Below, piece after piece: positions 1 through 64,000 of a stretch of 64,000 nucleotides of DNA. Position 1 is the stretch's first letter. Each line of letters starts with the position of its first letter. The stretch covers positions 16,246-80,245 of the forward strand of contig CALFVX010000001.1 in NCBI GenBank assembly GCA_937928765.1, written 5' to 3'. The notes beneath the pieces were generated by a model. The model was not told the origin of the DNA and made no database searches. It was given only the letters and a program-made list of their open reading frames with translations. The translations under genes were made by a program, and so were the position numbers. This DNA is from an uncultured Endomicrobiia bacterium. GTDB taxonomy: Bacteria; Elusimicrobiota; Endomicrobiia; DTEH01.

Positions 1-215
1 AACCAGTTCCTGATTTTGTAGAAATAGCAAAGGCATATAAAGCAGAAGGTTTTAGGGTTACAAAAAAAGAAGAAGTTGAATCTGTATTAAAAAAAGCCTT
101 AGAGATAAAAGACAAACCTGTAATAATTGATTTTTGGGTTGAAGAAGAAGAAAATGTATTTCCAATGGTACCTGCAGGCGCACCGTTGGATGAGGTTATT
201 ACAAGTTTAGCATAA
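1..215 (+). CDS. ilvB: Acetolactate synthase large subunit, 3' end (partial; start lies upstream of the window)
   Basis: An open frame from the window start translates to ...PVPDFVEIAKAYKAEGFRV...FPMVPAGAPLDEVITSLA*, which matches the ALS large-subunit C-terminus. The ilvN small subunit follows immediately. Confidence 0.7.
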   Translation, partial: PVPDFVEIAKAYKAEGFRVTKKEEVESVLKKALEIKDKPVIIDFWVEEEENVFPMVPAGAPLDEVITSLA

Positions 216-242
216 TTTTTTAAAAATTGGGAGAATGAAAAT

Positions 243-731
243 ATGGCAGATAATATAAAAAAACATATAATCTCAGCTTTGGTATACAATAAACCTGGAG
301 TTTTGGCAAAAATTGCAACATTATTTGCTGCAAGAGGATATAACATTGATTCATTAGCTGTTGGAGAAACAGATAATCCTGAGATATCTCGTATGACTAT
401 AGTTGTTCGTGGTGATGAAAAAATTTTAGAACAGGTTGAAAAACAATTGAACAAAATCATAGATGTAATAAAAGTATATGAATTTTCAAAAATGAAGCAT
501 ATAGAAAGAGATCTTATATTGCTTAAGGTTAACTCTACAGGTAAAAAAAGAGCTGAAATCATAGAGATTGCAGAAATATTTCGTGCAAAGATAGTTGATG
601 TTTCTCATAATAATTTAGTTTTAGAAATTACTGGTGATGAAGACAAAGTTGAAGCTTTTATAGATCTTCTTAAACCATATGGTATAAAAGAACTTGTTAG
701 AACAGGAGTTATAGCGATTGCTCGTGGTTAA
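243..731 (+). CDS. ilvN: Acetolactate synthase small (regulatory) subunit, ACT domain
   Basis: N-terminal ACT motif ISALVYNKPGVLAKIATLFAARGYNIDSLAVGETDNPEISRMTIVV is typical of IlvN/IlvH. It sits downstream of the ilvB tail and has a GGAG RBS. Confidence 0.85.
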   Translation: MADNIKKHIISALVYNKPGVLAKIATLFAARGYNIDSLAVGETDNPEISRMTIVVRGDEKILEQVEKQLNKIIDVIKVYEFSKMKHIERDLILLKVNSTGKKRAEIIEIAEIFRAKIVDVSHNNLVLEITGDEDKVEAFIDLLKPYGIKELVRTGVIAIARG

Positions 732-733
732 AG

Positions 734-1570
734 ATGAGAAAAATTTTTAAAGAAGAGTTTGTAGCAGCAATAAAAAATTTAGTTTCTCAAACAAATTATT
801 TCTTACCAGAAGATATTCTTAAGGAGATAAAAAATTGTATTGTCCAAGAAACTAATGAAATAGCTAGGGATGTTTTATATAAAATTTTAGAAAATGCAAG
901 TGTTGCTTCTTTAACAAAACTTCCTTTATGTCAAGACACTGGAATTCCGCAGTTTTTTTTAAAAATTGGCAAAAATACATGTTTTGATTTTAATCCTGAA
1001 GAAGTTTTAAAAGAAATTACTTATGAAATTTATGAAAAAGAGAGGTTTAGAAAATCTTGTGTCTTTGATCCAATTGTTAGAAAACATTTTTCCCATTGTA
1101 TAACAGTTTACACAGAATTTTACAATGAAAATGAAAAATGTGAAGTTTCTGTTTTAATTCGTGGCGGCGGTTCTGAAAATTCATCTTATACTACAACACT
1201 TTTACCAACAACAGATGTGACTGAAATAGTTGAAAAGATAGTTGAAGTTGTTTTAAATAAGTTAGTTTATAATTGTCCACCAGCAGTTGTAGGAGTTGGT
1301 ATCGGAGGGACTGTAGAACAGAGTTTAATAATAGCAAAAAAATCGTTATTAAGGAAAATAGGAGAAAGAAATAAAAATATAATTTATGCTGAGCTAGAGA
1401 GACAGATAAAAAAACAAATAAATTTGTCTCAAATAGGACCGTTAGGATTAGGTGGAAACACTTCTATATTAGATGTTTTTGTAGAAACAGCTCCAACCCA
1501 TATTGCAACTTTGCCAGTAAGTGTAGTATTACAATGTCATTCTTATCGTAGAGAAAGTATAGTGATATGA
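734..1570 (+). CDS. fumA: Class I fumarate hydratase / L(+)-tartrate dehydratase, alpha (N-terminal catalytic) subunit
   Basis: The size (278 aa) and family-like sequence features fit the Fe-S hydro-lyase alpha subunit. It is translationally coupled (ATGA overlap) to the beta subunit. Confidence 0.7.
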   Translation: MRKIFKEEFVAAIKNLVSQTNYFLPEDILKEIKNCIVQETNEIARDVLYKILENASVASLTKLPLCQDTGIPQFFLKIGKNTCFDFNPEEVLKEITYEIYEKERFRKSCVFDPIVRKHFSHCITVYTEFYNENEKCEVSVLIRGGGSENSSYTTTLLPTTDVTEIVEKIVEVVLNKLVYNCPPAVVGVGIGGTVEQSLIIAKKSLLRKIGERNKNIIYAELERQIKKQINLSQIGPLGLGGNTSILDVFVETAPTHIATLPVSVVLQCHSYRRESIVI

Positions 1571-2094
1571 AAGAATATGATATAGAAATACCGTTGAAAA
1601 ACATAGAAGTTTTATCTAAACTCAGAATAAGAGATAAAATTTATCTTACAGGAGAAATTTTTGTTTTTCGTGACCAAGTACATAAAAAAATTGCTAATTC
1701 TGAGATTGATCAAATAACAAAAATAAATTTTTATAATTCAGCGATATATTATTGTGCAGCAACCCAAGCTAAAGAAGGATTTATTATAGGTTCTTGTGGA
1801 CCGACATCAGCATATCGTATGGATAAATATACTGAAGATATTCTAAAGTTAGGTGTAAAAATAATGGTTGGCAAAGGATATAGAGGCCAAGAAGTTGTTT
1901 CTCTTTGTAAAAAATATAAATCAATTTATTGTATAACTTATGGAGGTTGTGGTGCGTTTCTTAATAGGTTTGTAGAAGAAGCAAAAATTTTGGCGTATCC
2001 AGAGCTTTCTACAGAAGCTTTATATATGTTTAAAGTAAAAGATTTTCCTTGTATTGTTTCAGTGGACATTTATGGAGGTAAAATATGGAGATAA
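1567..2094 (+). CDS. fumB: Class I fumarate hydratase / tartrate dehydratase, beta subunit
   Basis: A 175-aa partner with a 4-bp overlap on the alpha subunit. This two-gene split architecture is typical of thermophile and archaeal class I fumarases. Confidence 0.7.
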   Translation: MKEYDIEIPLKNIEVLSKLRIRDKIYLTGEIFVFRDQVHKKIANSEIDQITKINFYNSAIYYCAATQAKEGFIIGSCGPTSAYRMDKYTEDILKLGVKIMVGKGYRGQEVVSLCKKYKSIYCITYGGCGAFLNRFVEEAKILAYPELSTEALYMFKVKDFPCIVSVDIYGGKIWR

Positions 2095-2118
2095 TTTTTT
2101 GATATATATAAAGATTAG

Positions 2119-2147
2119 TTGACAAATTGATGCAAAATGTGTATATA
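2119..2147 (+). promoter_or_regulatory. Sigma70-like promoter (TTGACA, 17-nt spacer with TG, TATATA) upstream of the M23 peptidase gene
   Basis: TAGTTGACAAATTG...TGTGTATATA. It is one of three near-identical promoter blocks in the window, the others being at about 25765 and 55316. Confidence 0.45.
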
Positions 2148-2164
2148 TAAAAAATGTTAGGTAT

Positions 2165-3115
2165 ATGAAAAAAACAAATTTTTTAAAATCTTTATTTTCT
2201 CAGAAAATAACATTTTTACTACTTTTCCACGATACAAAAAATCCTATAAGAAAGAGTGTATCTTTAGCATTTTTGATATTTATCATTTTTTTATGGACAT
2301 TATTTACTGTTGTTTCCGTATACTTTTCTACGCGACATATAGATTATTGGTCTGCAAAGTTGAAATCTATAATTTTAGCCTCGAAATATGAATATTTAAA
2401 TAAAGAAATTTCAAGAACTTGGGAGATGTTATCAAAAGTTGAAGAAAATGATCGTGTGATAAGAAAATTGTTAAATATGAAAGATAAAAAAGAAATAATA
2501 CTTAAATCTGACACTATAGTTGGTGAAGGCGGTCCTGCGAATATACAACAAGCAGAATTTTTACAGAAATTTGTTAAACAACCTCAAGAAATCCCATTGG
2601 TTGAATATAGTAAACATTTTAGAATATTGTATCAAAATTTGCAACAACAATTAGACAGTTATAAAGAAGTATTTAATTATATTGATTATCAGAAGAAGTT
2701 ATATCGTTCAACACCTTTGATTTGGCCTTGTTATGGATATGTTGTATCTCCTTTTGGTAAAAGGATACATCCTTTATATAAAATAGAACATTTTCATACG
2801 GGAATTGATATAGCAAATAATATAGGAACACCAATTCGTGCAACTGCAGATGGAACAGTAACTTTTGTTGGTTGGCAGGAAGGATATGGTAAGGTAATAT
2901 TAATAGAACACGAATTTGGATATACAACAGTATATGGCCATCTTTCTGTTTTTAAAGTAAAAAAAGGACAGAAAGTTTTAAGAGGCGAAGTTATAGGACT
3001 TATGGGTAATACTGGTACTGTTACAGGACCTCACTTACACTATGAAATTTGGAAAGATTCTAAATTACAAAATCCTATAAAATATGTGAACATTGAAGAC
3101 TTTTTTAAAAAATAA
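2165..3115 (+). CDS. M23 (LytM) family peptidoglycan endopeptidase with N-terminal membrane anchor and coiled coil
   Basis: The catalytic motifs HTGIDIA...D...GNTGTVTGPHLHYEI correspond to the M23 HxxxD / HxH signature. There is an N-terminal TM helix. Confidence 0.85.
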   Translation: MKKTNFLKSLFSQKITFLLLFHDTKNPIRKSVSLAFLIFIIFLWTLFTVVSVYFSTRHIDYWSAKLKSIILASKYEYLNKEISRTWEMLSKVEENDRVIRKLLNMKDKKEIILKSDTIVGEGGPANIQQAEFLQKFVKQPQEIPLVEYSKHFRILYQNLQQQLDSYKEVFNYIDYQKKLYRSTPLIWPCYGYVVSPFGKRIHPLYKIEHFHTGIDIANNIGTPIRATADGTVTFVGWQEGYGKVILIEHEFGYTTVYGHLSVFKVKKGQKVLRGEVIGLMGNTGTVTGPHLHYEIWKDSKLQNPIKYVNIEDFFKK

Positions 3116-3139
3116 TTTTTTAATAAAAAGGAGTTTTAT

Positions 3140-3544
3140 ATGTTTGGTAGAAAAATTTCTGAGCCGCCAAAAGAAGTTGAAACTATTATTGGAGAAGATA
3201 CTATTTTGCAGGGAACTTTAAAAACAAAAGGTTCTATAAGGATAGATGGTAGATTGGAGGGGAATATAATTGAAGCAAGTCAGGTTATAGTCGGTGTTAA
3301 AGGATATGTCCAAGGGGATATAACTGCACAAGCTGTTATTGTAGGAGGTAAAATTAACGGCAATGTTACCGCTATAGAAAGCATAGAATTAAAAGCAGGA
3401 GCACAACTTTTGGGAGATATTCACACTTCAACACTTTCAATAGGAGAAGGGGCAATTTTTGAAGGTCATTGTGTGATGGCTTCAGAAAAAACAAAAATTA
3501 TTGAATTAGATAAAGAAGTTCATTCAGTACAGAGAAAATTTTAA
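3140..3544 (+). CDS. Bactofilin (CcmA/BacA family, DUF583) cytoskeletal polymer-forming protein
   Basis: Repetitive beta-helix sequence of the form IRIDGRLEGNI...VIVGVKGYVQGDI...VIVGGKINGNV is typical of the bactofilin domain. It is adjacent to the M23 peptidase. Confidence 0.8.
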   Translation: MFGRKISEPPKEVETIIGEDTILQGTLKTKGSIRIDGRLEGNIIEASQVIVGVKGYVQGDITAQAVIVGGKINGNVTAIESIELKAGAQLLGDIHTSTLSIGEGAIFEGHCVMASEKTKIIELDKEVHSVQRKF

Positions 3545-3548
3545 GTTT

Positions 3549-4484
3549 TTATTTCAAAGTTAACAAAATTATTTCAATAAATTCAGATATATAAGGTAAA
3601 AGAAATAAAGTTATAAAAGTACCCCATACAATCTCGCCTGAAGTAAAGTCTGTATTGATATCTAAATTTTTTAATATTATATAATTCATTATTGCTGAAG
3701 GTAAAATTGATATTAATATAAGTGTTTTTACAAAGTTCTCATCTAAAGAAATGAAGTTTTTTAATATAATGCAAAACAGCATAGATAAAATAAAAATTAT
3801 AACTATCCTTAAAAGATTTACAATAATGTGAAGAAAAACATTTCTTGTAAGATTTTTCCATTGAATATTATAACCTATAAATATTAGCATTGTTGGTGAC
3901 AAAGTTAAGGAAATAAAATTTTTTATACTCGTTAAAAGTTGTAAATTAGGAATTTTATAAACATTAGCAATATATCCGAATATAAATGCGTAAACTATTG
4001 GTGAAGAAAATATAAATTTTAAAGATTTTATATTTGGAGATATCAAAAAAATTCCTAAAGTAAATTGTAAAATAGTAGCAATAATCGAATATAATATAGT
4101 ATAATATATAGCAGATGGTGAAATAAAATATTCTGTTACAGGAATACCAAGGTACAATGTGTTCATAAAGGTTAAAGAAAGATAGGTTTCTTTAACAGGT
4201 AGGTTATACTTTTTTAATATTAAACTAAAATAATATGTAACTGACATTATAAAAATTAATAAGAACAAGATAGGAAATAATAATTCTTTACTAATTCCAT
4301 TGGCCCAGATATTTATTCCTACAAAATAAGGAATAATAAGAAGCATTATCATACGGGAAAAAAAGTCTATTGTTTTTATTAATTTATTTTTTAGAATATA
4401 TATTTTATTTGTTATAAATTTTAACAAAATTCCTGTTGTAATCCAGAAAAAAATTTTTAATGATGCTAAAATAAATCTTTCCAT
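3549..4484 (-). CDS. Polytopic membrane permease, possibly auxin-efflux-carrier (AEC) family
   Basis: 311 aa with about 10 predicted TM helices in a two-halves arrangement. The family assignment is tentative. Confidence 0.4.
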   Translation of the reverse strand: MERFILASLKIFFWITTGILLKFITNKIYILKNKLIKTIDFFSRMIMLLIIPYFVGINIWANGISKELLFPILFLLIFIMSVTYYFSLILKKYNLPVKETYLSLTFMNTLYLGIPVTEYFISPSAIYYTILYSIIATILQFTLGIFLISPNIKSLKFIFSSPIVYAFIFGYIANVYKIPNLQLLTSIKNFISLTLSPTMLIFIGYNIQWKNLTRNVFLHIIVNLLRIVIIFILSMLFCIILKNFISLDENFVKTLILISILPSAIMNYIILKNLDINTDFTSGEIVWGTFITLFLLPYISEFIEIILLTLK

Positions 4485-4579
4485 AAGTTTAAAAACTTTT
4501 AATTTACAATTTTTGTTGATTTAAGTATAAATTTTTTATATTAAATTCAACAAAATCTAAATAAATAGATTTTAAAAAA

Positions 4580-5194
4580 ATGAAGCTAAAAGTTAACCCG
4601 AACAGAATGAACTTGTTGAAGTTAAGAAAAAGGTTGAAGTTTGCAATTAGAGGACATAAATTGTTAAAAGATAAACAAGAACAATTAACTAAAGAATTTA
4701 ATAATCTAATCTTAAAACTTATAGAACTTAGATCGAATATAGAACAAAAACTTAATGAAATTTATTTATATGTTGAAGTTTTACATAAATATTTACCTAA
4801 AGAAATTTTTGAGAAATTGTGTGAAAAAATAAATTCTCTAAAATATTTTGAAGTAACAGAAGAAAAACAATCAAAGTTTAATTTGAAACAAAAAATATTT
4901 AAGATAAAAAAAATAAAAGAAAATTTTGAAATTCTTACCACAGATTTTTACTTTAACATCTTTGTAGTTAAAATGTTTGCTTTATATCCATTAATTTTAG
5001 AATTGTCTAATTTGGAAACACTTTGTGAACTTATTGCAAAAGAGTTGCAAACTATTAGAAGAAGAGTAAATGCTTTAGAATATGTGCTTATCCCACAAAT
5101 TCAACAAGGAATTAAAAATATATTAGGAAAATTAAATGAAATAGAAAGAACAAATATTATACAACTTATGAGAATAAAACAATTAATGCAATAG
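4580..5194 (+). CDS. V-type ATP synthase subunit D homolog (isolated)
   Basis: N-terminus MKLKVNPNRMNLLKLRKRLKFAIRGHKLLKDKQEQL matches the conserved V/A-ATPase D-subunit start (V.PTRMnLl.lK.rl..A.rGh.LLK.Krd.L). No other V-ATPase genes are nearby. Confidence 0.6.
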   Translation: MKLKVNPNRMNLLKLRKRLKFAIRGHKLLKDKQEQLTKEFNNLILKLIELRSNIEQKLNEIYLYVEVLHKYLPKEIFEKLCEKINSLKYFEVTEEKQSKFNLKQKIFKIKKIKENFEILTTDFYFNIFVVKMFALYPLILELSNLETLCELIAKELQTIRRRVNALEYVLIPQIQQGIKNILGKLNEIERTNIIQLMRIKQLMQ

Positions 5195-5204
5195 TTTTTA
5201 AAAG

Positions 5205-5927
5205 ATGAAGATTTTAAAATTATTGAAAGAAGATATAGAAACAGTGTTAAAAAAAGACCCTGCTGCAAAAAATGTTTTTGAAGTAATATTATGTTATCCT
5301 GGGTTACATGCCTTGTGGTTTCATAGAATAGCTCATTGGTTTTATAAAAGAAAAGAATTCTTAATTGCAAGAATAATATCACATATTGTTAGATTTCTTA
5401 CTGGGATAGAAATTCATCCTGGAGCAAAGATTGGCAGAAGATTTTTTATAGATCATGGTATGGGTGTAGTAATTGGTGAAACTGCAGAGATAGGTGATGA
5501 TGTTTTGATATACCAAGGAGTTGTTTTAGGAGGTGTCTCGTTATCAAAAGGTAAAAGACATCCTACTGTTGGCAATAATGTTGTTATAGGAGCAGCAGCG
5601 ATTGTTTTAGGAAATATTAAAATAGGAGATAATTCAAGAATAGGTGCGGGTTCTGTGGTATTAAAAGATGTTCCTGAAGGTGCAACAGTTGTTGGTGTTC
5701 CTGGAAGAGTTGTGCTAGGTTTTACTCAACAACAGTTTCAAATTTTAGAACATAACAAGCTTCCAGACCCAATAGCAGAAGGATTTGAGATTTTGATAAA
5801 AGAGATAAATAGGTTAGAAGAAAGGATTAAAAAGGTAGAATCTCTAGAAGGAATTACAACACAGATTGATGAATATATTGAACAAAAAAAGAAAGAGATA
5901 GAAGGAATGTTTGAAGATAATAAATAG
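5205..5927 (+). CDS. cysE: Serine O-acetyltransferase with about 70-aa C-terminal coiled-coil extension
   Basis: Left-handed beta-helix hexapeptide repeats [44 protein letters not shown] are present. The C-terminal tail is K/E-rich and helical. Confidence 0.8.
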
Positions 5928-5935
5928 AATATAAT

Positions 5936-6409
5936 ATGTCAAACAATAAACAAAAAGAAAATAAAGTTTTAACTATAAACAAAAAGTTATACTATAATTT
6001 CGAGATTATAGAATCATATGAAGCAGGTATAGTATTAAAAGGCAGTGAAGTAAAATCAATCCGCGAAGGTAAAATTGATATAAAAGATGCATTTTGTATT
6101 ATAAAGAAAAACGAAGTGTGGTTATTTAATGCAAGAATTGCAGAATATGAGAAATCTTCACATACAAAAATTCCTATTGATAGAGAAAGAAAATTGCTTT
6201 TACATAAAACAGAGATTAAAAGGTTGATTGGCAAAATTTCTGAACGAGGATATGTATTAAAACCAACAAAGGTATATTTTAACAACAGAGGATTTGTAAA
6301 AATAGAAATTGCTTTGTGTAAATATAAGAAAAAATATGATAAAAGAGAAGAGATAAAAGAAAGAGAATTAAATCGTGAGTTATTGCGTGCTAAGAAAGGA
6401 ATATTTTAA
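5936..6409 (+). CDS. smpB: SsrA-binding protein (tmRNA trans-translation)
   Basis: Conserved SmpB core YEAGIVLKGSEVKSIREGKIDIKDAF...WLFNARIAEYE, 157 aa. Confidence 0.85.
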   Translation: MSNNKQKENKVLTINKKLYYNFEIIESYEAGIVLKGSEVKSIREGKIDIKDAFCIIKKNEVWLFNARIAEYEKSSHTKIPIDRERKLLLHKTEIKRLIGKISERGYVLKPTKVYFNNRGFVKIEIALCKYKKKYDKREEIKERELNRELLRAKKGIF

Positions 6410-6444
6410 TAAAAAATTTTTTAAATATAAATAAAAAATAAATT

Positions 6445-7062
6445 ATGGAATTAAGAAAAGATTCTTTAATAGAATTGTTTAAAAAATATAATGCAATACT
6501 TGAAGGACATTTTTTGTTATCTTCAGGATTGCATAGTGATAAATATATTCAATGTGCGCTAGTGTTGCAATATCCTCATTTAGCAGAAAAAGTTGCTATC
6601 TTGTTGTTTGAAGAAATAAGAAACAAAGTTTCTTTTTGGCAAGAGGTTAGTTTGATAGTTTCGCCAGCATTAGGTGGAATTGTTATAGGTCAAGAATTAG
6701 CAAGAGTAATTAAGACTTTAACTAACAATCAAATTAGAGCAATTTTTACAGAACGGGATGACGAAGGTAAGATGGTTTTAAGAAGAGGATTTGAAATTTT
6801 ACCAGAAGATAAAATAATTATAGTTGAAGATGTTGTTACTACAGGTAAATCAACAAAAGAGGTTATAGATGTTGTTAAAAATTTTAGTAGTAATATCTTA
6901 GCAGTATGTAGCATATTTAATAGAGCAAAAGAAATAAACTTTAGCCTACCATATTTTTACATTGAAAAAATAGAGGTAAATAATTATAGTAAGCAAGAAT
7001 GTCCTCTTTGTGCAAAAGGTATTTCGTTAGTAAAACCTGGTAGTAGAAAAGTTTTTAAATAA
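6445..7062 (+). CDS. pyrE: Orotate phosphoribosyltransferase-like (type I PRTase)
   Basis: PRPP-binding motif IIVEDVVTTGKST and PyrE-like N-terminus GHFLLSSGLHSDKY, 205 aa. Confidence 0.6.
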   Translation: MELRKDSLIELFKKYNAILEGHFLLSSGLHSDKYIQCALVLQYPHLAEKVAILLFEEIRNKVSFWQEVSLIVSPALGGIVIGQELARVIKTLTNNQIRAIFTERDDEGKMVLRRGFEILPEDKIIIVEDVVTTGKSTKEVIDVVKNFSSNILAVCSIFNRAKEINFSLPYFYIEKIEVNNYSKQECPLCAKGISLVKPGSRKVFK

Positions 7063-7103
7063 AATTTCAATGTTAAAAAACTTACCTAAAAATTTTTTGT
7101 TTT

Positions 7104-7994
7104 ATGAATTTTAAATATGCAGATTCTTATATATTACAACTTTTAAATAATTTTATTTTTGAACCAGGTGGTGTTGTAGATGGAAAACATCCAGGAAAAC
7201 ACAGAAGTTTTTCTATAGGAAGATCTTTAGAATTTGTTCAACACAGAGAATATACTCCAACAGATGATTTAAAGTATATTGATTGGAAAGTTTATGCAAG
7301 AAGAGATAGGTTTTTTATTAAACAATACTATCAAGAAACAAATCTTGAATCGTGGATTTTTATAGATTGTTCAAGATCAATGTGGTTTCCTGAAAATACT
7401 AAAGAGGTTACAAAATATGAATATGCTAATTATTTAGCTTCGTATTTAAGTTATATATTGTTAAAACAAGGAGATACTGTAGGAATAGCGAAGTTTGATA
7501 ATAAAATAAAATATTTGTTAGAAAAATCTTCTAAAGAAAAATTTTATTATAAAATACTTCAATTTTTAGAAGAAGAAACCGTAGGTCAACAGACAAAGTT
7601 TGTAAATATTATAGATGAAATATTTAAATTTGTTAAAAAAAGGATGTTTTTAATATTTATTTCAGACTTAATTGTAAATAACGAATTAGAAATTGTAAGA
7701 TTATTTAAAAAAATCTCTTCTTATGGAATAAATATTTTAATTTTACACATAATTCATCCTAAAGAATATGATCTTAACTGGATACAAGAAAATAAAATTA
7801 TTTTTGAAGATATTGAATACTTAAATCAGATAACAACTGAAATTTATGAAATAAAAAATTTATATCAAAAAGAATTCAAAAAAATTTTGGAATATTATAA
7901 AAAAGAATTAAATGATAAAAATGTTCATTATTTTGTAATAAATACTAAATTACCTGTTTTAGAAAATCTTAGATTAATAATTTCACAAAAGTGA
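7104..7994 (+). CDS. DUF58 family protein (vWA-like; usual partner of MoxR AAA ATPases)
   Basis: Motif GKHRSFSIGRSLEFVQHREYTPTDDLKYIDWKVYARRDRFFIKQY matches the DUF58 signature. It is the first gene of a long ATGA-coupled operon. Confidence 0.7.
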   Translation: MNFKYADSYILQLLNNFIFEPGGVVDGKHPGKHRSFSIGRSLEFVQHREYTPTDDLKYIDWKVYARRDRFFIKQYYQETNLESWIFIDCSRSMWFPENTKEVTKYEYANYLASYLSYILLKQGDTVGIAKFDNKIKYLLEKSSKEKFYYKILQFLEEETVGQQTKFVNIIDEIFKFVKKRMFLIFISDLIVNNELEIVRLFKKISSYGINILILHIIHPKEYDLNWIQENKIIFEDIEYLNQITTEIYEIKNLYQKEFKKILEYYKKELNDKNVHYFVINTKLPVLENLRLIISQK

Positions 7995-9955
7995 TAAAAT
8001 TTTATAATCAATATATATTATTTTTTCTTCCATTAAGTTTGCTGCCTGTTATATTACACTTTTTATTTTCTAAAAAAACAATAAAAATCAAATTTACATA
8101 TACAAGTCTTATTGAAAAAATATTAATACAAAATTTTTCTAAAAATAAAATTATAGATATTATTATACTTTTTCTTAGGTGTTTAATAATATTTTTGTTG
8201 ATAATATATTTTTCACGGCCTGTGATGTATTTAAATCCTAAACAAAAAAATTTGGATTTAATAATAGCTATTGATACATCCTTTTCTGTAAGACAGAAAG
8301 TTTTAAATACCACAAAATTTGAAATTTTAAAAGAAAAAATAAAAAATCTATTAAAATTTTTAAAGAATAAAAATGTTAAAATAAAATTACTATTGTTTGA
8401 TGAAGATATAAAAGTTTTAAATGAAACATTTGATTTCTCATCTGATGAATTGATTGAAAAAATTAATAATATTAAACCATCATATAAATCTACTAATATT
8501 AAAACTTTGTTCAACTATATATCTTCCTTTTCAGAATTAGATATAAGAAGAAATTATTATAAAATAATAATATTTACAGATTTTGCAGAACATATTTTAA
8601 AAGACAGTTTTGTTAGTTATGATATAAACAAAATATCAAGAGAAATTCTGTTTTGTTATCCAGAAATTGTTTCTACAAATATAGGTATTGAAAGTTTATA
8701 TTTAGAAGATAAAAATGATGATATTGTTATAAATTGTTTATATTTTATTTCTGGGAAAGAAATAAAAAACTTTAATGCGAAATTATTTATTGGTTTTAAA
8801 CATATAGATACTGTTAATGTAGATATTGAAAAGAAAAAATTTGTATTCAATTATCTTTCTAATGAAAAAAATTTTTTTGGTAAGATACTTTTACCAAATG
8901 ACAGTTTAATAGAAGACAATGAATTTTATTTTTTAAATAATATTTCTAATAATGAAGAAGTTTTCTGTTTTATTAAAGAAAGAGAATATTATACAGGATT
9001 TAAAAGTAAAAAATTTTATTTTGAAAAATTAAATATACCTAGAATTAGTTTTAAAATAGTATCTTCAGAAGAAAATTTAAAAAACAAAAATTTAATTATA
9101 GTGGATGAAGAAAAAATTAATGATTTATTAAGTTCTTTTTCTTTTGATAACAAATTAGTAATTTTCCCTAAAGAGAAGATTGATTATGAGGATTACGAGG
9201 AATTTTTAAAAGAAATAGAAATAATAGAATTCCAAAAAGATAACCCAAATCCTTATAGTATAACATTAGCAGAAAGTTCTGAGTTTAATGAATATTTTAA
9301 CAGATTTGATTATGAAAAAATATGGGTTAAAAATAAGTTTTTAATAAATATTGAAAAAAATTCTAGCTGGATAACTTTACTAAAATTTAACGATGGAAAA
9401 CCTGCATTAATTAAAAAAAATGGTATCTTTTTTTTTACTTTTCCTATAGATCAGAGTAATACAAATCTTTTATACAAACCAATTTTTTTAGGTTTATTAA
9501 AATTCATTTTTTTAGAAAAAAAACAAAATTTAAATAAAAATTACTATTTTATTTCAGATAAAATATCTTTATTAGATGATAAGATTATAAAAATTAATAA
9601 TTTTATAACAACAACATATAATATAGAAGATTCTTATAGTTATGAAGATAATAGTATCATTTTTAATATACCTGGGGTATACGAAGTATTTCTTGAAAGT
9701 AAAAATAAACTTTATGTTGCAGTTAATATAAATCCAGAGGAAGGCAAAGTTGATTTAATAGAAAAAAATAGAATTAAAGATTATATTAAAAATATAAATT
9801 TAAGTTTTTTAAATACACAGAAAACTTCTTTTGAAAAAGAACTTTATAATTGGTGTATTGGGAAAGAATATTCACAAAATGTGATGTATTTTATAATTTT
9901 GTTTTTTATAATTGAAACATTATTATCTAGGATTGTTTATAAAAGATTAATATGA
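7991..9955 (+). CDS. BatA-like membrane protein: N-terminal two-TM aerotolerance-regulator-type domain plus vWA (MIDAS IAIDTSFS)
   Basis: N-terminal hydrophobic pair LFFLPLSLLPVILHFLF / ILFLRCLIIFLLIIYF. A D-x-S-x-S MIDAS motif is present. There is a 4-bp overlap with the DUF58 gene. Confidence 0.5.
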   Translation: MIKFYNQYILFFLPLSLLPVILHFLFSKKTIKIKFTYTSLIEKILIQNFSKNKIIDIIILFLRCLIIFLLIIYFSRPVMYLNPKQKNLDLIIAIDTSFSVRQKVLNTTKFEILKEKIKNLLKFLKNKNVKIKLLLFDEDIKVLNETFDFSSDELIEKINNIKPSYKSTNIKTLFNYISSFSELDIRRNYYKIIIFTDFAEHILKDSFVSYDINKISREILFCYPEIVSTNIGIESLYLEDKNDDIVINCLYFISGKEIKNFNAKLFIGFKHIDTVNVDIEKKKFVFNYLSNEKNFFGKILLPNDSLIEDNEFYFLNNISNNEEVFCFIKEREYYTGFKSKKFYFEKLNIPRISFKIVSSEENLKNKNLIIVDEEKINDLLSSFSFDNKLVIFPKEKIDYEDYEEFLKEIEIIEFQKDNPNPYSITLAESSEFNEYFNRFDYEKIWVKNKFLINIEKNSSWITLLKFNDGKPALIKKNGIFFFTFPIDQSNTNLLYKPIFLGLLKFIFLEKKQNLNKNYYFISDKISLLDDKIIKINNFITTTYNIEDSYSYEDNSIIFNIPGVYEVFLESKNKLYVAVNINPEEGKVDLIEKNRIKDYIKNINLSFLNTQKTSFEKELYNWCIGKEYSQNVMYFIILFFIIETLLSRIVYKRLI

Positions 9956-10689
9956 GAAAAATATTCAGTGTTTTTATAATTTTTATATTAGAAATTTGTT
10001 TTTTATATTCTTCAGATAAATTTATTTTTACGCAATTAAAATATAATGGCAATTGGGATCCTTATCCATACGTATATATAGATGTTTTAGAACTAATTTC
10101 CATAACTACAAGTATTAAAGTTGAAAAAGAAAGAAAGGTTGTTGATTTAAATTCAAATAGTTTAAAAGAAGATTTGGCTTCTAAACCATTTGTTATTTTA
10201 TTAGGAGATGACGAGATTAAAATTCCTTATGAAAATATTTTAGTTTTAAGAGATTATGTTATTTGTGGAGGAACAATCTTTATTGAAGACACCTCTGAGT
10301 TATATTATAGCAAGTTTGATACTTCAATCCGAGAAATTTTAAAAATAATGTTTCCTGAACACAGATTAAAAAAAACCACAATAAATTCAGTATTAATGAG
10401 ATCTTTTTATTTGATCCGTAGTGTTAATGGAAGGGTAGCAATGTTTAATTATCTTGAGTACATAGAATATGAGGGCAGACCTGCAGTAATTTATTCAAGA
10501 AATAACATAATTTCTTGTTGGGCAAGGGATAGATTTGGTAAATTTATTCATAGTTGTATTCCTGCTGGAGAACAGCAAAGGTTTAATGCACAAAAATTGT
10601 TTTTAAATATAATAATTTATTCTTTATGTGGAACATATAAACTTGATAAAGTTCATCAGCCTTTTATAGAAGAAAAACTTAAAAGATGA
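9952..10689 (+). CDS. DUF4159-like secreted/periplasmic protein
   Basis: Signal peptide followed by FTQLKYNGNWDPYP, which resembles the DUF4159 core. It sits in the position expected within Bat/MoxR-type clusters. Confidence 0.45.
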   Translation: MRKIFSVFIIFILEICFLYSSDKFIFTQLKYNGNWDPYPYVYIDVLELISITTSIKVEKERKVVDLNSNSLKEDLASKPFVILLGDDEIKIPYENILVLRDYVICGGTIFIEDTSELYYSKFDTSIREILKIMFPEHRLKKTTINSVLMRSFYLIRSVNGRVAMFNYLEYIEYEGRPAVIYSRNNIISCWARDRFGKFIHSCIPAGEQQRFNAQKLFLNIIIYSLCGTYKLDKVHQPFIEEKLKR

Positions 10690-12791
10690 TTACAGTAAAT
10701 TTTAACTTAATAACTTTTTTTATTATTATAACTTTTTTTATTTTGTTATTACTTTTATTTGTAAAATTGAAGAATTTAAAATTAAATTTTTTAAGGTTGT
10801 TAGTAATTTTGTTTTTAGTTTTTTTAACTTTAAATTTTACTTATAAAAAATCAAAAAGTATCTCTGATACAAAGATAGCGTTGTTAATTGATAATTCTTA
10901 TAGTATGAGTTTTAATGGTAGACTAAACAAAATTAAAAATTTTATAGAAAAAAATTATGAAAAACTAAAGAAATATAAACCATCAATATATTTTTTTAAC
11001 GAAGATTTATATCCTTTAAAATACATACAAGAATTAAAAATAGAAAATAAACAAACAAAAATTAATGATGTTTTAGAAAATTATATACTTAAAAATTATG
11101 ACATAATATTTATTTTTTCTGATGGAATAAATTATACTTCTGAATTACCAAGTTTGCAAAAAAATGAGATGACTATTTTTCCTATATGTTTTAAAGAAGA
11201 AAATTTTAAAGATTTGGCTTTATCTAGAATTAGAACAAGTAAAATTGGATTTAAAGATATTGAACATATTATTACAATAAATATAATTTCTTATAAATAC
11301 GAAAGTGTTAAATGTAATATCCAATTGATAGACTTTGAAAACAAAGAAGTTTTGTGTTCTAAAGATTTTATAGTTAAAGAAGGTGAAAATGAAGTTATTT
11401 TGTCTTTTATACCTAAAAAAATTGGCAAAAATAAATATCTTATAAAATTAAAAGAATTAAAGGATGAAATTACATATGAAAATAATAAAAAATATTTTGA
11501 TTTGGAAGTTAAAAAAAATAAGATAAGAGTTTTATACATCTGTGGTCAACCATCTCCAGAATATTTTCATTTAAGAAATTTATTAAAAAACGATCCTTCA
11601 GTAGATTTGGTTTCTTTTGTTATTTTACGTAACCCTGAAAGTGTTGTAGTTGTTTCAGACGATGATTTAGCTTTAATACCTTTTCCAACATATGATATTT
11701 TTGTGAAAGAACTTTTTAATTATGATTTGGTAATTTTTGAAAATTTTACATATAATAAATTTGGCATATATACTCATTATTTAGAAAATATAAAAAAATT
11801 TGTTTTATCAGGTGGTGGATTTATTATGATTGGTGGGGTAAACTCATTTTTTTTGGGAGGCTATAAATTTACTCCTATTGAAGAAATATTACCTGTAGAA
11901 TTGTCAGAAAAAGAAAGATTTTTATATTTGGAATATAGACCTCAAGTAGTCAACTATAATAATAAATTTGTAAAAATTTTATACGATGAGAAAGAAAATA
12001 AAAACTTATGGGAAAATATTCCTAAGTTAGGGAATTATCAAAAGGTTACAACTAAACAAGATGCAAATATTATTTTAAAATATCAAAACGATCCTATAAT
12101 GTGTTATTCTAAAAAAGACAAAGGAAAAGTTTTTGTTTCACTAACAAATACTACTTGGAGATGGAATTTTGGAAATTTATTACAGAAAAGATATGATTAT
12201 AAAAATTTATATAATAAATTTTGGAAAAACATAATTTATTGGTGTGCAGGTGTTGAAGATTTAAAGGATATCTATATTATATGTAGTGATAACTATAATA
12301 TTGATGAAGAAGTTGAAATTAATGTTTTCAGTAATTTAGATGAAAAAGTAAATTCTACTCTGAATGGATTTGTAATATTTCCAGATGGTAATAAAAGAAA
12401 TGTATCTATAAATAAGATAGAAGACAAAAGATATAAGTTTAAGTTTATCCCTAATATGGTAGGGCAATATAAAATTGTTATTATTGCCCAAAAAGCTAAA
12501 GATTTAGATTTTATAAAAGAAGAAAAAAATATTTCGGTTGACTACTTAAATTTTGAAGAAATAGCAAGATTAAAGCCTGACATAGAATATATGTCAAAAC
12601 TTGCAAAAATAAGTGGACAAAAGATTTACTTTTTAGAAGAAGTTAAAATTGAAAGTTTAATAGAAGAAATTAATAAAAATTTAAAAAAGAGGTTTGTTTA
12701 TATAAATGAAATTTATAAAAATCCCATACTAGGGCTTATAATTATATTTTTGTATCTATTAGAAATATATTTTGCAAAGATGAAAAGATGA
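10686..12791 (+). CDS. Membrane-anchored vWA-domain protein with putative class-I glutamine-amidotransferase-like domain
   Basis: N-terminal TM helices; MIDAS-like IALLIDNSYSMSF; later RVLYICGQP...GGGFIMIGGVNSF, which resembles a GATase1/ThuA-like fold. The call is tentative. Confidence 0.45.
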   Translation: MITVNFNLITFFIIITFFILLLLLFVKLKNLKLNFLRLLVILFLVFLTLNFTYKKSKSISDTKIALLIDNSYSMSFNGRLNKIKNFIEKNYEKLKKYKPSIYFFNEDLYPLKYIQELKIENKQTKINDVLENYILKNYDIIFIFSDGINYTSELPSLQKNEMTIFPICFKEENFKDLALSRIRTSKIGFKDIEHIITINIISYKYESVKCNIQLIDFENKEVLCSKDFIVKEGENEVILSFIPKKIGKNKYLIKLKELKDEITYENNKKYFDLEVKKNKIRVLYICGQPSPEYFHLRNLLKNDPSVDLVSFVILRNPESVVVVSDDDLALIPFPTYDIFVKELFNYDLVIFENFTYNKFGIYTHYLENIKKFVLSGGGFIMIGGVNSFFLGGYKFTPIEEILPVELSEKERFLYLEYRPQVVNYNNKFVKILYDEKENKNLWENIPKLGNYQKVTTKQDANIILKYQNDPIMCYSKKDKGKVFVSLTNTTWRWNFGNLLQKRYDYKNLYNKFWKNIIYWCAGVEDLKDIYIICSDNYNIDEEVEINVFSNLDEKVNSTLNGFVIFPDGNKRNVSINKIEDKRYKFKFIPNMVGQYKIVIIAQKAKDLDFIKEEKNISVDYLNFEEIARLKPDIEYMSKLAKISGQKIYFLEEVKIESLIEEINKNLKKRFVYINEIYKNPILGLIIIFLYLLEIYFAKMKR

Positions 12792-14830
12792 AAAAATTAA
12801 TAATTATTTTTTATTTATTTTTTATATTCTTATTTTTGCTTCGCAATACTTCGCCTTTTGTTAACAGCGGAGATAGTGGAGAGTTTATAACTACAAGTTG
12901 TATTTTAGGTATAGCACATAGTCCAGGATATCCTTTATATTCTTTGTTGGGGAAAATTTTTTCATTTATAATACCTTTTGGAAATTATGCGTATAGAATA
13001 AATGTAATGAATATAATTTTTACAATGTTTATTTTAATTCTAATTATTTTGTTTGCGGAAAAAATTTTATTGGATTACAGAAAAGTTTTAATTTATATAT
13101 TCATCTATGGAATATTAATTTTTTCTGAATCATATTTAAAAAATACGATACAGACAGAAGTTTTTGTTCTAAACTCTTTATTTTGTGTTATATTAATTAT
13201 TTTATCATTTTTTGCAATTAATGATGATAATTTTAACTTTTGGTATCTAATATTTTTTTTATTTGGTTTATCATTAGGAAATCATCATACTATAATTTTT
13301 TTATTTCCATCTATATTTTATTTGTTTTTAAAAACAAAAATAAATTTTAAAAAAATAATCTTTTGTATTTTATTTTTTTTGTTAGGTTTTATTGTATATT
13401 TTGTTCTTCCTTTGAGATCGCAAAAAGATCCATATTTTGACTGGGGCGATACTGAAAAATTAGAAAATTTATATAGGGTTATATTAAGAAAAGATTATGG
13501 CACATTTCAACTTACAATTGACAAACCTTTAGAAAGAAATTTTACAAATATTCTTCTTCAAATAAAAAGATTTTTTAAAAAAAGTATAAAAGATTTAACA
13601 ATTTTTGGATTGATATTGGTTATAATAAGTTTTTACTTTTTATTTATAAATAATAAAAAAATATTTGTTTTAATTTTTACATCTTATATTATATCTGGCA
13701 TAGGATTTATGTTATTGTCTAATATGCCATTTGAACCTTTATATGATGGAATATTAGAAAGATTTTATATTTTACCTAACACAATAGCAATACTATCTTG
13801 TTTGTTATGTTTGGTTTATATAAATAAATTTTTGATAACAATTTTTTTATTTGCTATCTTAGGATTTGGATATAATTTCTACAATAACATAAATGTTTGT
13901 AATTATAGAAATTATTATCTAAATTATGACTATGGAATTAACATTTTTAAGATTTTACCTTATAATAGTTTACTTTTTATGGATGGTGGCGATGATACTT
14001 TTTATACTTTAGGATATCTGCAAGCAGTAGAAAGAAGAAGAAAAGATGTTGGTTTATATGATCGTGGTGGCTTGGTATTTAAAAGTATATATGGTAAAGA
14101 TTTTAGAAGTTTATCTAAACAAGAGAAAGAAGTGTTGAGGATTAGTGTTGAAAAAAGTTTTATTAATTCGAGGCCAGTTTTTTATTCTACATTTAATAAA
14201 AATATTTTGCCTGAAGAGAAATTAAAATATGCAGGCGTTTTGTATTTTGTGGAATCAAGTTTTTTAAATAGAAATTATGATAGAGAATTTATTACAGAAA
14301 TTTATTCTTACCGTGGAATATTTGAGAAATATTGTGATTATAGAAGTAATGCATTGGCACCAGTATATCTTTTTATGGAAAGTTTGCAAGAAAAAAATTT
14401 AAAAGAAAAGATTAAATTGTTAAAATATCTTTATTATTTATATCCTGAAATAGATTGGTTAAAAAATAATTGTATAATTGAATTACATAAAATAGGTTTT
14501 GAACTTTTTAATAATGAAAATTTTTTATTAAGTAGAGATGTATATGAGTTAATATTGAAAATAAAAGCAGATGATGTTTATGCTTTATTAAACTTAGGAG
14601 TAAATTATGAAAAGGTTGGAAAATTCATTTCTGCTGAGGAGTGTTATAAGAAAGCAATGAGTATTCAACCATCAAATGTTCGTGCTCATTATAACCTAGG
14701 AAGTTTATATTGGAGACAAAATAAATGGCAAGAGTCATTGTTGATGTTTGAAAAAGTTTTAGATTTAGAACCACAAAATGAAGAAGTAAAAAAATATATA
14801 GAGTATTTAAAACTAAAAATTAAAAGTTGA
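12788..14830 (+). CDS. DUF2723 / TMTC-like GT-C fold glycosyltransferase (protein O-mannosyltransferase-like) with C-terminal TPR repeats
   Basis: N-terminal motif NSGDSGEFITTSCILGIAHSPGYPLYSLLGKIF (DUF2723/TMEM260 family), more than 10 TM helices, and a C-terminal TPR module (LNLGVNYEKVGKF...AHYNLGSLYWRQNKWQES). Confidence 0.65.
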   Translation: MKKLIIIFYLFFIFLFLLRNTSPFVNSGDSGEFITTSCILGIAHSPGYPLYSLLGKIFSFIIPFGNYAYRINVMNIIFTMFILILIILFAEKILLDYRKVLIYIFIYGILIFSESYLKNTIQTEVFVLNSLFCVILIILSFFAINDDNFNFWYLIFFLFGLSLGNHHTIIFLFPSIFYLFLKTKINFKKIIFCILFFLLGFIVYFVLPLRSQKDPYFDWGDTEKLENLYRVILRKDYGTFQLTIDKPLERNFTNILLQIKRFFKKSIKDLTIFGLILVIISFYFLFINNKKIFVLIFTSYIISGIGFMLLSNMPFEPLYDGILERFYILPNTIAILSCLLCLVYINKFLITIFLFAILGFGYNFYNNINVCNYRNYYLNYDYGINIFKILPYNSLLFMDGGDDTFYTLGYLQAVERRRKDVGLYDRGGLVFKSIYGKDFRSLSKQEKEVLRISVEKSFINSRPVFYSTFNKNILPEEKLKYAGVLYFVESSFLNRNYDREFITEIYSYRGIFEKYCDYRSNALAPVYLFMESLQEKNLKEKIKLLKYLYYLYPEIDWLKNNCIIELHKIGFELFNNENFLLSRDVYELILKIKADDVYALLNLGVNYEKVGKFISAEECYKKAMSIQPSNVRAHYNLGSLYWRQNKWQESLLMFEKVLDLEPQNEEVKKYIEYLKLKIKS

Positions 14831-16998
14831 ATTTTATGCTTATACAGATAATTTTGTTTTTTAATATTTTTTTGACTTATCTTTACACTTTATTTCCAAC
14901 GATAGCTGCATATCGTGATTCAGCAGAATTTTGTAGCGTAGGAAAAATTTTAGGTGTTGCTCATCCTCCAGGTTATCCATTATATACCTTGTTAATAAAT
15001 ATTTTTGGGCGGATATTATTTTTAGGTAATTATGCTTATAGGATTAATATATTTTCTGCTTTAATATCAACATTAGTTGCATTAGGATTATATAAGTTGT
15101 ACATTTTTTTAAATGAAGAAATATATAAAGAAAATAAATCTATAGAATATAAAATAATTGGTTATATTTTAAGTTTAATTTTTGCATTTGGATATTTGCA
15201 ATGGTATTTATCTTTAGTTTCTGAGATGTATACATTAAATACTTTTTTTGCATTTATATTAGTTTATTTATGTATTTTATATTTTTTAAAAGACAAGAAA
15301 TTAGTGTTTTTATCATTTTTTGTTTTTGGTTTAGGAATAACAAATAGATTAGATTTAATTTTGTTTTTTCCGTTGGTAATTTTAATTTTCTTTGACTATA
15401 TAAAGTATTGCAGAGAAAAATTTAAAATTTTTTTTGTGTTATTATTTATTTTTTTATTAGGGTTTAGTTGTTATTTATACTTACCAATAAGATCATCCCA
15501 AAATCCTTTTATAGATTGGAATAATCCAGAAGGATTGAATAATCTATGGGCATCTTTGATAAGAAAAACCCATGGTTCTACTTTGGATCTTATTTCCAAA
15601 GGTTATAAGAAAGCAGAAAATTTTTTTGAAGGACTACGTCTATACTTTTCTTATGTTTTTAAAAATTTTGCGGCTTTAGGTGTTATATTTATTATTTTAG
15701 GAATTATTAATACTTACAAATTTAGCTTTAAAATTTTTGTTTCTTTAATTTTAAGTTGGATTTTAAGTTGCATATATTTTATCTATACAGCAAATATGCC
15801 GCCTAATCCACATTCTTTTGCTATACTTGAAGCACATTTTTTGTTACCAAATATAGTTATGTTTGTATGGTTTATTTTTGGTGTATTATTTTTAACACAA
15901 AAGTATAAAAAAATAATTTTTTTTGTTTTAGTTTTTATTCTAATATATAACATCTATTCTAATTTATACAAACTTAATAAGAGGAACAATTTTTATGCTT
16001 ATGATTATACTTTAAATTTGTTTAGAACAATAGATAAAAATAGTTTGGTAATAATAAAAGAAGATGTACAACTTTTTTCTTTGTGGTATAGAAAGTTTGT
16101 AGATAAAATTCAAAAAGAAATTCCTTTATTGGCGTTTGGTTTAATGGGTTCTATTTGGTATCAAAAAATGTTTTTTAATTATGCTAATTACTACGGCTTT
16201 AAGAAAGATTTATTTTTTGTAAGATTAGATAGTGAAAATCGTTGGAAAGAATTTTTATATAATAATAGAAATTTTAATATTTTTATAACTCCAGATGTAG
16301 AATATAAAAATATAGATGGTTATAAAGTTGTTCCTTATGGTTTATGTTATCAAATATTAAAAGAAGATAAAAAGGTTGATAAGTTTATAGAGAATAAAAT
16401 TTTTTATGATGAAATTTATCTTTTTCGTAATGAATATATTTATAATGTTGAATTTGACTTTTTTTCTTCAGATATAGTTGAAGATTATAACAAGTCATTA
16501 TCAAGTATAGGGTATTATTACTTTAAAAATGCTTTTTTTGAAGACGCTATTAAGTTTTATATAAGATCAATTTCTATGAATTTTATAAATCCATATTCAT
16601 TTTTTGAATTAGGATATTTATATTTTAATTTAGGAGATTTAAAGAAAGCAAAAAAAATATATTCTGTTGCTAAAAAAAAATTTGAAAATTATCTTAAGTT
16701 AGCAACAAAATATAAAGCGTTTAAAGAAGTGCAACAAAATATAATATATTATACTTCAATATGTTGTTTAAATTTAGGTGTTGTAGAAGAAAAATTAGGT
16801 TTTTTAGATAATGCCATAGAATATTATAATACTGCTATTATGTATAACCCGAATGTGGCAGATATTTATTATAATCTTGCAGTAGTTTATTGGAAGAAAA
16901 AAGAATTTGATAAAGTGATACAAAATTTGCTTAAAGCTTTAAGTTTAAATCCACAACATAAAGAAGCAAAAGTATTACTTGATAGATTTAAAAAATAA
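14827..16998 (+). CDS. Second DUF2723 / TMTC-like GT-C glycosyltransferase with C-terminal TPR (tandem paralog)
   Basis: Paralogous N-terminal motif AYRDSAEFCSVGKILGVAHPPGYPLYTLLINIFG. The architecture matches the upstream gene, with an ATGA overlap. Confidence 0.65.
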   Translation: MNFMLIQIILFFNIFLTYLYTLFPTIAAYRDSAEFCSVGKILGVAHPPGYPLYTLLINIFGRILFLGNYAYRINIFSALISTLVALGLYKLYIFLNEEIYKENKSIEYKIIGYILSLIFAFGYLQWYLSLVSEMYTLNTFFAFILVYLCILYFLKDKKLVFLSFFVFGLGITNRLDLILFFPLVILIFFDYIKYCREKFKIFFVLLFIFLLGFSCYLYLPIRSSQNPFIDWNNPEGLNNLWASLIRKTHGSTLDLISKGYKKAENFFEGLRLYFSYVFKNFAALGVIFIILGIINTYKFSFKIFVSLILSWILSCIYFIYTANMPPNPHSFAILEAHFLLPNIVMFVWFIFGVLFLTQKYKKIIFFVLVFILIYNIYSNLYKLNKRNNFYAYDYTLNLFRTIDKNSLVIIKEDVQLFSLWYRKFVDKIQKEIPLLAFGLMGSIWYQKMFFNYANYYGFKKDLFFVRLDSENRWKEFLYNNRNFNIFITPDVEYKNIDGYKVVPYGLCYQILKEDKKVDKFIENKIFYDEIYLFRNEYIYNVEFDFFSSDIVEDYNKSLSSIGYYYFKNAFFEDAIKFYIRSISMNFINPYSFFELGYLYFNLGDLKKAKKIYSVAKKKFENYLKLATKYKAFKEVQQNIIYYTSICCLNLGVVEEKLGFLDNAIEYYNTAIMYNPNVADIYYNLAVVYWKKKEFDKVIQNLLKALSLNPQHKEAKVLLDRFKK

Positions 16999-17016
16999 AT
17001 ATAGAGGAGTAATATT

Positions 17017-18135
17017 ATGAATAAAAAAATTTTGTTACTTACAGCAAGTTATGGCAGCGGTCATATCACCGCAACAAAATCTTTACAAGAAATGTTTAAA
17101 AAATTATATCCTGATACGGAAACAAAAGTTGTAGATTTTTTAGATATTAACAATACATCTTCAAAAGAAAAAAAATTAACTTTTTTTCAGAAATTATACA
17201 ATTTTTCAATGGAAAAACCAATTATTTTTGATATATTTTTTTATATTACTAATAATAAATTTTGTAGTTTTTTGTTGAGTAAAATGATTACATTTAGATA
17301 TTATAAAACAGTTGAAAAACTTTTTGATGAGTATAAACCAGATCTTATTATTTCCTCACATCCGTATTGGAATTTTTTGGTTAAAAAATATAAAAAGAAA
17401 AAAAATGTGCCATACATTTGTATAATTACAGATTCTTATATGATTCATAATGCATGGATAGAAAAATCAGTTGATTATTATTGTGTAATAGATGATGATT
17501 CAAAACATGTCTTGATAAATAAAGGGATGAGAAATATCGTAGTTACAGGTTTTCCAGTAAGTTATAAGTTGTTTGAAAGCATAGACAGAAATAAAATTCT
17601 TTCAGAATTAGGATTAAAGGAAAATAAATTAACTATTTTAATCACAATAGGTCTGGGCGCGTTAGAAAAGTTTTTAAAGATTATAGAATTTTTAAGAACA
17701 AAAAAAGAGGATTTTCAATTAATTATTATAACTGGAAAATATCAAAAAATATATGAAGAGTTAAAAAATAAAAACTTCATTCCACCAACTGTTATAATTG
17801 GATGGACAGATCGTATGTATGATTTTATTTGTGCAAGTGATTTAGTAATATGCAAAGGAGGCGGAGCTATTACATCTGAAGCATTATCTGCTAGATGTCC
17901 TATTTTCATTCCTCTATTTGTACCTGGGCAAGAAAGAGGAAATGTTTACATTATTAAAAAATATAAAATGGGTTTTTACGAAGAAAAATTAGAAAATGTG
18001 TTTTGTAATTTAGAGGAAATTATATCTAAAAATATTAATCTGCAAGAATATGTAAATAATATAAAATCTTATGTTAAGTATAACCCGGCAGAAAAAATAG
18101 TAAAATTTGCGTATAAGCTTATCTATAATTTATGA
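17017..18135 (+). CDS. MGDG-synthase-family glycosyltransferase (GT28-like, UgtP/MGDG synthase type)
   Basis: N-terminal LLLTASYGSGHITATKSLQEMF is the hallmark of the MGDG_synth domain. The C-terminal GT28 region includes CKGGGAITSEAL. Confidence 0.65.
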   Translation: MNKKILLLTASYGSGHITATKSLQEMFKKLYPDTETKVVDFLDINNTSSKEKKLTFFQKLYNFSMEKPIIFDIFFYITNNKFCSFLLSKMITFRYYKTVEKLFDEYKPDLIISSHPYWNFLVKKYKKKKNVPYICIITDSYMIHNAWIEKSVDYYCVIDDDSKHVLINKGMRNIVVTGFPVSYKLFESIDRNKILSELGLKENKLTILITIGLGALEKFLKIIEFLRTKKEDFQLIIITGKYQKIYEELKNKNFIPPTVIIGWTDRMYDFICASDLVICKGGGAITSEALSARCPIFIPLFVPGQERGNVYIIKKYKMGFYEEKLENVFCNLEEIISKNINLQEYVNNIKSYVKYNPAEKIVKFAYKLIYNL

Positions 18136-21100
18136 GAATAAAAGATTATTTTGAAAAAATTGTAATATTAAGAATTCTGTTTTTAGTTTCTAGATTTGTT
18201 ATAACAGCAGTTAATGTGATAATTGGATTCTTTGTATTAAGTATGTTAATAGATAAAATTTTACCGTTGCCTATTATAATTTTTCACATTTATTGGTTTA
18301 TTATTTTAGGAGTGATTTTTATATTTTTTATTAATCTTATCGTAAGAGTTGTAGAACTTAAAGTAAAACCTTATTATTATATTATGGAATCTATAAACAA
18401 ATATTTAAGGTTAGAAAATAAAGATGCTGTAATTAATGCTTTTTTATTAGAACAAAATTTAGTCTATGATAAAAATTTGAATTTTTCTTCTGAGTTAGCT
18501 AGCGAATTTATTAAAAATGTAAAAGAAAAATTGTTAGAAATAAAACCAAAAAAGATAGTTGAATTTGAAAAAATTTTTAAAGTCTTACCACTTAATTTTA
18601 TACTAATTTCTTTAGCTTTTATACTTTACATATACCCTCCATATGTAATCAAAGAAGGTGTATATAAAATTCTATTTACAAGAAATCCGGAAATACTAGG
18701 TATTTTTATTATGCCTAAAAATATAAAAATTCCCTATAAAGAAAGTTGTGAAATAAAAGTTATTATAGATAAAAATTATGAACTTTATATTCCGGCTTTA
18801 TTTGTAAAAACAAAAAATTTTGATAAGTTTGTGAGAGTAAATTTTGATTCTCAAGAAAATTTTTTAAATAGGAAAATATATAAATATAAAATAAATTCTA
18901 TAGAAGAAAAAATATTTTATAAAATAAAATTTCGTGGAGTAAAAACTAAAACTTTTGTTATAGATCCGATTCTATATCCTGAGATTTCTAAAATAAAAAT
19001 TTTTGTATCTCCTCCAGAATATACAGGAATAGAACCTTATGAAATAAATAGTTTTAATGCAACAAAATATTTTTATAACACTAACATAAAATTTACAGGT
19101 ACAACAAATAAAAAGGTAGAAAATGTAAATCTTTTGTTTAGCGATGGTGAGAAAATAATACTTTCATTAGATAAAAATAAAACAAATTTTTATGGAGAAT
19201 TTAAAATAACTAAAGACACAGAATTATGGTTTGAAATTACTGATACAGAAAATATGAACAACTTTGAAAAATTAAGATATAAAATAAATATTTTAGAAGA
19301 TAAATATCCTGAAATTAAACTTATTTCTCCTCAAGATGAAATTGTAGTTGAGCCTAATGTTAAAATACCACTAGTTTTTTCTTGTAGAGATGATATTTCT
19401 TTAAAAAAGGTTGAGTTGGTATATTATATTAACAACGATGTGAAAAATAAAATAAAAATTAAAGAATATCTTCAAAAAACAAAAGAAGATTTAGAAGAAT
19501 ATATTTTTGATCTAAGTAAATTAAAAGTTAATTTTGGAGATGTTATAAGTTATTATTTTATCGTATATGATAACAATCCTTATAAAAGTCAATATAATCT
19601 CTCTTCTGTACAAAAGATAGAAATTTTTAGCTATGAAAAACAACATAACAATATACAAAAACAAATAGAGGAATTTAATAAAAAATCTCTGGATTTACTT
19701 TCTAAAGAGATTGAATTAAAAGAATTTTTTTTAACCAAAACTACTACAACAGCAAATTTTAATGATGATTTACAAAAATTTATTATTTCTCATTTAAAAA
19801 CAAAAGAAGATTTTGATAATTTGGAAAAAATAATTTCTTCTATTGTAGAAAATATGTCAAAAGATCCATATACTTCGTTTGATACATATATAGAATTTAA
19901 AAATATAGAATCTTTAATTAAAGAGTTAAAAGAAGAAATTTTTCCAAAACTTTTAGATGAGTTAAGAGATAAAAATTTGTCTAAAGCAGAAGAATCTCAG
20001 CAACAAATTGTAGATAGTTTAGAAAGAATTACAGGATTATCTAATGAAATTGTTAAAAAACAAAATATGCATAATATAGCAGAAATTGCTAGAGATATAA
20101 AAAGTTTTAGTGAAGATATTTTCGAAATTTTGAAAAATTCAGATAAAAATATTTCTGAAGAAGAAAAAAATAAGATAAAAAATTTGCTTAAAGAAATTGA
20201 AGATAAATTAAAAAAAATAAATGATTTGATCAAAAATATGCCACAGGATTTGCCAATTGAGTTTGTTAACCAAAGAGATATACAAAATTTAGATTTATTT
20301 TCACCAACAGATTTAATACAAAAAATTGTCTCTGCTATAGAACAAAACAATCTTTCTTTGGCAACAATGTTAGCAAAAAATTTGTTGTCCCAGTTAGATT
20401 ATATAACTAAAAAGATTTCTCAGCCAAGCTATGAAATAGCTTTATCTGGGACATCATATTTAGATAAGGAGCTAAAGGAGTTGATTAGTAATTTGGATGA
20501 AATTATTTTTGAAGAAGATGAGATATATAAAAATACAAAAAAGATTGAAAACTATAGAATAACAGAAGTTTTAAAGCATCAAGAAGACAAAAAGGACATA
20601 ATAAAAAATCATATTGAGGAAATAAAAAATGAGATTAATAAAGTATTAAATACAGATGAATTTAATCAATTTGTAAATAAAAACATTTATAAACAAAATT
20701 CTTTAAAAGCTATAAATAATTTAAATGCGGTAATTTTAGAAACAGAAAAAAATATATTTTTAAAGACAGCACAATTAATAGAAGATAGCAAAAAAATATG
20801 GATGAATAACTTTGATTTAATTAATGATTTAGATATAGAAATATATAGAGTTTTAATAGAAAAAACAAAAATTGTAAAAGAAAAAATTGATGAATTACAT
20901 AAAATTGTAAATTTAGAACCGGAGATAAAATATAAAAGTGAAATATTAAAAAAAAATGAAGAGTTGATATATAAGCAAGAATTTGTAATTAATAAAACAA
21001 AAAATTTTAGAGAAAAATTAAAATCTTTAGGTAAAAAGAGCTTTATTATTTCTTACAAAGATATACTAATCACTAACCAGTCTATAAATTCAATGAATAA

Positions 21101-21440
21101 TTCAAAAGAATTTTTAGAAATAAAAAACTTTTCTTTGGCACTACAAGAACAAAATTCTGCAATAAATCTATTGTTAAAATTAAGGAATAAGTTTAATGAT
21201 AAAAAATCTATGATGCAACAAATATTAAATTCTATTGGTAAACCTATAGCGGAAAAATTGCAATATAAATCTTCTGCTGGTAAAATTGGTGTTATTGAAG
21301 GAAGAGTGTTGTTACCTTCTGTAAAAGATTATGAACCACCAAAAGAGTTAAGAGAAGAGATAATAAAGTCGTTAAGCGAAAAATATCCTAAAGAGTTAGA
21401 AAATATATTACAAAAATATTATCAAGAAATTTTAAGATGA
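18132..21440 (+). CDS. Large (1102 aa) membrane-anchored coiled-coil protein of unknown function
   Basis: N-terminal 3-4 TM helices followed by a long K/E/I/N-rich helical region. It is ATGA-coupled both upstream and downstream. Confidence 0.45.
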   Translation: MRIKDYFEKIVILRILFLVSRFVITAVNVIIGFFVLSMLIDKILPLPIIIFHIYWFIILGVIFIFFINLIVRVVELKVKPYYYIMESINKYLRLENKDAVINAFLLEQNLVYDKNLNFSSELASEFIKNVKEKLLEIKPKKIVEFEKIFKVLPLNFILISLAFILYIYPPYVIKEGVYKILFTRNPEILGIFIMPKNIKIPYKESCEIKVIIDKNYELYIPALFVKTKNFDKFVRVNFDSQENFLNRKIYKYKINSIEEKIFYKIKFRGVKTKTFVIDPILYPEISKIKIFVSPPEYTGIEPYEINSFNATKYFYNTNIKFTGTTNKKVENVNLLFSDGEKIILSLDKNKTNFYGEFKITKDTELWFEITDTENMNNFEKLRYKINILEDKYPEIKLISPQDEIVVEPNVKIPLVFSCRDDISLKKVELVYYINNDVKNKIKIKEYLQKTKEDLEEYIFDLSKLKVNFGDVISYYFIVYDNNPYKSQYNLSSVQKIEIFSYEKQHNNIQKQIEEFNKKSLDLLSKEIELKEFFLTKTTTTANFNDDLQKFIISHLKTKEDFDNLEKIISSIVENMSKDPYTSFDTYIEFKNIESLIKELKEEIFPKLLDELRDKNLSKAEESQQQIVDSLERITGLSNEIVKKQNMHNIAEIARDIKSFSEDIFEILKNSDKNISEEEKNKIKNLLKEIEDKLKKINDLIKNMPQDLPIEFVNQRDIQNLDLFSPTDLIQKIVSAIEQNNLSLATMLAKNLLSQLDYITKKISQPSYEIALSGTSYLDKELKELISNLDEIIFEEDEIYKNTKKIENYRITEVLKHQEDKKDIIKNHIEEIKNEINKVLNTDEFNQFVNKNIYKQNSLKAINNLNAVILETEKNIFLKTAQLIEDSKKIWMNNFDLINDLDIEIYRVLIEKTKIVKEKIDELHKIVNLEPEIKYKSEILKKNEELIYKQEFVINKTKNFREKLKSLGKKSFIISYKDILITNQSINSMNNSKEFLEIKNFSLALQEQNSAINLLLKLRNKFNDKKSMMQQILNSIGKPIAEKLQYKSSAGKIGVIEGRVLLPSVKDYEPPKELREEIIKSLSEKYPKELENILQKYYQEILR

Positions 21441-23023
21441 AAAAAAACATATATTTTGTGGCTTTAATTTTGTTAAACTCTATTTCTTTATTTTTAGCAG
21501 ATGTTAATCATCAAAATAGCAAGATAAATTTTATTTTAAATTATTTAGAAGCAGGCAATTTCAAACAAGCAGAAGAAATTATAAATACTGAGAGAGATTA
21601 TGATTTAAAAGGATATCTGTATAGTATATATCATTTATATAGCGGAGATAATGTTTTAGCCGAAGAATATGTTAAAAGAGTACAGAATAATTACAAAGAT
21701 GACTTCTTTTCTAATTATATTGTAAACATTAATAAAATTATAAACGATTATGAAGTTTATGAATCTCAACATTTTAAAGTTTTTCTTAAAGGTAAAGATA
21801 CTATACTAAAAGATTTTATTTTAGAAAAGTTAGAAAAAATTTATGAGATATATGGAAGGATATTTAATTATTATCCAGAAGATAAAGTTAGAGTAGAAGT
21901 TTATAATACAAAACAGGAATTCTATTTTGCTACAACTTTAAAAGAAGACTTAGTTAAAAATACAGGGGTAGTTGGTATTTGTAAGTTTAACAAAATTATG
22001 ATTATCTCACCAGAAAATTTGCCGTTAGGATACAGGTGGATTGACACATTAGCACATGAATACATACATTTTATTCTTAATAGAAAAACATCATATAAGT
22101 ATCCTTTATATCTACACGAAGCAACTGCAAGATATTTTGATACTATATATAGATCTTCTTTTGTGGTATGTTTTACAGCTGGTAATTTGAAATTATTAGT
22201 TGAAGCTAAAAAAAATAATAAACTTATAAATTTTGATGAGATGAAAGGATCTTTAATATATTTTGAGGATATAGATAAAATAGAATTAGCATTTGTAGAA
22301 CTTGCTAGTTTTGTAGAATTTTTAGTTAAAAATTTTGGTATTGAAAAATTTGTTAAATTTATAGAACAATATGATTCTCAGAATGAAAAAAAATTATATA
22401 AAGAAATTTTTGATAAAGATTATAAAGAGATCATATCTTTATGGATGCAAACAATAGATGAAAAAGAAGAATATATAAAACTATATCCTGGTGCTGTTTC
22501 AGATTTAAAAATTAAAACCGCAACAGATGAAAATAGTTTGATAGGCCTTGATTTAGAAAGTTATATTAGATTAGGAGATAAATTTTTAAGTTTGAATAAT
22601 TATAAATCTGCATTGTTTCAATATAATAAGGCAAAAGAGATTGAAGCCTATAATCCATTGGTTTTAAGTAGAATTGGGAAAATATATTTATTAACAAAAA
22701 AATATGATTTATGTGAGGAAGTATTAAAAGAATGTATATTGTCCAACCCAAATTTTGTTACTTCCTATGAGATTTTGTTAAAATGTTATTATGAAAAAGG
22801 TGATTATGAAAAAGTTTTAGAGATTTTTAATTCTGTTGTTGAGATTAATCCGTTTAATTATGAAATAAGAAAAATAGTTGCGGAAGTATATGCAAGTTTA
22901 GGTAAAATTAAAGAAGCATTGCAACAATATAAAATAGTAAAGATTTTACAACCAAATGATATAGAAATAGAAAATATTATTAATTCTTTAGAAGAATATT
23001 TAAAGATAAAATATAGAAGATGA
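21437..23023 (+). CDS. Putative secreted zinc metallopeptidase (HExxH) with C-terminal TPR repeats
   Basis: Signal peptide, HEYIH motif in the sequence DTLAHEYIHFIL, and a C-terminal TPR block. Confidence 0.45.
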   Translation: MKKNIYFVALILLNSISLFLADVNHQNSKINFILNYLEAGNFKQAEEIINTERDYDLKGYLYSIYHLYSGDNVLAEEYVKRVQNNYKDDFFSNYIVNINKIINDYEVYESQHFKVFLKGKDTILKDFILEKLEKIYEIYGRIFNYYPEDKVRVEVYNTKQEFYFATTLKEDLVKNTGVVGICKFNKIMIISPENLPLGYRWIDTLAHEYIHFILNRKTSYKYPLYLHEATARYFDTIYRSSFVVCFTAGNLKLLVEAKKNNKLINFDEMKGSLIYFEDIDKIELAFVELASFVEFLVKNFGIEKFVKFIEQYDSQNEKKLYKEIFDKDYKEIISLWMQTIDEKEEYIKLYPGAVSDLKIKTATDENSLIGLDLESYIRLGDKFLSLNNYKSALFQYNKAKEIEAYNPLVLSRIGKIYLLTKKYDLCEEVLKECILSNPNFVTSYEILLKCYYEKGDYEKVLEIFNSVVEINPFNYEIRKIVAEVYASLGKIKEALQQYKIVKILQPNDIEIENIINSLEEYLKIKYRR

Positions 23024-24516
23024 ACAGAGATATTTATTTAAAAATAAGGAAAGAACAGTTTAAAAAAATTAATAATTTAGTTAAAGAAAATTTTTTTGAA
23101 AAAAATCTTAGTAAGAAAATAATAGGTGAAATTTGGTATAGACAAGAGTTTGAAAAAAGAAATCTGACTACTATAGATGGTAAAAAAATTTTTGTTATTT
23201 CTCCTGGAGAAAGAAGTAGTTTTATTCATTTCGACTTTACTAAAGCAAAGATTTTGGTTGATGGCAAAGAATATGTTTTAGATATAGAAGTCCATAAGAA
23301 TCGTTCTGATTGGTTTAAACATAAACACGATTTTAGTTTAAAAGATGATGAAGGAATTTTACATGTTTTTTATAATTTTGACACTAAGAGATTAATTGAA
23401 GGCAGAAAGATTTTTGAGATATGTTTAAAAGGCTTTATTAATTTTGAAAATTTATATTTATTTGAAGATTTGAAAGAAATAAGATTTAAAGAAGCAGGTT
23501 TGTGTGGTTACAATATGTCAAACAAGGATTATGAATATTTGGAGGGTTTAATAATTTCTGCAGCAGAAGCAAGAGTATTTTTAAAATCTGAAAAATTTTT
23601 TAAATGGTTTATAAGTAAACAACAAGAAGAACAACTACTTTATGAACAGATTTGTGAAGTTTATGGTTTTGCTAATAATAGAGATAATTTTTTATTATTG
23701 TCAAATTTAGTACCAATAAAAAAAATTAGAAAATTAATCAGAAAGTATCCTAAAAGTCAGCATATTGAAATAATAGAAAGTATTTTTTTTGGCGTGAGTG
23801 GTTTATATTATGATTTAAAAGATAAATGTATAGTTGACGACTATGTATTAAAAATATACAATTTTTGGGAAAACAAGTTTAATAAATTTTTTAGCAAAAA
23901 ACTATTAAGAGATAAATGGAGATTTTATAAAACCCGGCCAGTAAATTATCCTTATAGAAGAATCTCTGCTTTAAGTAGGACATTAGCAAATTTTTTAGAA
24001 TTTAAAATTAACAATTTTTTAACTAATCTATTAGAAAATTTTTCTGTAGAAGAAATTTTTTATCATTTAAATAATATTTTTTACCAACCTGCTGAAGGGT
24101 ATTTTTCAAAAAAATGTAGTTTTACAAGTAAAGAATTTAAAAAACCAGTAGTTTTGTTTGGTGAAGAAAAAGTTTCTGTTTTAATAATTAATGTTATTAT
24201 ACCATATTTTATTTACTATTCGAGAAAGAAAAAAGATGAAAAACTTTATTCAAAAATTTTAAAGATATTTGAAAATATAAAATTAGCGGAAAAGAATAAT
24301 ATAGTTATTAATTTTTCAAAAAATTTGATAAAAAGTAGAGAACATAGAAAATATTTTTTATCAAAACCAATTTTTGTTCAAGGGTTGTTACAAATTTATA
24401 AAGATTTTTGTGAATCATTTTATAATAGATGCAGTGATTGTTATCTACCAAAAATTGTAAAACAGGATTATATTATTAATGAAGACAAGAATAAATTTGA
24501 TTTTATAGAATTATGA
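23020..24516 (+). CDS. DUF2851-like protein
   Basis: 498 aa, coupled within the operon, with no catalytic motif recognised. The family call is from overall resemblance and is low confidence. Confidence 0.35.
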   Translation: MNRDIYLKIRKEQFKKINNLVKENFFEKNLSKKIIGEIWYRQEFEKRNLTTIDGKKIFVISPGERSSFIHFDFTKAKILVDGKEYVLDIEVHKNRSDWFKHKHDFSLKDDEGILHVFYNFDTKRLIEGRKIFEICLKGFINFENLYLFEDLKEIRFKEAGLCGYNMSNKDYEYLEGLIISAAEARVFLKSEKFFKWFISKQQEEQLLYEQICEVYGFANNRDNFLLLSNLVPIKKIRKLIRKYPKSQHIEIIESIFFGVSGLYYDLKDKCIVDDYVLKIYNFWENKFNKFFSKKLLRDKWRFYKTRPVNYPYRRISALSRTLANFLEFKINNFLTNLLENFSVEEIFYHLNNIFYQPAEGYFSKKCSFTSKEFKKPVVLFGEEKVSVLIINVIIPYFIYYSRKKKDEKLYSKILKIFENIKLAEKNNIVINFSKNLIKSREHRKYFLSKPIFVQGLLQIYKDFCESFYNRCSDCYLPKIVKQDYIINEDKNKFDFIEL

Positions 24517-25619
24517 AGAACATATTATCAAAACAAGTTTTAAAATTGTTAAAAAATAACTATTTATATAAGTATGTTTATGTTTTCTTACAATTTCTGG
24601 TTAACAATAACTACAACTTTTATTTTGTAGGAGGTAGTTTAAGAGATGTTATTCTTTCAATTTTGTATAACAAAAAATTTTTGCCACAAGATATAGATAT
24701 TGTAGTTGAGACAAAAGATTATTTTGGTTTAGTGGAAAAAATTAAAGATTTATACTTCAAAAACAACAACATAGAATTTATAGCACATCCAAAATTTCTT
24801 ACTTTCAGTATCATTATATATGAAAAGAATAAAAAATTAAAAATAGATTTATCATTGCCAAGAAAAGAACAATACAAATTTTCAGGTGCGTTGCCAGAAG
24901 TAGATTTTGGAAGCATACAAGAAGATTTGTTTAGGAGAGATTTCACAGTAAATTCTATAGCATTAAGATATGATAATGAAAAAAAAGAATATTATTTTTT
25001 TGACCCGTATTATGGAATTAGAGATTTATTTGATAAAAAAATAAGGATTTTACATAATAAAAGTTTTATAGATGATCCTACACGAATAATTAGAGCTATA
25101 AGGTTTGCTGCAGATTTGAATTTTAAAATTGAAAAAAATACAGAAAAATTGTTAAAGGAAGCAGTAAATAGTGGTGTATTAAAAAATATTTCAAAAGTAA
25201 GATTGCATAATGAATTCCTATATATTTTAAAAAAAGGTAGAAACTTATCTCAAATTAGTAAGAACTTTTTAAAATATAATGTTGTAAGTTACTACAAAGA
25301 TATAGAAGATATAATAGGTGTTTTTGTTAAACAAAGTAAAAAAATTGAATTGCAAGAAATAAGGAATTATGATATAAAATTTTACATTAGACTATTTTAT
25401 CTTATAAAATCCACTTTAATAGAGATTGATATATTTGATAAGGAATACTTAAAGAAAGTTAAAGATATAATGGTTAGATTATATATTAATAAAAAAGATA
25501 GAGAAGATATTTATTATGCAGTAAAAACTTTTATTGGGAAAAACAAGGTTTTAAACCATGAAAAATTACCTTTATGGATAGAATACTACTCTAAAATTTT
25601 TGATAATCCTCTTTATTAG
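24513..25619 (+). CDS. Poly(A) polymerase / CCA-adding-enzyme family nucleotidyltransferase (head domain)
   Basis: Pol-beta NTase motif FYFVGGSLRDVIL...DIDIVV plus the RIIRAIRFAADLNF helical region typical of PF01743. Confidence 0.55.
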   Translation: MKNILSKQVLKLLKNNYLYKYVYVFLQFLVNNNYNFYFVGGSLRDVILSILYNKKFLPQDIDIVVETKDYFGLVEKIKDLYFKNNNIEFIAHPKFLTFSIIIYEKNKKLKIDLSLPRKEQYKFSGALPEVDFGSIQEDLFRRDFTVNSIALRYDNEKKEYYFFDPYYGIRDLFDKKIRILHNKSFIDDPTRIIRAIRFAADLNFKIEKNTEKLLKEAVNSGVLKNISKVRLHNEFLYILKKGRNLSQISKNFLKYNVVSYYKDIEDIIGVFVKQSKKIELQEIRNYDIKFYIRLFYLIKSTLIEIDIFDKEYLKKVKDIMVRLYINKKDREDIYYAVKTFIGKNKVLNHEKLPLWIEYYSKIFDNPLY

Positions 25620-25764
25620 TTTTTCAAATTTTAATTTTTTTATAAAATTATTAAAAAATCAATGAGAGTTGTATTGTTTGATTTCTATGCAAAGATTTTT
25701 TAAATTTTAATTTCCGTTGTAAAAAACATAAAAGTTAACAAAATGTAAAAATTTTCTTGTTTAG

Positions 25765-25793
25765 TTGACAAATTGCACTTTTTTGTATATTTA
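25765..25793 (+). promoter_or_regulatory. Sigma70-like promoter (TTGACA at about 25765-25770; -10 TATTTA/TATAT about 17 nt downstream) driving the riboswitch-led operon
   Basis: TAGTTGACAAATTGCACTTTTTTGTATATTTATATTAATTGG is nearly identical to the block at 55312-55350. Confidence 0.45.
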
Positions 25794-25841
25794 TATTAAT
25801 TGGCAGGGGCAACAAAAAGTTCTTAAAATATTAAGATTAAT

Positions 25842-25934
25842 TTCCTTCACGCGATAAAGGCAAACCCTGAGTAATCAGGGGGCGCAAAGCTATAGGGTCC
25901 TTCAGATGAGGGGCAGCCAGCTGCCGAAGGAAGG
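25842..25934 (+). promoter_or_regulatory. Cyclic-di-GMP-I (GEMM) riboswitch in the 5' leader
   Basis: CACGCGAUAAAGGCAAACCCUGAGUAAUCAGGGGGCGCAAAGCUAUAGGGUCC...GGGGCAGCCAGCUGCC carries the GEMM-I hallmarks GGCAAACC and GGCGCAAAGCUAUAGGG with a GNRA-like tetraloop hairpin. Flanking P1 strands UCCUUC/GAAGGA overlap the SD, and the ATG is at 25938. Confidence 0.7.
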
Positions 25935-25937
25935 AAA

Positions 25938-26399
25938 ATGAAAGTAGAAGAAAATTTTTTTGCTTTCAAAAAAACATTTTACAAAAATTTTACATACTCT
26001 TTCCTTACTTTACTTTTTAGTATAATACTTATAAAAAATCTTTTGTTATCAAATCATAACATACAAAACTTACCTAATAATGATTTAAAATTTAGCAAAA
26101 GCTCTTATAGCACTATAAATTTTTATTCTGAAGAAGGTATTATAGTTAATTTTCCTAATCCGTTTAGTAATTTCACTTATATTTATGTTAGATTGCCTAA
26201 AAAAGATGATTGTATAATAAAAATATACGATTTGTTTGGTAATTTGATTAAAGAATTTAATCTATCTGGCGAAGATAAATATATGTTGGTTTGGGATGGA
26301 AGAAATTTTAATTCTGAAAAGGTATCAAAAGGCGGATATATTTGTGTCTTACAATATAGTGGTAAAAAAATTATAAGAAAAATAGGTTATTTAAGATGA
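25938..26399 (+). CDS. Small membrane-anchored protein consisting essentially of a T9SS C-terminal sorting (CTD) / FlgD-Ig-like beta-sandwich domain
   Basis: FPNPFSNFTYIYVRL...CIIKIYDLFGNLIKEFNL...WDGRNFNSEKVSKGGYICVLQYSGKKIIRKIGYL matches the Por_Secre_tail / FlgD_ig consensus. There is no cargo domain. Confidence 0.55.
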   Translation: MKVEENFFAFKKTFYKNFTYSFLTLLFSIILIKNLLLSNHNIQNLPNNDLKFSKSSYSTINFYSEEGIIVNFPNPFSNFTYIYVRLPKKDDCIIKIYDLFGNLIKEFNLSGEDKYMLVWDGRNFNSEKVSKGGYICVLQYSGKKIIRKIGYLR

Positions 26400-28003
26400 A
26401 GCTAAATAACAACAATAATATCTTTTTTGTTTTTGAATTTAAAATAAAAGTATGGGTTATTATTTTTTTGTTTTTATTTAATAATATTTTACAATCTTCT
26501 TACACAGGAGGCCAACCTGCAGAATTTTTACAATTTGGTGCTTCAGCAAAAGGTATGGCTATGAAAGCATTTTTTTCTATTTCAGATGATGCATCTGCAG
26601 TATATTATAATCCAGCAGGACTTGTACAGTGTGATAGAAAAGAAATTTTAGCCTTGCATACTGAACTTTTTCCTAATACTCAAACAATATATGATTTTAT
26701 AGGTTTTGTTTATCCTACGATAAAATATGGTATTTTTTCTTTAGGGATTACACAGTTGTTATCTACTGGATTTGAAAAAATCGAGATAGAATACGATTCT
26801 TCTTCAGAGGATATCATCAGAATAGAAAATAAAGGTACTTTTGATGATAGACAAATTGCTATTTTGTTAGGTTATGCTAAAGAAGTTGTTGAACATATAA
26901 ATTTAGGTGTCGGGTTTAAATATATTTCTAGAAAGTTAGATATTTATTCTGATACAATGATAGGTAGCGATATTAATGTATTAGTGAGTGGACTAAATTC
27001 AAAATTGCCAAAACTTAATGTTGCTTTTGGAATAAAAAATTTAATTTCTACTAAAAGTGGCACTGAAGATAGTTTGCCTATAATATTTAAATTAGGCAGT
27101 TCCTATAAGTTTATGAGAGACAGGTTAGTTTTAGGTTTTGATATTGAGAAAAATATAAATTCAGAGTTGAAATGGATGTTGGGAACAGAATATTGGTTAT
27201 TGGAGTTTTTTGCTTTGAGATTAGGATTTGAAGGTTTGAGTTATTTAAAAGAAACAACTGCAGGATTAGGGTTTAAATATAAAGATTATCGCGTAGATTA
27301 TTCCTTTGCATATCACGAATTGGGTTTTTCTCATAGAATTTCTGCAGATATAAAATGGGGTAAATCAGTAAAATTTGACCGAGAAGAAGAGATAAAAAGA
27401 TTAATTAACGAAACCATTGCTTTGTATACTGCAGGAAAGTTTATGGAAGCTGCAAAAAAAGCCGAAACAGCATATCAATTAGATCCTAACAAAAAAGATG
27501 TTAAAAAAATTCTTGATAATTTACTTTTGATAACAGCTTATATTCGTTCTGCAACAGAAGATACTGAAGAACATCAGGGTATAAGAAGGGCAACTTTATC
27601 TTTGATGGAAAACGATTTTGCTGGAACAGTTAATGCTTTAAGATATGCATATTATAAGAATCCAACTAATAAATCATTACATCAACTGTTAAATCGTATT
27701 GAACAAATAGCTGGAATGACTCTTACCGAAGCTTATAGGGAAGAAGTTGCTGGTTGGTCTATAATAGATAAAAAGATTTATGAAGCAAGAGAAGATGTTT
27801 TAAATGGTAGATACACTGACGCCATAAGAAAATGTCAGGAAATACTTAATTTAGAGCCAAAAAATACAACTGCACTTGAAATTATGGGTTCTGCCTTCTT
27901 TATGATGAATGAGATAGATAAAGCAAAAGCTGTCTGGAAAAAAGTCTTAGAATTAGATCCAACGAACAAGGTTATACAACAATTTTTACAAGAATTAGAA
28001 TAA
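26396..28003 (+). CDS. Outer-membrane beta-barrel protein (FadL/PorV-like N-terminal motif) with C-terminal TPR repeats
   Basis: Signal peptide, then FGASAKGMAMKAFFSISDDASAVYYNPAGL, which is the FadL/TodX/PorV-type hallmark. It has an alternating beta-strand pattern, and the last ~200 aa are TPR-like. Confidence 0.5.
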   Translation: MKLNNNNNIFFVFEFKIKVWVIIFLFLFNNILQSSYTGGQPAEFLQFGASAKGMAMKAFFSISDDASAVYYNPAGLVQCDRKEILALHTELFPNTQTIYDFIGFVYPTIKYGIFSLGITQLLSTGFEKIEIEYDSSSEDIIRIENKGTFDDRQIAILLGYAKEVVEHINLGVGFKYISRKLDIYSDTMIGSDINVLVSGLNSKLPKLNVAFGIKNLISTKSGTEDSLPIIFKLGSSYKFMRDRLVLGFDIEKNINSELKWMLGTEYWLLEFFALRLGFEGLSYLKETTAGLGFKYKDYRVDYSFAYHELGFSHRISADIKWGKSVKFDREEEIKRLINETIALYTAGKFMEAAKKAETAYQLDPNKKDVKKILDNLLLITAYIRSATEDTEEHQGIRRATLSLMENDFAGTVNALRYAYYKNPTNKSLHQLLNRIEQIAGMTLTEAYREEVAGWSIIDKKIYEAREDVLNGRYTDAIRKCQEILNLEPKNTTALEIMGSAFFMMNEIDKAKAVWKKVLELDPTNKVIQQFLQELE

Positions 28004-28014
28004 TTTTTAGGAGG

Positions 28015-29922
28015 ATGTTTATGAATATATTGAAAACAAATATAAATTTTTATATAAAAAATTATATGTTAAAACATATAAGCAAAGTTTTAATCCTAAT
28101 TATTCTTGCCACATTTCTACACCCACAACAAACAATTCAACAACTTTCTGCAGATCAACAGATAACTCCGGCAATGTTGCTTGAATATGAAACCAAGTTG
28201 GAACAGCAAAGGACAGAATATGTACAAAAAAATATTCTTGATAAAATTTTTGGCCCCAATAGATCTACAGTAATGATAGATATTACTTTAGGATTAAAGA
28301 CAACTACTACAAGACAACAGGCTTCTGCAAAAAAGCTTGATGCAAAAAGAAAATTAGGAGATACAGAATATTTACTACCCGGTATACCAAAACCTGGTTC
28401 TATTGCAGAGTCAGCTGTTCCAGCAGAAGCAAAAGGTGAGGCATCTGGTACTGAAATTATCGGAGTAAATACAGAGATAGTTATACAAAAGCAGAGTATT
28501 ACTGTAATATATGATGAAAAAATCAAAGATAATAAAGTAGAAATGGTTAGAGATGCTATTGCAGCAGCATTAGATATAAGAAAAAAAGAAACAATAGTAT
28601 TTAAGAAAGCAAAGTTTACTACGAATGTTTTGGAAAAATTTTTTGAAAATATTTTGTTACCAAAATATCTTATACCTTTGATAATAACTTTATTGTTATT
28701 AATGTTTTTGTTTGGTCCCATAGCAGATTTTTTAAGAAATTATATAAGAATGTTAAGAGAAAGATCACCCACAGAAATTTCTATAGACTCTAAACTTGCC
28801 AAAGAAGGAGAGTCGCCAACTGAAGGATTAACAGGAGCAGCTGGTGCAAGTGGAGTAGGAGGTGTATCTACAGGGTTGACAGAGGAAGAATTACAAGAAA
28901 AAGAAAAAATTAAAAAAGAAGAAAAATATATACCATTTAGTTATATAGATGACAGTAATATAAAGAGGTTAACATACTTAATAGCAAAAGAGAAACCAGA
29001 AGATATAGCTATTGTGCTTAGCTATTTAAAACCAGAGTATGTTAAACAAGTAATTGAAAGTTTTAAACCACATTTGCAAGCAGAGGTAGCAGTTGCTTTA
29101 GCTCAAGCAAGAGAAATACCGCAAGAAGATATTGTTCGTATGGATAACTATGTAAAAGAAAGAATTGATTTTTTGGTTGGAGGTATGCATCATCTTATAG
29201 AGTTATTACAGAAAGTAGATAAAACTACCCGAGATAATATATTAGAGTATCTTAAAAATGAAAAACCAGATATATATCAAAAAGTTCGTCCACAAATATT
29301 TTTGTTTGAAGATATTATTGATATTCCTGATATAACTTTACAAACTATTATTCGTGAATTAAAACCAGAAAATATTGCTCGTGCTTTAAGAAATGCTCCT
29401 AAAGAATTAGTTGATAAATTTTTTAAAAATATGTCAGAAGGAGCACAGGCACTTGTGAGAGAAGAAATTGACTATGGAAGGCCAATGACAAAAGAACAAA
29501 TTGAAGAAGAACAGAATAAAATTGTAGAATTAATTAAAAGAATGGAACAAGAAGGAAAAATTTATATTAAAGAAAGAGGAAAAACTTTTTTAATTGATGC
29601 AAGCGAAATTGTTTCAGAAACACAAAGAAATAAAAAAACAAATATAGAAGAATCTTTAGGATATGAGTATTATATTCAAGGTATAGATTTTTATCAACAA
29701 GGTGATTTTGAAAATGCAGTAACATATTTACAATATGCAACAGAATTAGATCCACAATTAAAAGAAGCATATCAATATCTTGGAAATATTTATTATGAAT
29801 CAGGGCAATATCAAGAAGCATTGAATTATTACAAAAAAGTTATAGAGATTAATCCAGAAGATAAAGAGTTTGCTTTATGGGTTGAAGAATTTGAAAAATC
29901 ATTATCAGTATCATCAATGTAA
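28015..29922 (+). CDS. Two-TM membrane protein with periplasmic segment, cytoplasmic FliG-like (middle plus C-terminal torque-helix) domain and C-terminal TPR repeats
   Basis: IAIVLSYLKPEYVKQVIESFKPHLQAEVAVALAQ compares with FliG IALILSYLDPDQAA..L..E.L..EV..RIA. FEDIIDIPDITLQTIIRELKPENIARALRNAPKELVDKFFKNMSEGAQALVREEIDYGRPM...EEEQNKIVELIKRMEQEGKIYI compares with FliG FEDIVNLDDRSIQRVLREVD...ALKGA..ELREKF..NMSKRAAEMLREDLE..GPV...VE.AQ..I...RRL...GEIVI. Confidence 0.6.
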   Translation: MFMNILKTNINFYIKNYMLKHISKVLILIILATFLHPQQTIQQLSADQQITPAMLLEYETKLEQQRTEYVQKNILDKIFGPNRSTVMIDITLGLKTTTTRQQASAKKLDAKRKLGDTEYLLPGIPKPGSIAESAVPAEAKGEASGTEIIGVNTEIVIQKQSITVIYDEKIKDNKVEMVRDAIAAALDIRKKETIVFKKAKFTTNVLEKFFENILLPKYLIPLIITLLLLMFLFGPIADFLRNYIRMLRERSPTEISIDSKLAKEGESPTEGLTGAAGASGVGGVSTGLTEEELQEKEKIKKEEKYIPFSYIDDSNIKRLTYLIAKEKPEDIAIVLSYLKPEYVKQVIESFKPHLQAEVAVALAQAREIPQEDIVRMDNYVKERIDFLVGGMHHLIELLQKVDKTTRDNILEYLKNEKPDIYQKVRPQIFLFEDIIDIPDITLQTIIRELKPENIARALRNAPKELVDKFFKNMSEGAQALVREEIDYGRPMTKEQIEEEQNKIVELIKRMEQEGKIYIKERGKTFLIDASEIVSETQRNKKTNIEESLGYEYYIQGIDFYQQGDFENAVTYLQYATELDPQLKEAYQYLGNIYYESGQYQEALNYYKKVIEINPEDKEFALWVEEFEKSLSVSSM

Positions 29923-29957
29923 GAAAGGATATTCTTCCACATCAGGAGGAATTAAAA

Positions 29958-32900
29958 ATGAGTATATTTGATAATATAAAAAATAAGTTAAATAAAAAAG
30001 AAAAAACAGAAACAGATGATAAAATAGAATTTTCAAATAAAAATGACGAGTATATACAAACAGATATGAATGATCCTATTATGTTAAAAGAAAACATACT
30101 TGCACAGATAAGGTATCTTGAACAAAAAATACAACAAGAAAGAGAAGAATTAATAAATCATCTTAAGTCTAAGGAAGAAGAAAAGGTTTCTTTAGAAATG
30201 AAGTTAAGTAATTTAGAATATAAAATTAATTCTAATAGGAATAATTTTGAAAAAGAAATAGAAAAATTAAGAGCAGATTTAGAAAGAGAGTTCCAACGTT
30301 TAAATTCAGAATATAATGAAGAAATTTCTTCTTGGGAAAAGATGTTAAATGTTAAGCAGAACGAAATAGAACAGTTGAGAAACAAAGCAGTATTTGAAGA
30401 AGCACAAAATAAAATGTTATTAGAACAAAAACAACAAGAAGTTAAACAAGAGATAGAAAGATTACAAAATAATCTAAAATTGTTAGAAAGACAGTTTGAG
30501 GAAGAAAAGAGCAAGTTTCATAGACGAATAGAAGAAAAAGATGAAGAAATTTTTAAATTAAAATCTTTAATAGAACTTAAAGAAAAACAACTAAAAGTTG
30601 AAGAAGAGAAATTTTTGTTATCAGCAAAAGATTTAAATGCCAAACGGCTACAGCAGATAAGTGAGATGCAGAAAAAATTTGAAGAAAAAATAGAAAATTA
30701 TAAGAAGTTATATAAGGCAAAAGATGAAGAATTTTTTACTGTAAAATATGTTTTGGAACAAAAACATTCAGAATGGGAACAACAACAAAAAGAAATGATT
30801 TCAAATTTAGAAAAATCAAAGAAAGATTATGAAAACAGGATAGGTCTTCTTAAAGAAGAAATAAAAAGTCATCAACAAGAGTTTGAAAAATTAATACAAG
30901 AGAAAGAAGAAGAAATAAAAAAATTAAAAGTAGAAATTATGTTAAAAGAAACACAATTTAATTCATTGATAGAACAAAAAAAGAAAATATTGTTAGAAGA
31001 AGAACAAAAGATAAAACAACAACTTTTTGATATTGAACAGAAATTTACAAAAGAATATGAAAACTATAATAAGTTGATACAAGACAAAGATCAAGAAATA
31101 ATGCATTTACAACTGATACATCAGCAGCAGTTGTCTAAGCTTAGAGAAGATTGGGATATAAAGATAAAAAAGTTATATGAAGAAAAAGAAGAATTAGAGA
31201 AAAAGATTCCTGAATTAGTTTCACAATTAGAAGAGATGAAATCAAAAGTAGCAAGTATTATGCAAGAGAAGAAGAGTTATATAGCAAAAATAAAGAAACA
31301 GAATAATGAGAAATTGCAAGAATTGAAAGAAAAATTAGAAAATACAATTAAAGAGATGTTAGAAAAAAATCAAAAATCAGAACAAGAATATAAGTTAAAA
31401 AAAGAAGAATTTGAAAACAAAAAAAATACATTAAAAATAGCACTGCAACAAAAAGAGTTAGAATTAAAAGAATTAAAAGAAAAATTAGAAAATGAAATTG
31501 AAAAAGAAAAAAACAGAGTGTTTTTGTTTGAACAAGAAATGAGACAAAAAAATTTACCTTTATATGAAAAAGTTAGTTTATTAAAAGAGGAAATTAAAGA
31601 TACGGAGAATAAAATACAGGATATTTTAAAAGCAAAAGATAAAGAAATACAGCATATTAACTTTAAGTATGAAATGTTAGAGAAGAATTTACAACAGAGA
31701 TATAGTAATGAATTAGAAAGTATTCAAAATAAAAAAATTTTATATGAAGAAAGGATTCTTCAGTTAAGAAATGAATTGAGTAAAATAGAACAAGAAAATA
31801 ATTTGAAGCTACAACAATATGAAAATGAAATAAAAGAAATACAAAACAATATAAATTTTTTAAATGAAAAAACAGAAGTAGAAAAAAGGAAAATAATAGA
31901 AGAAAACGAAAAAATAAAATATCAGTTGAATGAAGAAATTAAAAAATTAGAATGTAGATTAAATGAACTTATAAAAGAAAAAGAACAAATACTTAGTTCT
32001 AAACAACAAGAGGTTGATAGCTTAAATAATAAAATTTTAAATTTAGAAAAACAAAAGTATACTGAGATTGAAATGTTAAATAAAGATTGGCAACAGGAAG
32101 AAGAAAAGTTAAAGTTTAATATTCAACAATTAGAAGAAATTATAAAAGCAAAGATGGAAGAATATAAGACAAAAGTTATTCAAAAACAAAATGAATTGGA
32201 TTTGTTGAAAGAAAAATTTGCTAAAGAAGATTCAAATACGAGAAAAGATGTTGATAATTTAAAAATAAATTTAGAACAACAAAACTTACCTTTAGTTGAA
32301 AAACAGAAAGAAATTTTAAAAGCAATAGATGAATTACAAAAGGAAATGCAAGAAAAAGTTATTGAATATGATAAAAAAATTAATGATTTAAAAATTGAGT
32401 TAGATGATAAAATAAAACAATTTTCTGACATTGAACAGAAAAAGAAACAAGAAATAAAAATCTTAAGAGAAAAACTTAAAAGTTATTTGTTTACAAAAGA
32501 AGCACGAATTAAAGAATTGCAGACAGAATATGAGGAAAGGATTAAGCAGATAGAAAAAGAAAAGCAAGATTTTATTTTAGAACATAACAAAAAAATTCAA
32601 GAGTTAGAAATGACAAAAGATGGCATTGTTGAAAAATATAATATAGAAAGGCAGAAATTATTAGAAAATATTGATAATCTCACAATACAACTTAATAATT
32701 TTCAAGAAGAGATGCCAGAAGTTATTTCTGAAAAAGAAAAGGAAAAAGAAGAGTTGATTGTGCAGCTACAACAAATACAGAAAGAATATGCTGAAAAATT
32801 TGAAAATTTAAAGAACATGCAGATTACTTTACAAGAAAGACTAGAAAAAAGGATAAATAATTATCAAAAAATTATAAATTCTTTAAAGGAAGAACAAGAA

Positions 32901-34766
32901 AGAAAGATATATCAAAAACAGCAGGAGTTTGATAAAGTTAAAGAAGAATTAAAAGAAAAAGAAAACAGATTGTTAGAAGAAATAAGAAATTTGAATGAAA
33001 AAAATACTACAGAAATTGATAGATTAAAACAACAGAAAGAAAATCTTATCAAAAAAATAGAAGAGTTAGAGGCCACAAGTAAACAAATAATTAATAAGTT
33101 AGACTCAGAAATATTACAGATTAAGACAGAAATTATATCTAAAAAAGAATCTTTTGAACAAGAATGGACATTAAAACAAACAGATTTTGAAGATTTAAAA
33201 AATTCTTTAAACATTGAAATAGAATCTTTAAAAGTTAAGTTAAAAGCTGAAGAAGATAATTATAAAATTAAACTTATTGAAAGAACACAAGCACTTGAGA
33301 ATCTTAAAAAAGAATATGAGAATAGATATCAGCAATTGTTAAATGAATTTAACAATAAAAAAAATGACTTTAATGTTAAAATAGAAAAATTAAATATTAA
33401 AATTGCAAATTTGGAAGAAGAATTGAGGTCAAAGCAAGATTATTATTCTGCTTTGCAAAAAGCTAAAAAAGAAGAGATAGATAATATAAAATCTGAACTT
33501 TCTAATTTGGAAATAAATACTAAAATTGAAGAAGAGAAAAGGCAAAAAGAACTATCTTTACAACAGCAGAAATTAAAAGAAGAATTGGAAATATTAAAAC
33601 AACAATTAGAAATACAACGTGATAAATATATTGAAGAATTAAATAATAAAATAGCTGAAGAACAAAAAATTACAAACGATTTTAGACAAAAAGAAAAAGA
33701 GCTATTAGAAAAAATGACTCAAATAGAGGAAGAATATAATACTAAGAAACAACAATATCAGGTAGAATTGTCAAAATTGCAGAAACAATTAAAATTATTA
33801 TCTGAACAAAATGAAAAATTAATATCTGAGTTGGATAAAGAAATAGAACAAAATAATACAAAGATTGCTTTAAAACAAATTGAATTTAATACAATGAGAC
33901 AAAAATTTGAATTTGAATTTAAGAAACTTGTTTTACAGTATCAACAACAGAAAGAAAAAATTATTAGAGATTTTAATAAAGAAAATGAAGAGTTGATAGA
34001 ATCAATAAAAACAAAAGAAAATGAAATTGATACTATAAAGATGAGATATAATATAAGACAAAAAAGTATAGATGAAGAAATTAAAAGAAGAAAAAATTTT
34101 ATAGTAAAAGAATTATCTGAGTTAGAAAATGAGATTAAAAATATGGAAAATGTCTATGATGTAAAAAGTAAAGATTATGAAATACAAATTAACAGGAAAA
34201 AAGATCTTATTTCAAAGTTGAAATCTGAATTAGATAAATTAATTTTTTGCTGGGATGAAGAAAAAGAAAAAATTCTTAAAGAGAAACAAGAAAATAAAAA
34301 ACAATTAGATGAAGAGATAAATATTTTAAAGCAGAAATTAGATGAATACAAAACATATATTAACGAACTCATAATGAAAATAGAATCAAAATTTAAATTA
34401 GAACAAGAATTACTTGATTTTAAAGATTTTGAATTTATCAAAGAAAAACATATAACTTATAATACATTAGATAAAATTTATAGCTTGGTTACAAAAGATA
34501 AAACTAAATCAGAAATTAAGTTCAATAAAAATTTATTAGATGAAGCATTGATGTATTTTGATAACAAACAGTATGATTTATCTATAAAAAAATTTTTAAT
34601 TTTATTAGAACAAGATAAAAACAACGAGTTGTTAAATCAATATTTAGCATTATGTTATTATAACATTAAAGATTTTAAAAAAGCTAAAGAATATGGATTA
34701 AAAGTTTTAGAAATAAATCCTAACAATGAAATTATTAAATCCTGGCTTAAAGAAATAATTGAATAA
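29958..34766 (+). CDS. Giant (1602 aa) coiled-coil protein with C-terminal TPR module
   Basis: Continuous E/K/L/Q/N heptad-rich sequence with no globular ATPase head, and a TPR-like terminus (QYLALCYYNIKDFKKAKEYGLKVLEINPNN). Strong AGGAGG RBS. Confidence 0.6.
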   Translation: MSIFDNIKNKLNKKEKTETDDKIEFSNKNDEYIQTDMNDPIMLKENILAQIRYLEQKIQQEREELINHLKSKEEEKVSLEMKLSNLEYKINSNRNNFEKEIEKLRADLEREFQRLNSEYNEEISSWEKMLNVKQNEIEQLRNKAVFEEAQNKMLLEQKQQEVKQEIERLQNNLKLLERQFEEEKSKFHRRIEEKDEEIFKLKSLIELKEKQLKVEEEKFLLSAKDLNAKRLQQISEMQKKFEEKIENYKKLYKAKDEEFFTVKYVLEQKHSEWEQQQKEMISNLEKSKKDYENRIGLLKEEIKSHQQEFEKLIQEKEEEIKKLKVEIMLKETQFNSLIEQKKKILLEEEQKIKQQLFDIEQKFTKEYENYNKLIQDKDQEIMHLQLIHQQQLSKLREDWDIKIKKLYEEKEELEKKIPELVSQLEEMKSKVASIMQEKKSYIAKIKKQNNEKLQELKEKLENTIKEMLEKNQKSEQEYKLKKEEFENKKNTLKIALQQKELELKELKEKLENEIEKEKNRVFLFEQEMRQKNLPLYEKVSLLKEEIKDTENKIQDILKAKDKEIQHINFKYEMLEKNLQQRYSNELESIQNKKILYEERILQLRNELSKIEQENNLKLQQYENEIKEIQNNINFLNEKTEVEKRKIIEENEKIKYQLNEEIKKLECRLNELIKEKEQILSSKQQEVDSLNNKILNLEKQKYTEIEMLNKDWQQEEEKLKFNIQQLEEIIKAKMEEYKTKVIQKQNELDLLKEKFAKEDSNTRKDVDNLKINLEQQNLPLVEKQKEILKAIDELQKEMQEKVIEYDKKINDLKIELDDKIKQFSDIEQKKKQEIKILREKLKSYLFTKEARIKELQTEYEERIKQIEKEKQDFILEHNKKIQELEMTKDGIVEKYNIERQKLLENIDNLTIQLNNFQEEMPEVISEKEKEKEELIVQLQQIQKEYAEKFENLKNMQITLQERLEKRINNYQKIINSLKEEQERKIYQKQQEFDKVKEELKEKENRLLEEIRNLNEKNTTEIDRLKQQKENLIKKIEELEATSKQIINKLDSEILQIKTEIISKKESFEQEWTLKQTDFEDLKNSLNIEIESLKVKLKAEEDNYKIKLIERTQALENLKKEYENRYQQLLNEFNNKKNDFNVKIEKLNIKIANLEEELRSKQDYYSALQKAKKEEIDNIKSELSNLEINTKIEEEKRQKELSLQQQKLKEELEILKQQLEIQRDKYIEELNNKIAEEQKITNDFRQKEKELLEKMTQIEEEYNTKKQQYQVELSKLQKQLKLLSEQNEKLISELDKEIEQNNTKIALKQIEFNTMRQKFEFEFKKLVLQYQQQKEKIIRDFNKENEELIESIKTKENEIDTIKMRYNIRQKSIDEEIKRRKNFIVKELSELENEIKNMENVYDVKSKDYEIQINRKKDLISKLKSELDKLIFCWDEEKEKILKEKQENKKQLDEEINILKQKLDEYKTYINELIMKIESKFKLEQELLDFKDFEFIKEKHITYNTLDKIYSLVTKDKTKSEIKFNKNLLDEALMYFDNKQYDLSIKKFLILLEQDKNNELLNQYLALCYYNIKDFKKAKEYGLKVLEINPNNEIIKSWLKEIIE

Positions 34767-34785
34767 TTAATAGGAGGACAAAATT

Positions 34786-37700
34786 ATGGCAGAAGAAAAA
34801 AACAAACAATTTGTTCCAAAACCACCATTGATTAATAAACCTGCTCAAGGGTTTATACAAAAACCGCCTTTGCCAAAAATTAATTTACCACAGTCACCAA
34901 AGATACAAGATAAATTACAACAAGGTATGGCTAATTCTGGAATATCATCTGCACCACAATTTTCAACTTCTATAGAACAACGTCTATGGGAAGCAGAACA
35001 AGCTAAAAGACAAATGGAAATTCAACTGCAGGAATTACAAAAAATGTTGTTGGAAGAAAGAGAAAAACTTATGATGCAGACTATAAAAACTAAAGAAGAA
35101 GAAAGTTTAGCTGCTAAAGTTGAAGAAAGTATTAAAGATATTCAAGAGAGGTTAAGAAGGGAGAAAAGAGAACAAGAACTTCAAGAAGAGAAAGAAAAGT
35201 TGTTGAAACAAATTAAAGAATTAGAGGAACGTCTAGTTAAAGAAAGAGAAACTTGGATTGAAACACTTAAAACACAACTTTCTCAAAGAGATTTACAAGA
35301 ACAACAAATAGAGCAACAGTATTTGTCTAAAATAAGAGATTTGGAATCAAGATGGCAAGAAGAAAAGTCAAAATTTCAATTTATTTTGAGGTCTAAAGAT
35401 GAAGAAATAAGTAAAATAAGAAATGAATATAAAATTTTAGAAGAAAAACTCAAAGCAGAAGTTGAAAAACAAATTTCCGAATACAAATTTGAAAAGAAAA
35501 ATTTTGAAACAGAAATTAAAAATTTAAAAACCATAATTGAAGATAAAGAAAAAGAAATAATTTCTTTAAAATCACAAATATCTACAATTATTTCAGAATC
35601 AAATATAAAAAAAGATAAAACAGATTTTGAATTAAAGAAAAGAGAAGAACATATTGCAAAATTACAAAGTATTTTAGATAATATGAAATCTGAAATTAAT
35701 GTTTTGAAAAAACAAAAAGAACAAAATGAAAAAGATTTTTTTATATTAAAAGCACAGATGGGTATAATACAAGCAAAACATAAAACAGAGTTAGAAAAAC
35801 TTTCTGAAAAAAAAGATTTAGAATTAAAATCAGTTCAACAATTAGTTGAGCAGTTAAAAAAGAATTTAGAAAACAAAAATGAGATAATTAAAAATTTAGA
35901 AGTGGAAATAGAAAACTATAAAAAAGAAAAAGAAAAATATGTCTCTGAAAAAGAGAATGAAATTAATATTTATAATGAAAAGCTAAATTCTATAGCCAGT
36001 TTATTGAAGAACAAGGAAGATTATATAAATAAACTTAACCAAGATTTTTCTAAATTAGTCCAAAATAAGGAAAATTTAGAAGAAAAATCTAAAATTTTGG
36101 AAGAAGAAAATAATAAACTTAAAGTTGAATTAGAGAAAAATCTACAGCAGAGAGATGCTGAATCTAAATTGTATCAACAACAAATTTTAGAACTACAGAA
36201 ACAAATTAATGATAAAATCAATTATGTTATGAAATTGGAATTAGAATTAGACAAAAATAGATCTTATTTATTACAGAAGGAACAAGAAAATAATAATCTT
36301 AGGTTAGAATTAAATAGCTTATTGCAAGAGATAGAGTTAAATAAACAAGTAGTTGATGAAATAAAAAAAGAGATATTACTTAAAGATGATCTATTAAGGA
36401 ATTTAAATTTTGAGTTAGAGAAGACAAAATCTAATTTAGAAAAGAAAATTTTAATATTAGAACAGAAAGAAAAAGAGTTAAAACAAATTTTAGAAAAAAA
36501 TGAATACTTAGAAAAAAGTTTAAAACATAAAGAAGAATTGGAAGGAAATTTAAAAGATTTAATAGATAAGATGAAAACAGAAATATCTAAGTTAGAAAAT
36601 GAAATAAAAGTTTCAAAAATAGAAAAGGAAAAGTTAGAAATAGAAGTTAAGAGATTTTTAGAACAATATGAACTAGAAAAAAATAATAATCAATTGCTTG
36701 TTTCTCAACTTCAGGAGAGTAAAGTTAATATAAACAAATTGGAGTTGCAATTAGAAAAATATAAATCAGAATTAGATTTGGCTAATCAAGTGTTGTCAAA
36801 CAGAGAGAAAGAAATAGATAACTTTAAAGAGATTAACATAAGTCTTAAGCAAGAATTGGTAATTAAAGATGAAAAAATTAATAAGATAGAGAATGAAAAT
36901 AAATTACTTATATCAGAATTAGAAAGAACAAAAAATGATTTTGAATTATATTTAAATGAATACAATAAAATTAAATTAGAGTATGAGAAATTAAAAAATA
37001 ATTTTAATGAAGAATTAAACAAAGTAATTTCTGAAAAGTTATTCCCTTATGAAGAACATATTAAAAATATAGAATTTGAAAATCAGAAGTTATTGCAAGA
37101 GCTACAAACTAAGAATACAAAAATAGAAGAATATATAGACTCTATTAAAAATTTAAGTCAGAAGCTAGATAATTTATATAAAGATTATGAAAAACTACAA
37201 CAAGAAAACCAGCAAAAAGAGCAAAATATTTTTTCTCTTAGAGATTTAATTTCAGATTTACAACAAGAAAAAGATAAATTTTTAAAAGAAATAAAAGATT
37301 ATGAATTAGAATTAATAAATAAAAATAATAAAGTTTACGAGTTATCAGAATTAGTTCAGCAGAAAGAAACTGAGATTAAGAAATTTTCTGAAGATATAGA
37401 TGTTTACACTAAGGAAATTAATAATTTAATGTCTACCATAGAAAGCCTCAATATTAAAATAAAAGAACTAGAAGAGAAAAGTAAAGAAGAGAAAGAAAGC
37501 TTGATTTCTGAAAAAAGAATTTTAGAACAAAAGGTAAAAGATCTAATTGAAACAAACGAAGAAAAAAAAGAAACAATTTCAAGAATAAATTCAGAATTAG
37601 ATAATATTAGGAAGAAATATGAACAAGAAAAATTGCAAATTGAAAAACAATATAATGAAAAATTGGAAATTTTGCAAAAAAATCATGAGACTACAATAGA

Positions 37701-37983
37701 TAAAATAGATATTGCTTGGAAAAGGATACATTCAAAATTATTAAGTGAATATCGTTTGTTGGAAAAAAAATTGAACCAAAAAGATGAAGAAATATCAAAA
37801 TTAAAATCAAGATTAGAAACAATAAGTTTAGCTAATGATATTAAGAACAATAAAATTAAAGTGAAAAATTCAAAAATTATAAGTGAAGAAGATGGTGTTA
37901 TTGATATTAACACAAGATATGATAAGAAAAATTTGTTTTTAAGAATTTGGTTGTGGTTAAATAAGCCAATATTGAAAATATAA
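34786..37983 (+). CDS. Giant (1065 aa) coiled-coil protein with Pro-rich N-terminus and hydrophobic C-terminal tail
   Basis: N-terminus PKPPLINKPAQGFIQKPPLPKINLPQSPK, a ~950-aa heptad coiled coil, and a C-terminal NLFLRIWLWLNKPILKI. GGAGG RBS located 19 bp after the upstream stop. Confidence 0.6.
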   Translation: MAEEKNKQFVPKPPLINKPAQGFIQKPPLPKINLPQSPKIQDKLQQGMANSGISSAPQFSTSIEQRLWEAEQAKRQMEIQLQELQKMLLEEREKLMMQTIKTKEEESLAAKVEESIKDIQERLRREKREQELQEEKEKLLKQIKELEERLVKERETWIETLKTQLSQRDLQEQQIEQQYLSKIRDLESRWQEEKSKFQFILRSKDEEISKIRNEYKILEEKLKAEVEKQISEYKFEKKNFETEIKNLKTIIEDKEKEIISLKSQISTIISESNIKKDKTDFELKKREEHIAKLQSILDNMKSEINVLKKQKEQNEKDFFILKAQMGIIQAKHKTELEKLSEKKDLELKSVQQLVEQLKKNLENKNEIIKNLEVEIENYKKEKEKYVSEKENEINIYNEKLNSIASLLKNKEDYINKLNQDFSKLVQNKENLEEKSKILEEENNKLKVELEKNLQQRDAESKLYQQQILELQKQINDKINYVMKLELELDKNRSYLLQKEQENNNLRLELNSLLQEIELNKQVVDEIKKEILLKDDLLRNLNFELEKTKSNLEKKILILEQKEKELKQILEKNEYLEKSLKHKEELEGNLKDLIDKMKTEISKLENEIKVSKIEKEKLEIEVKRFLEQYELEKNNNQLLVSQLQESKVNINKLELQLEKYKSELDLANQVLSNREKEIDNFKEINISLKQELVIKDEKINKIENENKLLISELERTKNDFELYLNEYNKIKLEYEKLKNNFNEELNKVISEKLFPYEEHIKNIEFENQKLLQELQTKNTKIEEYIDSIKNLSQKLDNLYKDYEKLQQENQQKEQNIFSLRDLISDLQQEKDKFLKEIKDYELELINKNNKVYELSELVQQKETEIKKFSEDIDVYTKEINNLMSTIESLNIKIKELEEKSKEEKESLISEKRILEQKVKDLIETNEEKKETISRINSELDNIRKKYEQEKLQIEKQYNEKLEILQKNHETTIDKIDIAWKRIHSKLLSEYRLLEKKLNQKDEEISKLKSRLETISLANDIKNNKIKVKNSKIISEEDGVIDINTRYDKKNLFLRIWLWLNKPILKI

Positions 37984-38054
37984 CTTAATGTTGAAAAATT
38001 GATTATATTATATTATTTATCAACTAACCTTTAATTGCTTTTCTTTTTATCTTT

Positions 38055-39365
38055 ATGATGTTTTTTTTATTTTTTTTTATTTTCTGTTTTAATATTTACA
38101 GTGAGGAAATAAAAATGAAATATAATTTATTATTTGACAATTTTTTAGATAAAAAATATACTTTGAAGAATGGGTTGACTGTTATATTAAAGCCATTTAA
38201 CAAATTACCTGTTGTTTCTATTCAGATTTGGGTAAAAGTAGGATCTGTTTATGAAACAGATAAAAATAATGGCATCTCACATTTTCTTGAACATTTGGTT
38301 TTCAAAGGTACTAAAAAATATTCAGTTAATCAAATAAGTAAAATAATAGAAAAATATGGAGCAATTTTAAATGCTGGTACTTCAAAAGAGTTTACAATAT
38401 ATTATACAGATATTCCAAAAGATGGTTTGTATGACGCTTTAGATATTTTGTGCGAATTAGTTTTTGAAGCAACATTTCCAAAAGAAGAATTAGAAAGAGA
38501 ACGTAATGTTGTAATAGAAGAAATAAAAAGAGCTAATGATAATCCATCAGATGTTTTATTTGAAAATTTCAATACCTTATTATTTAAAGAAACACCTTAT
38601 AAAAGGAAAGTCATAGGAAAAGAAGAAATTATAAGAAATCTATCAAGAGATGAATTAATTGATTATTATAAAAAATTTTATCAACCTAAAAATATGATTT
38701 TAAGTATTTGTGGTGATATAAACATTCAAGAGTTAAAAAGTGTTATTGAAGAAAAATTTGGTAGATATGAGTCAGAGGAAAATTTTGTAATTCCTGTTTT
38801 AAATCTCCAAGAAAGTAAAAAACCAGAAATTTTTGAAGTAAAAAAACATAAGGTTCAACATACATATTTTTTATCAGGATTTTTAGGTCCACAGATAAAT
38901 GATGACCATCAATATACAGCAGATGTTTTATCTGTGATTTTAGGTGAAGGAATTTCTTCAAGATTATATAAAACGATAAGAGAAGAAAAGATGTTAGTTT
39001 ATGAAATATCTAGTGGGTTTTATACTCAAGTTGGAAATTCTATATTTTATATTTCAGGTGTTTGTGAACGAAAAAATCTAGAAAAAACAATTTTAGAAAT
39101 AAAAAATATTTTATCCGATCTAAAAACTAATGGTCCCAAAGAAGAAGAGCTAAATAAAGCAAAACAGATTATTACAACAAGATGGTATTTTGGTAATGAA
39201 ACTGTTCATTCAAAAGCTTCTTCGTTAGCTTGGTGGGAAATATTTAAATCTTTAGAAGAATTAAATATGTATATAGATAATATAAACAAGGTTTCTTCTG
39301 AAGACATAAAAAATTTTATAAGTTTATATGCTGATTCTATAACTAGTTTTGCTTTAACACCTTAA
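38055..39365 (+). CDS. M16 family zinc peptidase, catalytically competent subunit (HxxEH)
   Basis: Inverzincin motif HFLEHLVFKGT and a signal peptide. Confidence 0.8.
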   Translation: MMFFLFFFIFCFNIYSEEIKMKYNLLFDNFLDKKYTLKNGLTVILKPFNKLPVVSIQIWVKVGSVYETDKNNGISHFLEHLVFKGTKKYSVNQISKIIEKYGAILNAGTSKEFTIYYTDIPKDGLYDALDILCELVFEATFPKEELERERNVVIEEIKRANDNPSDVLFENFNTLLFKETPYKRKVIGKEEIIRNLSRDELIDYYKKFYQPKNMILSICGDINIQELKSVIEEKFGRYESEENFVIPVLNLQESKKPEIFEVKKHKVQHTYFLSGFLGPQINDDHQYTADVLSVILGEGISSRLYKTIREEKMLVYEISSGFYTQVGNSIFYISGVCERKNLEKTILEIKNILSDLKTNGPKEEELNKAKQIITTRWYFGNETVHSKASSLAWWEIFKSLEELNMYIDNINKVSSEDIKNFISLYADSITSFALTP

Positions 39366-40682
39366 ATGAATAATGAAGGAAAGATATTTTTTGTTATTTT
39401 AGGAGTTATTTATATGAATATATCTTCTTTATTTTCTTATCAAAACAAAGAAACTTTAGACAATGGCATTATATTAATACATAATTATAATTCAGAACAA
39501 CCTATAGTTGCATTTACTATATTTTTAAAAATGGGTTCTATTTATGAACCACAAAATATCTGTGGTATTTCTGCTTTACTACAGTCAGTTATTATAAAAG
39601 GTACAAAAAATAGAACTGCACAACAAATTGCCGAAGAAATAGAAACATTAGGTGGAAGTATTTCTGCTGACAGTGATTACGATTATTCAACATTGTCAGT
39701 TGCAGTAGGAAGCCAATATTTTGATAAAGCAGTTGAAATAATGGCTGATATATTTCTAAATCCAACATTTAAAGAAAATGAAATTGAAAAAGAAAAATTT
39801 AATCTTATTGCTTATGTAGTTTCAAGAAAGGATAATATCTTTAATTTAGCAATTGATGAACTACTTTATAATCTTTATGGTAAAAAACATCCTTACAAAC
39901 AGATACCAGAAGGTAATACTAAAACATTAAAAAAAATTTCGCGTAAACAATTATTGGATTGGTGGCAGAAGTTTTACGGCATAGATTACAAAAATATTGT
40001 TATAGTTGTAAGTGGGGATATTGATTTTGAAAATACAAAAAAAATTATAATGAAACATTTTGAAAAAATACCTAAGATTAAACTGCCAAAAATAGAGTAT
40101 GAAAATATTAAAATTAAACACAAGTATGTAAAAAAGAAAGCACATTTTAAACAAGGATATTTAATGTATGGCTACAAAGCACCTAATTTGTCAAAGGAAA
40201 AGATAAAAAATTTTTTATCTTTAAAACTGTTAAGTTTATATCTTGGCGGTGGTATGAGTGGGAAATTATTTGAGATTCTAAGAGAACAAAATTCTTTAGG
40301 ATACGAAACAAATTGTTTTTATCCTACAAGATTTTTGGATTCACATTTTGTAATTTATATTGGTTTGGACTATGATAGAGTCAGTATTGGTAAACAAAAG
40401 ATCAAAGAGATTATAGATAAACTTAAGTCAAATGAATTTTTTGATGATGAAGATTTAAATGAAGTCAAAAGTAAGTTCAGAGGAAGATATTTGTTAGACC
40501 ATCAGACAAATCTTCGTCAAAGTTGGTATTTAGGTTTTTGGGAAATTATGAGTTTTGGTTATGAATATGACAAAAAATATTTGGAAGAAGTAGATAAGAT
40601 AAGTATAGAAGATGTTAGAAGAGCTGTCAATGAAATATTTAATGAAGAATTTGTATTAGTTGAGATAATTCCTAAAAAATGA
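39366..40682 (+). CDS. M16 family peptidase-like, non-catalytic partner subunit
   Basis: M16 fold with ALLQSVIIKGT in place of HxxEH. It starts directly at the upstream stop. Confidence 0.7.
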   Translation: MNNEGKIFFVILGVIYMNISSLFSYQNKETLDNGIILIHNYNSEQPIVAFTIFLKMGSIYEPQNICGISALLQSVIIKGTKNRTAQQIAEEIETLGGSISADSDYDYSTLSVAVGSQYFDKAVEIMADIFLNPTFKENEIEKEKFNLIAYVVSRKDNIFNLAIDELLYNLYGKKHPYKQIPEGNTKTLKKISRKQLLDWWQKFYGIDYKNIVIVVSGDIDFENTKKIIMKHFEKIPKIKLPKIEYENIKIKHKYVKKKAHFKQGYLMYGYKAPNLSKEKIKNFLSLKLLSLYLGGGMSGKLFEILREQNSLGYETNCFYPTRFLDSHFVIYIGLDYDRVSIGKQKIKEIIDKLKSNEFFDDEDLNEVKSKFRGRYLLDHQTNLRQSWYLGFWEIMSFGYEYDKKYLEEVDKISIEDVRRAVNEIFNEEFVLVEIIPKK

Positions 40683-42274
40683 TTTTCTATTTTTTGTTTT
40701 TTATTTTTATTTCTTTCAGTATTGCAGAAGATTATGGTGATATTTTTATAGATACATTATTAGGAGACGCTTCTTACCTAAATCCTATCTTAGCAAGCGA
40801 TTCTGCCTCTGCTTCAATAAATTCTTTAATTTTTAATGGCCTTGTAAAATATGATAAAGATTTAAATCTTGTAGGCGATTTGGCAGAAAGATGGGAAATA
40901 AGAGGTGATGGCAAAGAGATTATTTTTTATTTAAAGAAAAATATATTTTGGCATGATGGTAAAAAATTTACTTCTCAAGATGTAAAGTTTACTTACGAGA
41001 AACTTGTATCTCCTTTAATTAAAACTCCTTATTCTTCAGATTTTATGTTAATCAAAAAGTGTGAAATTATAGACGATTATACTATAAAATTTCTCTATTC
41101 AGAACCATTTGTTCCTGCGTTAGAATCTTGGGGTATTGGAATTATACCAAAACATATTTTTGATACAGAAAGATATGATTTTCATAAACATCCAGCAAAC
41201 AGAGCTCCTGTAGGTACAGGACCATATAAATTTTTAAAATGGGTTACTGACGAAAAAATAGAGTTAATATCTAACGAAAATTATTTTGAATCAGAACCGT
41301 ATATAAAAAAATATGTATTTAGAATTATACCAGACCAAAGTATACAATTTCTTGAATTGTTAAATGAAAGTATAGATTCTATGAATCTTTCAGCAGAACA
41401 GTTTTTTGCATATAAAGAATTTTTCAATAATTATAATAAATTTAGTTATCCATCATTTTCTTATACTTATTTAGGATTTAATTTAAAACATCCAATTTTT
41501 AAAGATAAAAAAGTTCGCAAAGCAATCGCTTATGCAATAAACAAAGATGAGATAATAAACGGTATTTTGTTAGGTAAAGCTAAAAAAGCTACTGGACCTT
41601 TCCCACCACAATCTTGGGCGTATAACGAAAATGTTAAAGATTTTGAATATAATATAAAAGAAGCAAAAAAATTGTTAGAAGAAGCAGGATGGATATATGA
41701 CGAAAAAAATAAAATTTTACAGAAAATAACTTATGTAGATGGTAAAAAAAATGTTGAGAAGTTTAAATTTACATTAATCACTAATCAAGGAAATAAATCT
41801 AGACAACTAATTGCAGAAATAATCCAAAAGCAACTAAAAGATGTAGGTATAGAAGTAGAAATATTAGTTTTAGAATGGTCAATTTTTATAAATAATTATA
41901 TTATACCTAGAAACTTTGATGCAGTTATATTGGGATGGTCACTATCTCGTGATCCTGACCAGTTTTCAATTTGGCATTCAAGTCAGAGGAGTCCTGGCAA
42001 GTACAATTTTGTAGGATATATAAATTTAGAAGTTGATAAATTATTAGAATTAGGAAGAAAGGAATTTAATTTTTTAAAAAGAAAAGAAATATATAAAAAA
42101 ATACATAAAATAATTCACGATGATGTCCCATATATATTTTTGTATTACCCAGAATCTATGCCTGTTGTTCATAAAAGATTTAAGAATGTAGAATTGACAA
42201 AGATTGGGATAGGCTGGAATTTTATTAAATGGTATGTTCCAAAAGAAAAACAGAGATATTTGATACAGAGATAA
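40679..42274 (+). CDS. ABC transporter substrate-binding protein, family 5 (peptide/nickel Opp/Dpp/Nik type), orphan
   Basis: Signal peptide and SBP_bac_5 core motifs (e.g. IFWHDGKKFTSQDVKFTYEK). There are no permease or ATPase genes nearby. Confidence 0.7.
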   Translation: MIFYFLFFIFISFSIAEDYGDIFIDTLLGDASYLNPILASDSASASINSLIFNGLVKYDKDLNLVGDLAERWEIRGDGKEIIFYLKKNIFWHDGKKFTSQDVKFTYEKLVSPLIKTPYSSDFMLIKKCEIIDDYTIKFLYSEPFVPALESWGIGIIPKHIFDTERYDFHKHPANRAPVGTGPYKFLKWVTDEKIELISNENYFESEPYIKKYVFRIIPDQSIQFLELLNESIDSMNLSAEQFFAYKEFFNNYNKFSYPSFSYTYLGFNLKHPIFKDKKVRKAIAYAINKDEIINGILLGKAKKATGPFPPQSWAYNENVKDFEYNIKEAKKLLEEAGWIYDEKNKILQKITYVDGKKNVEKFKFTLITNQGNKSRQLIAEIIQKQLKDVGIEVEILVLEWSIFINNYIIPRNFDAVILGWSLSRDPDQFSIWHSSQRSPGKYNFVGYINLEVDKLLELGRKEFNFLKRKEIYKKIHKIIHDDVPYIFLYYPESMPVVHKRFKNVELTKIGIGWNFIKWYVPKEKQRYLIQR

Positions 42275-42294
42275 TTATTCTTATAAAAAATTTT

Positions 42295-42379
42295 GCCGCG
42301 AGAGGGAGTCGAACCCTCATCCCGTTAAACGGGACTGGTTTTTGAGACCAGCGCGTATGCCAATTCCGCCATCGCGGCA
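42295..42379 (-). tRNA. tRNA-Leu (anticodon CAA), class II with long variable arm
   Basis: Reverse complement GCCGCGA-UG-GCGGAAUUGGCAUACGCGC-UGGUCUCAAAAACCAG-UCCCGUUUAACGGGA-UGAGGGUUCGACUCCCUC-UCGCGGCA folds as a cloverleaf. The 7-bp acceptor, anticodon loop CUCAAAA and T-loop UUCGA are all present. Confidence 0.85.
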
Positions 42380-42456
42380 ACTTTAATTTTCTATAATATT
42401 TTTATTTTTTTTTCAACTTTTTAAAGGTATTTATTTTTTGTCATATTAGAGTTTAT

Positions 42457-43158
42457 ATGAAAACAAAAATTAAAGCTGTATTATTCGATTTAGATAACAC
42501 ATTAGTTGATTTTGTAAGAATGAAAAAAATTGCTGTGGAAATTGCTGTGGAATATATGATAAATGCAGGTTTACCCGGAATAAAAGATGAGTTAATAAAT
42601 AAAATTTTTGAAATTTATAATAGAACACATATTGAAAGTCAATCTGCACTTGAAGAAATTATTATTGATAAATTAGGATATATTGATTATAAGATTTTAT
42701 CTTCAGGAATTATCGGATATCAAAAAGGGCGGGATCTTGCTACTTATCCTTATCCAAAAGTTTTTTCTACATTGAAAGAGCTTATAAGGATGGGTCTACA
42801 AATAGGCACAATTTCTGATGCACCAGCAGAACAGTGTTATAATCGTCTTGCAAGATTAAATTTGTTAGATTGGATGGATATAGTTATAACATTTAATGAT
42901 ACAAATGAATATAAACCATCACCAAAACCATTTATACTTGCTTTACAACGGCTTAATTTACAACCAAAAGAGGTAATATATGTTGGTGATTGGCCACAAA
43001 GAGATATTGTTGGAGCAAAAACTGTTGGTATGACAACTGCATATGCTCGTTGGGGAAAATATCATAATTGTGAAAATATTTCTGCAGATTATGATTTAAA
43101 TTCTATAGAAGAGATTATTGATGTTGTAAAAAAAATTAATAATGAAAAAAATTTTTAG
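42457..43158 (+). CDS. HAD-superfamily hydrolase
   Basis: Motif I VLFDLDNTLVDF with DxD nucleophile. Confidence 0.7.
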   Translation: MKTKIKAVLFDLDNTLVDFVRMKKIAVEIAVEYMINAGLPGIKDELINKIFEIYNRTHIESQSALEEIIIDKLGYIDYKILSSGIIGYQKGRDLATYPYPKVFSTLKELIRMGLQIGTISDAPAEQCYNRLARLNLLDWMDIVITFNDTNEYKPSPKPFILALQRLNLQPKEVIYVGDWPQRDIVGAKTVGMTTAYARWGKYHNCENISADYDLNSIEEIIDVVKKINNEKNF

Positions 43159-43546
43159 AAAAACAATAATTTTGTTTGTATTATTTTTATTTGGTGCTTT
43201 TTTATATTTTAATAGATTGAATTTTGAAATTATAGAATACGAGCTTGAAGGTAAAAAATATAAACTTTATTTAGCAGATACACAAAAGAAAAAAGAGGTT
43301 GGATTAATGTACAAAAGAAGGTTAAATACTGTAGATGGTATGTTATTTGTTTTTGATAAAAAAACTAAACCTGTGTTTTATAACAAGAATACTTATTTAG
43401 ATTTAGAGATTTATTGGATTGACGGAAGCAGTGTAGTTTTTAAAAGTTTTCTTCCTTCTTTTAAAACTGCCAGAAAAATTATTTATATATCTGCTCCAGT
43501 AGAGGTAGATAAAGTAGTTGAACTTGTAGTAAAAAACAAACATTAA
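43142..43546 (+). CDS. DUF192 family protein (secreted)
   Basis: 134 aa with an N-terminal TM/signal. The core EVGLMYKRRLNTVDGMLFVF resembles DUF192. Confidence 0.5.
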   Translation: MKKIFRKTIILFVLFLFGAFLYFNRLNFEIIEYELEGKKYKLYLADTQKKKEVGLMYKRRLNTVDGMLFVFDKKTKPVFYNKNTYLDLEIYWIDGSSVVFKSFLPSFKTARKIIYISAPVEVDKVVELVVKNKH

Positions 43547-43559
43547 ATTTTTTTATAAT

Positions 43560-44768
43560 ATGTCAAAAAATCATTCTTACCAAAAATATATTTATGTTTA
43601 CAAACAAACAAAGAAAGAACTTCATGGATGGTATATTGGAAAAGAATTTCGTCGTGAGTGTACTTCAGAAAGATTGCTTATAAATCCTTACAATGGTTGT
43701 TCTGTTGGATGTTTTTATTGTTATACAAGGGCATTACCTGGATATTTTGAAGATTTTCATAAAGAAAACAAAATTTTTGTATTTGAAAATTTTGCCGAAG
43801 TTGTAGAAGAACAGATTTCACAAATTTGTGTAGCATCGTGTGGATATTTAAGTCCAATAACAGATCCATTTCAAAAAATTGAAGAGAAAGAAAAATTGTC
43901 AAAAAAAATTTTTGAAATATTTTTAAAATATAACATACCTATAGAATTTATAACAAAGTGTAAAATACCAAAAGAAATTATAGACCTTTTGAAGCCTAGC
44001 TATAATGAAGAAAAAAATTCTTGTAAAAGACATTGTTTTGGCCAAGTTTCTATACTTACAATAGATGATGATTTAAGAAAAATTTTTGCTCCTAATGGAG
44101 CAAATGTAGATGAACTTTTTAATAATTTAGTTTTGCTTTCAAAAAATAATATTTTTGCTATTTGCAGGATAGATCCAATTTTTCCTTATATTACTGATAA
44201 TAAAGAAGATCTTAAAGAGATATTGCTTAGAGCAAAAGATTGTGGTAGCAAACATGTTATAGCAAGTGTACTTGATATACCAGTCAAAATTTACAATTTT
44301 GTGCTTGATAATATTAAAAGATATTTTGGTACTTCTATTTATTATGAGTATAAAAATTTGTATATTGAAAAAATAGGATATATAAACGCAAAACTTGATT
44401 ATAGGTTGAAAATTTTTGATTATTTAAGAAATCTTTGTGATAAATACGGATTAACATTTGCTTTATGTATGGAGTATAAAATTGTAGACAACAAAGAAAA
44501 CAAACTTTATTATGAAGGATTAAATAAAATTTTTATGTCATCAACAAATTGCGAGGGTATTGATATACCAATATATATAAAGAATCCTGGGCAAAAAAAA
44601 TTTTATTCTGCAACAGAGTGTTTAGGCAAATGTTTAAGTTGTATTAAACCATTATGTGGAATTGAAGAGTTTGCACAGGGTAAATCTTTACCTAAAGGAT
44701 TTAAATTAAAAGATTATAAAAACTTTTCAAAGTTGATAAAACAGAAATTCGAATATAGTTTATTTTAA
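43560..44768 (+). CDS. Radical SAM protein, spore-photoproduct-lyase / DNA repair photolyase (SplB-like) family
   Basis: CxxxCxxC cluster CSVGCFYCY and a size of about 400 aa, with a C-terminal Cys-rich region. Confidence 0.6.
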   Translation: MSKNHSYQKYIYVYKQTKKELHGWYIGKEFRRECTSERLLINPYNGCSVGCFYCYTRALPGYFEDFHKENKIFVFENFAEVVEEQISQICVASCGYLSPITDPFQKIEEKEKLSKKIFEIFLKYNIPIEFITKCKIPKEIIDLLKPSYNEEKNSCKRHCFGQVSILTIDDDLRKIFAPNGANVDELFNNLVLLSKNNIFAICRIDPIFPYITDNKEDLKEILLRAKDCGSKHVIASVLDIPVKIYNFVLDNIKRYFGTSIYYEYKNLYIEKIGYINAKLDYRLKIFDYLRNLCDKYGLTFALCMEYKIVDNKENKLYYEGLNKIFMSSTNCEGIDIPIYIKNPGQKKFYSATECLGKCLSCIKPLCGIEEFAQGKSLPKGFKLKDYKNFSKLIKQKFEYSLF

Positions 44769-44831
44769 ATAATAAAGAATAATTTTATAATATAAAATTA
44801 AGCAATTTTTCGGATTTTTAGATTAGGAATT

Positions 44832-46058
44832 ATGAATATAATAATTATAATTTTGTTATGTATGATACTTATTTTGTTATTTGTCATGTTTTTAAAACAA
44901 AGAGAAAGAAATTTAGAAGAAAAAATTTTTTCAAAATTTGATGAAATAGACAAGATTCAACAAAGAACAGAACTTATGCTAAGAGAAGAAATTTCAAGAA
45001 ATAAACAAGAAACAAATTCTGTTATTACTACCCAGATTGCCTCCTTATTACAAATGACACAACAACAAGTTGAAGTTTTGAGACAAAGTGTAGAAAAACA
45101 ACTGCAGTATATTCAACAAGAAAGTTCACAAAAGTTAGAACAAATAAGAGAAGTTGTGAACGAAAAATTGCAGTCAACTTTAGATATAAGGTTAACAAAT
45201 GCTTTTAGACAAGTTTCTGACCGGCTTGAGATCTTACATCAAAGTTTAGGTGAGATGCAGGTTTTGTCAAATACTGTTAGTGATTTAAAAAAAGTTTTGT
45301 CAAATGTAAAAACGAGAGGTATTTTTGGAGAAATACAACTTAAAAATATTCTAGAAGACATTTTAACAAAAGAACAATATTTTGAAAATGTAAGAATTAA
45401 AGACGATACTAAAGAAACGGTAGAATTTGCTATAAAAATACCATCAAAAGAACAAGATAGTAAATACATACTTCTGCCGATAGATGCAAAATTCCCTATA
45501 ACTTATTATGAAAATATACTATATGCACAAGAAAAGTCTGATACAGAACTGTTAAAAAGTTCTATAGAATCTTTAAGGCAGAGAATCATTCAAGAAAGTA
45601 AGAACATAAAAGAAAAATATATTTTTCTTCCTAAAACAACAGATTTTGCAATAATGTTTTTGCCTTCAGAAGGACTTTTTGCTGAAGTTTTAAGAATACC
45701 AGGACTTTTTGAAAAAATAAGAAGGGAACAGAATGTTATAATTACAGGTCCAACAACTATTACTGCTATAATAAGTAGTTTACAGATGGGATTTAGAACT
45801 CTTGCAATAGAAAAACATACCTCCGAAGTATGGAAATTGTTAGGAGAAATAAAATCTGATTTTTTTAAATTTGGTGATTTGTTAGATAAAATTTCTAAGA
45901 AATTAAAAGAGGTTTCAGATATTATTGAAGATGCTTCAAAAAAAACAAAAACGATACAAAAAAAACTCAAAGATGTTGAAACTTTACCTCAACAAACAGA
46001 GCAAAAGATGTTATTATATGAAAACTTTATAATCAATACCACAAATGAGGAAGAATAA
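44832..46058 (+). CDS. rmuC: DNA recombination protein RmuC
   Basis: N-terminal TM, coiled coil, then the conserved RmuC core GIFGEIQLKNILEDIL...FLPSEGLFAEVLR. Confidence 0.75.
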   Translation: MNIIIIILLCMILILLFVMFLKQRERNLEEKIFSKFDEIDKIQQRTELMLREEISRNKQETNSVITTQIASLLQMTQQQVEVLRQSVEKQLQYIQQESSQKLEQIREVVNEKLQSTLDIRLTNAFRQVSDRLEILHQSLGEMQVLSNTVSDLKKVLSNVKTRGIFGEIQLKNILEDILTKEQYFENVRIKDDTKETVEFAIKIPSKEQDSKYILLPIDAKFPITYYENILYAQEKSDTELLKSSIESLRQRIIQESKNIKEKYIFLPKTTDFAIMFLPSEGLFAEVLRIPGLFEKIRREQNVIITGPTTITAIISSLQMGFRTLAIEKHTSEVWKLLGEIKSDFFKFGDLLDKISKKLKEVSDIIEDASKKTKTIQKKLKDVETLPQQTEQKMLLYENFIINTTNEEE

Positions 46059-46061
46059 TTT

Positions 46062-46823
46062 ATGCATTTATCAGAAGTTTTTAAGATTAAAAAACAGTTT
46101 ATCCCATTTATAACTTGTGGATTTCCTGATAAAAGTTCTACTGTAGAAATTATAAAATTGTTTTTAGATGAAGGGATAAACATCATAGAAATAGGCATAC
46201 CATTTTCAGATGCTGTAGCAGATGGTCCTACTATACAGTATTCATCGTTTATTGCCTTAAAAAATAGAGTAAATATAGATGATGTGTTTGATGTTGTATG
46301 TCAAACTTTGAAGTATAAAAAATATTATCCGATATTGATGACATATTTAAATCCTGTAGTTATTTATGGTATTGAAAGATTTTTTAAAAAATCAAAAGAT
46401 TTAGGTATAAAAGGGATAATTTTTGCTGATTCTATAGTAGAAACAAAAGAAGTATTTTATTCGTTGACAAATAAATATGGAATTTGTAGAATATTTTTGT
46501 TATCTCCTACGACAGAATTTAACAGAAGGAAGTTGATTTATGACAACTCTGATGGTTTTGTATACTTATTAACTTTGTCTGGTACAACAGGTGCAAGGAT
46601 AAATTTACCTAAAGAATTTTATAAATTTGTAAAAAAAATAAGAAAAGAAACTACAAAACCTTTATGTGCAGGATTTGGAATTTCTTCTTCAGATCAAATT
46701 TTGCCTATTTTGGAAAGTATTGATGGTTTTATTGTAGGTTCTGCTATAATTGAAAAAATTAAAGAAGATAAAAAATTATATAGTTTAAAAAATTTTGTAA
46801 AAAGTTTTTTAAAGATCATATAA
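46062..46823 (+). CDS. trpA: Tryptophan synthase alpha chain-like (TIM barrel)
   Basis: FIPFITCGFPD...IEIGIPFSDAVADGPTIQ matches the TrpA signature. No trpB is adjacent. Confidence 0.7.
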   Translation: MHLSEVFKIKKQFIPFITCGFPDKSSTVEIIKLFLDEGINIIEIGIPFSDAVADGPTIQYSSFIALKNRVNIDDVFDVVCQTLKYKKYYPILMTYLNPVVIYGIERFFKKSKDLGIKGIIFADSIVETKEVFYSLTNKYGICRIFLLSPTTEFNRRKLIYDNSDGFVYLLTLSGTTGARINLPKEFYKFVKKIRKETTKPLCAGFGISSSDQILPILESIDGFIVGSAIIEKIKEDKKLYSLKNFVKSFLKII

Positions 46824-46828
46824 AATAC

Positions 46829-48208
46829 TTGAAAAAATTAATGAACCAAAATCTGTTAAAAAAATTTTTAAGTTCATTTAAGTTTGATTTTAGACTAGCC
46901 AAATATGATATACAATCATGTATTGCGTGGACAGAATTACTTATAAAAAATAAAATTGTAGATAAAGCTCAAGGTGAAAAAGTTATAAAGATTTTGAAAA
47001 AAATAAATAGAAATCCAAAAAAAGTTTTTCCTGAAGAAGATATACATTTTGCAGTTGAAAAAACATTGGAAAAATTTTTAGGAAAACAAAAGCATTTAGC
47101 TGGTGTCATAAGAACTGCAAGAAGTAGAAATGATCTTGTAGTTTCTGATGAAAGAATGTTTTTAAAAGAAGAAATTATAGAAATAATAAAATTGTTAAAA
47201 AATTTAATTTTAACAATAGTTAAACTAGCTGAAAAAAATTTTGATATTCCTATAGTTGGATATACTCATCTTCAACCAGCACAACCAGTACTTTTTAGTC
47301 ATTATATACTAAGTTTTGCTTGGTGGTTTTTAAGAGATATTGAAAGATTACAAGATTGTTATAAAAGGGTAGATGTATCGGTTTTGGGTTCAGCAGCGTT
47401 TGCAGGAAGTAGTTTTGAAGTTGACAGAGAAGAAATTGCTAAAAAATTAGGATTTTCAAAAATTTCAGAAAATTCTGTAGATTCTGTCTCTGATAGAGAT
47501 TTTATTATAGAATTTATCTCTTGTTGTTCGATTATTATGATGCATCTGTCAAGAACATCAGAAGAATTAATAATTTGGTGTAATCCTAATTTTGGATATA
47601 TTAGTTTGCCGAAAGAGCTTACTTCTGGTTCTTCTATTATGCCACAAAAACAAAATCCAGATTATTTAGAACTTATAAGAGGGAAATCAGCAAAAGCATA
47701 TTCTGACCTTATAGGTATTTTAGTTTTAATGAAAGCTTTACCTTTAAGTTATAACAGAGATATGCAGGAAGACAAAGTTTATTTATTTTCATGCGTTGAT
47801 ACAACTAAGCAATGTTTAGAGATAATTGATATGATTTTTTCTAATTTAAATATTAACATAGAGAAGCTAAAGAAAGATTTAGAAAGTTATGATTTTATTT
47901 TAGCTACAGAGATTGCAAATTTTTTTGTTAAAGAGATGAAATATACCTTTAAGTTTGCACATAAAAAAGTCCAACAACTGCTAAATTTTTGTGTTGAAAA
48001 TAAAAAAAGCATAAGAGAATTAAACTTTGATGAATATAAAAATTTAGTTGATAAAAAATTTACAAAAGAAATGTTTAGTAAGTTACAAGAGATTTTAGAT
48101 ATTAAAAACTTGGCAGAGAATTATAAAACCTATGGTGGAAGTTCTATAAATCATGTAAAAAATCAGATTAAAAATATTAATAATTTATTAAAAAAAATAC
48201 AGATATGA
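46829..48208 (+). CDS. argH: Argininosuccinate lyase
   Basis: GYTHLQPAQPV and the fumarate-lyase signature GSSIMPQKQNPD. Confidence 0.8.
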   Translation: MKKLMNQNLLKKFLSSFKFDFRLAKYDIQSCIAWTELLIKNKIVDKAQGEKVIKILKKINRNPKKVFPEEDIHFAVEKTLEKFLGKQKHLAGVIRTARSRNDLVVSDERMFLKEEIIEIIKLLKNLILTIVKLAEKNFDIPIVGYTHLQPAQPVLFSHYILSFAWWFLRDIERLQDCYKRVDVSVLGSAAFAGSSFEVDREEIAKKLGFSKISENSVDSVSDRDFIIEFISCCSIIMMHLSRTSEELIIWCNPNFGYISLPKELTSGSSIMPQKQNPDYLELIRGKSAKAYSDLIGILVLMKALPLSYNRDMQEDKVYLFSCVDTTKQCLEIIDMIFSNLNINIEKLKKDLESYDFILATEIANFFVKEMKYTFKFAHKKVQQLLNFCVENKKSIRELNFDEYKNLVDKKFTKEMFSKLQEILDIKNLAENYKTYGGSSINHVKNQIKNINNLLKKIQI

Positions 48209-49458
48209 AAACCGTTACACCAAGATTAAAATATAAAGATAATATTTTATATTTTGAAGATGTAGAGTTAACTAAAATTGTAAAAAAAATTTCGACACCA
48301 GTTTATGTTTATTCAAAAAATCAAATTATAGAAAACTTTTTAAATTATAAAAGTGCACTATATAAAAGGAAAAATTTAATATGTTTTGCAATGAAGGCCA
48401 ATTCTAATTATGAAGTTCTAAAGATAATAAAAACTCTTGGTGGTGGTTGTGATGTTACAAGTGGTGGAGAGTTGTTTCGTGCATTGAATGCTAAAATCAA
48501 TCCTAAAAAGATTGTTTATGCAGGTGTAGGGAAAACAGAACAAGAAATAAATTATGCTTTTAAAAATGAAATTTTGATGTTTAATATAGAGTCAAAAGAT
48601 GAAGTAGAATTTTTAAACAATATAGCAAAAAATAAAAATAAAAAAATTAACATAGCAATAAGAATAAACCCTGAAGTTAACACACATACAATATCTCATA
48701 TTTCTACTGGAGAAGAGGGGACAAAATTTGGTATTCCACTATATGAAGTTAAGGATTTTGTAAGATTTGTTTTAAATGAATGTAAAAATTTAAATCTGAT
48801 AGGTTTACATTATCATATTGGTTCGCAGATTTGTACGGTTACACCTTTTGTAGAAGCAACAAAAAAAGTTTGTAATTTAATAAATGAGTTAATATCTATA
48901 GGAATAAAACTTAAATATTTAGACATAGGTGGCGGTTTGGGTATAAGATACAAAGATGAAGAACCTCCCACACCACATAAATTGATAAATGAGTTGTTAA
49001 AATACATTCCTCAATATTTAACAATAATTTGTGAACCAGGAAGATACATTGTTGGTAATGCAGGTATTTTAATTACAAAAGTTTTGTATCATAAAAAAGT
49101 TAAGAATAAAAATTTTTTAATTGTAGACACAAGTATGACGGATTTGATTCGTCCAGCTTTTTACGGTGCATATCATAATATAATACCTTTAAAATTAAAT
49201 TCAAATAATTTTAAAAAATTTGACATAGTTGGACCTGTATGTGAAACATCAGATTTTTTAGGAAAAAATATGCTTATTTCTGATGTAGTAAATGGTGAAT
49301 ATTTAGTTATAGAGACAACAGGTGCATATGGGTTTGTGATGAGTTCAAATTATAATTCTAGATTACGTATTTCAGAAGTTATGGTTGATAAAGATAAATT
49401 TTATTTAATTCGTAAAAGAGAAAGTTATAAAAATTTAATAAGTGGAGAAATTTTTTAA
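48205..49458 (+). CDS. lysA: Diaminopimelate decarboxylase
   Basis: The PLP-binding region (CFAMKANSN), CEPGRYIVGNAG and CETSDFL motifs are present. Confidence 0.85.
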   Translation: MKTVTPRLKYKDNILYFEDVELTKIVKKISTPVYVYSKNQIIENFLNYKSALYKRKNLICFAMKANSNYEVLKIIKTLGGGCDVTSGGELFRALNAKINPKKIVYAGVGKTEQEINYAFKNEILMFNIESKDEVEFLNNIAKNKNKKINIAIRINPEVNTHTISHISTGEEGTKFGIPLYEVKDFVRFVLNECKNLNLIGLHYHIGSQICTVTPFVEATKKVCNLINELISIGIKLKYLDIGGGLGIRYKDEEPPTPHKLINELLKYIPQYLTIICEPGRYIVGNAGILITKVLYHKKVKNKNFLIVDTSMTDLIRPAFYGAYHNIIPLKLNSNNFKKFDIVGPVCETSDFLGKNMLISDVVNGEYLVIETTGAYGFVMSSNYNSRLRISEVMVDKDKFYLIRKRESYKNLISGEIF

Positions 49459-50298
49459 GTGAAAAAAATAAAATTTGCAAAATTTGTAGCAGCAGGTAAT
49501 GATTTCGTTATTATTAACAATTTTGATTTAAAAATAAAACCTAAGGAGTATCCATATTTAGCAAAAAAGTTATGTCAACAAAAATTTGCAGTTGGAGCAG
49601 ATGGTTTTTTAGTAGTTGAACCGTCTAGCAGAAAAAATTGTGATTTTAAGATGGTTTATTATAACTCTGACGGTTCTTTTGCTACGATGTGTGGTAATGG
49701 AGCAAGAAGTATTGCTTATTATGCGTATGAACTAGAATTGTGTGAAGACATAACAAATTTTGAGACAGCAGCTGGTATTGTTAGTTGTGAGATAAAATCA
49801 AAAGGTAATGTTAAAATAAAACTTCCAGACCCAAGAGATTTAAGACAAAATATTATATTAAATTTAAAAAATGCTGAAAAATTAAAAGTGGATTATATTA
49901 ACACAGGTGTGCCACATACAGTTGTTTTTGTAGAAGATATAGATAATGTTGATGTTTATAATTTAGGCAAAGAAATTAGATTTAATAAAATTTTTTTACC
50001 TGAAGGGACAAATGTTGATTTTGTAAAAGTAAAAGACGAGCATAACATTTATGTGAGAACATATGAACGGGGAATAGAGAATGAGACATTATCTTGCGGA
50101 ACAGGTGTTATTGCTTCAGCAATAATTTCTTCCTTAAATGGTTATACTAAACCTCTAGTTAAATGTTGTACAAAAAGTGGAGAAATTTTAACTGTTGGGT
50201 TTAAAAAAAATTCTGAAGAAGATTTCATCTCTGTAGTTTCTGATTTATATTTAGAAGGTAAAGTTTATCACACTTTCGATGGTGAGTTTTATTTATAA
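49459..50298 (+). CDS. dapF: Diaminopimelate epimerase (GTG start)
   Basis: FAKFVAAGNDFVI, MCGNGARS and SCGTGV catalytic Cys motifs. Confidence 0.85.
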   Translation: MKKIKFAKFVAAGNDFVIINNFDLKIKPKEYPYLAKKLCQQKFAVGADGFLVVEPSSRKNCDFKMVYYNSDGSFATMCGNGARSIAYYAYELELCEDITNFETAAGIVSCEIKSKGNVKIKLPDPRDLRQNIILNLKNAEKLKVDYINTGVPHTVVFVEDIDNVDVYNLGKEIRFNKIFLPEGTNVDFVKVKDEHNIYVRTYERGIENETLSCGTGVIASAIISSLNGYTKPLVKCCTKSGEILTVGFKKNSEEDFISVVSDLYLEGKVYHTFDGEFYL

Positions 50299-50728
50299 AT
50301 TTTCTTACCACTTGACAAATAAACAATAAGTAAACTAATTAAATAAAATCTCGGACTAAAGATAGAGCTTAAGTTAATAATTTTGTATAGAAAAATCAAT
50401 AATAAAATCCAAGATACTTACACACTTACTTTTTTATCCAGCAACTATAAAAGTTATCAATTTTTAAGAAAACTTCGTAGGACAAAAAGGTATTGTCCAA
50501 AATTGAAAAATTGGTAACAAATTTAGTACAAGATGTTCTCTAGTAAAAAAGAAATTATTGTAGATTCAAAGAAAATAAAAGGAAACATAATTCCAATTTT
50601 TTACGATAGAAAAGTTCATAAAGTTAAAATTTTTATTAATTTTTAAAATAACTATTCTGTAATGCTTTATCTATTTTTTATTTCAAATAACTTTTTATAT
50701 TTTAATTAAATAACTTTGGAAATATGCT

Positions 50729-51241
50729 TTGATATATCTATATATGGTCATAGATGTCAAAGAATTTTTTAATAACTTAAAGCACAAAAAAATTGTTTTT
50801 GTAGGTTTAGGTAATATTTGCCGTGGTGATGATGCAGTAGGATATTATATTGTAGAAGAATTGCAAAAAAGGTTTTATTGTGATAATATTTACTTTGTTA
50901 ATTCTGGTATAATTGTTGAAAATTATATCAATAAAATTGTAAAATTAAACACAGAAGTGATAATTTTTGTTGATGCTATAAGAGATAAAGGTTTTGTTAA
51001 TGATTTTTGTATTTTAACCAAAGACGAAATAAAAAATTTTACTTTTTCTACTCATAATATTTCTTTATCTACAATAATAGAATATCTACAAACACAACAA
51101 TATGTTGACTATAAAACAAATCCTGAATTTTATGTTTTAGGTGTAAAAATTAACTCAACATATTTTGTTGAAAAATTGTCAGAGAAAACAAAAAATACAG
51201 CAGATAAAATTGTAGAAATTATTTATAGTTCTTTTAAATAG
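50729..51241 (+). CDS. Hydrogenase maturation protease (HyaD/HybD/HycI family)
   Basis: VFVGLGNICRGDDAVGYYIVEEL and VIIFVDAI are signatures of the family. Confidence 0.65.
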   Translation: MIYLYMVIDVKEFFNNLKHKKIVFVGLGNICRGDDAVGYYIVEELQKRFYCDNIYFVNSGIIVENYINKIVKLNTEVIIFVDAIRDKGFVNDFCILTKDEIKNFTFSTHNISLSTIIEYLQTQQYVDYKTNPEFYVLGVKINSTYFVEKLSEKTKNTADKIVEIIYSSFK

Positions 51242-51280
51242 AATATATGACTCATATAGAAAGGAGAATTTTTTAGTAAA

Positions 51281-51616
51281 ATGCACGAACATACATTAGC
51301 AAAAAATTTGGGTTATTTGATATTTAAAGAAATAAAAGAAAACAAACCTAAGAAGGTAAAAAAGATTGTTTTTATAATAGGTGAGGCATCTGCTGTAGAT
51401 AAAGAATTCTTAGAACATTCTTTTAAAGAACATATTTTTAAAAATACAATTTGTCAACAAGCAGAATTAGTTTTTAAAATAGAAAAACCTAAGATAAAAT
51501 GTAAAAAATGTAATAAAGAATACGAAAAAGCAATACTAAAGTGTGATTGTGGCAGTATAAGTTTTGATATTATGTCTGGTAAAGATGTTTATATTGAGAC
51601 AATTGAAATGGAATAA
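51281..51616 (+). CDS. hypA: Hydrogenase nickel-incorporation protein HypA
   Basis: N-terminal MHEHTLA Ni-binding motif and a C-terminal Zn site CKKC...CDCG. Confidence 0.75.
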   Translation: MHEHTLAKNLGYLIFKEIKENKPKKVKKIVFIIGEASAVDKEFLEHSFKEHIFKNTICQQAELVFKIEKPKIKCKKCNKEYEKAILKCDCGSISFDIMSGKDVYIETIEME

Positions 51617-51665
51617 ATATTAAAATTATTATTCGCTTAAATTTTTTTAAACTTCTCTTCTATAG

Positions 51666-54086
51666 ATGAAATCTTACAAAATTGAAATTTATGGTAGGGT
51701 ACAATCTGTAGGATTTAGACCTTTTATATACAATCTGGCAAAAAAATATAATCTTTTTGGATATGTAAAAAATAAAACTTCTTATGTTGAGATAGTTATT
51801 ACTACAGAAGAAAAAATATTAAATAAATTTTTAAAAAATATGAAATCCGCCCTTCCTTATCCAGCAAAGATAGACAAAATTTATTTCTATGAATATGAAC
51901 CAAAAAAATATTTTTCTGAATTTAAAATTTTAGAAAGCGAAGATGAAAAATCAGAATTTATATATATTCCTGCAGAGATAAAAGTCTGTAAAGAATGTTT
52001 AGAAGAGTTGTTTAATCCAGATAACAGAAGATATCTCTATCCGTTTATAAACTGTACTCATTGTGGTCCAAGATTTACCATAATTAAAACTTTGCCTTAT
52101 GATAGAGAAAATACCACAATGGATGTTTTCAAGATGTGTGATGATTGTTATAAAGAATATAAAGATACAAAAAATAGAAGGTTTCATGCACAACCTAACG
52201 CATGCCATATATGTGGTCCTGGATTAAAGTTGCAAGTTATAAACAAGACCTTAAAAATTAATGACAATTATAAAGATATATTTAACAAAATTACAAACTC
52301 GTCATTTGATGTTGAAAAGATTTTGGATTTCGTTGTTAAAGAAATTATAAATGGAAAAATTTTTGCAATAAAATCTTATGGTGGTTATCATTTGGTTTGT
52401 GATGCTACAAATGACGAAGTAGTTTTGAGATTAAGAAAAAACAAATATCGTGAATTTAAACCTTTTGCTATGATGGTTTCTGATTTAGAAACAATAAAAA
52501 AATACTGTTATGTAAGTAAAAAAGAGGAAGAAATTTTAAATTCACCACAAGCGCCGATTGTTTTGCTAGAAAGAAAAGAAAATTTAGAAAAAAATGGTTT
52601 AATGATAAGTCGCTATGTAACATATAAAAGTAAATATTTTGGTTTTATGTTTCCTTATACACCACTTCATTATTTAATATTTTATTGGTTGAAAAAATAC
52701 AAAAAAAACATTCCATTAGTTATGACTAGCGGAAATATTTCAGATGAACCACAGGTGTATACCGACATCGAAGCAGTAGAAAAATTTAAAAATATAGCAG
52801 ACTATATTTTAAGTTATAACAGAGAAATAAAAATTCGCTGTGATGATTCTGTAGTAAGAATTTTTAATGACGATATATATTTTATTAGAAGATCTCGTGG
52901 TTATGCTCCCGAACCAATTTTTGTAGATTATTATTTTAATAGGGAAATTTTTTCTTTTGGTGCTGAATTAAAGAATACTTTTGCATTTGGGACAAAAAAT
53001 TATATAATTTTAAGTCATCATATAGGAGATCTTGATAGTTTAGAATCAATAAATTCATACGAAGAATCAATAAAGTATTATTTAGAAACTTTTAGATTTT
53101 CACCTGAAGTAGTTGTTTATGATTTGCATCCATTTTATATTTCTTCAAAAATCGCAAAGGAATTTGCACAAAAATATTCATTAAAATCTTTAGCTATACA
53201 ACATCATTATGCTCATATGTTAAGCTGTATGTTAGACAACAACATTTTTGAAAAATGCATAGGGATAATTTTTGATGGCACAGGTTATGGTTTAGATGGT
53301 AAGATTTGGGGTTCTGAATTTTTTGTAGCAGATATTTATAATTTTAGTCGTGTAGGGTATTTCGATTATTTAAAACTTGTAGGAGGAGATAAAAGTATAA
53401 AAGAACCCTATAGAGTTGTTTTAGCAAACTTATATGATATTTATAAGGATGATAGTTTCATAAAAAGTTTTATAAAAAAATTTTTTGACTATTATACAAA
53501 TTTTAAACAAAATTTTAGTTTTAAAGATTTTATAAAATTTTTCTATAGTATAAAATTTTTAGTTGACAACAATATGAATATTTCTTATTCTTGTGGTATG
53601 GGAAGAATTTTTGATTTAGTGTCAGTATTGTGTGGGTTGGGGTTTATTAATTATTACGAAGGTCAACTTCCCCAAGAATTAGAATTTTTTGCCACGAAAA
53701 ATTTTTATGAAATTAAAAAAAATGGTTATTTTTATGAATATAATATTTCTTATAAAGACGGTTGTTATGTTGTAGATACTAAAAATTTGATAAAAGAAAT
53801 AGTTAAAGATTTGTTTAATAGCAATTTTTCTATTGAAACTACAAAAGTTTCTTCAAAGTTTCATTACACTATAGCAAAAATTTGTTTAGATATTGCGTTG
53901 AAAATTAGAAACAAATTAAATATAAACAAAGTAGTAATTTCGGGTGGAGCATTTAACAACAATCTTTTGCTTTTAACATTAATAGAGTTATTTAAAAAAA
54001 ATAACTTTGAAGTTTTTATACACAAAAAATTTCCTTGTAATGATGGCGGAATATCTTTGGGTCAACTTATTGCAGGAAATGTTTAA
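51666..54086 (+). CDS. hypF: [NiFe]-hydrogenase maturation carbamoyltransferase HypF
   Basis: The domains appear in the expected order: acylphosphatase (YGRVQSVGFRPFIY), two CxxC Zn-finger pairs (CKECLEE...CTHCGPR; CDDCYKE...CHICGP), a YrdC-like region and a Kae1-like region. Confidence 0.85.
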   Translation: MKSYKIEIYGRVQSVGFRPFIYNLAKKYNLFGYVKNKTSYVEIVITTEEKILNKFLKNMKSALPYPAKIDKIYFYEYEPKKYFSEFKILESEDEKSEFIYIPAEIKVCKECLEELFNPDNRRYLYPFINCTHCGPRFTIIKTLPYDRENTTMDVFKMCDDCYKEYKDTKNRRFHAQPNACHICGPGLKLQVINKTLKINDNYKDIFNKITNSSFDVEKILDFVVKEIINGKIFAIKSYGGYHLVCDATNDEVVLRLRKNKYREFKPFAMMVSDLETIKKYCYVSKKEEEILNSPQAPIVLLERKENLEKNGLMISRYVTYKSKYFGFMFPYTPLHYLIFYWLKKYKKNIPLVMTSGNISDEPQVYTDIEAVEKFKNIADYILSYNREIKIRCDDSVVRIFNDDIYFIRRSRGYAPEPIFVDYYFNREIFSFGAELKNTFAFGTKNYIILSHHIGDLDSLESINSYEESIKYYLETFRFSPEVVVYDLHPFYISSKIAKEFAQKYSLKSLAIQHHYAHMLSCMLDNNIFEKCIGIIFDGTGYGLDGKIWGSEFFVADIYNFSRVGYFDYLKLVGGDKSIKEPYRVVLANLYDIYKDDSFIKSFIKKFFDYYTNFKQNFSFKDFIKFFYSIKFLVDNNMNISYSCGMGRIFDLVSVLCGLGFINYYEGQLPQELEFFATKNFYEIKKNGYFYEYNISYKDGCYVVDTKNLIKEIVKDLFNSNFSIETTKVSSKFHYTIAKICLDIALKIRNKLNINKVVISGGAFNNNLLLLTLIELFKKNNFEVFIHKKFPCNDGGISLGQLIAGNV

Positions 54087-54091
54087 ATTCT

Positions 54092-55264
54092 ATGGTAGAG
54101 ATAAAAGAGTTTAAACCTATTTTATATAACAAAGAAAAACTTGAAAAATTAAATATAGAATTCAAAGACATAATTTGTCCTCCGTATGATGTTATTTCAG
54201 AACAACAATATAAATCTTTGATACGAAAAAAATATAATTTTGTAAACCTTGAATTGCCAAAAGGTAAAGAAAACAAAAAATATCAGAATGCAAAAAAGTT
54301 TCTAAGTAATCTAAAACGATACAAAATCTTAATAAAACAATCAGCACCATCAATATATATTTATCAACATAAATTTTCTTATCCTGAAGGATCTAACAAA
54401 TACTATACTAGAACAGGAATTTTTTGTTTAATAAAATCTGACCCAGAATACAAGACAATTCTTCCTCACGAACAAACAAAGCCAAAACCACTTCAAGATA
54501 GGCTGAATTTAATTTCTACTTTAAACTTGCAAACATCAGCACCATTTTTTCTCGTAGAAGACAAAGATAAAAAGTTTTACAACAAACTTTTAGAACTTGC
54601 AAACAAAAAAAATCTTATCTTAAGTTTCAAAGATGACAAATCTGAAGAACATAAAATCTATCGTGTTATTGTTGGGACAAAAGAGTTTATCTGGATAAAA
54701 AGATTTTTTAAAAAAGAAATACTTTTTATAGCTGATGGTCATCATAGATACAAAGTTACTTCTGAATATTTAAAAAATATTGACAAGAATTATTTGATGG
54801 GATATATATGTTCTTTTTCTGACGACGGGTTGTTGATTTTACCTACACACAGAGCTGTTTTAGGAAAGTATGTTTTAGAAGAAGTAAAAAATTATTTTGA
54901 TATAAGCTTATGGGATGGTAAAACTAAACCTAAGATTTTGTTTTATCACAATGGAGAATTTAAAATTTTAAATTTAAAGACTAATTTAAAAAATTCAGAT
55001 AAAACCTTAAAAAATTTAGAATATGTTGTTCTTAATGAAACTGTATTTAAAAATTTATCTAAAGAACAGATTTTTTATCATCAAGAGATGAAAGAAGTTA
55101 TAAATTTTGCAGATAAATATAATGGATTTGCATTTATACTACCTGCTGTGACAAAAGATGAGTTTATAAAAGTTGTAAAAAAAAGTCTTGTATTTCCGCC
55201 AAAGACAACTTATTTTTATCCAAAAGTTATAAGTGGGTTGTTTTGTTATGATTTAGAAGAGTAG
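54092..55264 (+). CDS. DUF1015 family protein
   Basis: N-terminal ...FKDIICPPYDVISEQQYKSL matches the DUF1015 PPYDVI motif. Confidence 0.6.
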   Translation: MVEIKEFKPILYNKEKLEKLNIEFKDIICPPYDVISEQQYKSLIRKKYNFVNLELPKGKENKKYQNAKKFLSNLKRYKILIKQSAPSIYIYQHKFSYPEGSNKYYTRTGIFCLIKSDPEYKTILPHEQTKPKPLQDRLNLISTLNLQTSAPFFLVEDKDKKFYNKLLELANKKNLILSFKDDKSEEHKIYRVIVGTKEFIWIKRFFKKEILFIADGHHRYKVTSEYLKNIDKNYLMGYICSFSDDGLLILPTHRAVLGKYVLEEVKNYFDISLWDGKTKPKILFYHNGEFKILNLKTNLKNSDKTLKNLEYVVLNETVFKNLSKEQIFYHQEMKEVINFADKYNGFAFILPAVTKDEFIKVVKKSLVFPPKTTYFYPKVISGLFCYDLEE

Positions 55265-55315
55265 ACAAAAATTTATTGTAAAATTTTTGTAAAGATTAAA
55301 TTTTGTGAATTTTAG

Positions 55316-55344
55316 TTGACAAATTGCAATTTTGTGCATATATA
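55316..55344 (+). promoter_or_regulatory. Sigma70-like promoter (TTGACA, 17-nt spacer with TG, TATATA)
   Basis: TAGTTGACAAATTGCAATTTTGTGCATATATAAAATAATTGG is a near-copy of the block at 25761-25800. Confidence 0.45.
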
Positions 55345-55430
55345 AAATAATTGGTTAAAAAAATTGTTAAATTTGTAAGTATAAATAAAGGAGATAAAGT
55401 TTTAAGAAATTTTTTTAAAATTTTTAGTAA

Positions 55431-55898
55431 ATGAAAAAATTATTAATTATTTCAGTTTTCACAGGTTTTTTCATAGCATTATTTATAACAGAAAGTAATT
55501 ATTTATCTCACCAAAATTTTGAATTGATAAATTCCAATTTTGTTTCTTTAAATCTTTTTGATACAAGAGATTTTTCTAATACCCAGTATCATCAAAACAA
55601 TCTTTTGAAACAATTGTTTGTAGAAAAAATTTATCTAAATTTTGTATTAGAAGAGCTTGAGAGTTTTAAATCTATAACTGTTTTATTACTTAAAAAATTT
55701 GTTAATTTTTGGTTCATTACTGAAACATTCAAAATTTTGTTAGAAAAAGTAGTTTATTTGTTTACAGAGATAAGAAAACTTTTTATTTTTAACTGCATAG
55801 TTTTGTTTAATTTAGTACTTCCTATTTTTATTTTCCTTTTCTATTTTAAAACACAACATAAAACTTTTAAACTACCTAATATAGTTTTAAGATGTTGA
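55431..55898 (+). CDS. Hypothetical membrane protein
   Basis: 155-aa ORF with N- and C-terminal hydrophobic segments, sitting downstream of the strong promoter. No recognisable family. Confidence 0.3.
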   Translation: MKKLLIISVFTGFFIALFITESNYLSHQNFELINSNFVSLNLFDTRDFSNTQYHQNNLLKQLFVEKIYLNFVLEELESFKSITVLLLKKFVNFWFITETFKILLEKVVYLFTEIRKLFIFNCIVLFNLVLPIFIFLFYFKTQHKTFKLPNIVLRC

Positions 55899-56270
55899 TT
55901 TAAACCTTTATACCCCCTGCTAGGATAATTTTGGCAGGAAAAAATTCATATTCATAACAGGTCCCGTACTACATATATTTTTGCGGGACTAGTTATGGGT
56001 ATAAAGGGAAAAAATCAACATCGAAATAAAAAATAAGACAGAGAAAGTTCAAATAAGTTAAAAAGAAAAAAAGCACTACTATTTAAAATGCCATATATAA
56101 AGTTTTTTTGTAAAGAGTAAAAAAAATAATTGGATTAAAAAATAAGTGAAATGAAAGTTAACCAGCAAAATACAAAATTTAACTATAAGGTAAAAAAGCT
56201 TTTTTATTTTAAATTTTGGTTTAAAAAATTAATATTTTGCTCTATTTCCATTTTCTTAAAGGAATAAAAA

Positions 56271-56438
56271 ATGAATAGCATTACTGAAAAAGAAAAGCAG
56301 GCATTAAAAGAGTTAGTTGAAGCTCTTAAGAAACTTTATGGTAACAATTTAGTTCGTGTGATACTTTATGGTTCAAAAGCGTGGATAGATAAAAGAGAAT
56401 GATTGATAAAGGAGGTATGGATAAAAATGAGTAGATTG
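56271..56438 (+). pseudogene. Truncated 5' duplicate of the MNT-type nucleotidyltransferase antitoxin gene (56874..57203)
   Basis: A ~90-nt stretch (about 56292-56381) is about 98% identical to 56895-56984. It encodes MNSITEKEKQALKELVEALKKLYGNNLVRVILYGSKA and then diverges into an early stop, losing the GSxxxGD...DIDI catalytic motif. Confidence 0.55.
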
Positions 56439-56621
56439 GTTATAAAACCAGAATTTGTGGTTGACAGGAAAGGGAACAAAAAAGCAGTTATTATTAGTTA
56501 CAAAGAATATCAGGAGTTGTTAGAAGATCTTGAAGATTTGAAAGACATTGCAGCAAGAGAGAAAGAGCAATCACGACTTTTTTCTGACTATCACAAGGAA
56601 CGGATATCAAAGAGAAAATGA
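56403..56621 (+). CDS. Type II antitoxin, Phd/YefM (or RelB)-like
   Basis: 72 aa, ...KKAVIISYKEYQELLEDLEDLKDIAAREKE, overlapping the downstream RelE/ParE toxin by 4 bp. Confidence 0.6.
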   Translation: MIKEVWIKMSRLVIKPEFVVDRKGNKKAVIISYKEYQELLEDLEDLKDIAAREKEQSRLFSDYHKERISKRK

Positions 56622-56869
56622 AATATATTACAAAGATAAAACGTTCAGCAGAAAAAGAGTTAGACAAAATTCCTTTAAAAGTTTATAGACAGATTGCAAA
56701 ACATATATTTGCGTTAGGGACTAATCCGCGACCTTCGGGGATAAAAAAACTAAAAGAAGGAATTTATCGGATACGAGTTGGAGATTATCGGATAGTATAT
56801 TCTATAGATGATACAACTAAAATAGTAGAAATTATAAAAGTTAAGCACAGGAAAGAAGTTTATAGATAA
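56618..56869 (+). CDS. Type II toxin, RelE/ParE family
   Basis: 83 aa, ...GIKKLKEGIYRIRVGDYRIVYSIDDTTKIVEIIKVKHRKE, the typical RelE/ParE C-terminus. Confidence 0.7.
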   Translation: MKYITKIKRSAEKELDKIPLKVYRQIAKHIFALGTNPRPSGIKKLKEGIYRIRVGDYRIVYSIDDTTKIVEIIKVKHRKEVYR

Positions 56870-56873
56870 TAAA

Positions 56874-57203
56874 ATGGACCACTTGACAGAGAAAGAAAAG
56901 CAGGCATTAAAAGAGTTAATTGAAGCTCTTAAGAAACTTTATGGTAACAATTTAGTTCGTGTTATACTTTATGGTTCAAAAGCGCGTGGTGATGCTACAA
57001 AAGATTCAGATATTGATATTATGGTCGTGTTGAAAAATTATGAAGATTGGAATGAAGAATTTGATAAAGTATTTGATATTGTCTATCCAATAAATTATGA
57101 GTACAACATGCTTATATCTGTGGTTATAAAAAAAGAGGAAGAATACCTGACTAAAAAAACTCCCTTGCTATTAAATGTTAGAAAGGAAGGAGTAGAGATA
57201 TGA
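56874..57203 (+). CDS. Minimal nucleotidyltransferase (MNT) antitoxin of HEPN/MNT module
   Basis: LYGSKARGDATKDSDIDIMVV matches the Pol-beta NTase GS...D.D motif. Confidence 0.75.
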   Translation: MDHLTEKEKQALKELIEALKKLYGNNLVRVILYGSKARGDATKDSDIDIMVVLKNYEDWNEEFDKVFDIVYPINYEYNMLISVVIKKEEEYLTKKTPLLLNVRKEGVEI

Positions 57204-57490
57204 AAAACGAAATTAGTGCACTTATTAAAAAAGCAGAAGCAATACTTCTTACTAAAGATTTATCTTACTCAACGCACAAAGGTGTAATTGCTGGTTTTAG
57301 TGAACATTTCATCAAAAATGGGACATTTGATAAGAAATTTGGAAGAGAACTTAACAAAGTTTACGAATTAAGAGTGAATGGCGATTATGAAGCACAAGAT
57401 AAAATATCAAAACAGCAAGCTGAGACATATTTGAACTTAGCAAAAGAATTTCTACAAGCAGCAAAGAAATATTTGGAGAAGTTTAAATAA
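57200..57490 (+). CDS. HEPN domain protein (toxin partner of MNT)
   Basis: 96 aa, helical, overlapping the MNT gene by 4 bp. It is the canonical MNT-HEPN arrangement. Confidence 0.6.
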   Translation: MKNEISALIKKAEAILLTKDLSYSTHKGVIAGFSEHFIKNGTFDKKFGRELNKVYELRVNGDYEAQDKISKQQAETYLNLAKEFLQAAKKYLEKFK

Positions 57491-58161
57491 TGAAAAAATA
57501 TCTTAGTCAACATTTTTTTGTGTTTGTGTTAATTTTTATTCCAATTTTTGTTTTCTGTGATGAAAGAGAGGATATAAGAAAGTATGTTTCTTCTTTAAAA
57601 TCTTCTGATGCTAAGGTACGTCTTGCTGCGATAGAGTCGTTAAGTAGGATACAAAACAATCCTGAAGTTGTAGATATTTTAGTTGATGCGTTCAAACAAG
57701 AGCAAGATAATTATCTTAAGATCCAAATTTTAGAAGTGCTTGCTATCCAAAAGTCAACTAAATCGTTGGAATGTATTTATTCTGCATTAGATGATACTAA
57801 TCCTTATGTTCGTCAGCAGGCAGTGATATCACTTGGGTATTATAATGACGAAGAGAAAGTGGCGAATATACTTTCAGATATTTTTGATAAAGAAGAGAAA
57901 GAGTTTGTGAAACTGACAATTGTTAATACAGTTGGTAATATGACTAACAGAGTTGCGATTCCTGTATTATCAAAAGCGTTAAATGAGAAAAATAGTAAAC
58001 AACTGCGTTTTCTTGCAATAGAAAGGCTACACAATATAGGCAATACAGAGGCACTAATAGAGTTAGAAAAATACAAAAATGATAAAGATTTGGAAATAAA
58101 GCAAAGGATAAACAAGATAATATCAGAGAAAAGGAAGAAAATTGAAATAAAGAAAAAATGA
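57490..58161 (+). CDS. HEAT/PBS-lyase-type repeat protein with signal peptide (lipoprotein-like Cys)
   Basis: Repeats of the form VRLAAIESLSRIQN...PEVVDILVDAFKQE / VRQQAVISLGYYND. Confidence 0.6.
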   Translation: MKKYLSQHFFVFVLIFIPIFVFCDEREDIRKYVSSLKSSDAKVRLAAIESLSRIQNNPEVVDILVDAFKQEQDNYLKIQILEVLAIQKSTKSLECIYSALDDTNPYVRQQAVISLGYYNDEEKVANILSDIFDKEEKEFVKLTIVNTVGNMTNRVAIPVLSKALNEKNSKQLRFLAIERLHNIGNTEALIELEKYKNDKDLEIKQRINKIISEKRKKIEIKKK

Positions 58162-61100
58162 GTAAAACCAAACAATATAAAAATTTTTGGCTGGAAATTA
58201 TATATGTTACTATTTTTTTGGTTTTGATTGTTAGTAATTTATATGCTACAAAGTCAAATTCGCATGTTGCGTTTAATCTTACTCAAACTGCACCTATGGT
58301 TAAGGAGTGGTTAGCTTCTACTGGTGAGTGGTCGGATTTTCAACTTGCTCAGGAAGTTGTTGGCACAGAGGGAATAATATATGCTGCTAAACTTATCTCT
58401 GCGCCATCTGATGGTCCAAGACCTAATGAAAAAATACTGATTGTAATGCTATTTGACAATGTTGGGAATGTAGGTAGAATTTTAGCTCAGGTTTATGATG
58501 GCACATCTTGGGGTAATCCACAGATATTACAAACATTTATTGATACTGGTCTTATAGCACCTCTATACAGATTTCCGTTTGATGCTGCTTATGAAACGGC
58601 AACAAGTACTGCAATAGTAGTTTTTACAAATGGCGATAATAATGATACAACAACAACTGCATGGGCAACCTGGGATGGAACTCAATGGATATTAAGAGGC
58701 GATATGCCTGTTCAGACAAATACAAACGCCCAATATGTCTACTGGATAAGGTTAGAAGCAAACCCGAGAGCAGGTTCTCGTGAGATATTTGCTGTTTTTG
58801 CTGATGCAAGTCTTGAGTTATATGCCGTGAGGTGGAATGGAACAAGCTGGGGTAATTCTCAAAACATAACTAACGGCACTCTAATGGGGAATGCTTTGGA
58901 AAATATTGCTTCTTACAGAAGTTTTGATATAGCATTTTCGTCAAGAACCAGTACTTTTTATATATTCGGTGCTATTGGTAGGGTATTTGAAGTTGCATAT
59001 TGGACTGGTAGTGCTTGGGCTGCTGGAACTGATAGTGTAGTTGTAGATGCTCATAATTCAACTTGGCGCTGGTGTATTGCAAAGCCAGATATTTCAGGTA
59101 ATTCAGATAGAATAGCAGTTTTTGCCCAACAGGGGACTATAAGAGCAGCATTAGGGATATTTAATGGTGGCGGTGCAGGCTCATGGTCTAATACATGGAA
59201 CACTAATAATTTTCCTAACGCTAACATTTCTGCTGGATATAGGCCAACTATAGGACTTGAATGGTTAGCAGATGGTTCACAAATAGTTCTTTCTTATTCT
59301 CAATCGGGTATTACTAATCCAAGATATAGAATACTTACATTGCCTAATACCTTAGGTGCTGAGGGTAGTGCGAACAATGTAGGCGGTTCACAGATATATC
59401 AGGTAAAAGTTTTCAGGGAGAGTGGGTCAAACAATATTATGCTTTTTACTGTTAACGACCTTGGAAGACTTACTTCGCAGCGATGGAATGGTTCTTACTG
59501 GGAGCCGGTTCAGATGGTGAATCCGTATGGAAGTTATGCTACTAATCAATTTTTTGATTTTAACGATAATATGGTTGCTTATGGTGGTAACGATCCAAGA
59601 CCTGCTTACAGGAATTGGGCTGCAGATGTTCAAACCTGGTCAGGGACAAATTCTTTTGCTATTGATATAGGTGCAAGTCCAAGGTTTGTAAGGTTTAAGG
59701 CAAGTCCAAAGAGAAATGAGAAGATACTTGTTACACAGGATAATCTTGGTCAGATAATTTCTCAGATATGGAATGGGACTACATTTGTATCAACTCAAAC
59801 ATTGACAACAGCAATAGATGCTGTAGGTGGTAAAGATTTCCGTAGAGGGTTTGATTTTGATTTTGAAAGGAAAACTGGCGATGCGTTGATAGTTTATTCA
59901 AACAATACAACAGTTCCGCAGTATAGGGTTAAAGCAGATGGTTCACTTACCTGGAGTGACCCTGTTGGTATATCAGGTTGGCCAGGGACAGGAACACCTT
60001 TATGGATAAGGTTAGAAGCAAACCCGAATCCTGATTCTGAAGAGATGATACTTGTTGTAATGGATACGAATTATGATTTATTTGCTGCTGTATGGAATGG
60101 CACTGGATGGACAAATATAATTACTCTTACGCTTAATATCGCCGGGTTAATTGAATATACACAGAACTTTGATGTTGCGTATACTTATGAACCATACTAT
60201 ATGGGTTTAGTTGTATGGGGAGATAATGCTAACCAACAGACTCCTTATTATAGAATATGGTATTCAACTTCACAAACCTGGGGTGGGACAAGAGTAGGAC
60301 TTGACCTTGACCCTAATACTAATACTGATTTAGCAAGATGGATGAAACTTAGTTCTGACAGGTCAGAGATAGGAATTTCATATGGTGGTAGGATAGCGTT
60401 GGCAGTTGCAGACGGTGATGCAGACCTTACTGCTATGATATTTTACGGCAATACACAAAGTTGGGGTGATCAATTAGTAAATGCAGAAACAGAGTTACTT
60501 GACCCGGATGCAAGCTCAGTTTATGACTTTCGAACTTTTGATATCTGTTGGGAAGGTGCTGGTGGTGATTTAATTCTTGCATATAGTGATGGTAATACCA
60601 ACTTAAGACACAGGGTTTTTAGGACTGGTGTTGGCTGGGGTCCTGAGGTTGTTAACGATACTGCTGGAAATGCTGCTATACGGCATGTGACTTTGGTTGC
60701 TGACCCTAATGACCCGAATACTAATGAACTTTTTGCAGTTGTTATAAATGCTAACGGTCAGCTCAGGATTTATCACTGGTCAAATCCTGCTGCACAAAAC
60801 GGTACTTTTGATACTCCTTTCCAGCCGAAGATATATAATGGTTTTTATTGGCAAAATACTTTCCGAACAGAACCGTTTGCTTTATGTTATGACAGAGATT
60901 ACACTCCACCTGTGGCTTATTTATCATTTCCGCAAGATGGTGGACATTACAAATATCTTAATGTAATAAGTGGTACTGCGACAGATGGTAGTGGTTATAA
61001 TGTATCAGAACTTAAAAGGGTTCAAATAGCTATACAGGATTTAACTTATCCATCAACTTATTACAGGTTAGGTGTAGGTTGGGTAGCAAGTGGTTCATTA

Positions 61101-64000
61101 ATCTGGAATGACGCTACTGGTGTAAACCCGTGGGATACAAGTGGTTGGGGCAATATTGATAGTATATGGACAAGTGGTCGTAGGTATAGAATATATGTTC
61201 GTGCGATAGACTGGGCTGATAATAGGCAGACAAGTTTAACTACTGCAGAGATAGTTTATGATAAGACAAATCCGACTGGTGCGGTTTTATATCCAAAAGA
61301 TATTTCAACACCGTCAAATCAAAGTTATATAAAAATTGATTATACTCAACCGTTGATTACAATCAGTGGGACTGCTTTTGATACTGACCCTGGTAGGATA
61401 CAGAAAGCAGTTATAAGATTACAATGTGCTGGTTCGCCTACAAAACAAAACCAGTGGTGGAACTGGACAACTGAACAATGGCAGACGGATTATTCAGATA
61501 AAGAAATTACACCGCCAGGTAATCAGTTCTCGTGGAACTGGTCAGTGACAATTACTACAAGAGCGTTTTCCGAAGACCAGACAACTTATTATATTTCAGT
61601 TCAAGTTCAGGATAAAGCAGGCAACTGGCAACCAATAGCATCAACTAATACTTTTGTGATAGACAACACTCCGCCACAAAGTGTAGTTATCTGGCCTGAT
61701 GTTAACTCAGGCCAGTTTTCGCCAATAACACTAATTTCTGGAACTTGTAGTGATACTTTTAATGTATTTTCTGCTTCTATTGCTATAAGGAAGAGCGATT
61801 CTTATTGGGACGGCAGCGGGTTTAATTCTCCAACACCTGTATGGTTTAATGTTAATGGAACTTTGAATTGGACATATCCAGCAGTTGAAAATTTGGATAA
61901 TACTGAATATAGGATTTACACTCGTGCGATGGACTATGCTGGGAATGTAGAATCAGTGAACTTAAATGTTGCAAAACGGAATTATATTATTGATGTTACA
62001 TCGCCAACTACAGTTGTTACTGTGCCACAGAACAACCAATGGTATAGTTCATTAACTCAAATTCAAGGAACTGCGAGGGATGGTCCTGAAGTTGGCTCTA
62101 TTCAAAAACTTAACTTTGTACAGATAGCAATAAGACGACTTTCAGATGGTATGTATTGGAACTGGCCTGGTTGGAGTGCAGCAACTCCGCAATGGGATTA
62201 TCAATCCTCACCACCAACACCTATAAGTGTTTCTTATACTAACTGGACAAAGAATTTTAGTGATTCCAACTGGGGTACAGTTTCAGGTTCTTCGTTTACT
62301 GTTTGGGCAAAAGCAACTGATTTAACTAAACCTACAAACTTAGTTGAACAGGTAAACCCGCCAACAGGTGGGAACACTTTCTTTTGGGATGTAACACCAC
62401 CTACTTCAACTATTACATATCCACAACATTTAGGTGTTGCAGGTACTAACCCTGTATTTTACGGTACTTACTATGATGCTCATTCAGGTATAGGACCTGC
62501 AGTAGGTGGAACAGTCAAGATAAAACTCTATGCAAAGACAGGTGTGAATGCAGGAAAGTGGTATTATGCAGGTGACTGGAGGTCAACACCGCCAACTAAC
62601 GATGACCTACCTTCAGCAGAGATTTGGCCTTCAAGTTGGAGTTGGCAAGCACCAACACTTGAAAGTGGTGCTGAATATCTTTTGGTTTCAATAGCAAAAG
62701 ATAGAGCAATTCCTGGAAATTATCAAACAGAGTTTATAGTAGGTATATCTTCAAATTCTTTCACTTGTGATAACACTGAACCTGACACAAATATAACTGT
62801 TCCTGCAACAAGTTTTAGAAATCAACTTACACAAATACAAGGTAATGCTTCTGATGCACCGCAAGCATCACAGGTTAACCGTATAGAGATAGAGATTGTT
62901 TATCCGGTTGAAGAGGATGGTACAGGTTCACCAACACATGCGTGGAATGGTACTAACTGGGTGGCTTATACAGGTTCATTTGCTACATATGTTGTAGTTA
63001 TGGGCGGGTATCCAACCTGGACATATAATGTACCTTCAAATATAAACTGGCAACAAGGAATAAGGTATAGAATAACTGCTCGTGCAGTTGATAATGTTGG
63101 TAATGTTGAGACATCGCTTACTATTGGTGATGAAATACGAGTTTTTAAATATGATGTATCTTTTCCTACTTCAACACCTACACGTTGCACAGAAGATGGT
63201 CAAATTAAGTATTTTTCTAATGAGACATATTTCCATAACTTAACCAAGATAGAAGGGACTGCACAGGATTATCCTGAAGCACCATATGGTGAACTTGCTG
63301 CAGTAGGTGTGTATATAGAAAAGATAGACAATCCTGGCGCTGGATACTTCTGGGACCAGGCAAACGGTAGATGGCGAAACGATTTAGGTCCTATAAGAAA
63401 CAATGCTACTTTAACTGCTTATGGTTGGGAGTTTGATACTTCAGGTATTAACTGGGCTACGGGACAAAATGGTGGTTATGGACCTTATTGGTCAAACGGT
63501 GGTACTTTCAGGATAAGGTCGGAAGCAAGAGATTCTGCAGTACCTGGTAATGCACCACCGCCTGCAGGAAACCGTGAGAAAGGTGGTGTATATGCAAACC
63601 TAAACTATGTAGATATAGTTTTTGATCCAAGGCCACCTGATTCTAAAATAACTAATATTCCAGCAAATGGTTATACTAACAGTTTACCAACAATTTCAGG
63701 GACTGCTTCTGATATAGATACTGCTGTTAGTTATACTCCTGTAATTGATAGTGTTAGGATAAACATATTTAAACAAAGTCCGCCACCTGCAAAAACTTAT
63801 AATGGTTCTACTTGGGAGGACGGTGAACTTTTAGATGATGCTTACTGGTTAAGTTGTAATTTTGTAGGTTATTCCTCAGGGACATGGACATATCCATCAC
63901 CTGCTTGGGAACATGGTGCAACTTATAGGATTATAAGTAAAGCAAAAGATAAAGCAAAAAATTATCAATTAGTTTTAGATACAAGAACATTTATTTTTGA
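58158..64000 (+). CDS. Giant secreted repeat protein (>1940 aa; 3' end beyond window), with an N-terminal beta-propeller-like region and C-terminal tandem Ig-like ~100-aa repeats
   Basis: I translated the frame from the ATG at 58158, which overlaps the HEAT gene stop (ATGA), to the window end and saw no in-frame stop. It starts with signal/TM MSKTKQYKNFWLEIIYVTIFLVLIVSNLYA. Internal repeats include WIRLEANP (twice, 25-nt DNA identity) and a recurring TxPT..V..P........I.GTA.D....V..V.I.I module. It is absent from the ORF track because it lacks a stop codon within the window. Confidence 0.65.
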   Translation, partial: MSKTKQYKNFWLEIIYVTIFLVLIVSNLYATKSNSHVAFNLTQTAPMVKEWLASTGEWSDFQLAQEVVGTEGIIYAAKLISAPSDGPRPNEKILIVMLFDNVGNVGRILAQVYDGTSWGNPQILQTFIDTGLIAPLYRFPFDAAYETATSTAIVVFTNGDNNDTTTTAWATWDGTQWILRGDMPVQTNTNAQYVYWIRLEANPRAGSREIFAVFADASLELYAVRWNGTSWGNSQNITNGTLMGNALENIASYRSFDIAFSSRTSTFYIFGAIGRVFEVAYWTGSAWAAGTDSVVVDAHNSTWRWCIAKPDISGNSDRIAVFAQQGTIRAALGIFNGGGAGSWSNTWNTNNFPNANISAGYRPTIGLEWLADGSQIVLSYSQSGITNPRYRILTLPNTLGAEGSANNVGGSQIYQVKVFRESGSNNIMLFTVNDLGRLTSQRWNGSYWEPVQMVNPYGSYATNQFFDFNDNMVAYGGNDPRPAYRNWAADVQTWSGTNSFAIDIGASPRFVRFKASPKRNEKILVTQDNLGQIISQIWNGTTFVSTQTLTTAIDAVGGKDFRRGFDFDFERKTGDALIVYSNNTTVPQYRVKADGSLTWSDPVGISGWPGTGTPLWIRLEANPNPDSEEMILVVMDTNYDLFAAVWNGTGWTNIITLTLNIAGLIEYTQNFDVAYTYEPYYMGLVVWGDNANQQTPYYRIWYSTSQTWGGTRVGLDLDPNTNTDLARWMKLSSDRSEIGISYGGRIALAVADGDADLTAMIFYGNTQSWGDQLVNAETELLDPDASSVYDFRTFDICWEGAGGDLILAYSDGNTNLRHRVFRTGVGWGPEVVNDTAGNAAIRHVTLVADPNDPNTNELFAVVINANGQLRIYHWSNPAAQNGTFDTPFQPKIYNGFYWQNTFRTEPFALCYDRDYTPPVAYLSFPQDGGHYKYLNVISGTATDGSGYNVSELKRVQIAIQDLTYPSTYYRLGVGWVASGSLIWNDATGVNPWDTSGWGNIDSIWTSGRRYRIYVRAIDWADNRQTSLTTAEIVYDKTNPTGAVLYPKDISTPSNQSYIKIDYTQPLITISGTAFDTDPGRIQKAVIRLQCAGSPTKQNQWWNWTTEQWQTDYSDKEITPPGNQFSWNWSVTITTRAFSEDQTTYYISVQVQDKAGNWQPIASTNTFVIDNTPPQSVVIWPDVNSGQFSPITLISGTCSDTFNVFSASIAIRKSDSYWDGSGFNSPTPVWFNVNGTLNWTYPAVENLDNTEYRIYTRAMDYAGNVESVNLNVAKRNYIIDVTSPTTVVTVPQNNQWYSSLTQIQGTARDGPEVGSIQKLNFVQIAIRRLSDGMYWNWPGWSAATPQWDYQSSPPTPISVSYTNWTKNFSDSNWGTVSGSSFTVWAKATDLTKPTNLVEQVNPPTGGNTFFWDVTPPTSTITYPQHLGVAGTNPVFYGTYYDAHSGIGPAVGGTVKIKLYAKTGVNAGKWYYAGDWRSTPPTNDDLPSAEIWPSSWSWQAPTLESGAEYLLVSIAKDRAIPGNYQTEFIVGISSNSFTCDNTEPDTNITVPATSFRNQLTQIQGNASDAPQASQVNRIEIEIVYPVEEDGTGSPTHAWNGTNWVAYTGSFATYVVVMGGYPTWTYNVPSNINWQQGIRYRITARAVDNVGNVETSLTIGDEIRVFKYDVSFPTSTPTRCTEDGQIKYFSNETYFHNLTKIEGTAQDYPEAPYGELAAVGVYIEKIDNPGAGYFWDQANGRWRNDLGPIRNNATLTAYGWEFDTSGINWATGQNGGYGPYWSNGGTFRIRSEARDSAVPGNAPPPAGNREKGGVYANLNYVDIVFDPRPPDSKITNIPANGYTNSLPTISGTASDIDTAVSYTPVIDSVRINIFKQSPPPAKTYNGSTWEDGELLDDAYWLSCNFVGYSSGTWTYPSPAWEHGATYRIISKAKDKAKNYQLVLDTRTFIF

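Follow-up and report, generated by a model that had tools for sequence, protein, structure and literature searches.

A predicted promoter sequence present at three envelope-related loci and conserved across lineages of Endomicrobiia

Three transcription units in a 64,000-nt stretch of DNA from an uncultured bacterium of the Endomicrobiia (Elusimicrobiota), referred to here as the window, are preceded by nearly the same short sequence, which raises the question of whether the likeness reflects chance, a common regulator, a mobile element or a promoter held in several copies. The full word common to the three places is the 15-mer TTAGTTGACAAATTG, found in exact copies at 2115, 25761 and 55312, all on the + strand; within it, the 14-mer TAGTTGACAAATTG occupies 2116-2129, 25762-25775 and 55313-55326. 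All three copies are intergenic and lie upstream of + strand genes, each heading a transcription unit. With up to two mismatches allowed, the 14-mer was matched eight times in the window against 1.9 matches expected from shuffled sequence, and none of 100 shuffles gave eight. Furthermore, TTAGTTGACAAATTG is the sole 15-mer in the window with at least three copies and at least four G/C, any such word being yielded by just 1 of 100 third-order Markov simulations. The near-identical cassette that a preliminary description of this DNA had placed at three loci is confirmed. A fourth near-copy with one mismatch (51447-51460, - strand) was rejected as a chance match, lying inside the hypA coding sequence and without a -10-like partner.

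The three sites follow a common frame, TTGACA-N17-TAT(A/T)TA with a TG 3-4 nt upstream of the second hexamer (Table 1), which replaces the gap of 11-12 nt first proposed, a figure at odds with its own anchors (6-9 nt). When aligned without gaps, sites 2 and 3 are identical at 38 of 44 positions (86.4%), where about 35/41 had been estimated, and the alignment includes the TAATTGG that follows the -10 of both at the predicted start region. Outside both hexamers, 27/32 positions of this pair are identical (P ~1.6e-8), and within the spacer 14/17 (P ~1e-4), which bears out the earlier statement that identity reaches beyond the -35 and -10 elements. Site 1 has the 15-mer, the TG position and the TATATA register in common with the other two, the rest of its spacer being different. 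In alignments of the window copies, similarity ends after 44 nt and no further common flank was found. The sites lie 17-140 nt upstream of a start codon or the riboswitch. Site 1 is located only 20 nt past the stop codon of the upstream gene, and its -10 is separated from the ATG of the M23 peptidase by 17 nt, which leaves a very short leader; site 2 is located 135-178 nt upstream of the ATG at 25938, because a riboswitch leader intervenes. A scan of 20 kb with the generic sigma-70 consensus was uninformative at 24% G+C (153 sites against 160 expected).

Table 1. Features at the three sites in the window and orthologs of the sites in related loci.
Feature	Position or loci	Strand	Description
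Site 1 core promoter (predicted)	2115..2158	+	TTAG; -35 TTGACA 2119-2124; 17-nt spacer AATTGATGCAAAATGTG; TG 2138-2139; -10 TATATA 2142-2147
Site 2 core promoter (predicted)	25760..25803	+	TTTAG; -35 TTGACA 25765-25770; spacer AATTGCACTTTTTTGTA; TG 25784-25785; -10 TATTTA 25788-25793
Site 3 core promoter (predicted)	55311..55354	+	TTTAG; -35 TTGACA 55316-55321; spacer AATTGCAATTTTGTGCA; TG 55335-55336; -10 TATATA 55339-55344
A/T-tract block TGTAAAAATTTTCTTG	25744..25759	+	directly upstream of site 2 -35; UP-element-like
TGTAAA-ATTTT-TGTAAA direct repeat	55277-55293 (whole element 55277..55309)	+	upstream of site 3 -35
c-di-GMP-I-GGC riboswitch aptamer	25850..25929	+	in leader downstream of site 2
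M23 peptidase and bactofilin	2165..3544	+	genes behind site 1 (2165-3115 and 3140-3544)
Operon behind site 2	25938..37983	+	153-aa protein, TPR protein, FliG_M/FliG_C-TPR fusion, 1602-aa and 1065-aa proteins
155-aa hydrophobic protein	55431..55898	+	gene behind site 3
Site 1 orthologs	L145, L173, L171, L172		conserved promoter (predicted)
Site 2 orthologs	L123, L163, L161/L162, L164		conserved promoter (predicted)
Site 3 orthologs	L148, L158, L159/L160, L168-L170, L166		conserved promoter (predicted)

Upstream of the three sites stand genes of different families (fumarase, CCA/polyA polymerase and DUF1015). Behind sites 2 and 3, the 153-aa and 155-aa proteins show no similarity to each other and their neighbouring genes fall into different Pfam families; with unrelated products, gene duplication as the origin of the likeness of these two sites was ruled out. 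The 153-aa protein has a FlgD-Ig/T9SS-tail-like C-terminus, and the 1602-aa and 1065-aa proteins of the same operon are without Pfam matches. For the 155-aa protein no family match was obtained; its ortholog comes after DUF1015 in every relative examined, and the gene of this small membrane protein adjoins a giant-protein locus. Rfam gave no match at the three cassettes, its only matches in the window being the riboswitch and a tRNA, and the c-di-GMP riboswitch was found in the window's own clade only.

Conservation was judged against a MAG of a sister species (JBKBRH01, ~87-89% nucleotide identity), whose assembly has the strict pattern only at the orthologs of the three loci. Between the window and this MAG, 125 of 132 core positions are identical (95%), while 711 four-fold sites have diverged by 26% (P ~6e-11), and 4 of 51 spacer positions have changed (P ~1e-3). 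Judged by this comparison, the whole core is under purifying selection. At site 3, conservation falls off directly after TAATTGG, and the downstream leaders diverge. All three copies were present at orthologous positions in five Endomicrobiia lineages, with the identity of the neighbouring DUF1015 protein going down to 58%. In the more distant of these (DUF1015 58-77% identical), the G plus TTGACA and the spacing are kept at all three loci, and the -35 TTGACA is exact in all 16 orthologous or paralogous copies. A 17-nt spacer leads to TATATA or TATTTA in lineages A, B, C and E, with A at position 2 and A, not T, at position 6; the D-clade -10 may be read as TCTATA at 17-nt spacing or as TATAT(A/T) at 19 nt.

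When 246 kb of related DNA were scanned with a profile, nothing but the three sites' orthologs scored above 20 bits, the next match reaching 16 bits, and other promoters in the sampled loci are unlike the cassette. The count of three copies comes from a single fragmented MAG together with 246 kb of loci selected around the sites; within that scope only the three orthologous strict matches were seen, and not the many occurrences that the preliminary description had named as the mark of mere AT-rich consensus promoters. In GCA_039630545.1, ~144 kb separate site 1 from site 2, and a different contig carries site 3. Stricter patterns were adopted after the bare 14-mer had proved unspecific in viral contigs, with more than 120 chance matches among the matches listed. 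A search of JGI metagenomes with a strict 20-base pattern gave two matches, both in unrelated contigs of 36-40% G+C, and no relatives.

Sites 2 and 3 also have elements upstream of their cores in common. The TGTAAAAATTTTCTTG block corresponds, in degenerate form, to a TGTAAA-N5-TGTAAA repeat in the site-2 orthologs of other lineages, and the 17-mer repeat of site 3, which is accompanied by a third half-site TGTGAA at 55304-55309, is kept in 5/5 lineages. The boxes common to the two sites are TGTAAA-N5-TGTAAA and, in relatives, also TTTTCG.CG..AAAA.

Each lineage has its own form of the flanks of the core, and its copies carry the same variant. All D-clade copies read TTTTGTTGACA..TTGCCA....TCTATAT, and their regions align over 117 nt at 80.3% for sites 2 and 3 (D2-D3), 81 nt at 77.8% for D1-D2 and 69 nt at 79.7% for D1-D3; reuse of a promoter cassette had been the earlier reading, and these alignments bring out more plainly than the window by itself that one promoter module is reused before non-homologous genes. 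D2 and D3 belong to one species-level lineage, because both protein clusters (FliG and DUF1015) have members on one 1,187,668-bp contig, and the site-1 representative (L172) comes from a sister species (M23 peptidase 82% identical) and not from the D2/D3 genome. Quartets of sites 2 and 3 (lineage : orthology : control) came to 8:1:1 for A-D, 10:2:2 for A-E and 12:2:1 for D-E. Site-specific features are found in every lineage, namely an A-tract at site 1 and a T-tract at sites 2 and 3, and as these persist, any conversion would be short-tract or partial. The lineage E copies have little in common beyond GTTGACA. As far as can be read from the alignments, the co-variation points to short-tract gene conversion or re-copying, and/or selection for the same transcription machinery, selection by a common factor being an equally good cause as conversion.

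Taken together, the data make it probable, though not by a wide measure of confidence, that a single strong housekeeping promoter module of the sigma-70/sigma-A type is present at the three sites as paralogous copies, which have passed down vertically and have in part evolved in concert. That RNA polymerase starts at these sites we infer from geometry, position and conservation, and promoter strength and the mechanism of co-variation are likewise matters of interpretation. Such a module would consist of upstream A/T tracts, a G plus TTGACA -35, a 17-nt spacer, a TG near -15, a TATATA-like -10 and a start near TAATTGG, and each copy would head a separate envelope or cell-surface unit (M23 peptidase and bactofilin, the FliG-TPR operon, and the small membrane protein). 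The common ancestor of the sampled Endomicrobiia would already have carried the module at each of the three loci, with vertical inheritance since then, the copies not diverging independently but taking on lineage-specific variants in common. The most likely outcome would be similar high basal transcription at the three loci, with locus-specific control presumably added apart from it by the c-di-GMP riboswitch downstream of site 2 and the TGTAAA repeats upstream of sites 2 and 3. A description as strong and constitutive has to be taken as an assumption, because very high expression is not what one would obviously expect of these products.

The -10 hexamers end in A where the canonical base is T, which speaks against a sigma-70-type module. 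With TCTATA at 17 nt in the D clade, the real -10 may therefore be 2 nt further on, behind a 19-nt spacer, which is unusual for sigma-70. Promoters of the sigma-54, sigma-28, ECF and Bacteroidetes types were rejected, as the cassette, compared by eye, does not match their consensus sequences. A search of the literature for promoter or start-site data in Endomicrobia found nothing relevant.

The alternative that survives best, although rather unlikely, is that the sites are bound by one transcription factor overlapping the -35 and spacer (TTAG, AATTG, GCA/GCCA and the TG region), which would control a small regulon and whose site variants would co-evolve with it. The purifying selection on the spacers relative to four-fold sites is in line with this, as are the boxes common to sites 2 and 3 and the specificity of the family, which is small and not a general promoter type; furthermore, lineage-specific states at all three loci, next to retained site-specific ones, are expected if functional positions track a trans-acting factor. 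Spacer constraint and co-variation, together with the retained site-specific features, would be explained by a shared DNA-binding factor no less well than by gene conversion. However, no consistent dyad or direct repeat common to all cores was recognised by eye in 16 aligned copies, a partial ACA...TGT symmetry is spaced differently at site 1 and site 3, and no regulator gene is linked to the sites. The D-clade likeness, moreover, extends over 70-117 nt and takes in low-information A/T tracts and the first transcribed bases, and a similarity longer than an operator is more typical of common descent or copying; in lineage E, the copies agree in little but the -35 and the G before it.

A bolder claim, to which we would give tentative credence at most, is that of a dedicated mini-regulon with a specialised sigma-associated or DNA-binding factor that co-evolves with its sites in each lineage, or else of dispersed 45-120-nt promoters long kept alike by gene conversion. 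If a mini-regulon existed, it would tie together the cell-shape genes (M23/bactofilin), the FliG-TPR apparatus and the giant-surface-protein locus; long-term gene conversion, to our knowledge, has rarely been documented for promoters.

Ordinary convergence would require three independent strong promoters near the clade consensus, with the extra identity coming from AT-rich composition and a clade-typical extended -35. A G before the -35 and TTGA(A/C)A do occur also at other promoter-like places, namely in the TGTTGAAAAATTG site at 37991, in the tRNA promoter region and in the hypA promoter of L159, and chance can produce the bare 14-mer in large databases, as in the viral contigs and in unrelated promoters of L156/L157. 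The window is also rich in 40-50-nt low-complexity repeats of 70-80% identity. Nevertheless, convergence is improbable given the spacer and non-hexamer identities of sites 2 and 3, the D-clade alignment of 117 nt, a lineage-type quartet support far above control, and the profile scan, in which no other promoter of the 246 kb scored near the family.

It was also considered that the motif might not be a promoter but might act at the RNA level, as a conserved part of the 5' leaders of all three transcripts, since conservation alone cannot separate DNA-level from RNA-level function and site 1 follows so closely upon a stop codon. This is very improbable: the TTGACA-17-TATATA geometry is exact, no Rfam family was matched at the sites, conservation stops where the start is expected and the downstream leaders diverge, and upstream there are only A/T tracts and no alternative promoter candidate of similar quality. 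Hardly any weight remains for the small mobile module of the preliminary description, taken here as a cassette that is, or belongs to, a MITE or IS-derived outward-facing promoter recently inserted at three places, as this is largely refuted by the orthologous positions of all copies in five lineages, by the lack in the window of any common flank beyond the 44-nt core that could hold terminal repeats or target duplications, and by the absence of extra copies from the sister MAG and the 246 kb of related DNA, even though the same short sequence before unrelated genes recalls 'putative mobile promoters' (PMC3488235).

The finding does not overturn current understanding; promoter reuse is a known phenomenon, and here recent mobility is not supported and a regulator site is not demonstrated. 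It does provide a concrete conserved (predicted) promoter sequence for Endomicrobiia, in a phylum with almost no genetics, which is useful for annotation and gives a candidate portable promoter. The arrangement suggests that the three envelope-related loci may be expressed alike. It shows, further, that the operon with the c-di-GMP riboswitch has an older (predicted) promoter in common with other loci, the riboswitch itself being present in one clade only. Dispersed promoters with lineage-wise co-variation also offer a natural case for studying concerted evolution of regulatory sequence.

Among known systems, the nearest are the putative mobile promoters of Matus-Garcia, Nijveen and van Passel (2012), similar non-coding stretches upstream of non-homologous genes in one genome, which form small families, mostly of two members, many of them not IS, MITE or riboswitch (PMC3488235; PMC3575422). 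As there, the coding sequences upstream and downstream of the present sites are non-homologous. That survey called for two upstream regions aligned over more than 50 nt at 80% identity or more, whereas the best pair in the window reaches 44 nt at 86.4% and only the D clade attains such a length (117 nt, 80.3%); lineage-wise co-variation was not addressed in it (PMC3488235). In their placement sites 1 and 3 also qualify for that survey, while site 2 lies further from its ATG owing to the riboswitch leader. Unlike the products of recent propagation, the present copies are old and syntenic across lineages. A MITE- or IS-derived promoter likewise differs from them in that they hold fixed orthologous positions in five lineages with no extra copies in the sister MAG or the 246 kb.

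Regulon operators may overlap the -35 as class II activator or repressor sites, and the present sites are reminiscent of these in having conserved bases on either side of the -35 hexamer at several promoters whose genes are related in function; in contrast to operators, they show no recognisable symmetry or cognate regulator, and in one clade their similarity goes well beyond operator length. Canonical sigma-70/sigma-A promoters may carry UP-like A/T tracts and a TG motif upstream of the -10. The cassette resembles them in its exact TTGACA, 17-nt spacer, TA-rich -10 with A second, operon-head position and phased A/T tracts between about -40 and -60, and departs from them in a last -10 base of A instead of T, a TG one base further upstream than the classical TGn, and the 19-nt spacer suggested by the D-clade copies. 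Finally, gene conversion leads to concerted evolution of dispersed repeats such as duplicated tuf genes and rRNA operons. Here too, paralogs within a genome are closer than orthologs across lineages (quartets of 8:1:1 to 12:2:1), but the units are ~45-120 nt long, non-coding and tens to hundreds of kb apart.

The promoter-like cassette was found at all three of the loci where it had been described, each copy lying within one of the few real intergenic gaps of the window, nearly all of whose genes are on the + strand. The exact word common to the copies is the 15-nt TTAGTTGACAAATTG, and no other 15-mer of the window occurs three or more times outside A/T low-complexity coding sequence; a comparable repeated 15-mer arose in 1/100 third-order Markov simulations, and at up to two mismatches 8 matches were seen against about 2 predicted by shuffles. 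A one-mismatch copy inside hypA was taken as chance. All three sites share one register, TTGACA, 17 nt and TAT(A/T)TA, with TG at spacer positions 14-15, and the gap of 11-12 nt in the preliminary description was a miscount. Its claim that identity extends beyond the -35 and -10 hexamers held for sites 2 and 3, which are identical at 38 of 44 ungapped positions, through TAATTGG, at 27/32 positions outside the hexamers (P about 1.6e-8) and at 14/17 spacer bases (P about 1e-4). Site 1 matches them in the 15-mer and TG/-10 frame alone, with an A-tract in the spacer where sites 2 and 3 have a T-tract. The three-site cassette is regarded as real, being non-random and functional-looking. Because sites 2 and 3 precede genes for unrelated proteins, duplication of a gene along with its promoter was ruled out as the source of their likeness.

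Positions of the cassette copies and of features around them (L numbers, fetched loci of relatives)
Feature	Sequence	Position (strand)	Remark
Site 1	window	2115-2158 (+)	between fumarase beta subunit gene and M23 peptidase/bactofilin pair
Site 2	window	25760-25803 (+)	between CCA/polyA-polymerase-family gene and riboswitch, then five-gene operon
Site 3	window	55311-55354 (+)	between DUF1015 gene and 155-aa hydrophobic ORF
TTAGTTGACAAATTG	window	2115, 25761, 55312 (+)	sites 1, 2, 3
One-mismatch copy	window	51447 (-)	inside hypA
TTTACA-17-TATAAA	window	4485-4579	promoter-like, no cassette
TGTTGAAAAATTG	window	37991	promoter-like, no cassette
tRNA promoter region			promoter-like, no cassette
hypA promoter	L159		promoter-like, no cassette
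TGTTGAAAAATTGATTATATTATATTATTTA	window	37988-38030	upstream of gene at 38055 (L161, L164 orthologs are M16 peptidases)
c-di-GMP-I-GGC riboswitch	window; L123	25850-25929; 3014-3094	behind site 2
TAATTG-TAATTG	L123	~3140-3160 (-)	6-nt tandem duplication, ortholog of window 25797-25803
TGTAAA-N5-TGTAAA	window	55277-55293	site 3; additional half-site TGTGAA at 55304-55309
TGTAAA-N5-TGTAAA	L163; L164	~5522-5540; ~7883-7900	abuts -35 of site-2 orthologs
TGGGGGAGGGGGGT	L161; L168/L169	~7659-7672; ~11171-11185	weaker in L159, L163, L166
Conserved operon	window	25938-37983	orthologs in L161, L163, L164
ORF, >1,947 codons	window	58158-64000 (+)	runs off window end
114-nt direct repeat	window	56268-56381 / 56871-56984	91% identity, inside small tandem ORFs
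NTP_transf_2/HEPN pairs	L168	7859-9983	beside DUF1015
tRNA-like sequences	L172	5160-5560	three, judged by eye

A profile built from 12 copies was used to scan 246 kb of Endomicrobiia DNA, made up of the window and 13 loci, and only orthologs of sites 1-3 scored above 20 bits; the next matches, at 16 bits, stood at the level of shuffled sequence, each shuffle giving 1-2 above the 14-bit cut-off. A strict pattern scan of species-representative genomes returned 34 matches. Among genomes of low G+C (that of the window is about 24%), just one had several: the Endomicrobiia MAG 21I_069.bin.66 (JBKBRH01), and its three matches fall precisely at the loci orthologous to sites 1, 2 and 3. The many occurrences that AT-rich consensus promoters would give were thus seen neither in this sister MAG nor in the profile scan, which together indicate, for 246 kb and one MAG rather than a complete genome, a small, specific family and not a general promoter consensus. 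The cassette was not found at the other promoter-like sites sought in the sampled loci. The TGTTGAAAAATTGATTATATTATATTATTTA region scores below the family profile and shares GTTGA.AAATTGAT with site 1; it may be a diverged relative of the cassette or just the -35 context of the clade. Simple convergence of independent promoters is disfavoured by the lack of any non-ortholog above 20 bits in the 246 kb and by the spacer matches of sites 2 and 3.

The window and the sister MAG, whose loci are 87-89% identical, differ at 186/711 four-fold degenerate sites (26%), against 125/132 identical positions in the three 44-nt cores (P about 6e-11) and 4/51 differences in the three spacers (P about 1e-3). 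Conservation drops immediately downstream of TAATTGG at site 3 (55 matches, 28 mismatches, 21 gaps), and at site 2 the aptamer is conserved but the leader that runs to it from TAATTGG diverges. Transcription starting at about TAATTGG, from a core that is functional throughout, including its spacer, would be expected to leave such a pattern. The TAATTG duplication of the sister falls exactly on the predicted start region of its site-2 promoter.

An identical Logan contig exists for the window sequence, and the neighbouring proteins have homologs under the labels Endomicrobia, Endomicrobiia and Elusimicrobia. One NCBI record names its source 'Candidatus Omnitrophica bacterium', and three marker proteins have all their close relatives in Endomicrobiia/Elusimicrobiota; the MAG has probably been given the wrong taxonomic label in that record. 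Through homologs of DUF1015, the FliG-TPR protein and the M23 peptidase, orthologous intergenic regions were located in four further lineages: C (Logan SRR27730043; SRR27730014 for site 2), D (JGI/ENA contigs L159-L162, L168-L170), D' (L172, site 1) and E (NCBI GCA_039630545.1, a single assembly with all three sites). G+TTGACA occupies the corresponding place at every locus in every sampled lineage, followed 17 nt downstream by a TA-rich hexamer in C and E; it follows that all three are old, syntenic promoters. This argues against recent mobility, so that the small mobile module of the preliminary description, understood as recent movement, was not borne out, and an origin of the cassette from a MITE or IS is disfavoured. 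A reading of the cassette as an RNA leader motif is disfavoured by the drop in conservation at the predicted start. Since sites 1 and 2 lie about 144 kb apart in lineage E, with site 3 on another contig, physical clustering is not a feature. In L172 the cassette still immediately precedes the M23 gene despite the tRNA-like sequences between the fumarase gene and that promoter.

Other elements are specific to individual loci. The riboswitch was found only in the window and the sister species; the site-2 leaders of L161, L163 and L164 gave no riboswitch at the gathering threshold and no Rfam hit, and keep GGGGCAAC immediately past the predicted start. The riboswitch, confined to the clade of the window, is therefore a lineage-specific gain, or was lost elsewhere, on an older promoter. 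Sites 2 and 3, but not site 1, are preceded by a TGTAAA-N5-TGTAAA direct repeat. The site-3 repeat is nearly unchanged in five lineages (L148, L158, L159, L168, L166), against just 58-77% identity in the neighbouring protein, and in two lineages the repeat abuts the -35 at site 2. We take its form to resemble the half-site repeats of OmpR/WalR-type response regulators; alternatively, it resembles an UP element. In relatives of <30% G+C, the G-rich box TGGGGGAGGGGGGT, sometimes followed by a start codon and immediate stop codon, lies about 130 nt upstream of the site-2 and site-3 promoters, and a second box, TTTTCG(A)CG..AAAA, at about -95; both are decayed or absent in the window.

The products of the operon behind site 2 are a small FlgD-Ig/T9SS-tail-like protein, a TPR protein, a 635-aa fusion of FliG_M/FliG_C with TPR repeats (Elusimicrobia supply nearly all of its 208 homologs at E<=1e-20) and proteins of ~1600 and 800-1065 aa without Pfam hits; the operon may specify an undescribed envelope or motility apparatus. 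A variable island adjoins site 3, comprising the 114-nt repeats and, in relatives, up to three tandem, toxin-antitoxin-like NTP_transf_2 nucleotidyltransferase/HEPN pairs. Beyond it, the ORF at 58158 has 34-39% G+C, above the rest of the window; in the same neighbourhood relatives have called genes of 16,324 and 18,628 residues, preceded by DUF1015, 155-aa ORF, radical-SAM, LPG-synthase and glycosyltransferase/TPR genes.

In the bases flanking the hexamers, lineages differ and the loci of one lineage agree. The window, sister and C lineages have T(T/G)TAGTTGACAAATTG at most sites, and the D clade has TTTTGTTGACA(AA/TT)TTGCCA...(G/A)T(T/A)TCTATAT at all three. The D sequences at sites 2 and 3 can be aligned for 117 nt (80.3% identity), or for 178 nt (73.6%) with the TGGGGGAGGGGGGT box included; site 1 of D' aligns with D site 2 over 81 nt (77.8%) and D site 3 over 69 nt (79.7%). 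The D site-2 and site-3 sequences represent one species-level lineage, because one 1,187,668-bp contig carries a member of the 90% cluster of each marker protein and the two DUF1015 representatives share 98% identity; D' is a sister species (M23 82% identical). Quartet counts for sites 2 and 3 (66 ungapped columns; lineage grouping : orthology grouping : control, with A the window lineage) were 8:1:1 for A-D, 10:2:2 for A-E, 12:2:1 for D-E and 1:5:1 for the closely related A-C; in quartets including site 1 lineage and orthology signals both exceeded control (e.g. D-E 9:6:1). The copies therefore evolve partly in concert while retaining site-specific traits. Gene conversion or re-copying may possibly keep them alike, as the long A/T-rich similarity in the D clade would favour; equally, the copies could co-evolve with a putative shared DNA-binding factor, favoured by site-specific spacers retained alongside lineage-specific shared positions.

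The evidence best supports reading these sequences as one sigma-70-type promoter module, reused in paralogous copies and bearing UP-like A/T tracts. It would have been inherited vertically at three operon heads, its copies kept similar by partial concerted evolution, with locus-specific control probably layered over it by the riboswitch after site 2 and the TGTAAA repeats before sites 2 and 3. Of described phenomena, 'promoter propagation/reuse' (PMC3488235; PMC3575422) comes closest, and the Endomicrobiia three-site family is a further case of it. Against the survey threshold of an aligned length >50 nt (PMC3488235), the site 2/3 pair of the window, at 44 nt, falls just short, whereas the D-clade pair exceeds it.

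What the first reader, a model, noticed from the sequence alone, without database searches (positions are those of the whole stretch)
7104..25619. 18.5-kb, 11-gene translationally coupled envelope operon combining a MoxR-less Bat/vWA module with GT-C and GT28 glycosyltransferases
Every junction from 7994 to 24516 except one is a 4-bp ATGA overlap. The gene order starts DUF58, BatA-like two-TM + vWA, DUF4159, vWA-membrane protein. This mirrors Bacteroides aerotolerance or MoxR-vWA clusters, but the usual MoxR AAA+ ATPase is missing, with pyrE upstream instead. The vWA module is welded to two TMTC-like GT-C enzymes, an MGDG-synthase-type GT, a 1102-aa membrane coiled-coil protein, a HExxH-TPR protease, DUF2851 and a poly(A)-polymerase-family NTase. 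I do not recognise this linkage as known. It suggests a dedicated surface protein or lipid glycosylation and assembly pathway.
Basis: partly seen in the sequence, partly recalled or inferred. Interest (0 to 1): 0.6.

Follow-up and report, generated by a model that had tools for sequence, protein, structure and literature searches.

The report
Elusimicrobial vWA envelope operon with glycosyltransferases
This is a real, tightly packed 11-gene operon from an uncultured Endomicrobiia bacterium: a widespread but uncharacterised MoxR/Bat-type cell-envelope module that, in the phylum Elusimicrobiota, carries built-in TMEM260-like protein glycosyltransferases and, in this lineage, has lost its neighbouring MoxR ATPase gene.

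Summary
There are eleven co-directional ORFs at 7104-25619. Nine of ten junctions are 4-bp overlaps (7 ATGA, 1 GTGA, 1 TTGA), against 5 of 34 elsewhere in the window. All the Pfam calls are supported, and no MoxR gene lies in the 64 kb.

Six genes form a module conserved across phyla: DUF58, BatA/vWA, DUF4159, a vWA+GATase1-like membrane protein, a DUF4175-like protein and an HExxH-TPR protease. Elsewhere this module includes an adjacent MoxR gene. The "coiled-coil protein" and the "protease" are therefore core parts, not additions.

Between the GATase1-like and DUF4175 genes, only Elusimicrobiota loci carry an ancestral array of TMEM260-like GT-C enzymes. Three positional paralogue groups exist, and the catalytic Asp/Arg/Asp residues are invariant. 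This array occurs both with and without MoxR.

The window's clade lacks operon-linked MoxR and has gained a GT28 diacylglycerol glycosyltransferase. DUF2851 is a recent insertion, and the NTase is a tRNA nucleotidyltransferase-family passenger.

The best reading is a periplasm-facing vWA scaffold with a quality-control protease, coupled to dedicated protein O-glycosylation. The function is inferred, not shown. Whether MoxR lies elsewhere in the genome could not be tested. I rate it a new variant of a known kind, of moderate interest.

The parts
7104..7994 (+). DUF58 protein (296 aa). No TM segment or signal peptide, so predicted cytoplasmic. vWA-like, with a DxSxS MIDAS motif (DCSRS, residues 88-92).
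   Evidence: Pfam DUF58 1.9e-29. The MIDAS motif is kept in all MoxR-less and MoxR-containing relatives. Hydropathy.
7991..9955 (+). BatA-type membrane protein (654 aa; GTG start). N-terminal double-TM anchor, vWA domain with MIDAS motif DTSFS (94-98), and a C-terminal TM segment. The vWA domain is predicted to be periplasmic.
   Evidence: Pfam BatA 1.4e-9 and VWA_2 4e-11. TIGR02226 two_anch. The profile hits BatB 3ibs at 1e-9 and 4jdu at 2e-8. TM segments. Topology is by analogy with BB0173 (PMC5700661).
9952..10689 (+). DUF4159 protein (245 aa) with an N-terminal signal-like segment. Class-I glutamine-amidotransferase-like (GIFT/ThuA-like) fold, with no conserved nucleophile Cys.
10686..12791 (+). 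Membrane protein (701 aa). Two N-terminal TM segments, a vWA-like domain with DNSYS (69-73), a GATase1-like domain (about 335-530), a possible Ig/filamin-like domain (about 533-618), and a C-terminal TM segment.
   Evidence: Pfam GATase1_like 6.5e-13. The profile against PDB gives 2gk3 1e-16, 3rht 3e-13, VWA2 5a8j 1e-4 and filamin 0.03 (weak). D69, S71 and S73 are invariant.
12788..14830 (+). TMEM260-like GT-C glycosyltransferase with C-terminal TPR (680 aa); positional paralogue group 1.
   Evidence: Pfam TMEM260-like 1.3e-25. Human TMEM260 9rql 8e-39 over residues 13-432. D29, R233 and D402 align with TMEM260 D52, R264 and D441.
14827..16998 (+). TMEM260-like GT-C glycosyltransferase with C-terminal TPR (723 aa from the TTG at 14827, or 720 aa from the ATG at 14836); positional paralogue group 3.
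   Evidence: Pfam 9.6e-26. 9rql 1.4e-25. Catalytic equivalents are conserved, and the NJ tree places it in group 3.
17017..18135 (+). GT28 (GT-B) diacylglycerol glycosyltransferase-like enzyme (372 aa), cytoplasmic. The only gene in the operon with its own SD-like site.
   Evidence: Pfam MGDG_synth 2.4e-22 and Glyco_tran_28_C. Processive DAG beta-glucosyltransferase 9wde 4e-28 and MGD1 4wyi 1e-20. NCBIfam diglucosyl-DAG synthase 1e-43, but below its cut-off. Junction.
18132..21440 (+). DUF4175-like protein (1102 aa). Three N-terminal TM segments, a conserved middle region of unresolved fold (about 200-500), and a long helical, coiled-coil-like C-terminal half.
   Evidence: Pfam DUF4175 3e-5, below cut-off. 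Homologues in L018 and L003 carry DUF4175. Only helical-bundle hits in PDB. TM segments.
21437..23023 (+). Secreted gluzincin-type metalloprotease (Peptidase_MA_2) with a C-terminal TPR domain (528 aa).
   Evidence: Pfam Peptidase_MA_2 plus TPR. H207, E208, H211 and E228 are invariant in 34 homologues down to 21% identity. AF2 pLDDT 91. Signal-like N-terminus.
23020..24516 (+). DUF2851 protein (498 aa). A recent insertion into the operon, probably a passenger.
   Evidence: Pfam 8e-55. Present in L096 but absent at this position in L095 and L097. Nine distant homologues have no module genes nearby.
24513..25619 (+). Class II nucleotidyltransferase of the tRNA CCA/A-adding family (368 aa). A housekeeping passenger at the 3' end. 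It lacks about 55 C-terminal residues relative to the L096 orthologue.
   Evidence: Pfam PolyA_pol 1e-16. Aquifex A-adding enzyme 1vfg 2e-38 and Thermotoga 3h37 5e-35. NCBIfam matches are below their cut-offs. Truncation. It follows PepMA in L095, L096 and L097 but not in L003.

Best explanation
The locus is the Endomicrobiia form of a widely conserved, experimentally uncharacterised envelope module of the MoxR(MRP)/Bat kind.

Shown by sequence and comparison:
- The core has six proteins. They are a cytoplasmic DUF58 vWA protein, two inner-membrane proteins anchored by an N-terminal double-TM hairpin and carrying MIDAS-bearing vWA domains (one also has a GATase1-like domain), a secreted DUF4159 protein of non-catalytic GATase1/GIFT-like fold, a DUF4175-like membrane protein with a long helical ectodomain, and an HExxH...E metalloprotease fused to TPR.
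- In other phyla this core sits next to a MoxR AAA+ gene.
- In Elusimicrobiota an ancestral array of TMEM260-type GT-C enzymes is inserted between the GATase1-like gene and the DUF4175 gene. Each enzyme has its catalytic residues intact and its own TPR domain.
- In the window's clade the MoxR gene is no longer in the operon and a GT28 diacylglycerol glycosyltransferase gene has been added.
- DUF2851 and the tRNA nucleotidyltransferase-family gene are passengers.

Inferred:
- The vWA/MIDAS, GATase1-like and DUF4175 proteins form an inner-membrane-anchored, periplasm-facing scaffold.
- The TPR-bearing GT-Cs capture extended exported polypeptides and O-glycosylate Ser/Thr from a polyprenyl-phosphate sugar. 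The acceptors would be either the scaffold's own ectodomains or its client surface proteins.
- The TPR-protease trims or quality-controls the same clients.
- The GT28 enzyme supplies a membrane glycolipid.
- DUF58 links the complex to a MoxR ATPase encoded elsewhere, or works without one.
For: Operon structure.

Core module in other phyla, with MoxR:
- L004, L035, L062 and L070 have DUF4175-like, PepMA, MoxR, DUF58, BatA, DUF4159, GATase1-like in that order.
- L010, L020, L059 and L085 have MoxR, DUF58, BatA, DUF4159, GATase1-like.

GT-C array:
- Among 80 loci from many phyla, it sits directly next to the GATase1-like gene only in Elusimicrobiota loci: the window, L002, L006-L009, L011, L018, L095-L097, L100 and L101.
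- These loci range from 22 to 59% GC, and their GATase1-like proteins are about 30% identical, while the flanking genes differ.
- An NJ tree gives three positional paralogue groups. Each holds MoxR-containing lineages (L008/L011) and the window clade.
- The equivalents of D52, R264 and D441 are invariant in all 23 TMEM260-like sequences.
- L011 has a UDPGP-like sugar-nucleotide gene inside the array.

Other components:
- HExxH...E is invariant in the protease.
- MIDAS motifs are conserved.
- The vWA domain of BatA-type BB0173 is periplasmic (PMC5700661), and the TM layout here matches it.
- TMEM260's TPR domain recruits extended acceptor peptides (bioRxiv 10.64898/2026.03.17.711096).
- An MRP-type MoxR operon affects envelope integrity in Rhizobium, as cited in PMC3893208.
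Against: - No experiment exists for any member of this module or for any bacterial TMEM260 homologue. Both the acceptors and the sugar donor are unknown.
- No polyprenyl-phosphate sugar synthase (GT2) gene is in the operon or the window.
- The TMEM260 IPT-type sequon is absent from all window proteins.
- L003 keeps the module with two GT28 genes but no GT-C. L004 and the non-Elusimicrobia loci have no glycosyltransferase. The module therefore does not need the GT-Cs.
- Passengers (DUF2851, NTase) are welded in with the same ATGA overlaps, so overlap alone does not prove a shared function.
- The topology is predicted from hydropathy in a Lys-rich proteome.
Confidence: 0.5

Rival explanations
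1. Neighbours by compaction. The glycosyltransferase genes are functionally independent of the vWA module. They sit in one overlapping gene string only because these small, AT-rich, strand-biased genomes pack unrelated genes together, and the order has persisted by inertia.
For: - DUF2851 and a tRNA nucleotidyltransferase-family gene are joined by the same ATGA overlaps yet are clearly not conserved partners.
- In L006, pyrE itself overlaps DUF58 by 4 bp.
- Almost every gene in the first 58 kb is on the + strand.
- The module exists without glycosyltransferases in other phyla, and without GT-Cs in L003.
Against: - The GT-C array keeps the same slot, between the GATase1-like and DUF4175 genes, in lineages from 22 to 59% GC and about 30% protein identity, although their flanking genes differ completely.
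- The paralogue order is conserved.
- The array interrupts the module rather than abutting it.
Confidence: 0.25
2. Glycolipid or lipoglycan assembly line. The GT28 enzyme makes a glycosyl-diacylglycerol anchor at the inner face. The GT-C enzymes extend or decorate a lipid-linked or polysaccharide acceptor in the periplasm, as ArnT- or YfhO-type GT-Cs do. The vWA, DUF4159 and DUF4175 proteins scaffold its export. On this reading proteins are not the acceptors.
For: - GT28 DAG-glycosyltransferase similarity.
- PMT_2-type GT-Cs lacking the TMEM260 Arg/Asp equivalents accompany the array in L002, L006, L008, L018 and L101.
- L003 keeps two GT28 genes in the module.
- That GT-C enzymes with lipid or teichoic-acid acceptors exist is from my own knowledge.
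Against: - All TMEM260-like paralogues keep the luminal catalytic Asp (D441 equivalent) and a TPR domain. In TMEM260 these serve peptide acceptors.
- GT28 is absent from the MoxR-containing Elusimicrobiota loci that carry the GT-C array (L008, L011, L018, L100). The two kinds of glycosyltransferase are therefore separable.
Confidence: 0.15
3. Aerotolerance or oxidative-stress device, as the 'Bat' name implies. The glycosyltransferases would be incidental.
For: BatA_N domain and BatB-like vWA similarity. The B. fragilis Bat operon was defined by an aerotolerance phenotype, as cited in PMC5700661.
Against: - The operon has no redox domain.
- BatD- and BatE-type domains are absent.
- The abstract of the Leptospira study notes that no specific function for Bat proteins had been demonstrated experimentally (PMC3557215, listed).
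- The Rhizobium phenotype is envelope integrity.
Confidence: 0.05

Closest known systems
Bat/MoxR(MRP) vWA operons (Bacteroides fragilis BatI, Borrelia BB0170-BB0176, Leptospira bat, Rhizobium leguminosarum RL3499-RL3502)
   Same: - A DUF58 gene is followed by a BatA-type protein with the N-terminal double-TM anchor and a MIDAS vWA domain.
- BB0173 is an inner-membrane protein with a periplasmic vWA domain.
- The associated phenotypes are envelope or stress related.
   Different: - There is no adjacent MoxR here.
- There are no BatD or BatE domains.
- There are extra conserved partners: DUF4159, a GATase1-like protein, DUF4175 and a Peptidase_MA_2-TPR protease.
- Glycosyltransferases are embedded in the operon.
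The seven-gene neighbourhood DUF4175-like, Peptidase_MA_2/TPR, MoxR, DUF58, BatA/vWA, DUF4159, GATase1-like, seen here in Desulfobacterota- and Myxococcota-type MAGs (L004, L035, L062, L070)
   Same: All six non-MoxR genes are present and homologous.
   Different: - The gene order is cyclically permuted, with DUF4175 and PepMA at the 3' end.
- MoxR is absent.
- Two GT-C genes and one GT28 gene are inserted at the permutation junction.
- I found no paper describing this neighbourhood. 'DUF4159' occurs in a single paper, a Pfam database article.
Human TMEM260 protein O-mannosyltransferase (PDB 9rql/9rqm/9rqn)
   Same: - GT-C transmembrane core, E 8e-39 and 1e-25.
- The D52, R264 and D441 equivalents are conserved.
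- C-terminal TPR domain.
   Different: - These are bacterial, with multiple paralogues in an operon.
- The donor would be a bacterial polyprenyl-phosphate sugar of unknown identity.
- No IPT-type sequon occurs in the neighbouring proteins.
- The TMEM260 literature mentions bacterial homologues only as 'distant homologs' (PMC10214176).
Processive diacylglycerol beta-glucosyltransferase (UgtP/YpfP type; PDB 9wde) and plant MGD1
   Same: MGDG_synth plus GT28 C-terminal domains. PDB matches of 4e-28 and 1e-20.
   Different: It scores far below the NCBIfam equivalog cut-off (149 against 500 bits), so its sugar and acceptor specificity are unknown. It is embedded in a vWA module.
BepA-type periplasmic TPR-metalloproteases (my own knowledge; an analogy only)
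   Same: An exported zinc metalloprotease fused to a C-terminal TPR domain.
   Different: It belongs to a different peptidase family (Peptidase_MA_2, not M48). No link to outer-membrane protein assembly was tested.

Membership tests
MoxR(MRP)-DUF58-vWA (Bat-like) operon | MoxR AAA+ ATPase gene (AAA_3) adjacent to the DUF58 and vWA genes | tested here: not met
   No AAA_3 hit in any window ORF, and no tblastn or HMM hit with Elusimicrobia MoxR. pyrE lies upstream. Six related loci also lack it (L002, L003, L006, L007, L058, L101). Twelve have it directly upstream of DUF58 (L004, L008, L010, L011, L018, L020, L035, L059, L062, L070, L085, L100).
MoxR(MRP)-DUF58-vWA (Bat-like) operon | DUF58 protein | tested here: met
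   PF01882 1.9e-29, above cut-off. The DxSxS motif is conserved.
MoxR(MRP)-DUF58-vWA (Bat-like) operon | BatA-type protein: N-terminal double-TM domain plus a vWA domain with MIDAS | tested here: met
   PF07584 38.7 bits (cut-off 25.9), VWA_2 43.9 bits (27). TIGR02226. BatB 3ibs 1e-9. D94, S96 and S98 are invariant.
Bacteroides BatI operon in the strict sense | BatD (oxygen-tolerance domain) and BatE (SH3) proteins, and a stand-alone TPR BatC | tested here: not met
   No such Pfam domains occur in any of the 11 proteins. TPR occurs only fused to the GT-Cs and the protease.
DUF4159 / GATase1-like / DUF4175 / Peptidase_MA_2-TPR extended module | All four accessory genes present next to DUF58 and BatA | tested here: met
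   PF13709 90 bits and PF07090 49 bits, both above cut-off. DUF4175 and Peptidase_MA_2 are below cut-off in the window protein itself, but homology to L003, L004 and L018 members that carry the domains is shown by tblastn and HMM.
TMEM260-type GT-C protein O-glycosyltransferase | PF11028 domain and similarity to the TMEM260 GT-C core | tested here: met
   90.6 and 91.1 bits (cut-off 24.2). 9rql 8e-39 and 1.4e-25.
TMEM260-type GT-C protein O-glycosyltransferase | Catalytic and donor-binding residues (D52, R264, D441 in the human enzyme) and a luminal TPR domain | tested here: met
   D29, R233 and D402 in gene 5, with equivalents in gene 6, are invariant in 23 Elusimicrobiota sequences. Residue roles are taken from bioRxiv 10.64898/2026.03.17.711096. 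TPR.
TMEM260-type GT-C protein O-glycosyltransferase | Transfers mannose from a polyprenyl-phosphate-mannose to Ser/Thr of a protein | not testable with these tools
   This needs biochemistry or glycoproteomics. The IPT-type sequon is absent from window proteins.
GT28 diacylglycerol glycosyltransferase (MGDG synthase / UgtP) | MGDG_synth N-terminal domain plus GT28 C-terminal domain | tested here: met
   80.3 bits (cut-off 25) and 30.7 bits (22). 9wde 4e-28.
GT28 diacylglycerol glycosyltransferase (MGDG synthase / UgtP) | Equivalog-level match to diglucosyl-DAG synthase | tested here: not met
   NF010135 149.5 bits against a cut-off of 500.
Class II tRNA nucleotidyltransferase / poly(A) polymerase | PolyA_pol head domain, and equivalog-level assignment to CCA-adding, A-adding or PcnB | tested here: inconclusive
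   PF01743 61.7 bits, above cut-off. Best PDB match is the Aquifex A-adding enzyme at 2e-38. All NCBIfam equivalogs are below their cut-offs, and the C-terminus is about 55 residues shorter than the orthologue's.
DUF2851 | PF11013 domain | tested here: met
   186.7 bits (cut-off 25), covering 4-374 of 375 profile positions.

The most novel reading that the evidence does not exclude
The MoxR/Bat-type vWA module would be, at least in Elusimicrobiota, an envelope glycoprotein biogenesis machine. TMEM260-type O-glycosyltransferases would work in a complex with GATase1/GIFT-like subunits (DUF4159 and the GATase1-like membrane protein), much as the eukaryotic OST pairs its GT-C subunit with the GIFT-like OST48. 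They would glycosylate the module's own ectodomains or its client surface proteins. This would give the first function for bacterial TMEM260 homologues and the first mechanistic handle on the long-enigmatic Bat/MoxR-vWA operons. It would also imply that the MoxR ATPase is dispensable in cis.
Probability: 0.12. Interest if true: 0.75.

Novelty: new variant of a known kind. Interest (0 to 1): 0.42.

Why it matters
Bat/MoxR-vWA operons are widespread. They have been tied to envelope integrity, stress tolerance and virulence, yet they have no known mechanism. Bacterial homologues of the human disease gene TMEM260 have no known substrate.

A phylum-wide, positionally conserved fusion of the two systems gives a concrete and testable pairing: do these GT-Cs glycosylate the vWA, GATase1-like or DUF4175 ectodomains, or their clients?

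The recurrent MoxR-less versions, in which DUF58 keeps an intact MIDAS motif, also raise a question. Is the ATPase supplied in trans, or is it dispensable?

The organism is an uncultured Endomicrobiia bacterium, so any direct pay-off depends on finding the same arrangement in a cultivable Elusimicrobiota strain or on heterologous reconstitution.

Tried and rejected
1. Locating MoxR elsewhere in the genome.
 - A homologue search with an Endomicrobiales MoxR returned 8000 hits, of which the best 120 are listed.
 - None lies on the 1,101,983-bp contig of GCA_017880035.1 or the 160,640-bp contig of the window.
 - The list stops at 64% identity, so this is inconclusive.
 - The 160-kb NCBI contig could not be fetched.
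 - P0101, on a contig of similar length, turned out to be another lineage with MoxR and the GT-C array.
2. A metagenome scan with the DUF2851 protein found only homologues of about 25% identity with no module genes nearby. This is useful only as evidence that DUF2851 is a passenger.
3. A search for the TMEM260 IPT-type sequon (GPxxGG and related patterns) in all window ORFs found nothing.
4. A Foldseek search with the protease model was swamped by TPR hits and said nothing about the catalytic domain.
5. PDB profile searches for the DUF4175-like protein gave only designed helical bundles.
7. The 58-64 kb region (GC 38%, no listed ORFs) was considered as rRNA or CRISPR. That was rejected: it has no Rfam hit and no repeat array, and it is one giant ORF running off the window.
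8. Horizontal acquisition of the operon was considered. Its GC (18-24%) matches the AT-rich host and synteny is conserved in relatives, so this was rejected.

Full report
**Organism and setting.** The window is very AT-rich, with the operon at 18-24% GC. Homologues of its proteins are annotated Endomicrobiia, Endomicrobia or Elusimicrobiota MAGs. Almost all genes are on the + strand.

**Observation.**
- Nine of the ten junctions between 7994 and 24516 are 4-bp overlaps: seven ATGA, one GTGA (7991) and one TTGA (14827). For the last one, a gene caller on an identical contig preferred the ATG at 14836.
- The only gap (18 nt, before 17017) is also the only internal junction with a GAGGAG Shine-Dalgarno-like site.
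- Outside the operon, 5 of 34 same-strand junctions are 4-bp overlaps, so 9 of 10 is far above background (binomial P 3e-7).
- No + strand terminator-like site lies inside the operon.
- The 318-nt gap after 25619 holds a c-di-GMP-I-GGC riboswitch. It is conserved at the same place in two relatives and marks the start of the next transcription unit.

**Domain content.**
- Pfam supports DUF58, BatA_N+vWA, DUF4159, two TMEM260-like (DUF2723)+TPR proteins, MGDG_synth+GT28_C, Peptidase_MA_2+TPR, DUF2851 and PolyA_pol.
- Gene 4 is a GATase1_like protein in Pfam. A five-sequence profile also finds an N-terminal vWA-like domain (VWA2 5a8j, E 1e-4) around an invariant DxSxS motif, and a weak filamin-like stretch.
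- The 1102-aa protein is DUF4175-like. It scores below cut-off itself, but its homologues in L003 and L018 carry the domain.
- Hydropathy shows that DUF58, the GT28 enzyme, DUF2851 and the NTase have no convincing membrane-spanning segment. The two vWA membrane proteins share a layout of 2 TM, a large domain, then 1 TM. DUF4159 and the protease have signal-like N-termini. The DUF4175-like protein has three N-terminal TM segments.
- By analogy with BB0173, whose vWA domain faces the periplasm (PMC5700661), the large domains are probably periplasmic. This is an inference.

**MoxR.** No AAA_3 protein is encoded in the 64 kb (tblastn and HMM).

**Comparative genomics.** I used a genome scan with a GATase1-like alignment, exact-protein look-ups, and tblastn and HMM annotation. 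Three layers emerge.

1. *DUF4159 and GATase1-like pair.* Many Myxococcota, Nitrospinota and other loci carry only this gene pair.

2. *Seven-gene module with MoxR.* L004, L035, L062 and L070 carry DUF4175-like, Peptidase_MA_2/TPR, MoxR, DUF58, BatA/vWA, DUF4159, GATase1-like in that order.

3. *Elusimicrobiota order with glycosyltransferases.*
 - The order here is (MoxR), DUF58, BatA, DUF4159, GATase1-like, [glycosyltransferases], DUF4175, protease.
 - MoxR-containing examples with two to four TMEM260-like genes, in some loci plus a PMT_2 gene, are L008, L011, L018 and L100. L011 also has a UDPGP-like gene in the array.
 - MoxR-less examples are the window clade (L002/L095, L006, L007, L096, L097), L101 and L003. 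All of these also carry MGDG_synth.
 - L003 and L101 share the upstream genes SMC, WecG and Metallophos. That shared context suggests a single ancestral loss of MoxR from the operon and a single gain of GT28.
 - L058, a deltaproteobacterial MAG, is an independent MoxR-less case.
 - GT-C genes directly adjoining the module were found only in Elusimicrobiota loci.

**The GT-C array is ancestral and looks active.**
- An NJ tree of 25 sequences gives three groups that follow gene position. Each group contains L011 and/or L008 (MoxR-containing, 49-59% GC) together with the window clade. The window and L096 have lost group 2.
- Both window enzymes match human TMEM260, at 8e-39 and 1.4e-25.
- The residues that the TMEM260 cryo-EM study assigns to donor alignment (D52), phosphate binding (R264) and catalysis (D441) are invariant in all 23 TMEM260-like sequences.
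- In TMEM260 the TPR domain recruits extended acceptor peptides. These bacterial enzymes have TPR domains too.
- The IPT-type sequon is absent from window proteins, so the acceptors are unknown.

**Other components.**
- The protease keeps H207, E208, H211 and E228 in 34 homologues down to 21% identity.
- DUF58 keeps its DxSxS motif in all MoxR-less loci, so it remains under constraint.
- The GT28 protein is closest to a processive DAG beta-glucosyltransferase (4e-28) but scores below the equivalog cut-offs.
- The NTase is closest to the Aquifex A-adding and Thermotoga CCA-adding enzymes. It follows the protease in L095-L097 but not in L003.
- DUF2851 is found only in the window and L096 at this position, and is unlinked to the module in distant homologues.

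**Interpretation.**
- With high confidence (about 0.85), this is a lineage-specific variant of a conserved MoxR/Bat-type envelope module, with embedded glycosyltransferases and two passengers.
- With lower confidence, the module is a periplasm-facing scaffold with a quality-control protease, and the TMEM260-like enzymes O-glycosylate the scaffold itself or its clients.
- The main rival is that the glycosyltransferases are neighbours by compaction. The passengers support that rival. The conserved slot and paralogue order across deep divergence count against it.
- A lipoglycan-assembly reading and an aerotolerance reading are less likely.

**Literature.** 'DUF4159' appears in one paper only, a Pfam database article. 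'DUF2723' appears only in the TMEM260 discovery paper, which mentions 'distant homologs in bacteria'. I found no description of this linkage.

**Verdict.** The finding is real. Its sense of novelty is partly misplaced, because the core module is conserved across phyla. The glycosyltransferase linkage is a new variant and of moderate interest. Whether MoxR lies elsewhere in the genome could not be tested with the tools and caps available.

Noticed in passing
window 25850-25929 (+), and the genes at 25938-37983: A c-di-GMP-I-GGC riboswitch (RF03167, 66 bits) sits upstream of a five-gene string:
- a 153-aa protein with a T9SS-type C-terminal sorting domain;
- a TPR protein;
- a 635-aa FliG_M/FliG_C+TPR fusion;
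- a 1602-aa protein with no Pfam match except one C-terminal TPR repeat below Pfam's cut-off;
- a 1065-aa protein with no Pfam match.

The last three genes have strong AGGAGG sites. AT-skew is 0.3-0.39 over 30-38 kb. The gene string is syntenic in L095, L096 and L097, and the riboswitch was found in L096 and L097. A FliG-like protein under c-di-GMP control looks worth its own study.
   Followed up: partly
window 58158-64000 (+): A giant ORF of more than 1947 aa runs off the window end. It has no Pfam hit and is rich in G, S, T, N and W. Its GC is 38-39%, against 18-29% in the rest of the window. The ORF listing omits it because it is open-ended. It is probably a surface protein, and so a conceivable glycosylation substrate.
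   Followed up: partly
L101 5248-6999: A MoxR-less relative has the flagellar stator genes FlbD, MotA and MotB directly upstream of DUF58. Together with the FliG-like gene in the window, this suggests that motility-related genes exist in this Endomicrobiia group.
   Followed up: no
window 56618-57490: A ParE-family toxin gene (56618-56869) is followed by a minimal nucleotidyltransferase (NTP_transf_2) and HEPN pair (56874-57203, 57200-57490), a toxin-antitoxin-like cluster.
   Followed up: no
window 50729-54086: The hydrogenase maturation genes HycI, HypA and HypF lie in a row.
   Followed up: no
window 3549-4484 (-): This is the only sizeable minus-strand gene in the first 58 kb (311 aa). It has no Pfam hit and is conserved at the same position in L002.
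   Followed up: no
window 24513-25619: The tRNA nucleotidyltransferase-family gene is about 55 residues shorter at its C-terminus than the orthologue in L096 (368 against 419 aa). This could be a truncation or a lineage variant.
   Followed up: partly
L003 (whole locus) compared with the window: The DUF4159 proteins are 54-55% identical between a 64.5% GC locus (L003) and this window, whose operon region is 18-24% GC. That is a very wide compositional range for related Elusimicrobiota.
   Followed up: no

Follow-up and report, generated by a model that had tools for sequence, protein, structure and literature searches.

Two adjacent open reading frames, here referred to as ORF A and ORF B, occupy positions 12788-16998 of the window, a 64,000-nt stretch of DNA analyzed as a whole (uncultured Endomicrobiia bacterium; Elusimicrobiota; DTEH01; GCA_937928765.1, contig CALFVX010000001.1, positions 16,246-80,245). 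These limits, proposed in an earlier reading of the letters alone (the sequence-only reading), are exact: ORF A opens with its ATG at 12788, and the ORF B stop codon closes at 16998. The start codon of ORF A and the stop codon of the preceding gene share bases (ATGA). Two starts come into question for ORF B: TTG 14827 yields 723 aa and a 4-nt overlap with ORF A, while ATG 14836, the start used in public gene calls, yields 720 aa and a 5-nt gap. The pair is preceded by a Bat-like module and followed by a gene for a putative glycolipid synthase and two further genes (Table 1).

Table 1. Features of the locus in window coordinates
Feature	Position	Strand	Description and basis
Upstream Bat-like module	7104..12791	+	Four genes joined by 4-nt overlaps; Pfam
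DUF58 gene	7104..7994	+	Bat-like module; Pfam
BatA N-terminus + VWA gene	7991..9955	+	Bat-like module; Pfam
DUF4159 gene	9952..10689	+	Bat-like module; Pfam
GATase1_like gene	10686..12791	+	Bat-like module; Pfam
ORF A	12788..14830	+	680 aa; GT117 (TMEM260-like) clade A; ORF list, PF11028 and TPRs
ORF A loop-1 signature	12872..12940	+	D29-S-G-E32 ... L-G-I-A-H44-S-P-G-Y-P-L-Y; predicted first periplasmic loop; aligns with human D52/H67 motif (9rql)
ORF A R234 + Y237	13487..13498	+	Equivalents of human R264 + Y267; alignment to 9rql
ORF A R325	13760..13762	+	Equivalent of human R355; alignment to 9rql
ORF A periplasmic alpha/beta domain (predicted)	13889..14332	+	~Residues 368-515, five strands; AF2 secondary structure
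ORF A D402	13991..13993	+	Equivalent of human catalytic base D441; in alpha/beta domain
ORF A C-terminal TPR region	14333..14827	+	Model helices 518-679; Pfam TPR_1, TPR_2, TPR_8
ORF B	14827..16998	+	GT117 clade B; PF11028, 9rql match, AF2 model
ORF B loop-1 signature	14917..14964	+	R27-D28 ... E31 ... H43, numbering from ATG 14836
ORF B A333-H334	15832..15837	+	At human R355-F356 / ORF A R325-F326; alignment to 9rql
ORF B D410	16063..16065	+	Equivalent of human D441; D in 62/62 clade-B sequences
GT28 / MGDG-synthase-like GT-B glycolipid synthase homologue	17017..18135	+	Directly downstream; PF06925 + PF04101
DUF4175-like membrane protein	18132..21440	+	1102 aa; Pfam match below gathering score
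TPR + Peptidase_MA_2-like protein	21437..23023	+	Pfam match below gathering score

Family assignment and predicted architecture

Both proteins match the Pfam family PF11028 ('TMEM260-like'), ORF A with 90.6 bits and ORF B with 91.1 bits (E ~1e-25; gathering score 24.2), and chance matches are excluded. Human TMEM260 (CAZy GT117; PDB 9rql/9rqm/9rqn), a protein O-mannosyltransferase for the IPT domains of plexins, cMET and RON, is the sole GT-C in the PDB detected by sequence from either ORF. It is nearer to ORF A (9rql, E 1.6e-38, 136 bits, residues 13-432 against 39-471) than to ORF B (E 1.6e-25, 93 bits, residues 7-445 against 32-476), and the family profile retrieves 9rql with E 7.5e-81. Close relatives are named 'glycosyltransferase family 117 protein' or 'protein O-mannosyl-transferase family' by NCBI. 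By sequence similarity, ORF A and ORF B are assigned to the GT117 (TMEM260/DUF2723) family of membrane GT-Cs, in line with the sequence-only reading, which had placed them in this family with C-terminal TPRs and had taken them for paralogues. They are indeed homologous over their full length (29% identity, BLASTP E 3e-59; profile-profile E 9e-137 across 675 columns) and are old sister copies belonging to two clades, A and B.

The AlphaFold2 models are confident (pLDDT 91.3 and pTM 0.87 for ORF A; pLDDT 93.8 and pTM 0.91 for ORF B) and agree in layout: 11 hydrophobic helices, consistent with the 10 or more TM helices claimed before, a five-stranded alpha/beta domain, and 9-10 C-terminal TPR-type helices. 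The alpha/beta domain, ~140 residues that link the membrane part to the TPRs, had been overlooked; it is called Rossmann-like from the order of its strands and helices and not from a superposition on 9rql. The same domain order is found in TMEM260, with 11 TMH (residues 24-415), a Rossmann-like domain (416-564) and a TPR domain (565-706) (bioRxiv 10.64898/2026.03.17.711096). Homology to TMEM260 at the sequence level reaches ~residue 433 of ORF A and ~445 of ORF B, that is, the early part of the alpha/beta domain, while the remainder of this domain and the TPRs match in architecture only and are not alignable by sequence. As to the three or four TPRs previously counted, Pfam recovers two canonical repeats per protein (residues 599-630 and 632-664 in ORF A), and the models suggest two or three additional, degenerate ones.

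Other GT-C families fit less well. The TMTC layout consists of a GT-C part and a long TPR array, which ORF A and ORF B superficially share, but in the latter an alpha/beta domain carrying the equivalent of the catalytic Asp separates the GT-C part from the TPRs, and the TPR region that follows is short. No PMT_2, PMT or other TMTC-type Pfam model matches either protein at E <= 0.01, so that the class is not TMTC-like (GT105), as had been supposed, TMEM260 (GT117) being the closest relative. TMTC1-4 are cadherin O-mannosyltransferases with a GT-C core, luminal TPRs and a lipid-phosphate-mannose donor (PMC10214176; bioRxiv 10.64898/2026.03.17.711096), and TMEM260 and the TMTCs have the GT-C fold in common without significant sequence similarity (PMC10214176). 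PMT/POMT (GT39) was likewise rejected, as neither ORF has a PF02366 PMT or MIR match and the similarity is at the fold level only. No sequence-family match was obtained to ArnT (GT83) or to oligosaccharyltransferases (PglB, AglB, STT3), and ArnT has no sequence-level similarity to either protein.

Conservation of functional residues

In TMEM260, the lipid-phosphate-sugar donor is bound by D52 and H67, which lie in the sugar-recognition motif, and by R264, which contacts the phosphate; Y267 contacts the sugar and R355, in TMH10, the mannose. The catalytic base D441, which deprotonates the acceptor hydroxyl (Thr), sits in the alpha/beta domain, outside the GT-C core. About 20% of activity is left in R355A, whereas Y267A abolishes it (bioRxiv 10.64898/2026.03.17.711096).

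The DUF2723/TMEM260 signature quoted in the sequence-only reading is literally present in both ORFs, as S30-G-E-F, six residues and LGIAHSPGYPLY in ORF A, and as S-A-E-F, six residues and LGVAHPPGYPLY in ORF B. The acidic residues of loop 1 are in place as well (D29/E32 in ORF A, D28/E31 in ORF B). The equivalents of D52, H67, R264 and D441 are D29, H44, R234 and D402 in ORF A, and D28, H43, R243 and D410 in ORF B. Together with the equivalent of E55, they show no variation among the aligned members of clades A, M and B, a set of 158 family ORFs with a single gap in clade A, and D29, E32, H44 and D402 of ORF A are also invariant in alignment A1.

PF11028, the domain order and the equivalents of D52, H67, R264 and D441 are common to TMEM260 and both ORFs, whereas the equivalents of Y267 and R355 are present in ORF A only. 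The R355 equivalent is Arg in 100% of clades A and M but in 0/62 clade-B sequences (P 33, A 27, D 2), 95% of which carry His at the following residue. At the Y267 site, ORF A has Y237 and ORF B H246, with Y32/H29/S1 in clade B overall. Relative to the human-type pocket, clade B displays G to R beside the loop-1 Asp, NHHT to NRxD, R355 to A/P and F356 to H. The Arg preceding the loop-1 Asp (R27 in ORF B) is specific to this clade, and the replacing residues (R27, R171, D173 and H334 in ORF B) are themselves 95-100% fixed. This pattern, in which the equivalents of D52, E55, H67, R264 and D441 stay invariant, is better explained by a pocket that was remodelled and remains under selection than by decay. 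With fixed, remodelled residues beside known active-site residues, the two specificities previously suggested for the pair are plausible.

In the TPR region, N602 and N636 of ORF A occupy TPR position 6 and are invariant in alignment A1; so is N680, the counterpart of N636 in ORF B, in alignment A2. Among the 158 ORFs, Asn at this position is predominant but not invariant (in clade B, 55/62 in the N636 column and 16/62 in the N602 column). An Asn ladder is needed in TMEM260 to recruit the acceptor (bioRxiv 10.64898/2026.03.17.711096), but because such Asn residues are common in TPRs generally, they are weak evidence for peptide binding here.

Gene order and genomic context

Among 78 Elusimicrobiota loci, the order A-(M)-B recurs, often followed by a PMT_2 GT-C; 38 loci have A-B and 19 A-M-B. 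The genes always lie on the same strand, with many 4-nt overlaps, and are often translationally coupled. Clades A and B are both phylum-wide, always in the same order, and their genes are almost always adjacent. Because each clade is spread across the phylum in this fixed order, the pair did not arise by a recent local duplication; its 29% identity likewise contradicts the local tandem duplication assumed in the sequence-only reading. With two paralogues in tandem, and in relatives as many as three accompanied by a PMT_2 enzyme, the arrangement differs from the human situation, where TMEM260 is a single gene without paralogue (PMC10214176).

In Elusimicrobiota, the GT117 array is usually found within a Bat-like operon (DUF58, BatA/VWA, DUF4159, GATase1-like), with the GATase1-like gene immediately preceding the clade-A gene in 49/64 related loci. 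Each of the two, module and GT-C array, is also found without the other. The GT28 homologue of the window scores 149.5 bits against diglucosyl-DAG synthase models, under their cut-off of 500. The DUF4175-like and TPR/Peptidase_MA_2-like genes are syntenic in many relatives, and in one locus (L083) an equivalent downstream pair is located beside a MoxR-DUF58-BatA-DUF4159-GATase1_like module without GT117. We know of no established account of the function of the Bat-like MoxR/vWA envelope module.

Clues to the donor come from three relatives (L011, L079, L080), in which the GT117 arrays adjoin GT2 genes that resemble polyprenyl-phosphate-sugar synthases. Their best model is ArnC (204.8 bits, full-length), followed by PgfS, AglJ and PpgS, all under the equivalog cut-offs; the GT2 gene beside the L011 array matches the PgfS model full-length with 143.8 bits, below its cut-off. 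Neither a polyprenyl-phosphate-sugar synthase gene nor a PMT_2 gene was found in the 64-kb window. The human IPT sequon is missing from the proteins of the window, and the operon neighbours contain no Ser/Thr-rich disordered stretch. Several TPR proteins of the window have signal-like N-termini, which speaks for the proposal that TPR-rich proteins are the substrates; such N-termini would make them accessible, nothing more, and nothing ties any TPR protein to ORF A or ORF B.

Proposed function and alternatives

We hold with moderate confidence that ORF A and ORF B are ancient GT117 paralogues, predicted to act as periplasmic transferases of sugar to protein Ser/Thr, with differing specificity. 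With the N-terminus predicted to be cytoplasmic, the periplasmic side would carry loop 1 together with the alpha/beta domain and the TPRs. At the outer face of the cytoplasmic membrane, each enzyme would draw a single sugar from a polyprenyl (undecaprenyl)-phosphate-sugar and pass it to Ser/Thr of a polypeptide that has just been exported and is still extended, lodged in a groove between the TPRs and the alpha/beta domain, with TMEM260 in the ER as the model. Both the donor and the acceptors are what we infer; since the host, unlike that of TMEM260, is bacterial, a bacterial polyprenyl phosphate has to take the place of dolichyl phosphate as the donor lipid. Clade A would keep the human-type donor pocket and clade B a fixed, remodelled one, so that most likely either the two differ in sugar, acceptor or both, or they act as a heteromer. 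The Bat-like vWA operon, in which the GT-C array A-(M)-B-(PMT_2) is usually embedded, encodes exported or membrane proteins that would be the most obvious candidate clients. Weighing against this reading are the end of sequence homology to TMEM260 early in the alpha/beta domain, the lack of a polyprenyl-phosphate-sugar synthase gene in the window, the missing IPT sequon and Ser/Thr-rich stretches, the clade-B loss of the R355 equivalent and, in about half of the members, of that of Y267, and the separate occurrence of module and array.

By analogy, bacterial precedents for GT-C transfer of a lipid-linked sugar to protein Ser/Thr are offered by three systems. In the streptococcal GtrB/PgtC2 and PgfS/PgfM1, a GT2 makes the polyprenyl-phosphate-sugar and a GT-C moves the sugar to protein Ser/Thr outside the membrane (PMC12041528); PgtC2 and PgfM1, however, are YfhO-family GT-Cs without TPRs, unlike ORF A and ORF B. 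Pseudomonas TfpW, reported to combine 11 predicted TM helices with a C-terminal TPR domain in the periplasm (bioRxiv 10.1101/2020.04.19.049825), is likened to them by its published description and not by sequence. Among the papers searched, there was no study on any bacterial GT117/TMEM260-type member, so that the pair is best seen as a starting point towards a possible pathway of protein glycosylation in bacteria, not as a new kind of enzyme.

Alternatively, the same GT-C chemistry could be directed at an acceptor that is not a protein (a glycolipid, a molecule akin to lipid A/LPS, or a glycan on a lipid carrier), which is how ArnT, the ALG mannosyltransferases and AftB act, with the TPRs docking to partner proteins. 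We regard this as unlikely. The GT28 gene is confined to the Endomicrobiia subset of relatives and missing from most loci of the phylum, although the A/B pair is retained. Moreover, the sole sequence relative of known function is a protein O-mannosyltransferase, the Asp corresponding to the base that acts on the acceptor Thr does not vary across the 158 family ORFs, and the TPR domain of TMEM260 by itself suffices for peptide binding (bioRxiv 10.64898/2026.03.17.711096).

Less likely still, only clade A (and M) would be catalytic, clade B being a weakened or non-catalytic, obligate heteromer partner that recruits the acceptor. In the PMT literature, Pmt1-Pmt2 and POMT1-POMT2 form heteromeric pairs, and the almost constant adjacency, fixed order and frequent 4-nt overlap of A and B suggest equimolar co-production. 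In addition, clade B has always lost the R355 equivalent and in about half of its members that of Y267, both of which matter in the human enzyme. Against a non-catalytic role, the equivalents of D52, E55, H67, R264 and D441 are invariant in 62/62 clade-B sequences, and the residues replacing the human-type ones are nearly or fully fixed. The sequence-only reading as a whole, with TMTC-like enzymes born of a local duplication and acting on TPR-rich clients, is highly improbable and already contradicted on both family and duplication age.

Returning to periplasmic transfer to protein by both paralogues, a more far-reaching version, which we advance only tentatively, is that the A-(M)-B-(PMT_2) array constitutes a dedicated multi-enzyme system of Elusimicrobiota for periplasmic protein O-glycosylation, functionally coupled to the Bat-like module as the source of its clients, in which clade B would use another polyprenyl-phosphate-sugar or sequon. 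If this were true, the array would work on unfolded, fresh exports as a bacterial counterpart of co-translational O-mannosylation in the ER, with the corollary that metazoan TMEM260 would have descended from a clade-A-like bacterial form.

ORF A and ORF B belong to the TMEM260-like family

The strongly AT-rich window (G+C ~23%) carries between 7.1 and 25.6 kb a series of plus-strand genes linked by 4-nt overlaps or short gaps. This series includes ORF A and ORF B, two adjacent genes for TMEM260-like membrane glycosyltransferases (GT117; DUF2723, PF11028), which are the only GT117 copies in the window. A promoter and terminator scan of the 6.3-26 kb region revealed no plus-strand terminator, and promoter-like counts equalled the shuffled expectation; operon boundaries at the locus are drawn from the 4-nt overlaps and short gaps only.

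Coordinates of the features discussed, in the window and in loci of relatives
Feature	Sequence	Coordinates	Strand	Remarks
V-type ATPase subunit D gene (PF01813)	window	4580..5194	+	
ORF A	window	12788..14830	+	680 aa; ATG overlaps the stop of the gene upstream
ORF B	window	14827 or 14836..16998	+	TTG 14827 (723 aa, 4-nt overlap with ORF A) or ATG 14836 (720 aa; start in public gene calls)
c-di-GMP-I-GGC variant riboswitch (RF03167)	window	25850..25929	+	66.3 bits
Giant ORF	window	58158..63998	+	at least 1947 aa; continues past the window end
PMT_2 GT-C gene	L003	16247-17641		
PMT_2 GT-C gene	L007	14139-15833		
GT2 gene and three tandem GT117+TPR genes	L080	3736-11884		Bat-like module absent
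MoxR-DUF58-BatA-DUF4159-GATase1_like module	L083	367-12686		GT117 absent

A sequence-only reading had placed the pair at 12788-16998, which proved exact, and the DUF2723/TMEM260 signature that it described is literally present in both proteins. Each gives a Pfam match of ~91 bits to PF11028 'TMEM260-like' (cut-off 24.2) and, as that reading also held, canonical TPRs at the C-terminus. The two are full-length paralogues, as proposed (29% identity, E 3e-59; profile-profile E 9e-137 over 675 columns).

Of the glycosyltransferase cores in the whole PDB, ORF A and ORF B match by sequence that of human TMEM260 (9rql) and no other, with E values of 1.6e-38 and 1.6e-25, respectively; a profile built from A-type sequences reaches 7.5e-81. 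The alignment spans the entire membrane part and continues into the luminal domain, ORF A being nearer to the human protein than ORF B (136 vs 93 bits). Neither ORF yielded a sequence match to TMTC, PMT, ArnT or oligosaccharyltransferase models or chains. Close relatives are labelled by NCBI as 'DUF2723 domain-containing', 'glycosyltransferase family 117 protein' or 'protein O-mannosyl-transferase family'. In 2023 TMEM260 was identified as a protein O-mannosyltransferase for IPT domains and placed in CAZy family GT117; of bacteria, the same paper mentions 'distant homologs in bacteria' and nothing more (PMC10214176).

The AlphaFold models of ORF A (pLDDT 91.3, pTM 0.87) and ORF B (pLDDT 93.8, pTM 0.91) both consist of 11 hydrophobic helices, followed by five strands with flanking helices and 9-10 TPR-type helices. 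This is the domain order of human TMEM260, in which cryo-EM resolved 11 transmembrane helices at residues 24-415, a Rossmann-like domain built on a sheet of five strands at 416-564 and a TPR domain at 565-706 (2026 preprint, 10.64898/2026.03.17.711096). When the models were compared by Foldseek with a PDB set lacking 9rql, TPR matches dominated and the sole GT-C match was PglB (TM 0.38). Because 9rql alone was matched and the domain order is shared, the initial description of the pair as 'TMTC-like' is replaced here by TMEM260-like (GT117). The GT-C and TPR parts of the architecture assigned at that stage stand, while the middle domain, which carries the catalytic base in human TMEM260, had been overlooked.

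An ancient pair within a larger gene array in Elusimicrobiota

A scan with one genome per species found 334 relatives, from which the best 78 loci were analysed. Nearly all of these 78 are from Elusimicrobiota, the closest being an Endomicrobiia MAG with 85% identity; the window is placed in Endomicrobiia on the basis of its closest loci. Together with the window they supplied 158 full-length family ORFs, which fall into three clades: A (73 sequences, including ORF A), M (23, nearer to A) and B (62, including ORF B). Gene order within these best 78 loci is always A-(M)-B on a single strand, in many cases with 4-nt overlaps at the junctions; 38 loci have A-B and 19 have A-M-B, the others being cut by contig ends. 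The sequence-only reading had regarded the pair as a tandem duplication. A recent duplication is ruled out as the origin by the divergence of the two proteins, by their separate clades, spread across Elusimicrobiota loci, and by the fixed synteny.

As most Endomicrobiia relatives of the window have A-M-B and only A and B are found here, the clade M paralogue seems to have been lost in the window's lineage. In 20 Elusimicrobiota loci, two of which are listed in the table, the clade-B gene is directly followed by a fourth GT-C gene, encoding a PMT_2/PMT family protein of ~550 aa with the N-terminal motif PTYDEPxHL. The window contains no such gene, which has been lost from this lineage.

Catalytic residues and the clade B pocket

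Human TMEM260 contacts mannose through D52 and H67 (both in loop 1), Y267 and R355, and the phosphate through R264, and D441 of the Rossmann-like domain acts as catalytic base; the D52A, H67A, R264A, Y267A and D441A variants are inactive, and R355A retains ~20% activity (10.64898/2026.03.17.711096). Alignment to 9rql places all six residues in ORF A (D29, H44, R234, Y237, R325 and D402). ORF B keeps four of them (D28, H43, R243 and D410); at the positions of Y267 and R355 it has H246 and A333, respectively.

Across the family, no aligned member of clade A, M or B departs from the equivalents of D52, E55, H67, R264 and D441, apart from one gap in clade A. At the position of R355, arginine is present in 100% of clades A and M and in 0/62 of clade B (P 33, A 27, D 2), and at that of Y267 clade B has Y in 32, H in 29 and S in 1. 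Positions fixed differently in clades A and B adjoin known active-site residues in sequence: G28 is replaced by R27 beside the loop-1 Asp, V125 and F126 by M131 and Y132 following a conserved Glu, H166 and T168 by R171 and D173 (NHHT to NRxD), F326 by H334 beside the R355 position, and D403 by V411 beside the catalytic Asp. Since the B-specific residues are themselves 95-100% conserved within clade B, the comparison indicates that the active-site neighbourhood has been remodelled and that the pocket is probably still under selection and not decayed.

The TPR domain of human TMEM260 binds the acceptor peptide on its own, and its Asn ladder is required for acceptor recruitment (10.64898/2026.03.17.711096). 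In ORF A, N602 and N636 show no variation in one alignment (A1); in a second (A2) the same holds for N680 of ORF B, which corresponds to N636. When all 158 ORFs are considered, Asn predominates in these columns without being fixed, and in the N602 column 16 of the 62 clade-B sequences have it. Such asparagines are common in TPRs, so the pattern is compatible with peptide binding.

Genomic context and the Bat-like module

Upstream of ORF A, on the plus strand, lie genes for a DUF58 protein, a protein with a BatA N-terminus and VWA domain, a DUF4159 protein whose N-terminus is signal-like, and a GATase1-like membrane protein. Downstream neighbours encode a GT28/MGDG-synthase-like protein, a DUF4175-like membrane protein of 1102 aa, a TPR and peptidase-MA-like protein, a DUF2851 protein and a CCA-adding-type enzyme. 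Of the 64 related loci with enough flank, 49 have the GATase1-like gene immediately before that of clade A, and a DUF4175-like gene was found downstream in 17 of 40, with low detection sensitivity. The GT28 gene is confined to the Endomicrobiia subset of relatives and was therefore rejected as a core part of the system. In the window, no MoxR ATPase gene adjoins the Bat-like module; a phosphoribosyltransferase gene lies upstream of DUF58 instead.

Each block also occurs without the other. One locus (L079) has A-M-B-PMT_2 without Bat-like genes, and L080 has a DPM1-like GT2 gene (254 aa, DADYSHDP) directly upstream of its three GT117 genes, so that tandem arrays with a probable polyprenyl-phosphate-sugar synthase exist without the module as well. 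Conversely, L083 has the complete module, preceded by a 1061-aa protein without Pfam matches and a TPR/Peptidase_MA_2 protein, and in a Kofleriaceae genome only the DUF4159 and GATase1-like genes of the module are present. With the DUF4159 protein as query, 59 relatives were reached, which shows that the module exists without GT117 and is too few for a frequency. The juxtaposition is thus recurrent in Elusimicrobiota and not an obligatory unit. A limited search of the Bat-operon literature gave no account of the function of the module.

Proposed activity

GT2 genes beside GT117 arrays in relatives have polyprenyl-phosphate-sugar synthases as best matches. That of L011 gives full-length alignments with ArnC (204.8 bits) and PgfS (143.8 bits), and others match AglJ, PpgS and Dol-P-hexose transferase; as all of them fall below equivalog cut-offs, the sugar is not specified. 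No polyprenyl-phosphate-sugar synthase gene was found in the 64-kb window.

On balance we consider it fairly probable that ORF A and ORF B are periplasm-facing enzymes that glycosylate exported proteins. Both would span the cytoplasmic membrane and expose loop 1, the alpha/beta domain and the TPRs on its periplasmic side. The donor would be undecaprenyl (polyprenyl)-phosphate-sugar, from which each enzyme would move one sugar onto Ser/Thr of polypeptides that have just been exported and lie extended along a groove of the TPRs and the alpha/beta domain. ORF A and ORF B would differ in sugar and/or acceptor. This logic has bacterial precedents among other GT-C enzymes, namely in streptococcal GtrB/PgtC2 and PgfS/PgfM1 (PMC12041528) and in TfpW, which has 11 predicted transmembrane helices and a TPR domain and glycosylates pilin (bioRxiv 10.1101/2020.04.19.049825).

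The main alternative is a lipid or glycan acceptor. Neither the human TMEM260 sequon P-x5-P-x3-G-P-x2-[GA]-G-G-x2-[ST] nor its core matches any ORF of the window, and operon neighbours have no Ser/Thr-rich (disordered) stretches above 30%. The TPR-rich proteins of the window, suggested as substrates in the sequence-only reading, are not retained as clients, the one sign in their favour being signal-like N-termini in some of them. The family's kinship is with a protein O-mannosyltransferase, and we regard a lipid or glycan acceptor as unlikely. Somewhat less likely still is that ORF B, with its substitutions at Y267 and R355 and its conserved catalytic Asp, is a non-catalytic or heteromeric partner, a role compatible with either kind of acceptor.

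If exported proteins are indeed glycosylated by these enzymes, they would represent a further route of bacterial protein O-glycosylation. GT117 is large in prokaryotes: an E cut-off of 1e-3 gives 12,457 cluster representatives, and one of 1e-10 still gives 6,239. The literature searched for DUF2723, GT117, DUF4159 and TMEM260 in bacteria contained no work on the function of any bacterial member. The family is already known, and proteins of both types are recognised by annotation pipelines; what appears to be new is that an A-(M)-B-(PMT_2) array occurs throughout the phylum, that clade B carries fixed changes beside known active-site residues, and that the genes so often lie inside a Bat-like operon. 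The locus offers three testable points. The first is a natural paralogue pair or triplet, one pocket being human-type and the other fixed and remodelled; the second is that the synthase genes near arrays in relatives point to a donor class; the third is the repeated proximity to the Bat-like vWA operon, from which a first clue to the function of either system could come.

Other features of the window

The V-type ATPase subunit D gene has no other V-ATPase subunit gene among the scanned flanking genes. The riboswitch lies directly 5' of a gene whose 153-aa product carries a T9SS C-terminal sorting domain; this gene is followed, up to 37983, by genes for a TPR/FadL-like protein and a FliG-like protein with TPRs and by ORFs of 1602 aa (sub-threshold TPR_2 only, 21.7 vs 27 bits) and 1065 aa (no Pfam match). 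AT skew is unusually high in this stretch (0.30-0.39). The N-terminus of the giant ORF resembles a signal or TM segment, and the protein has stretches rich in Ser/Thr (near aa 1354, 13 of 30 residues) and, as its only Pfam match, a sub-threshold Ig-like Big_13. Its G+C content is 38-39% against ~23% in the remaining window. The ORF may represent a large surface protein or foreign DNA.
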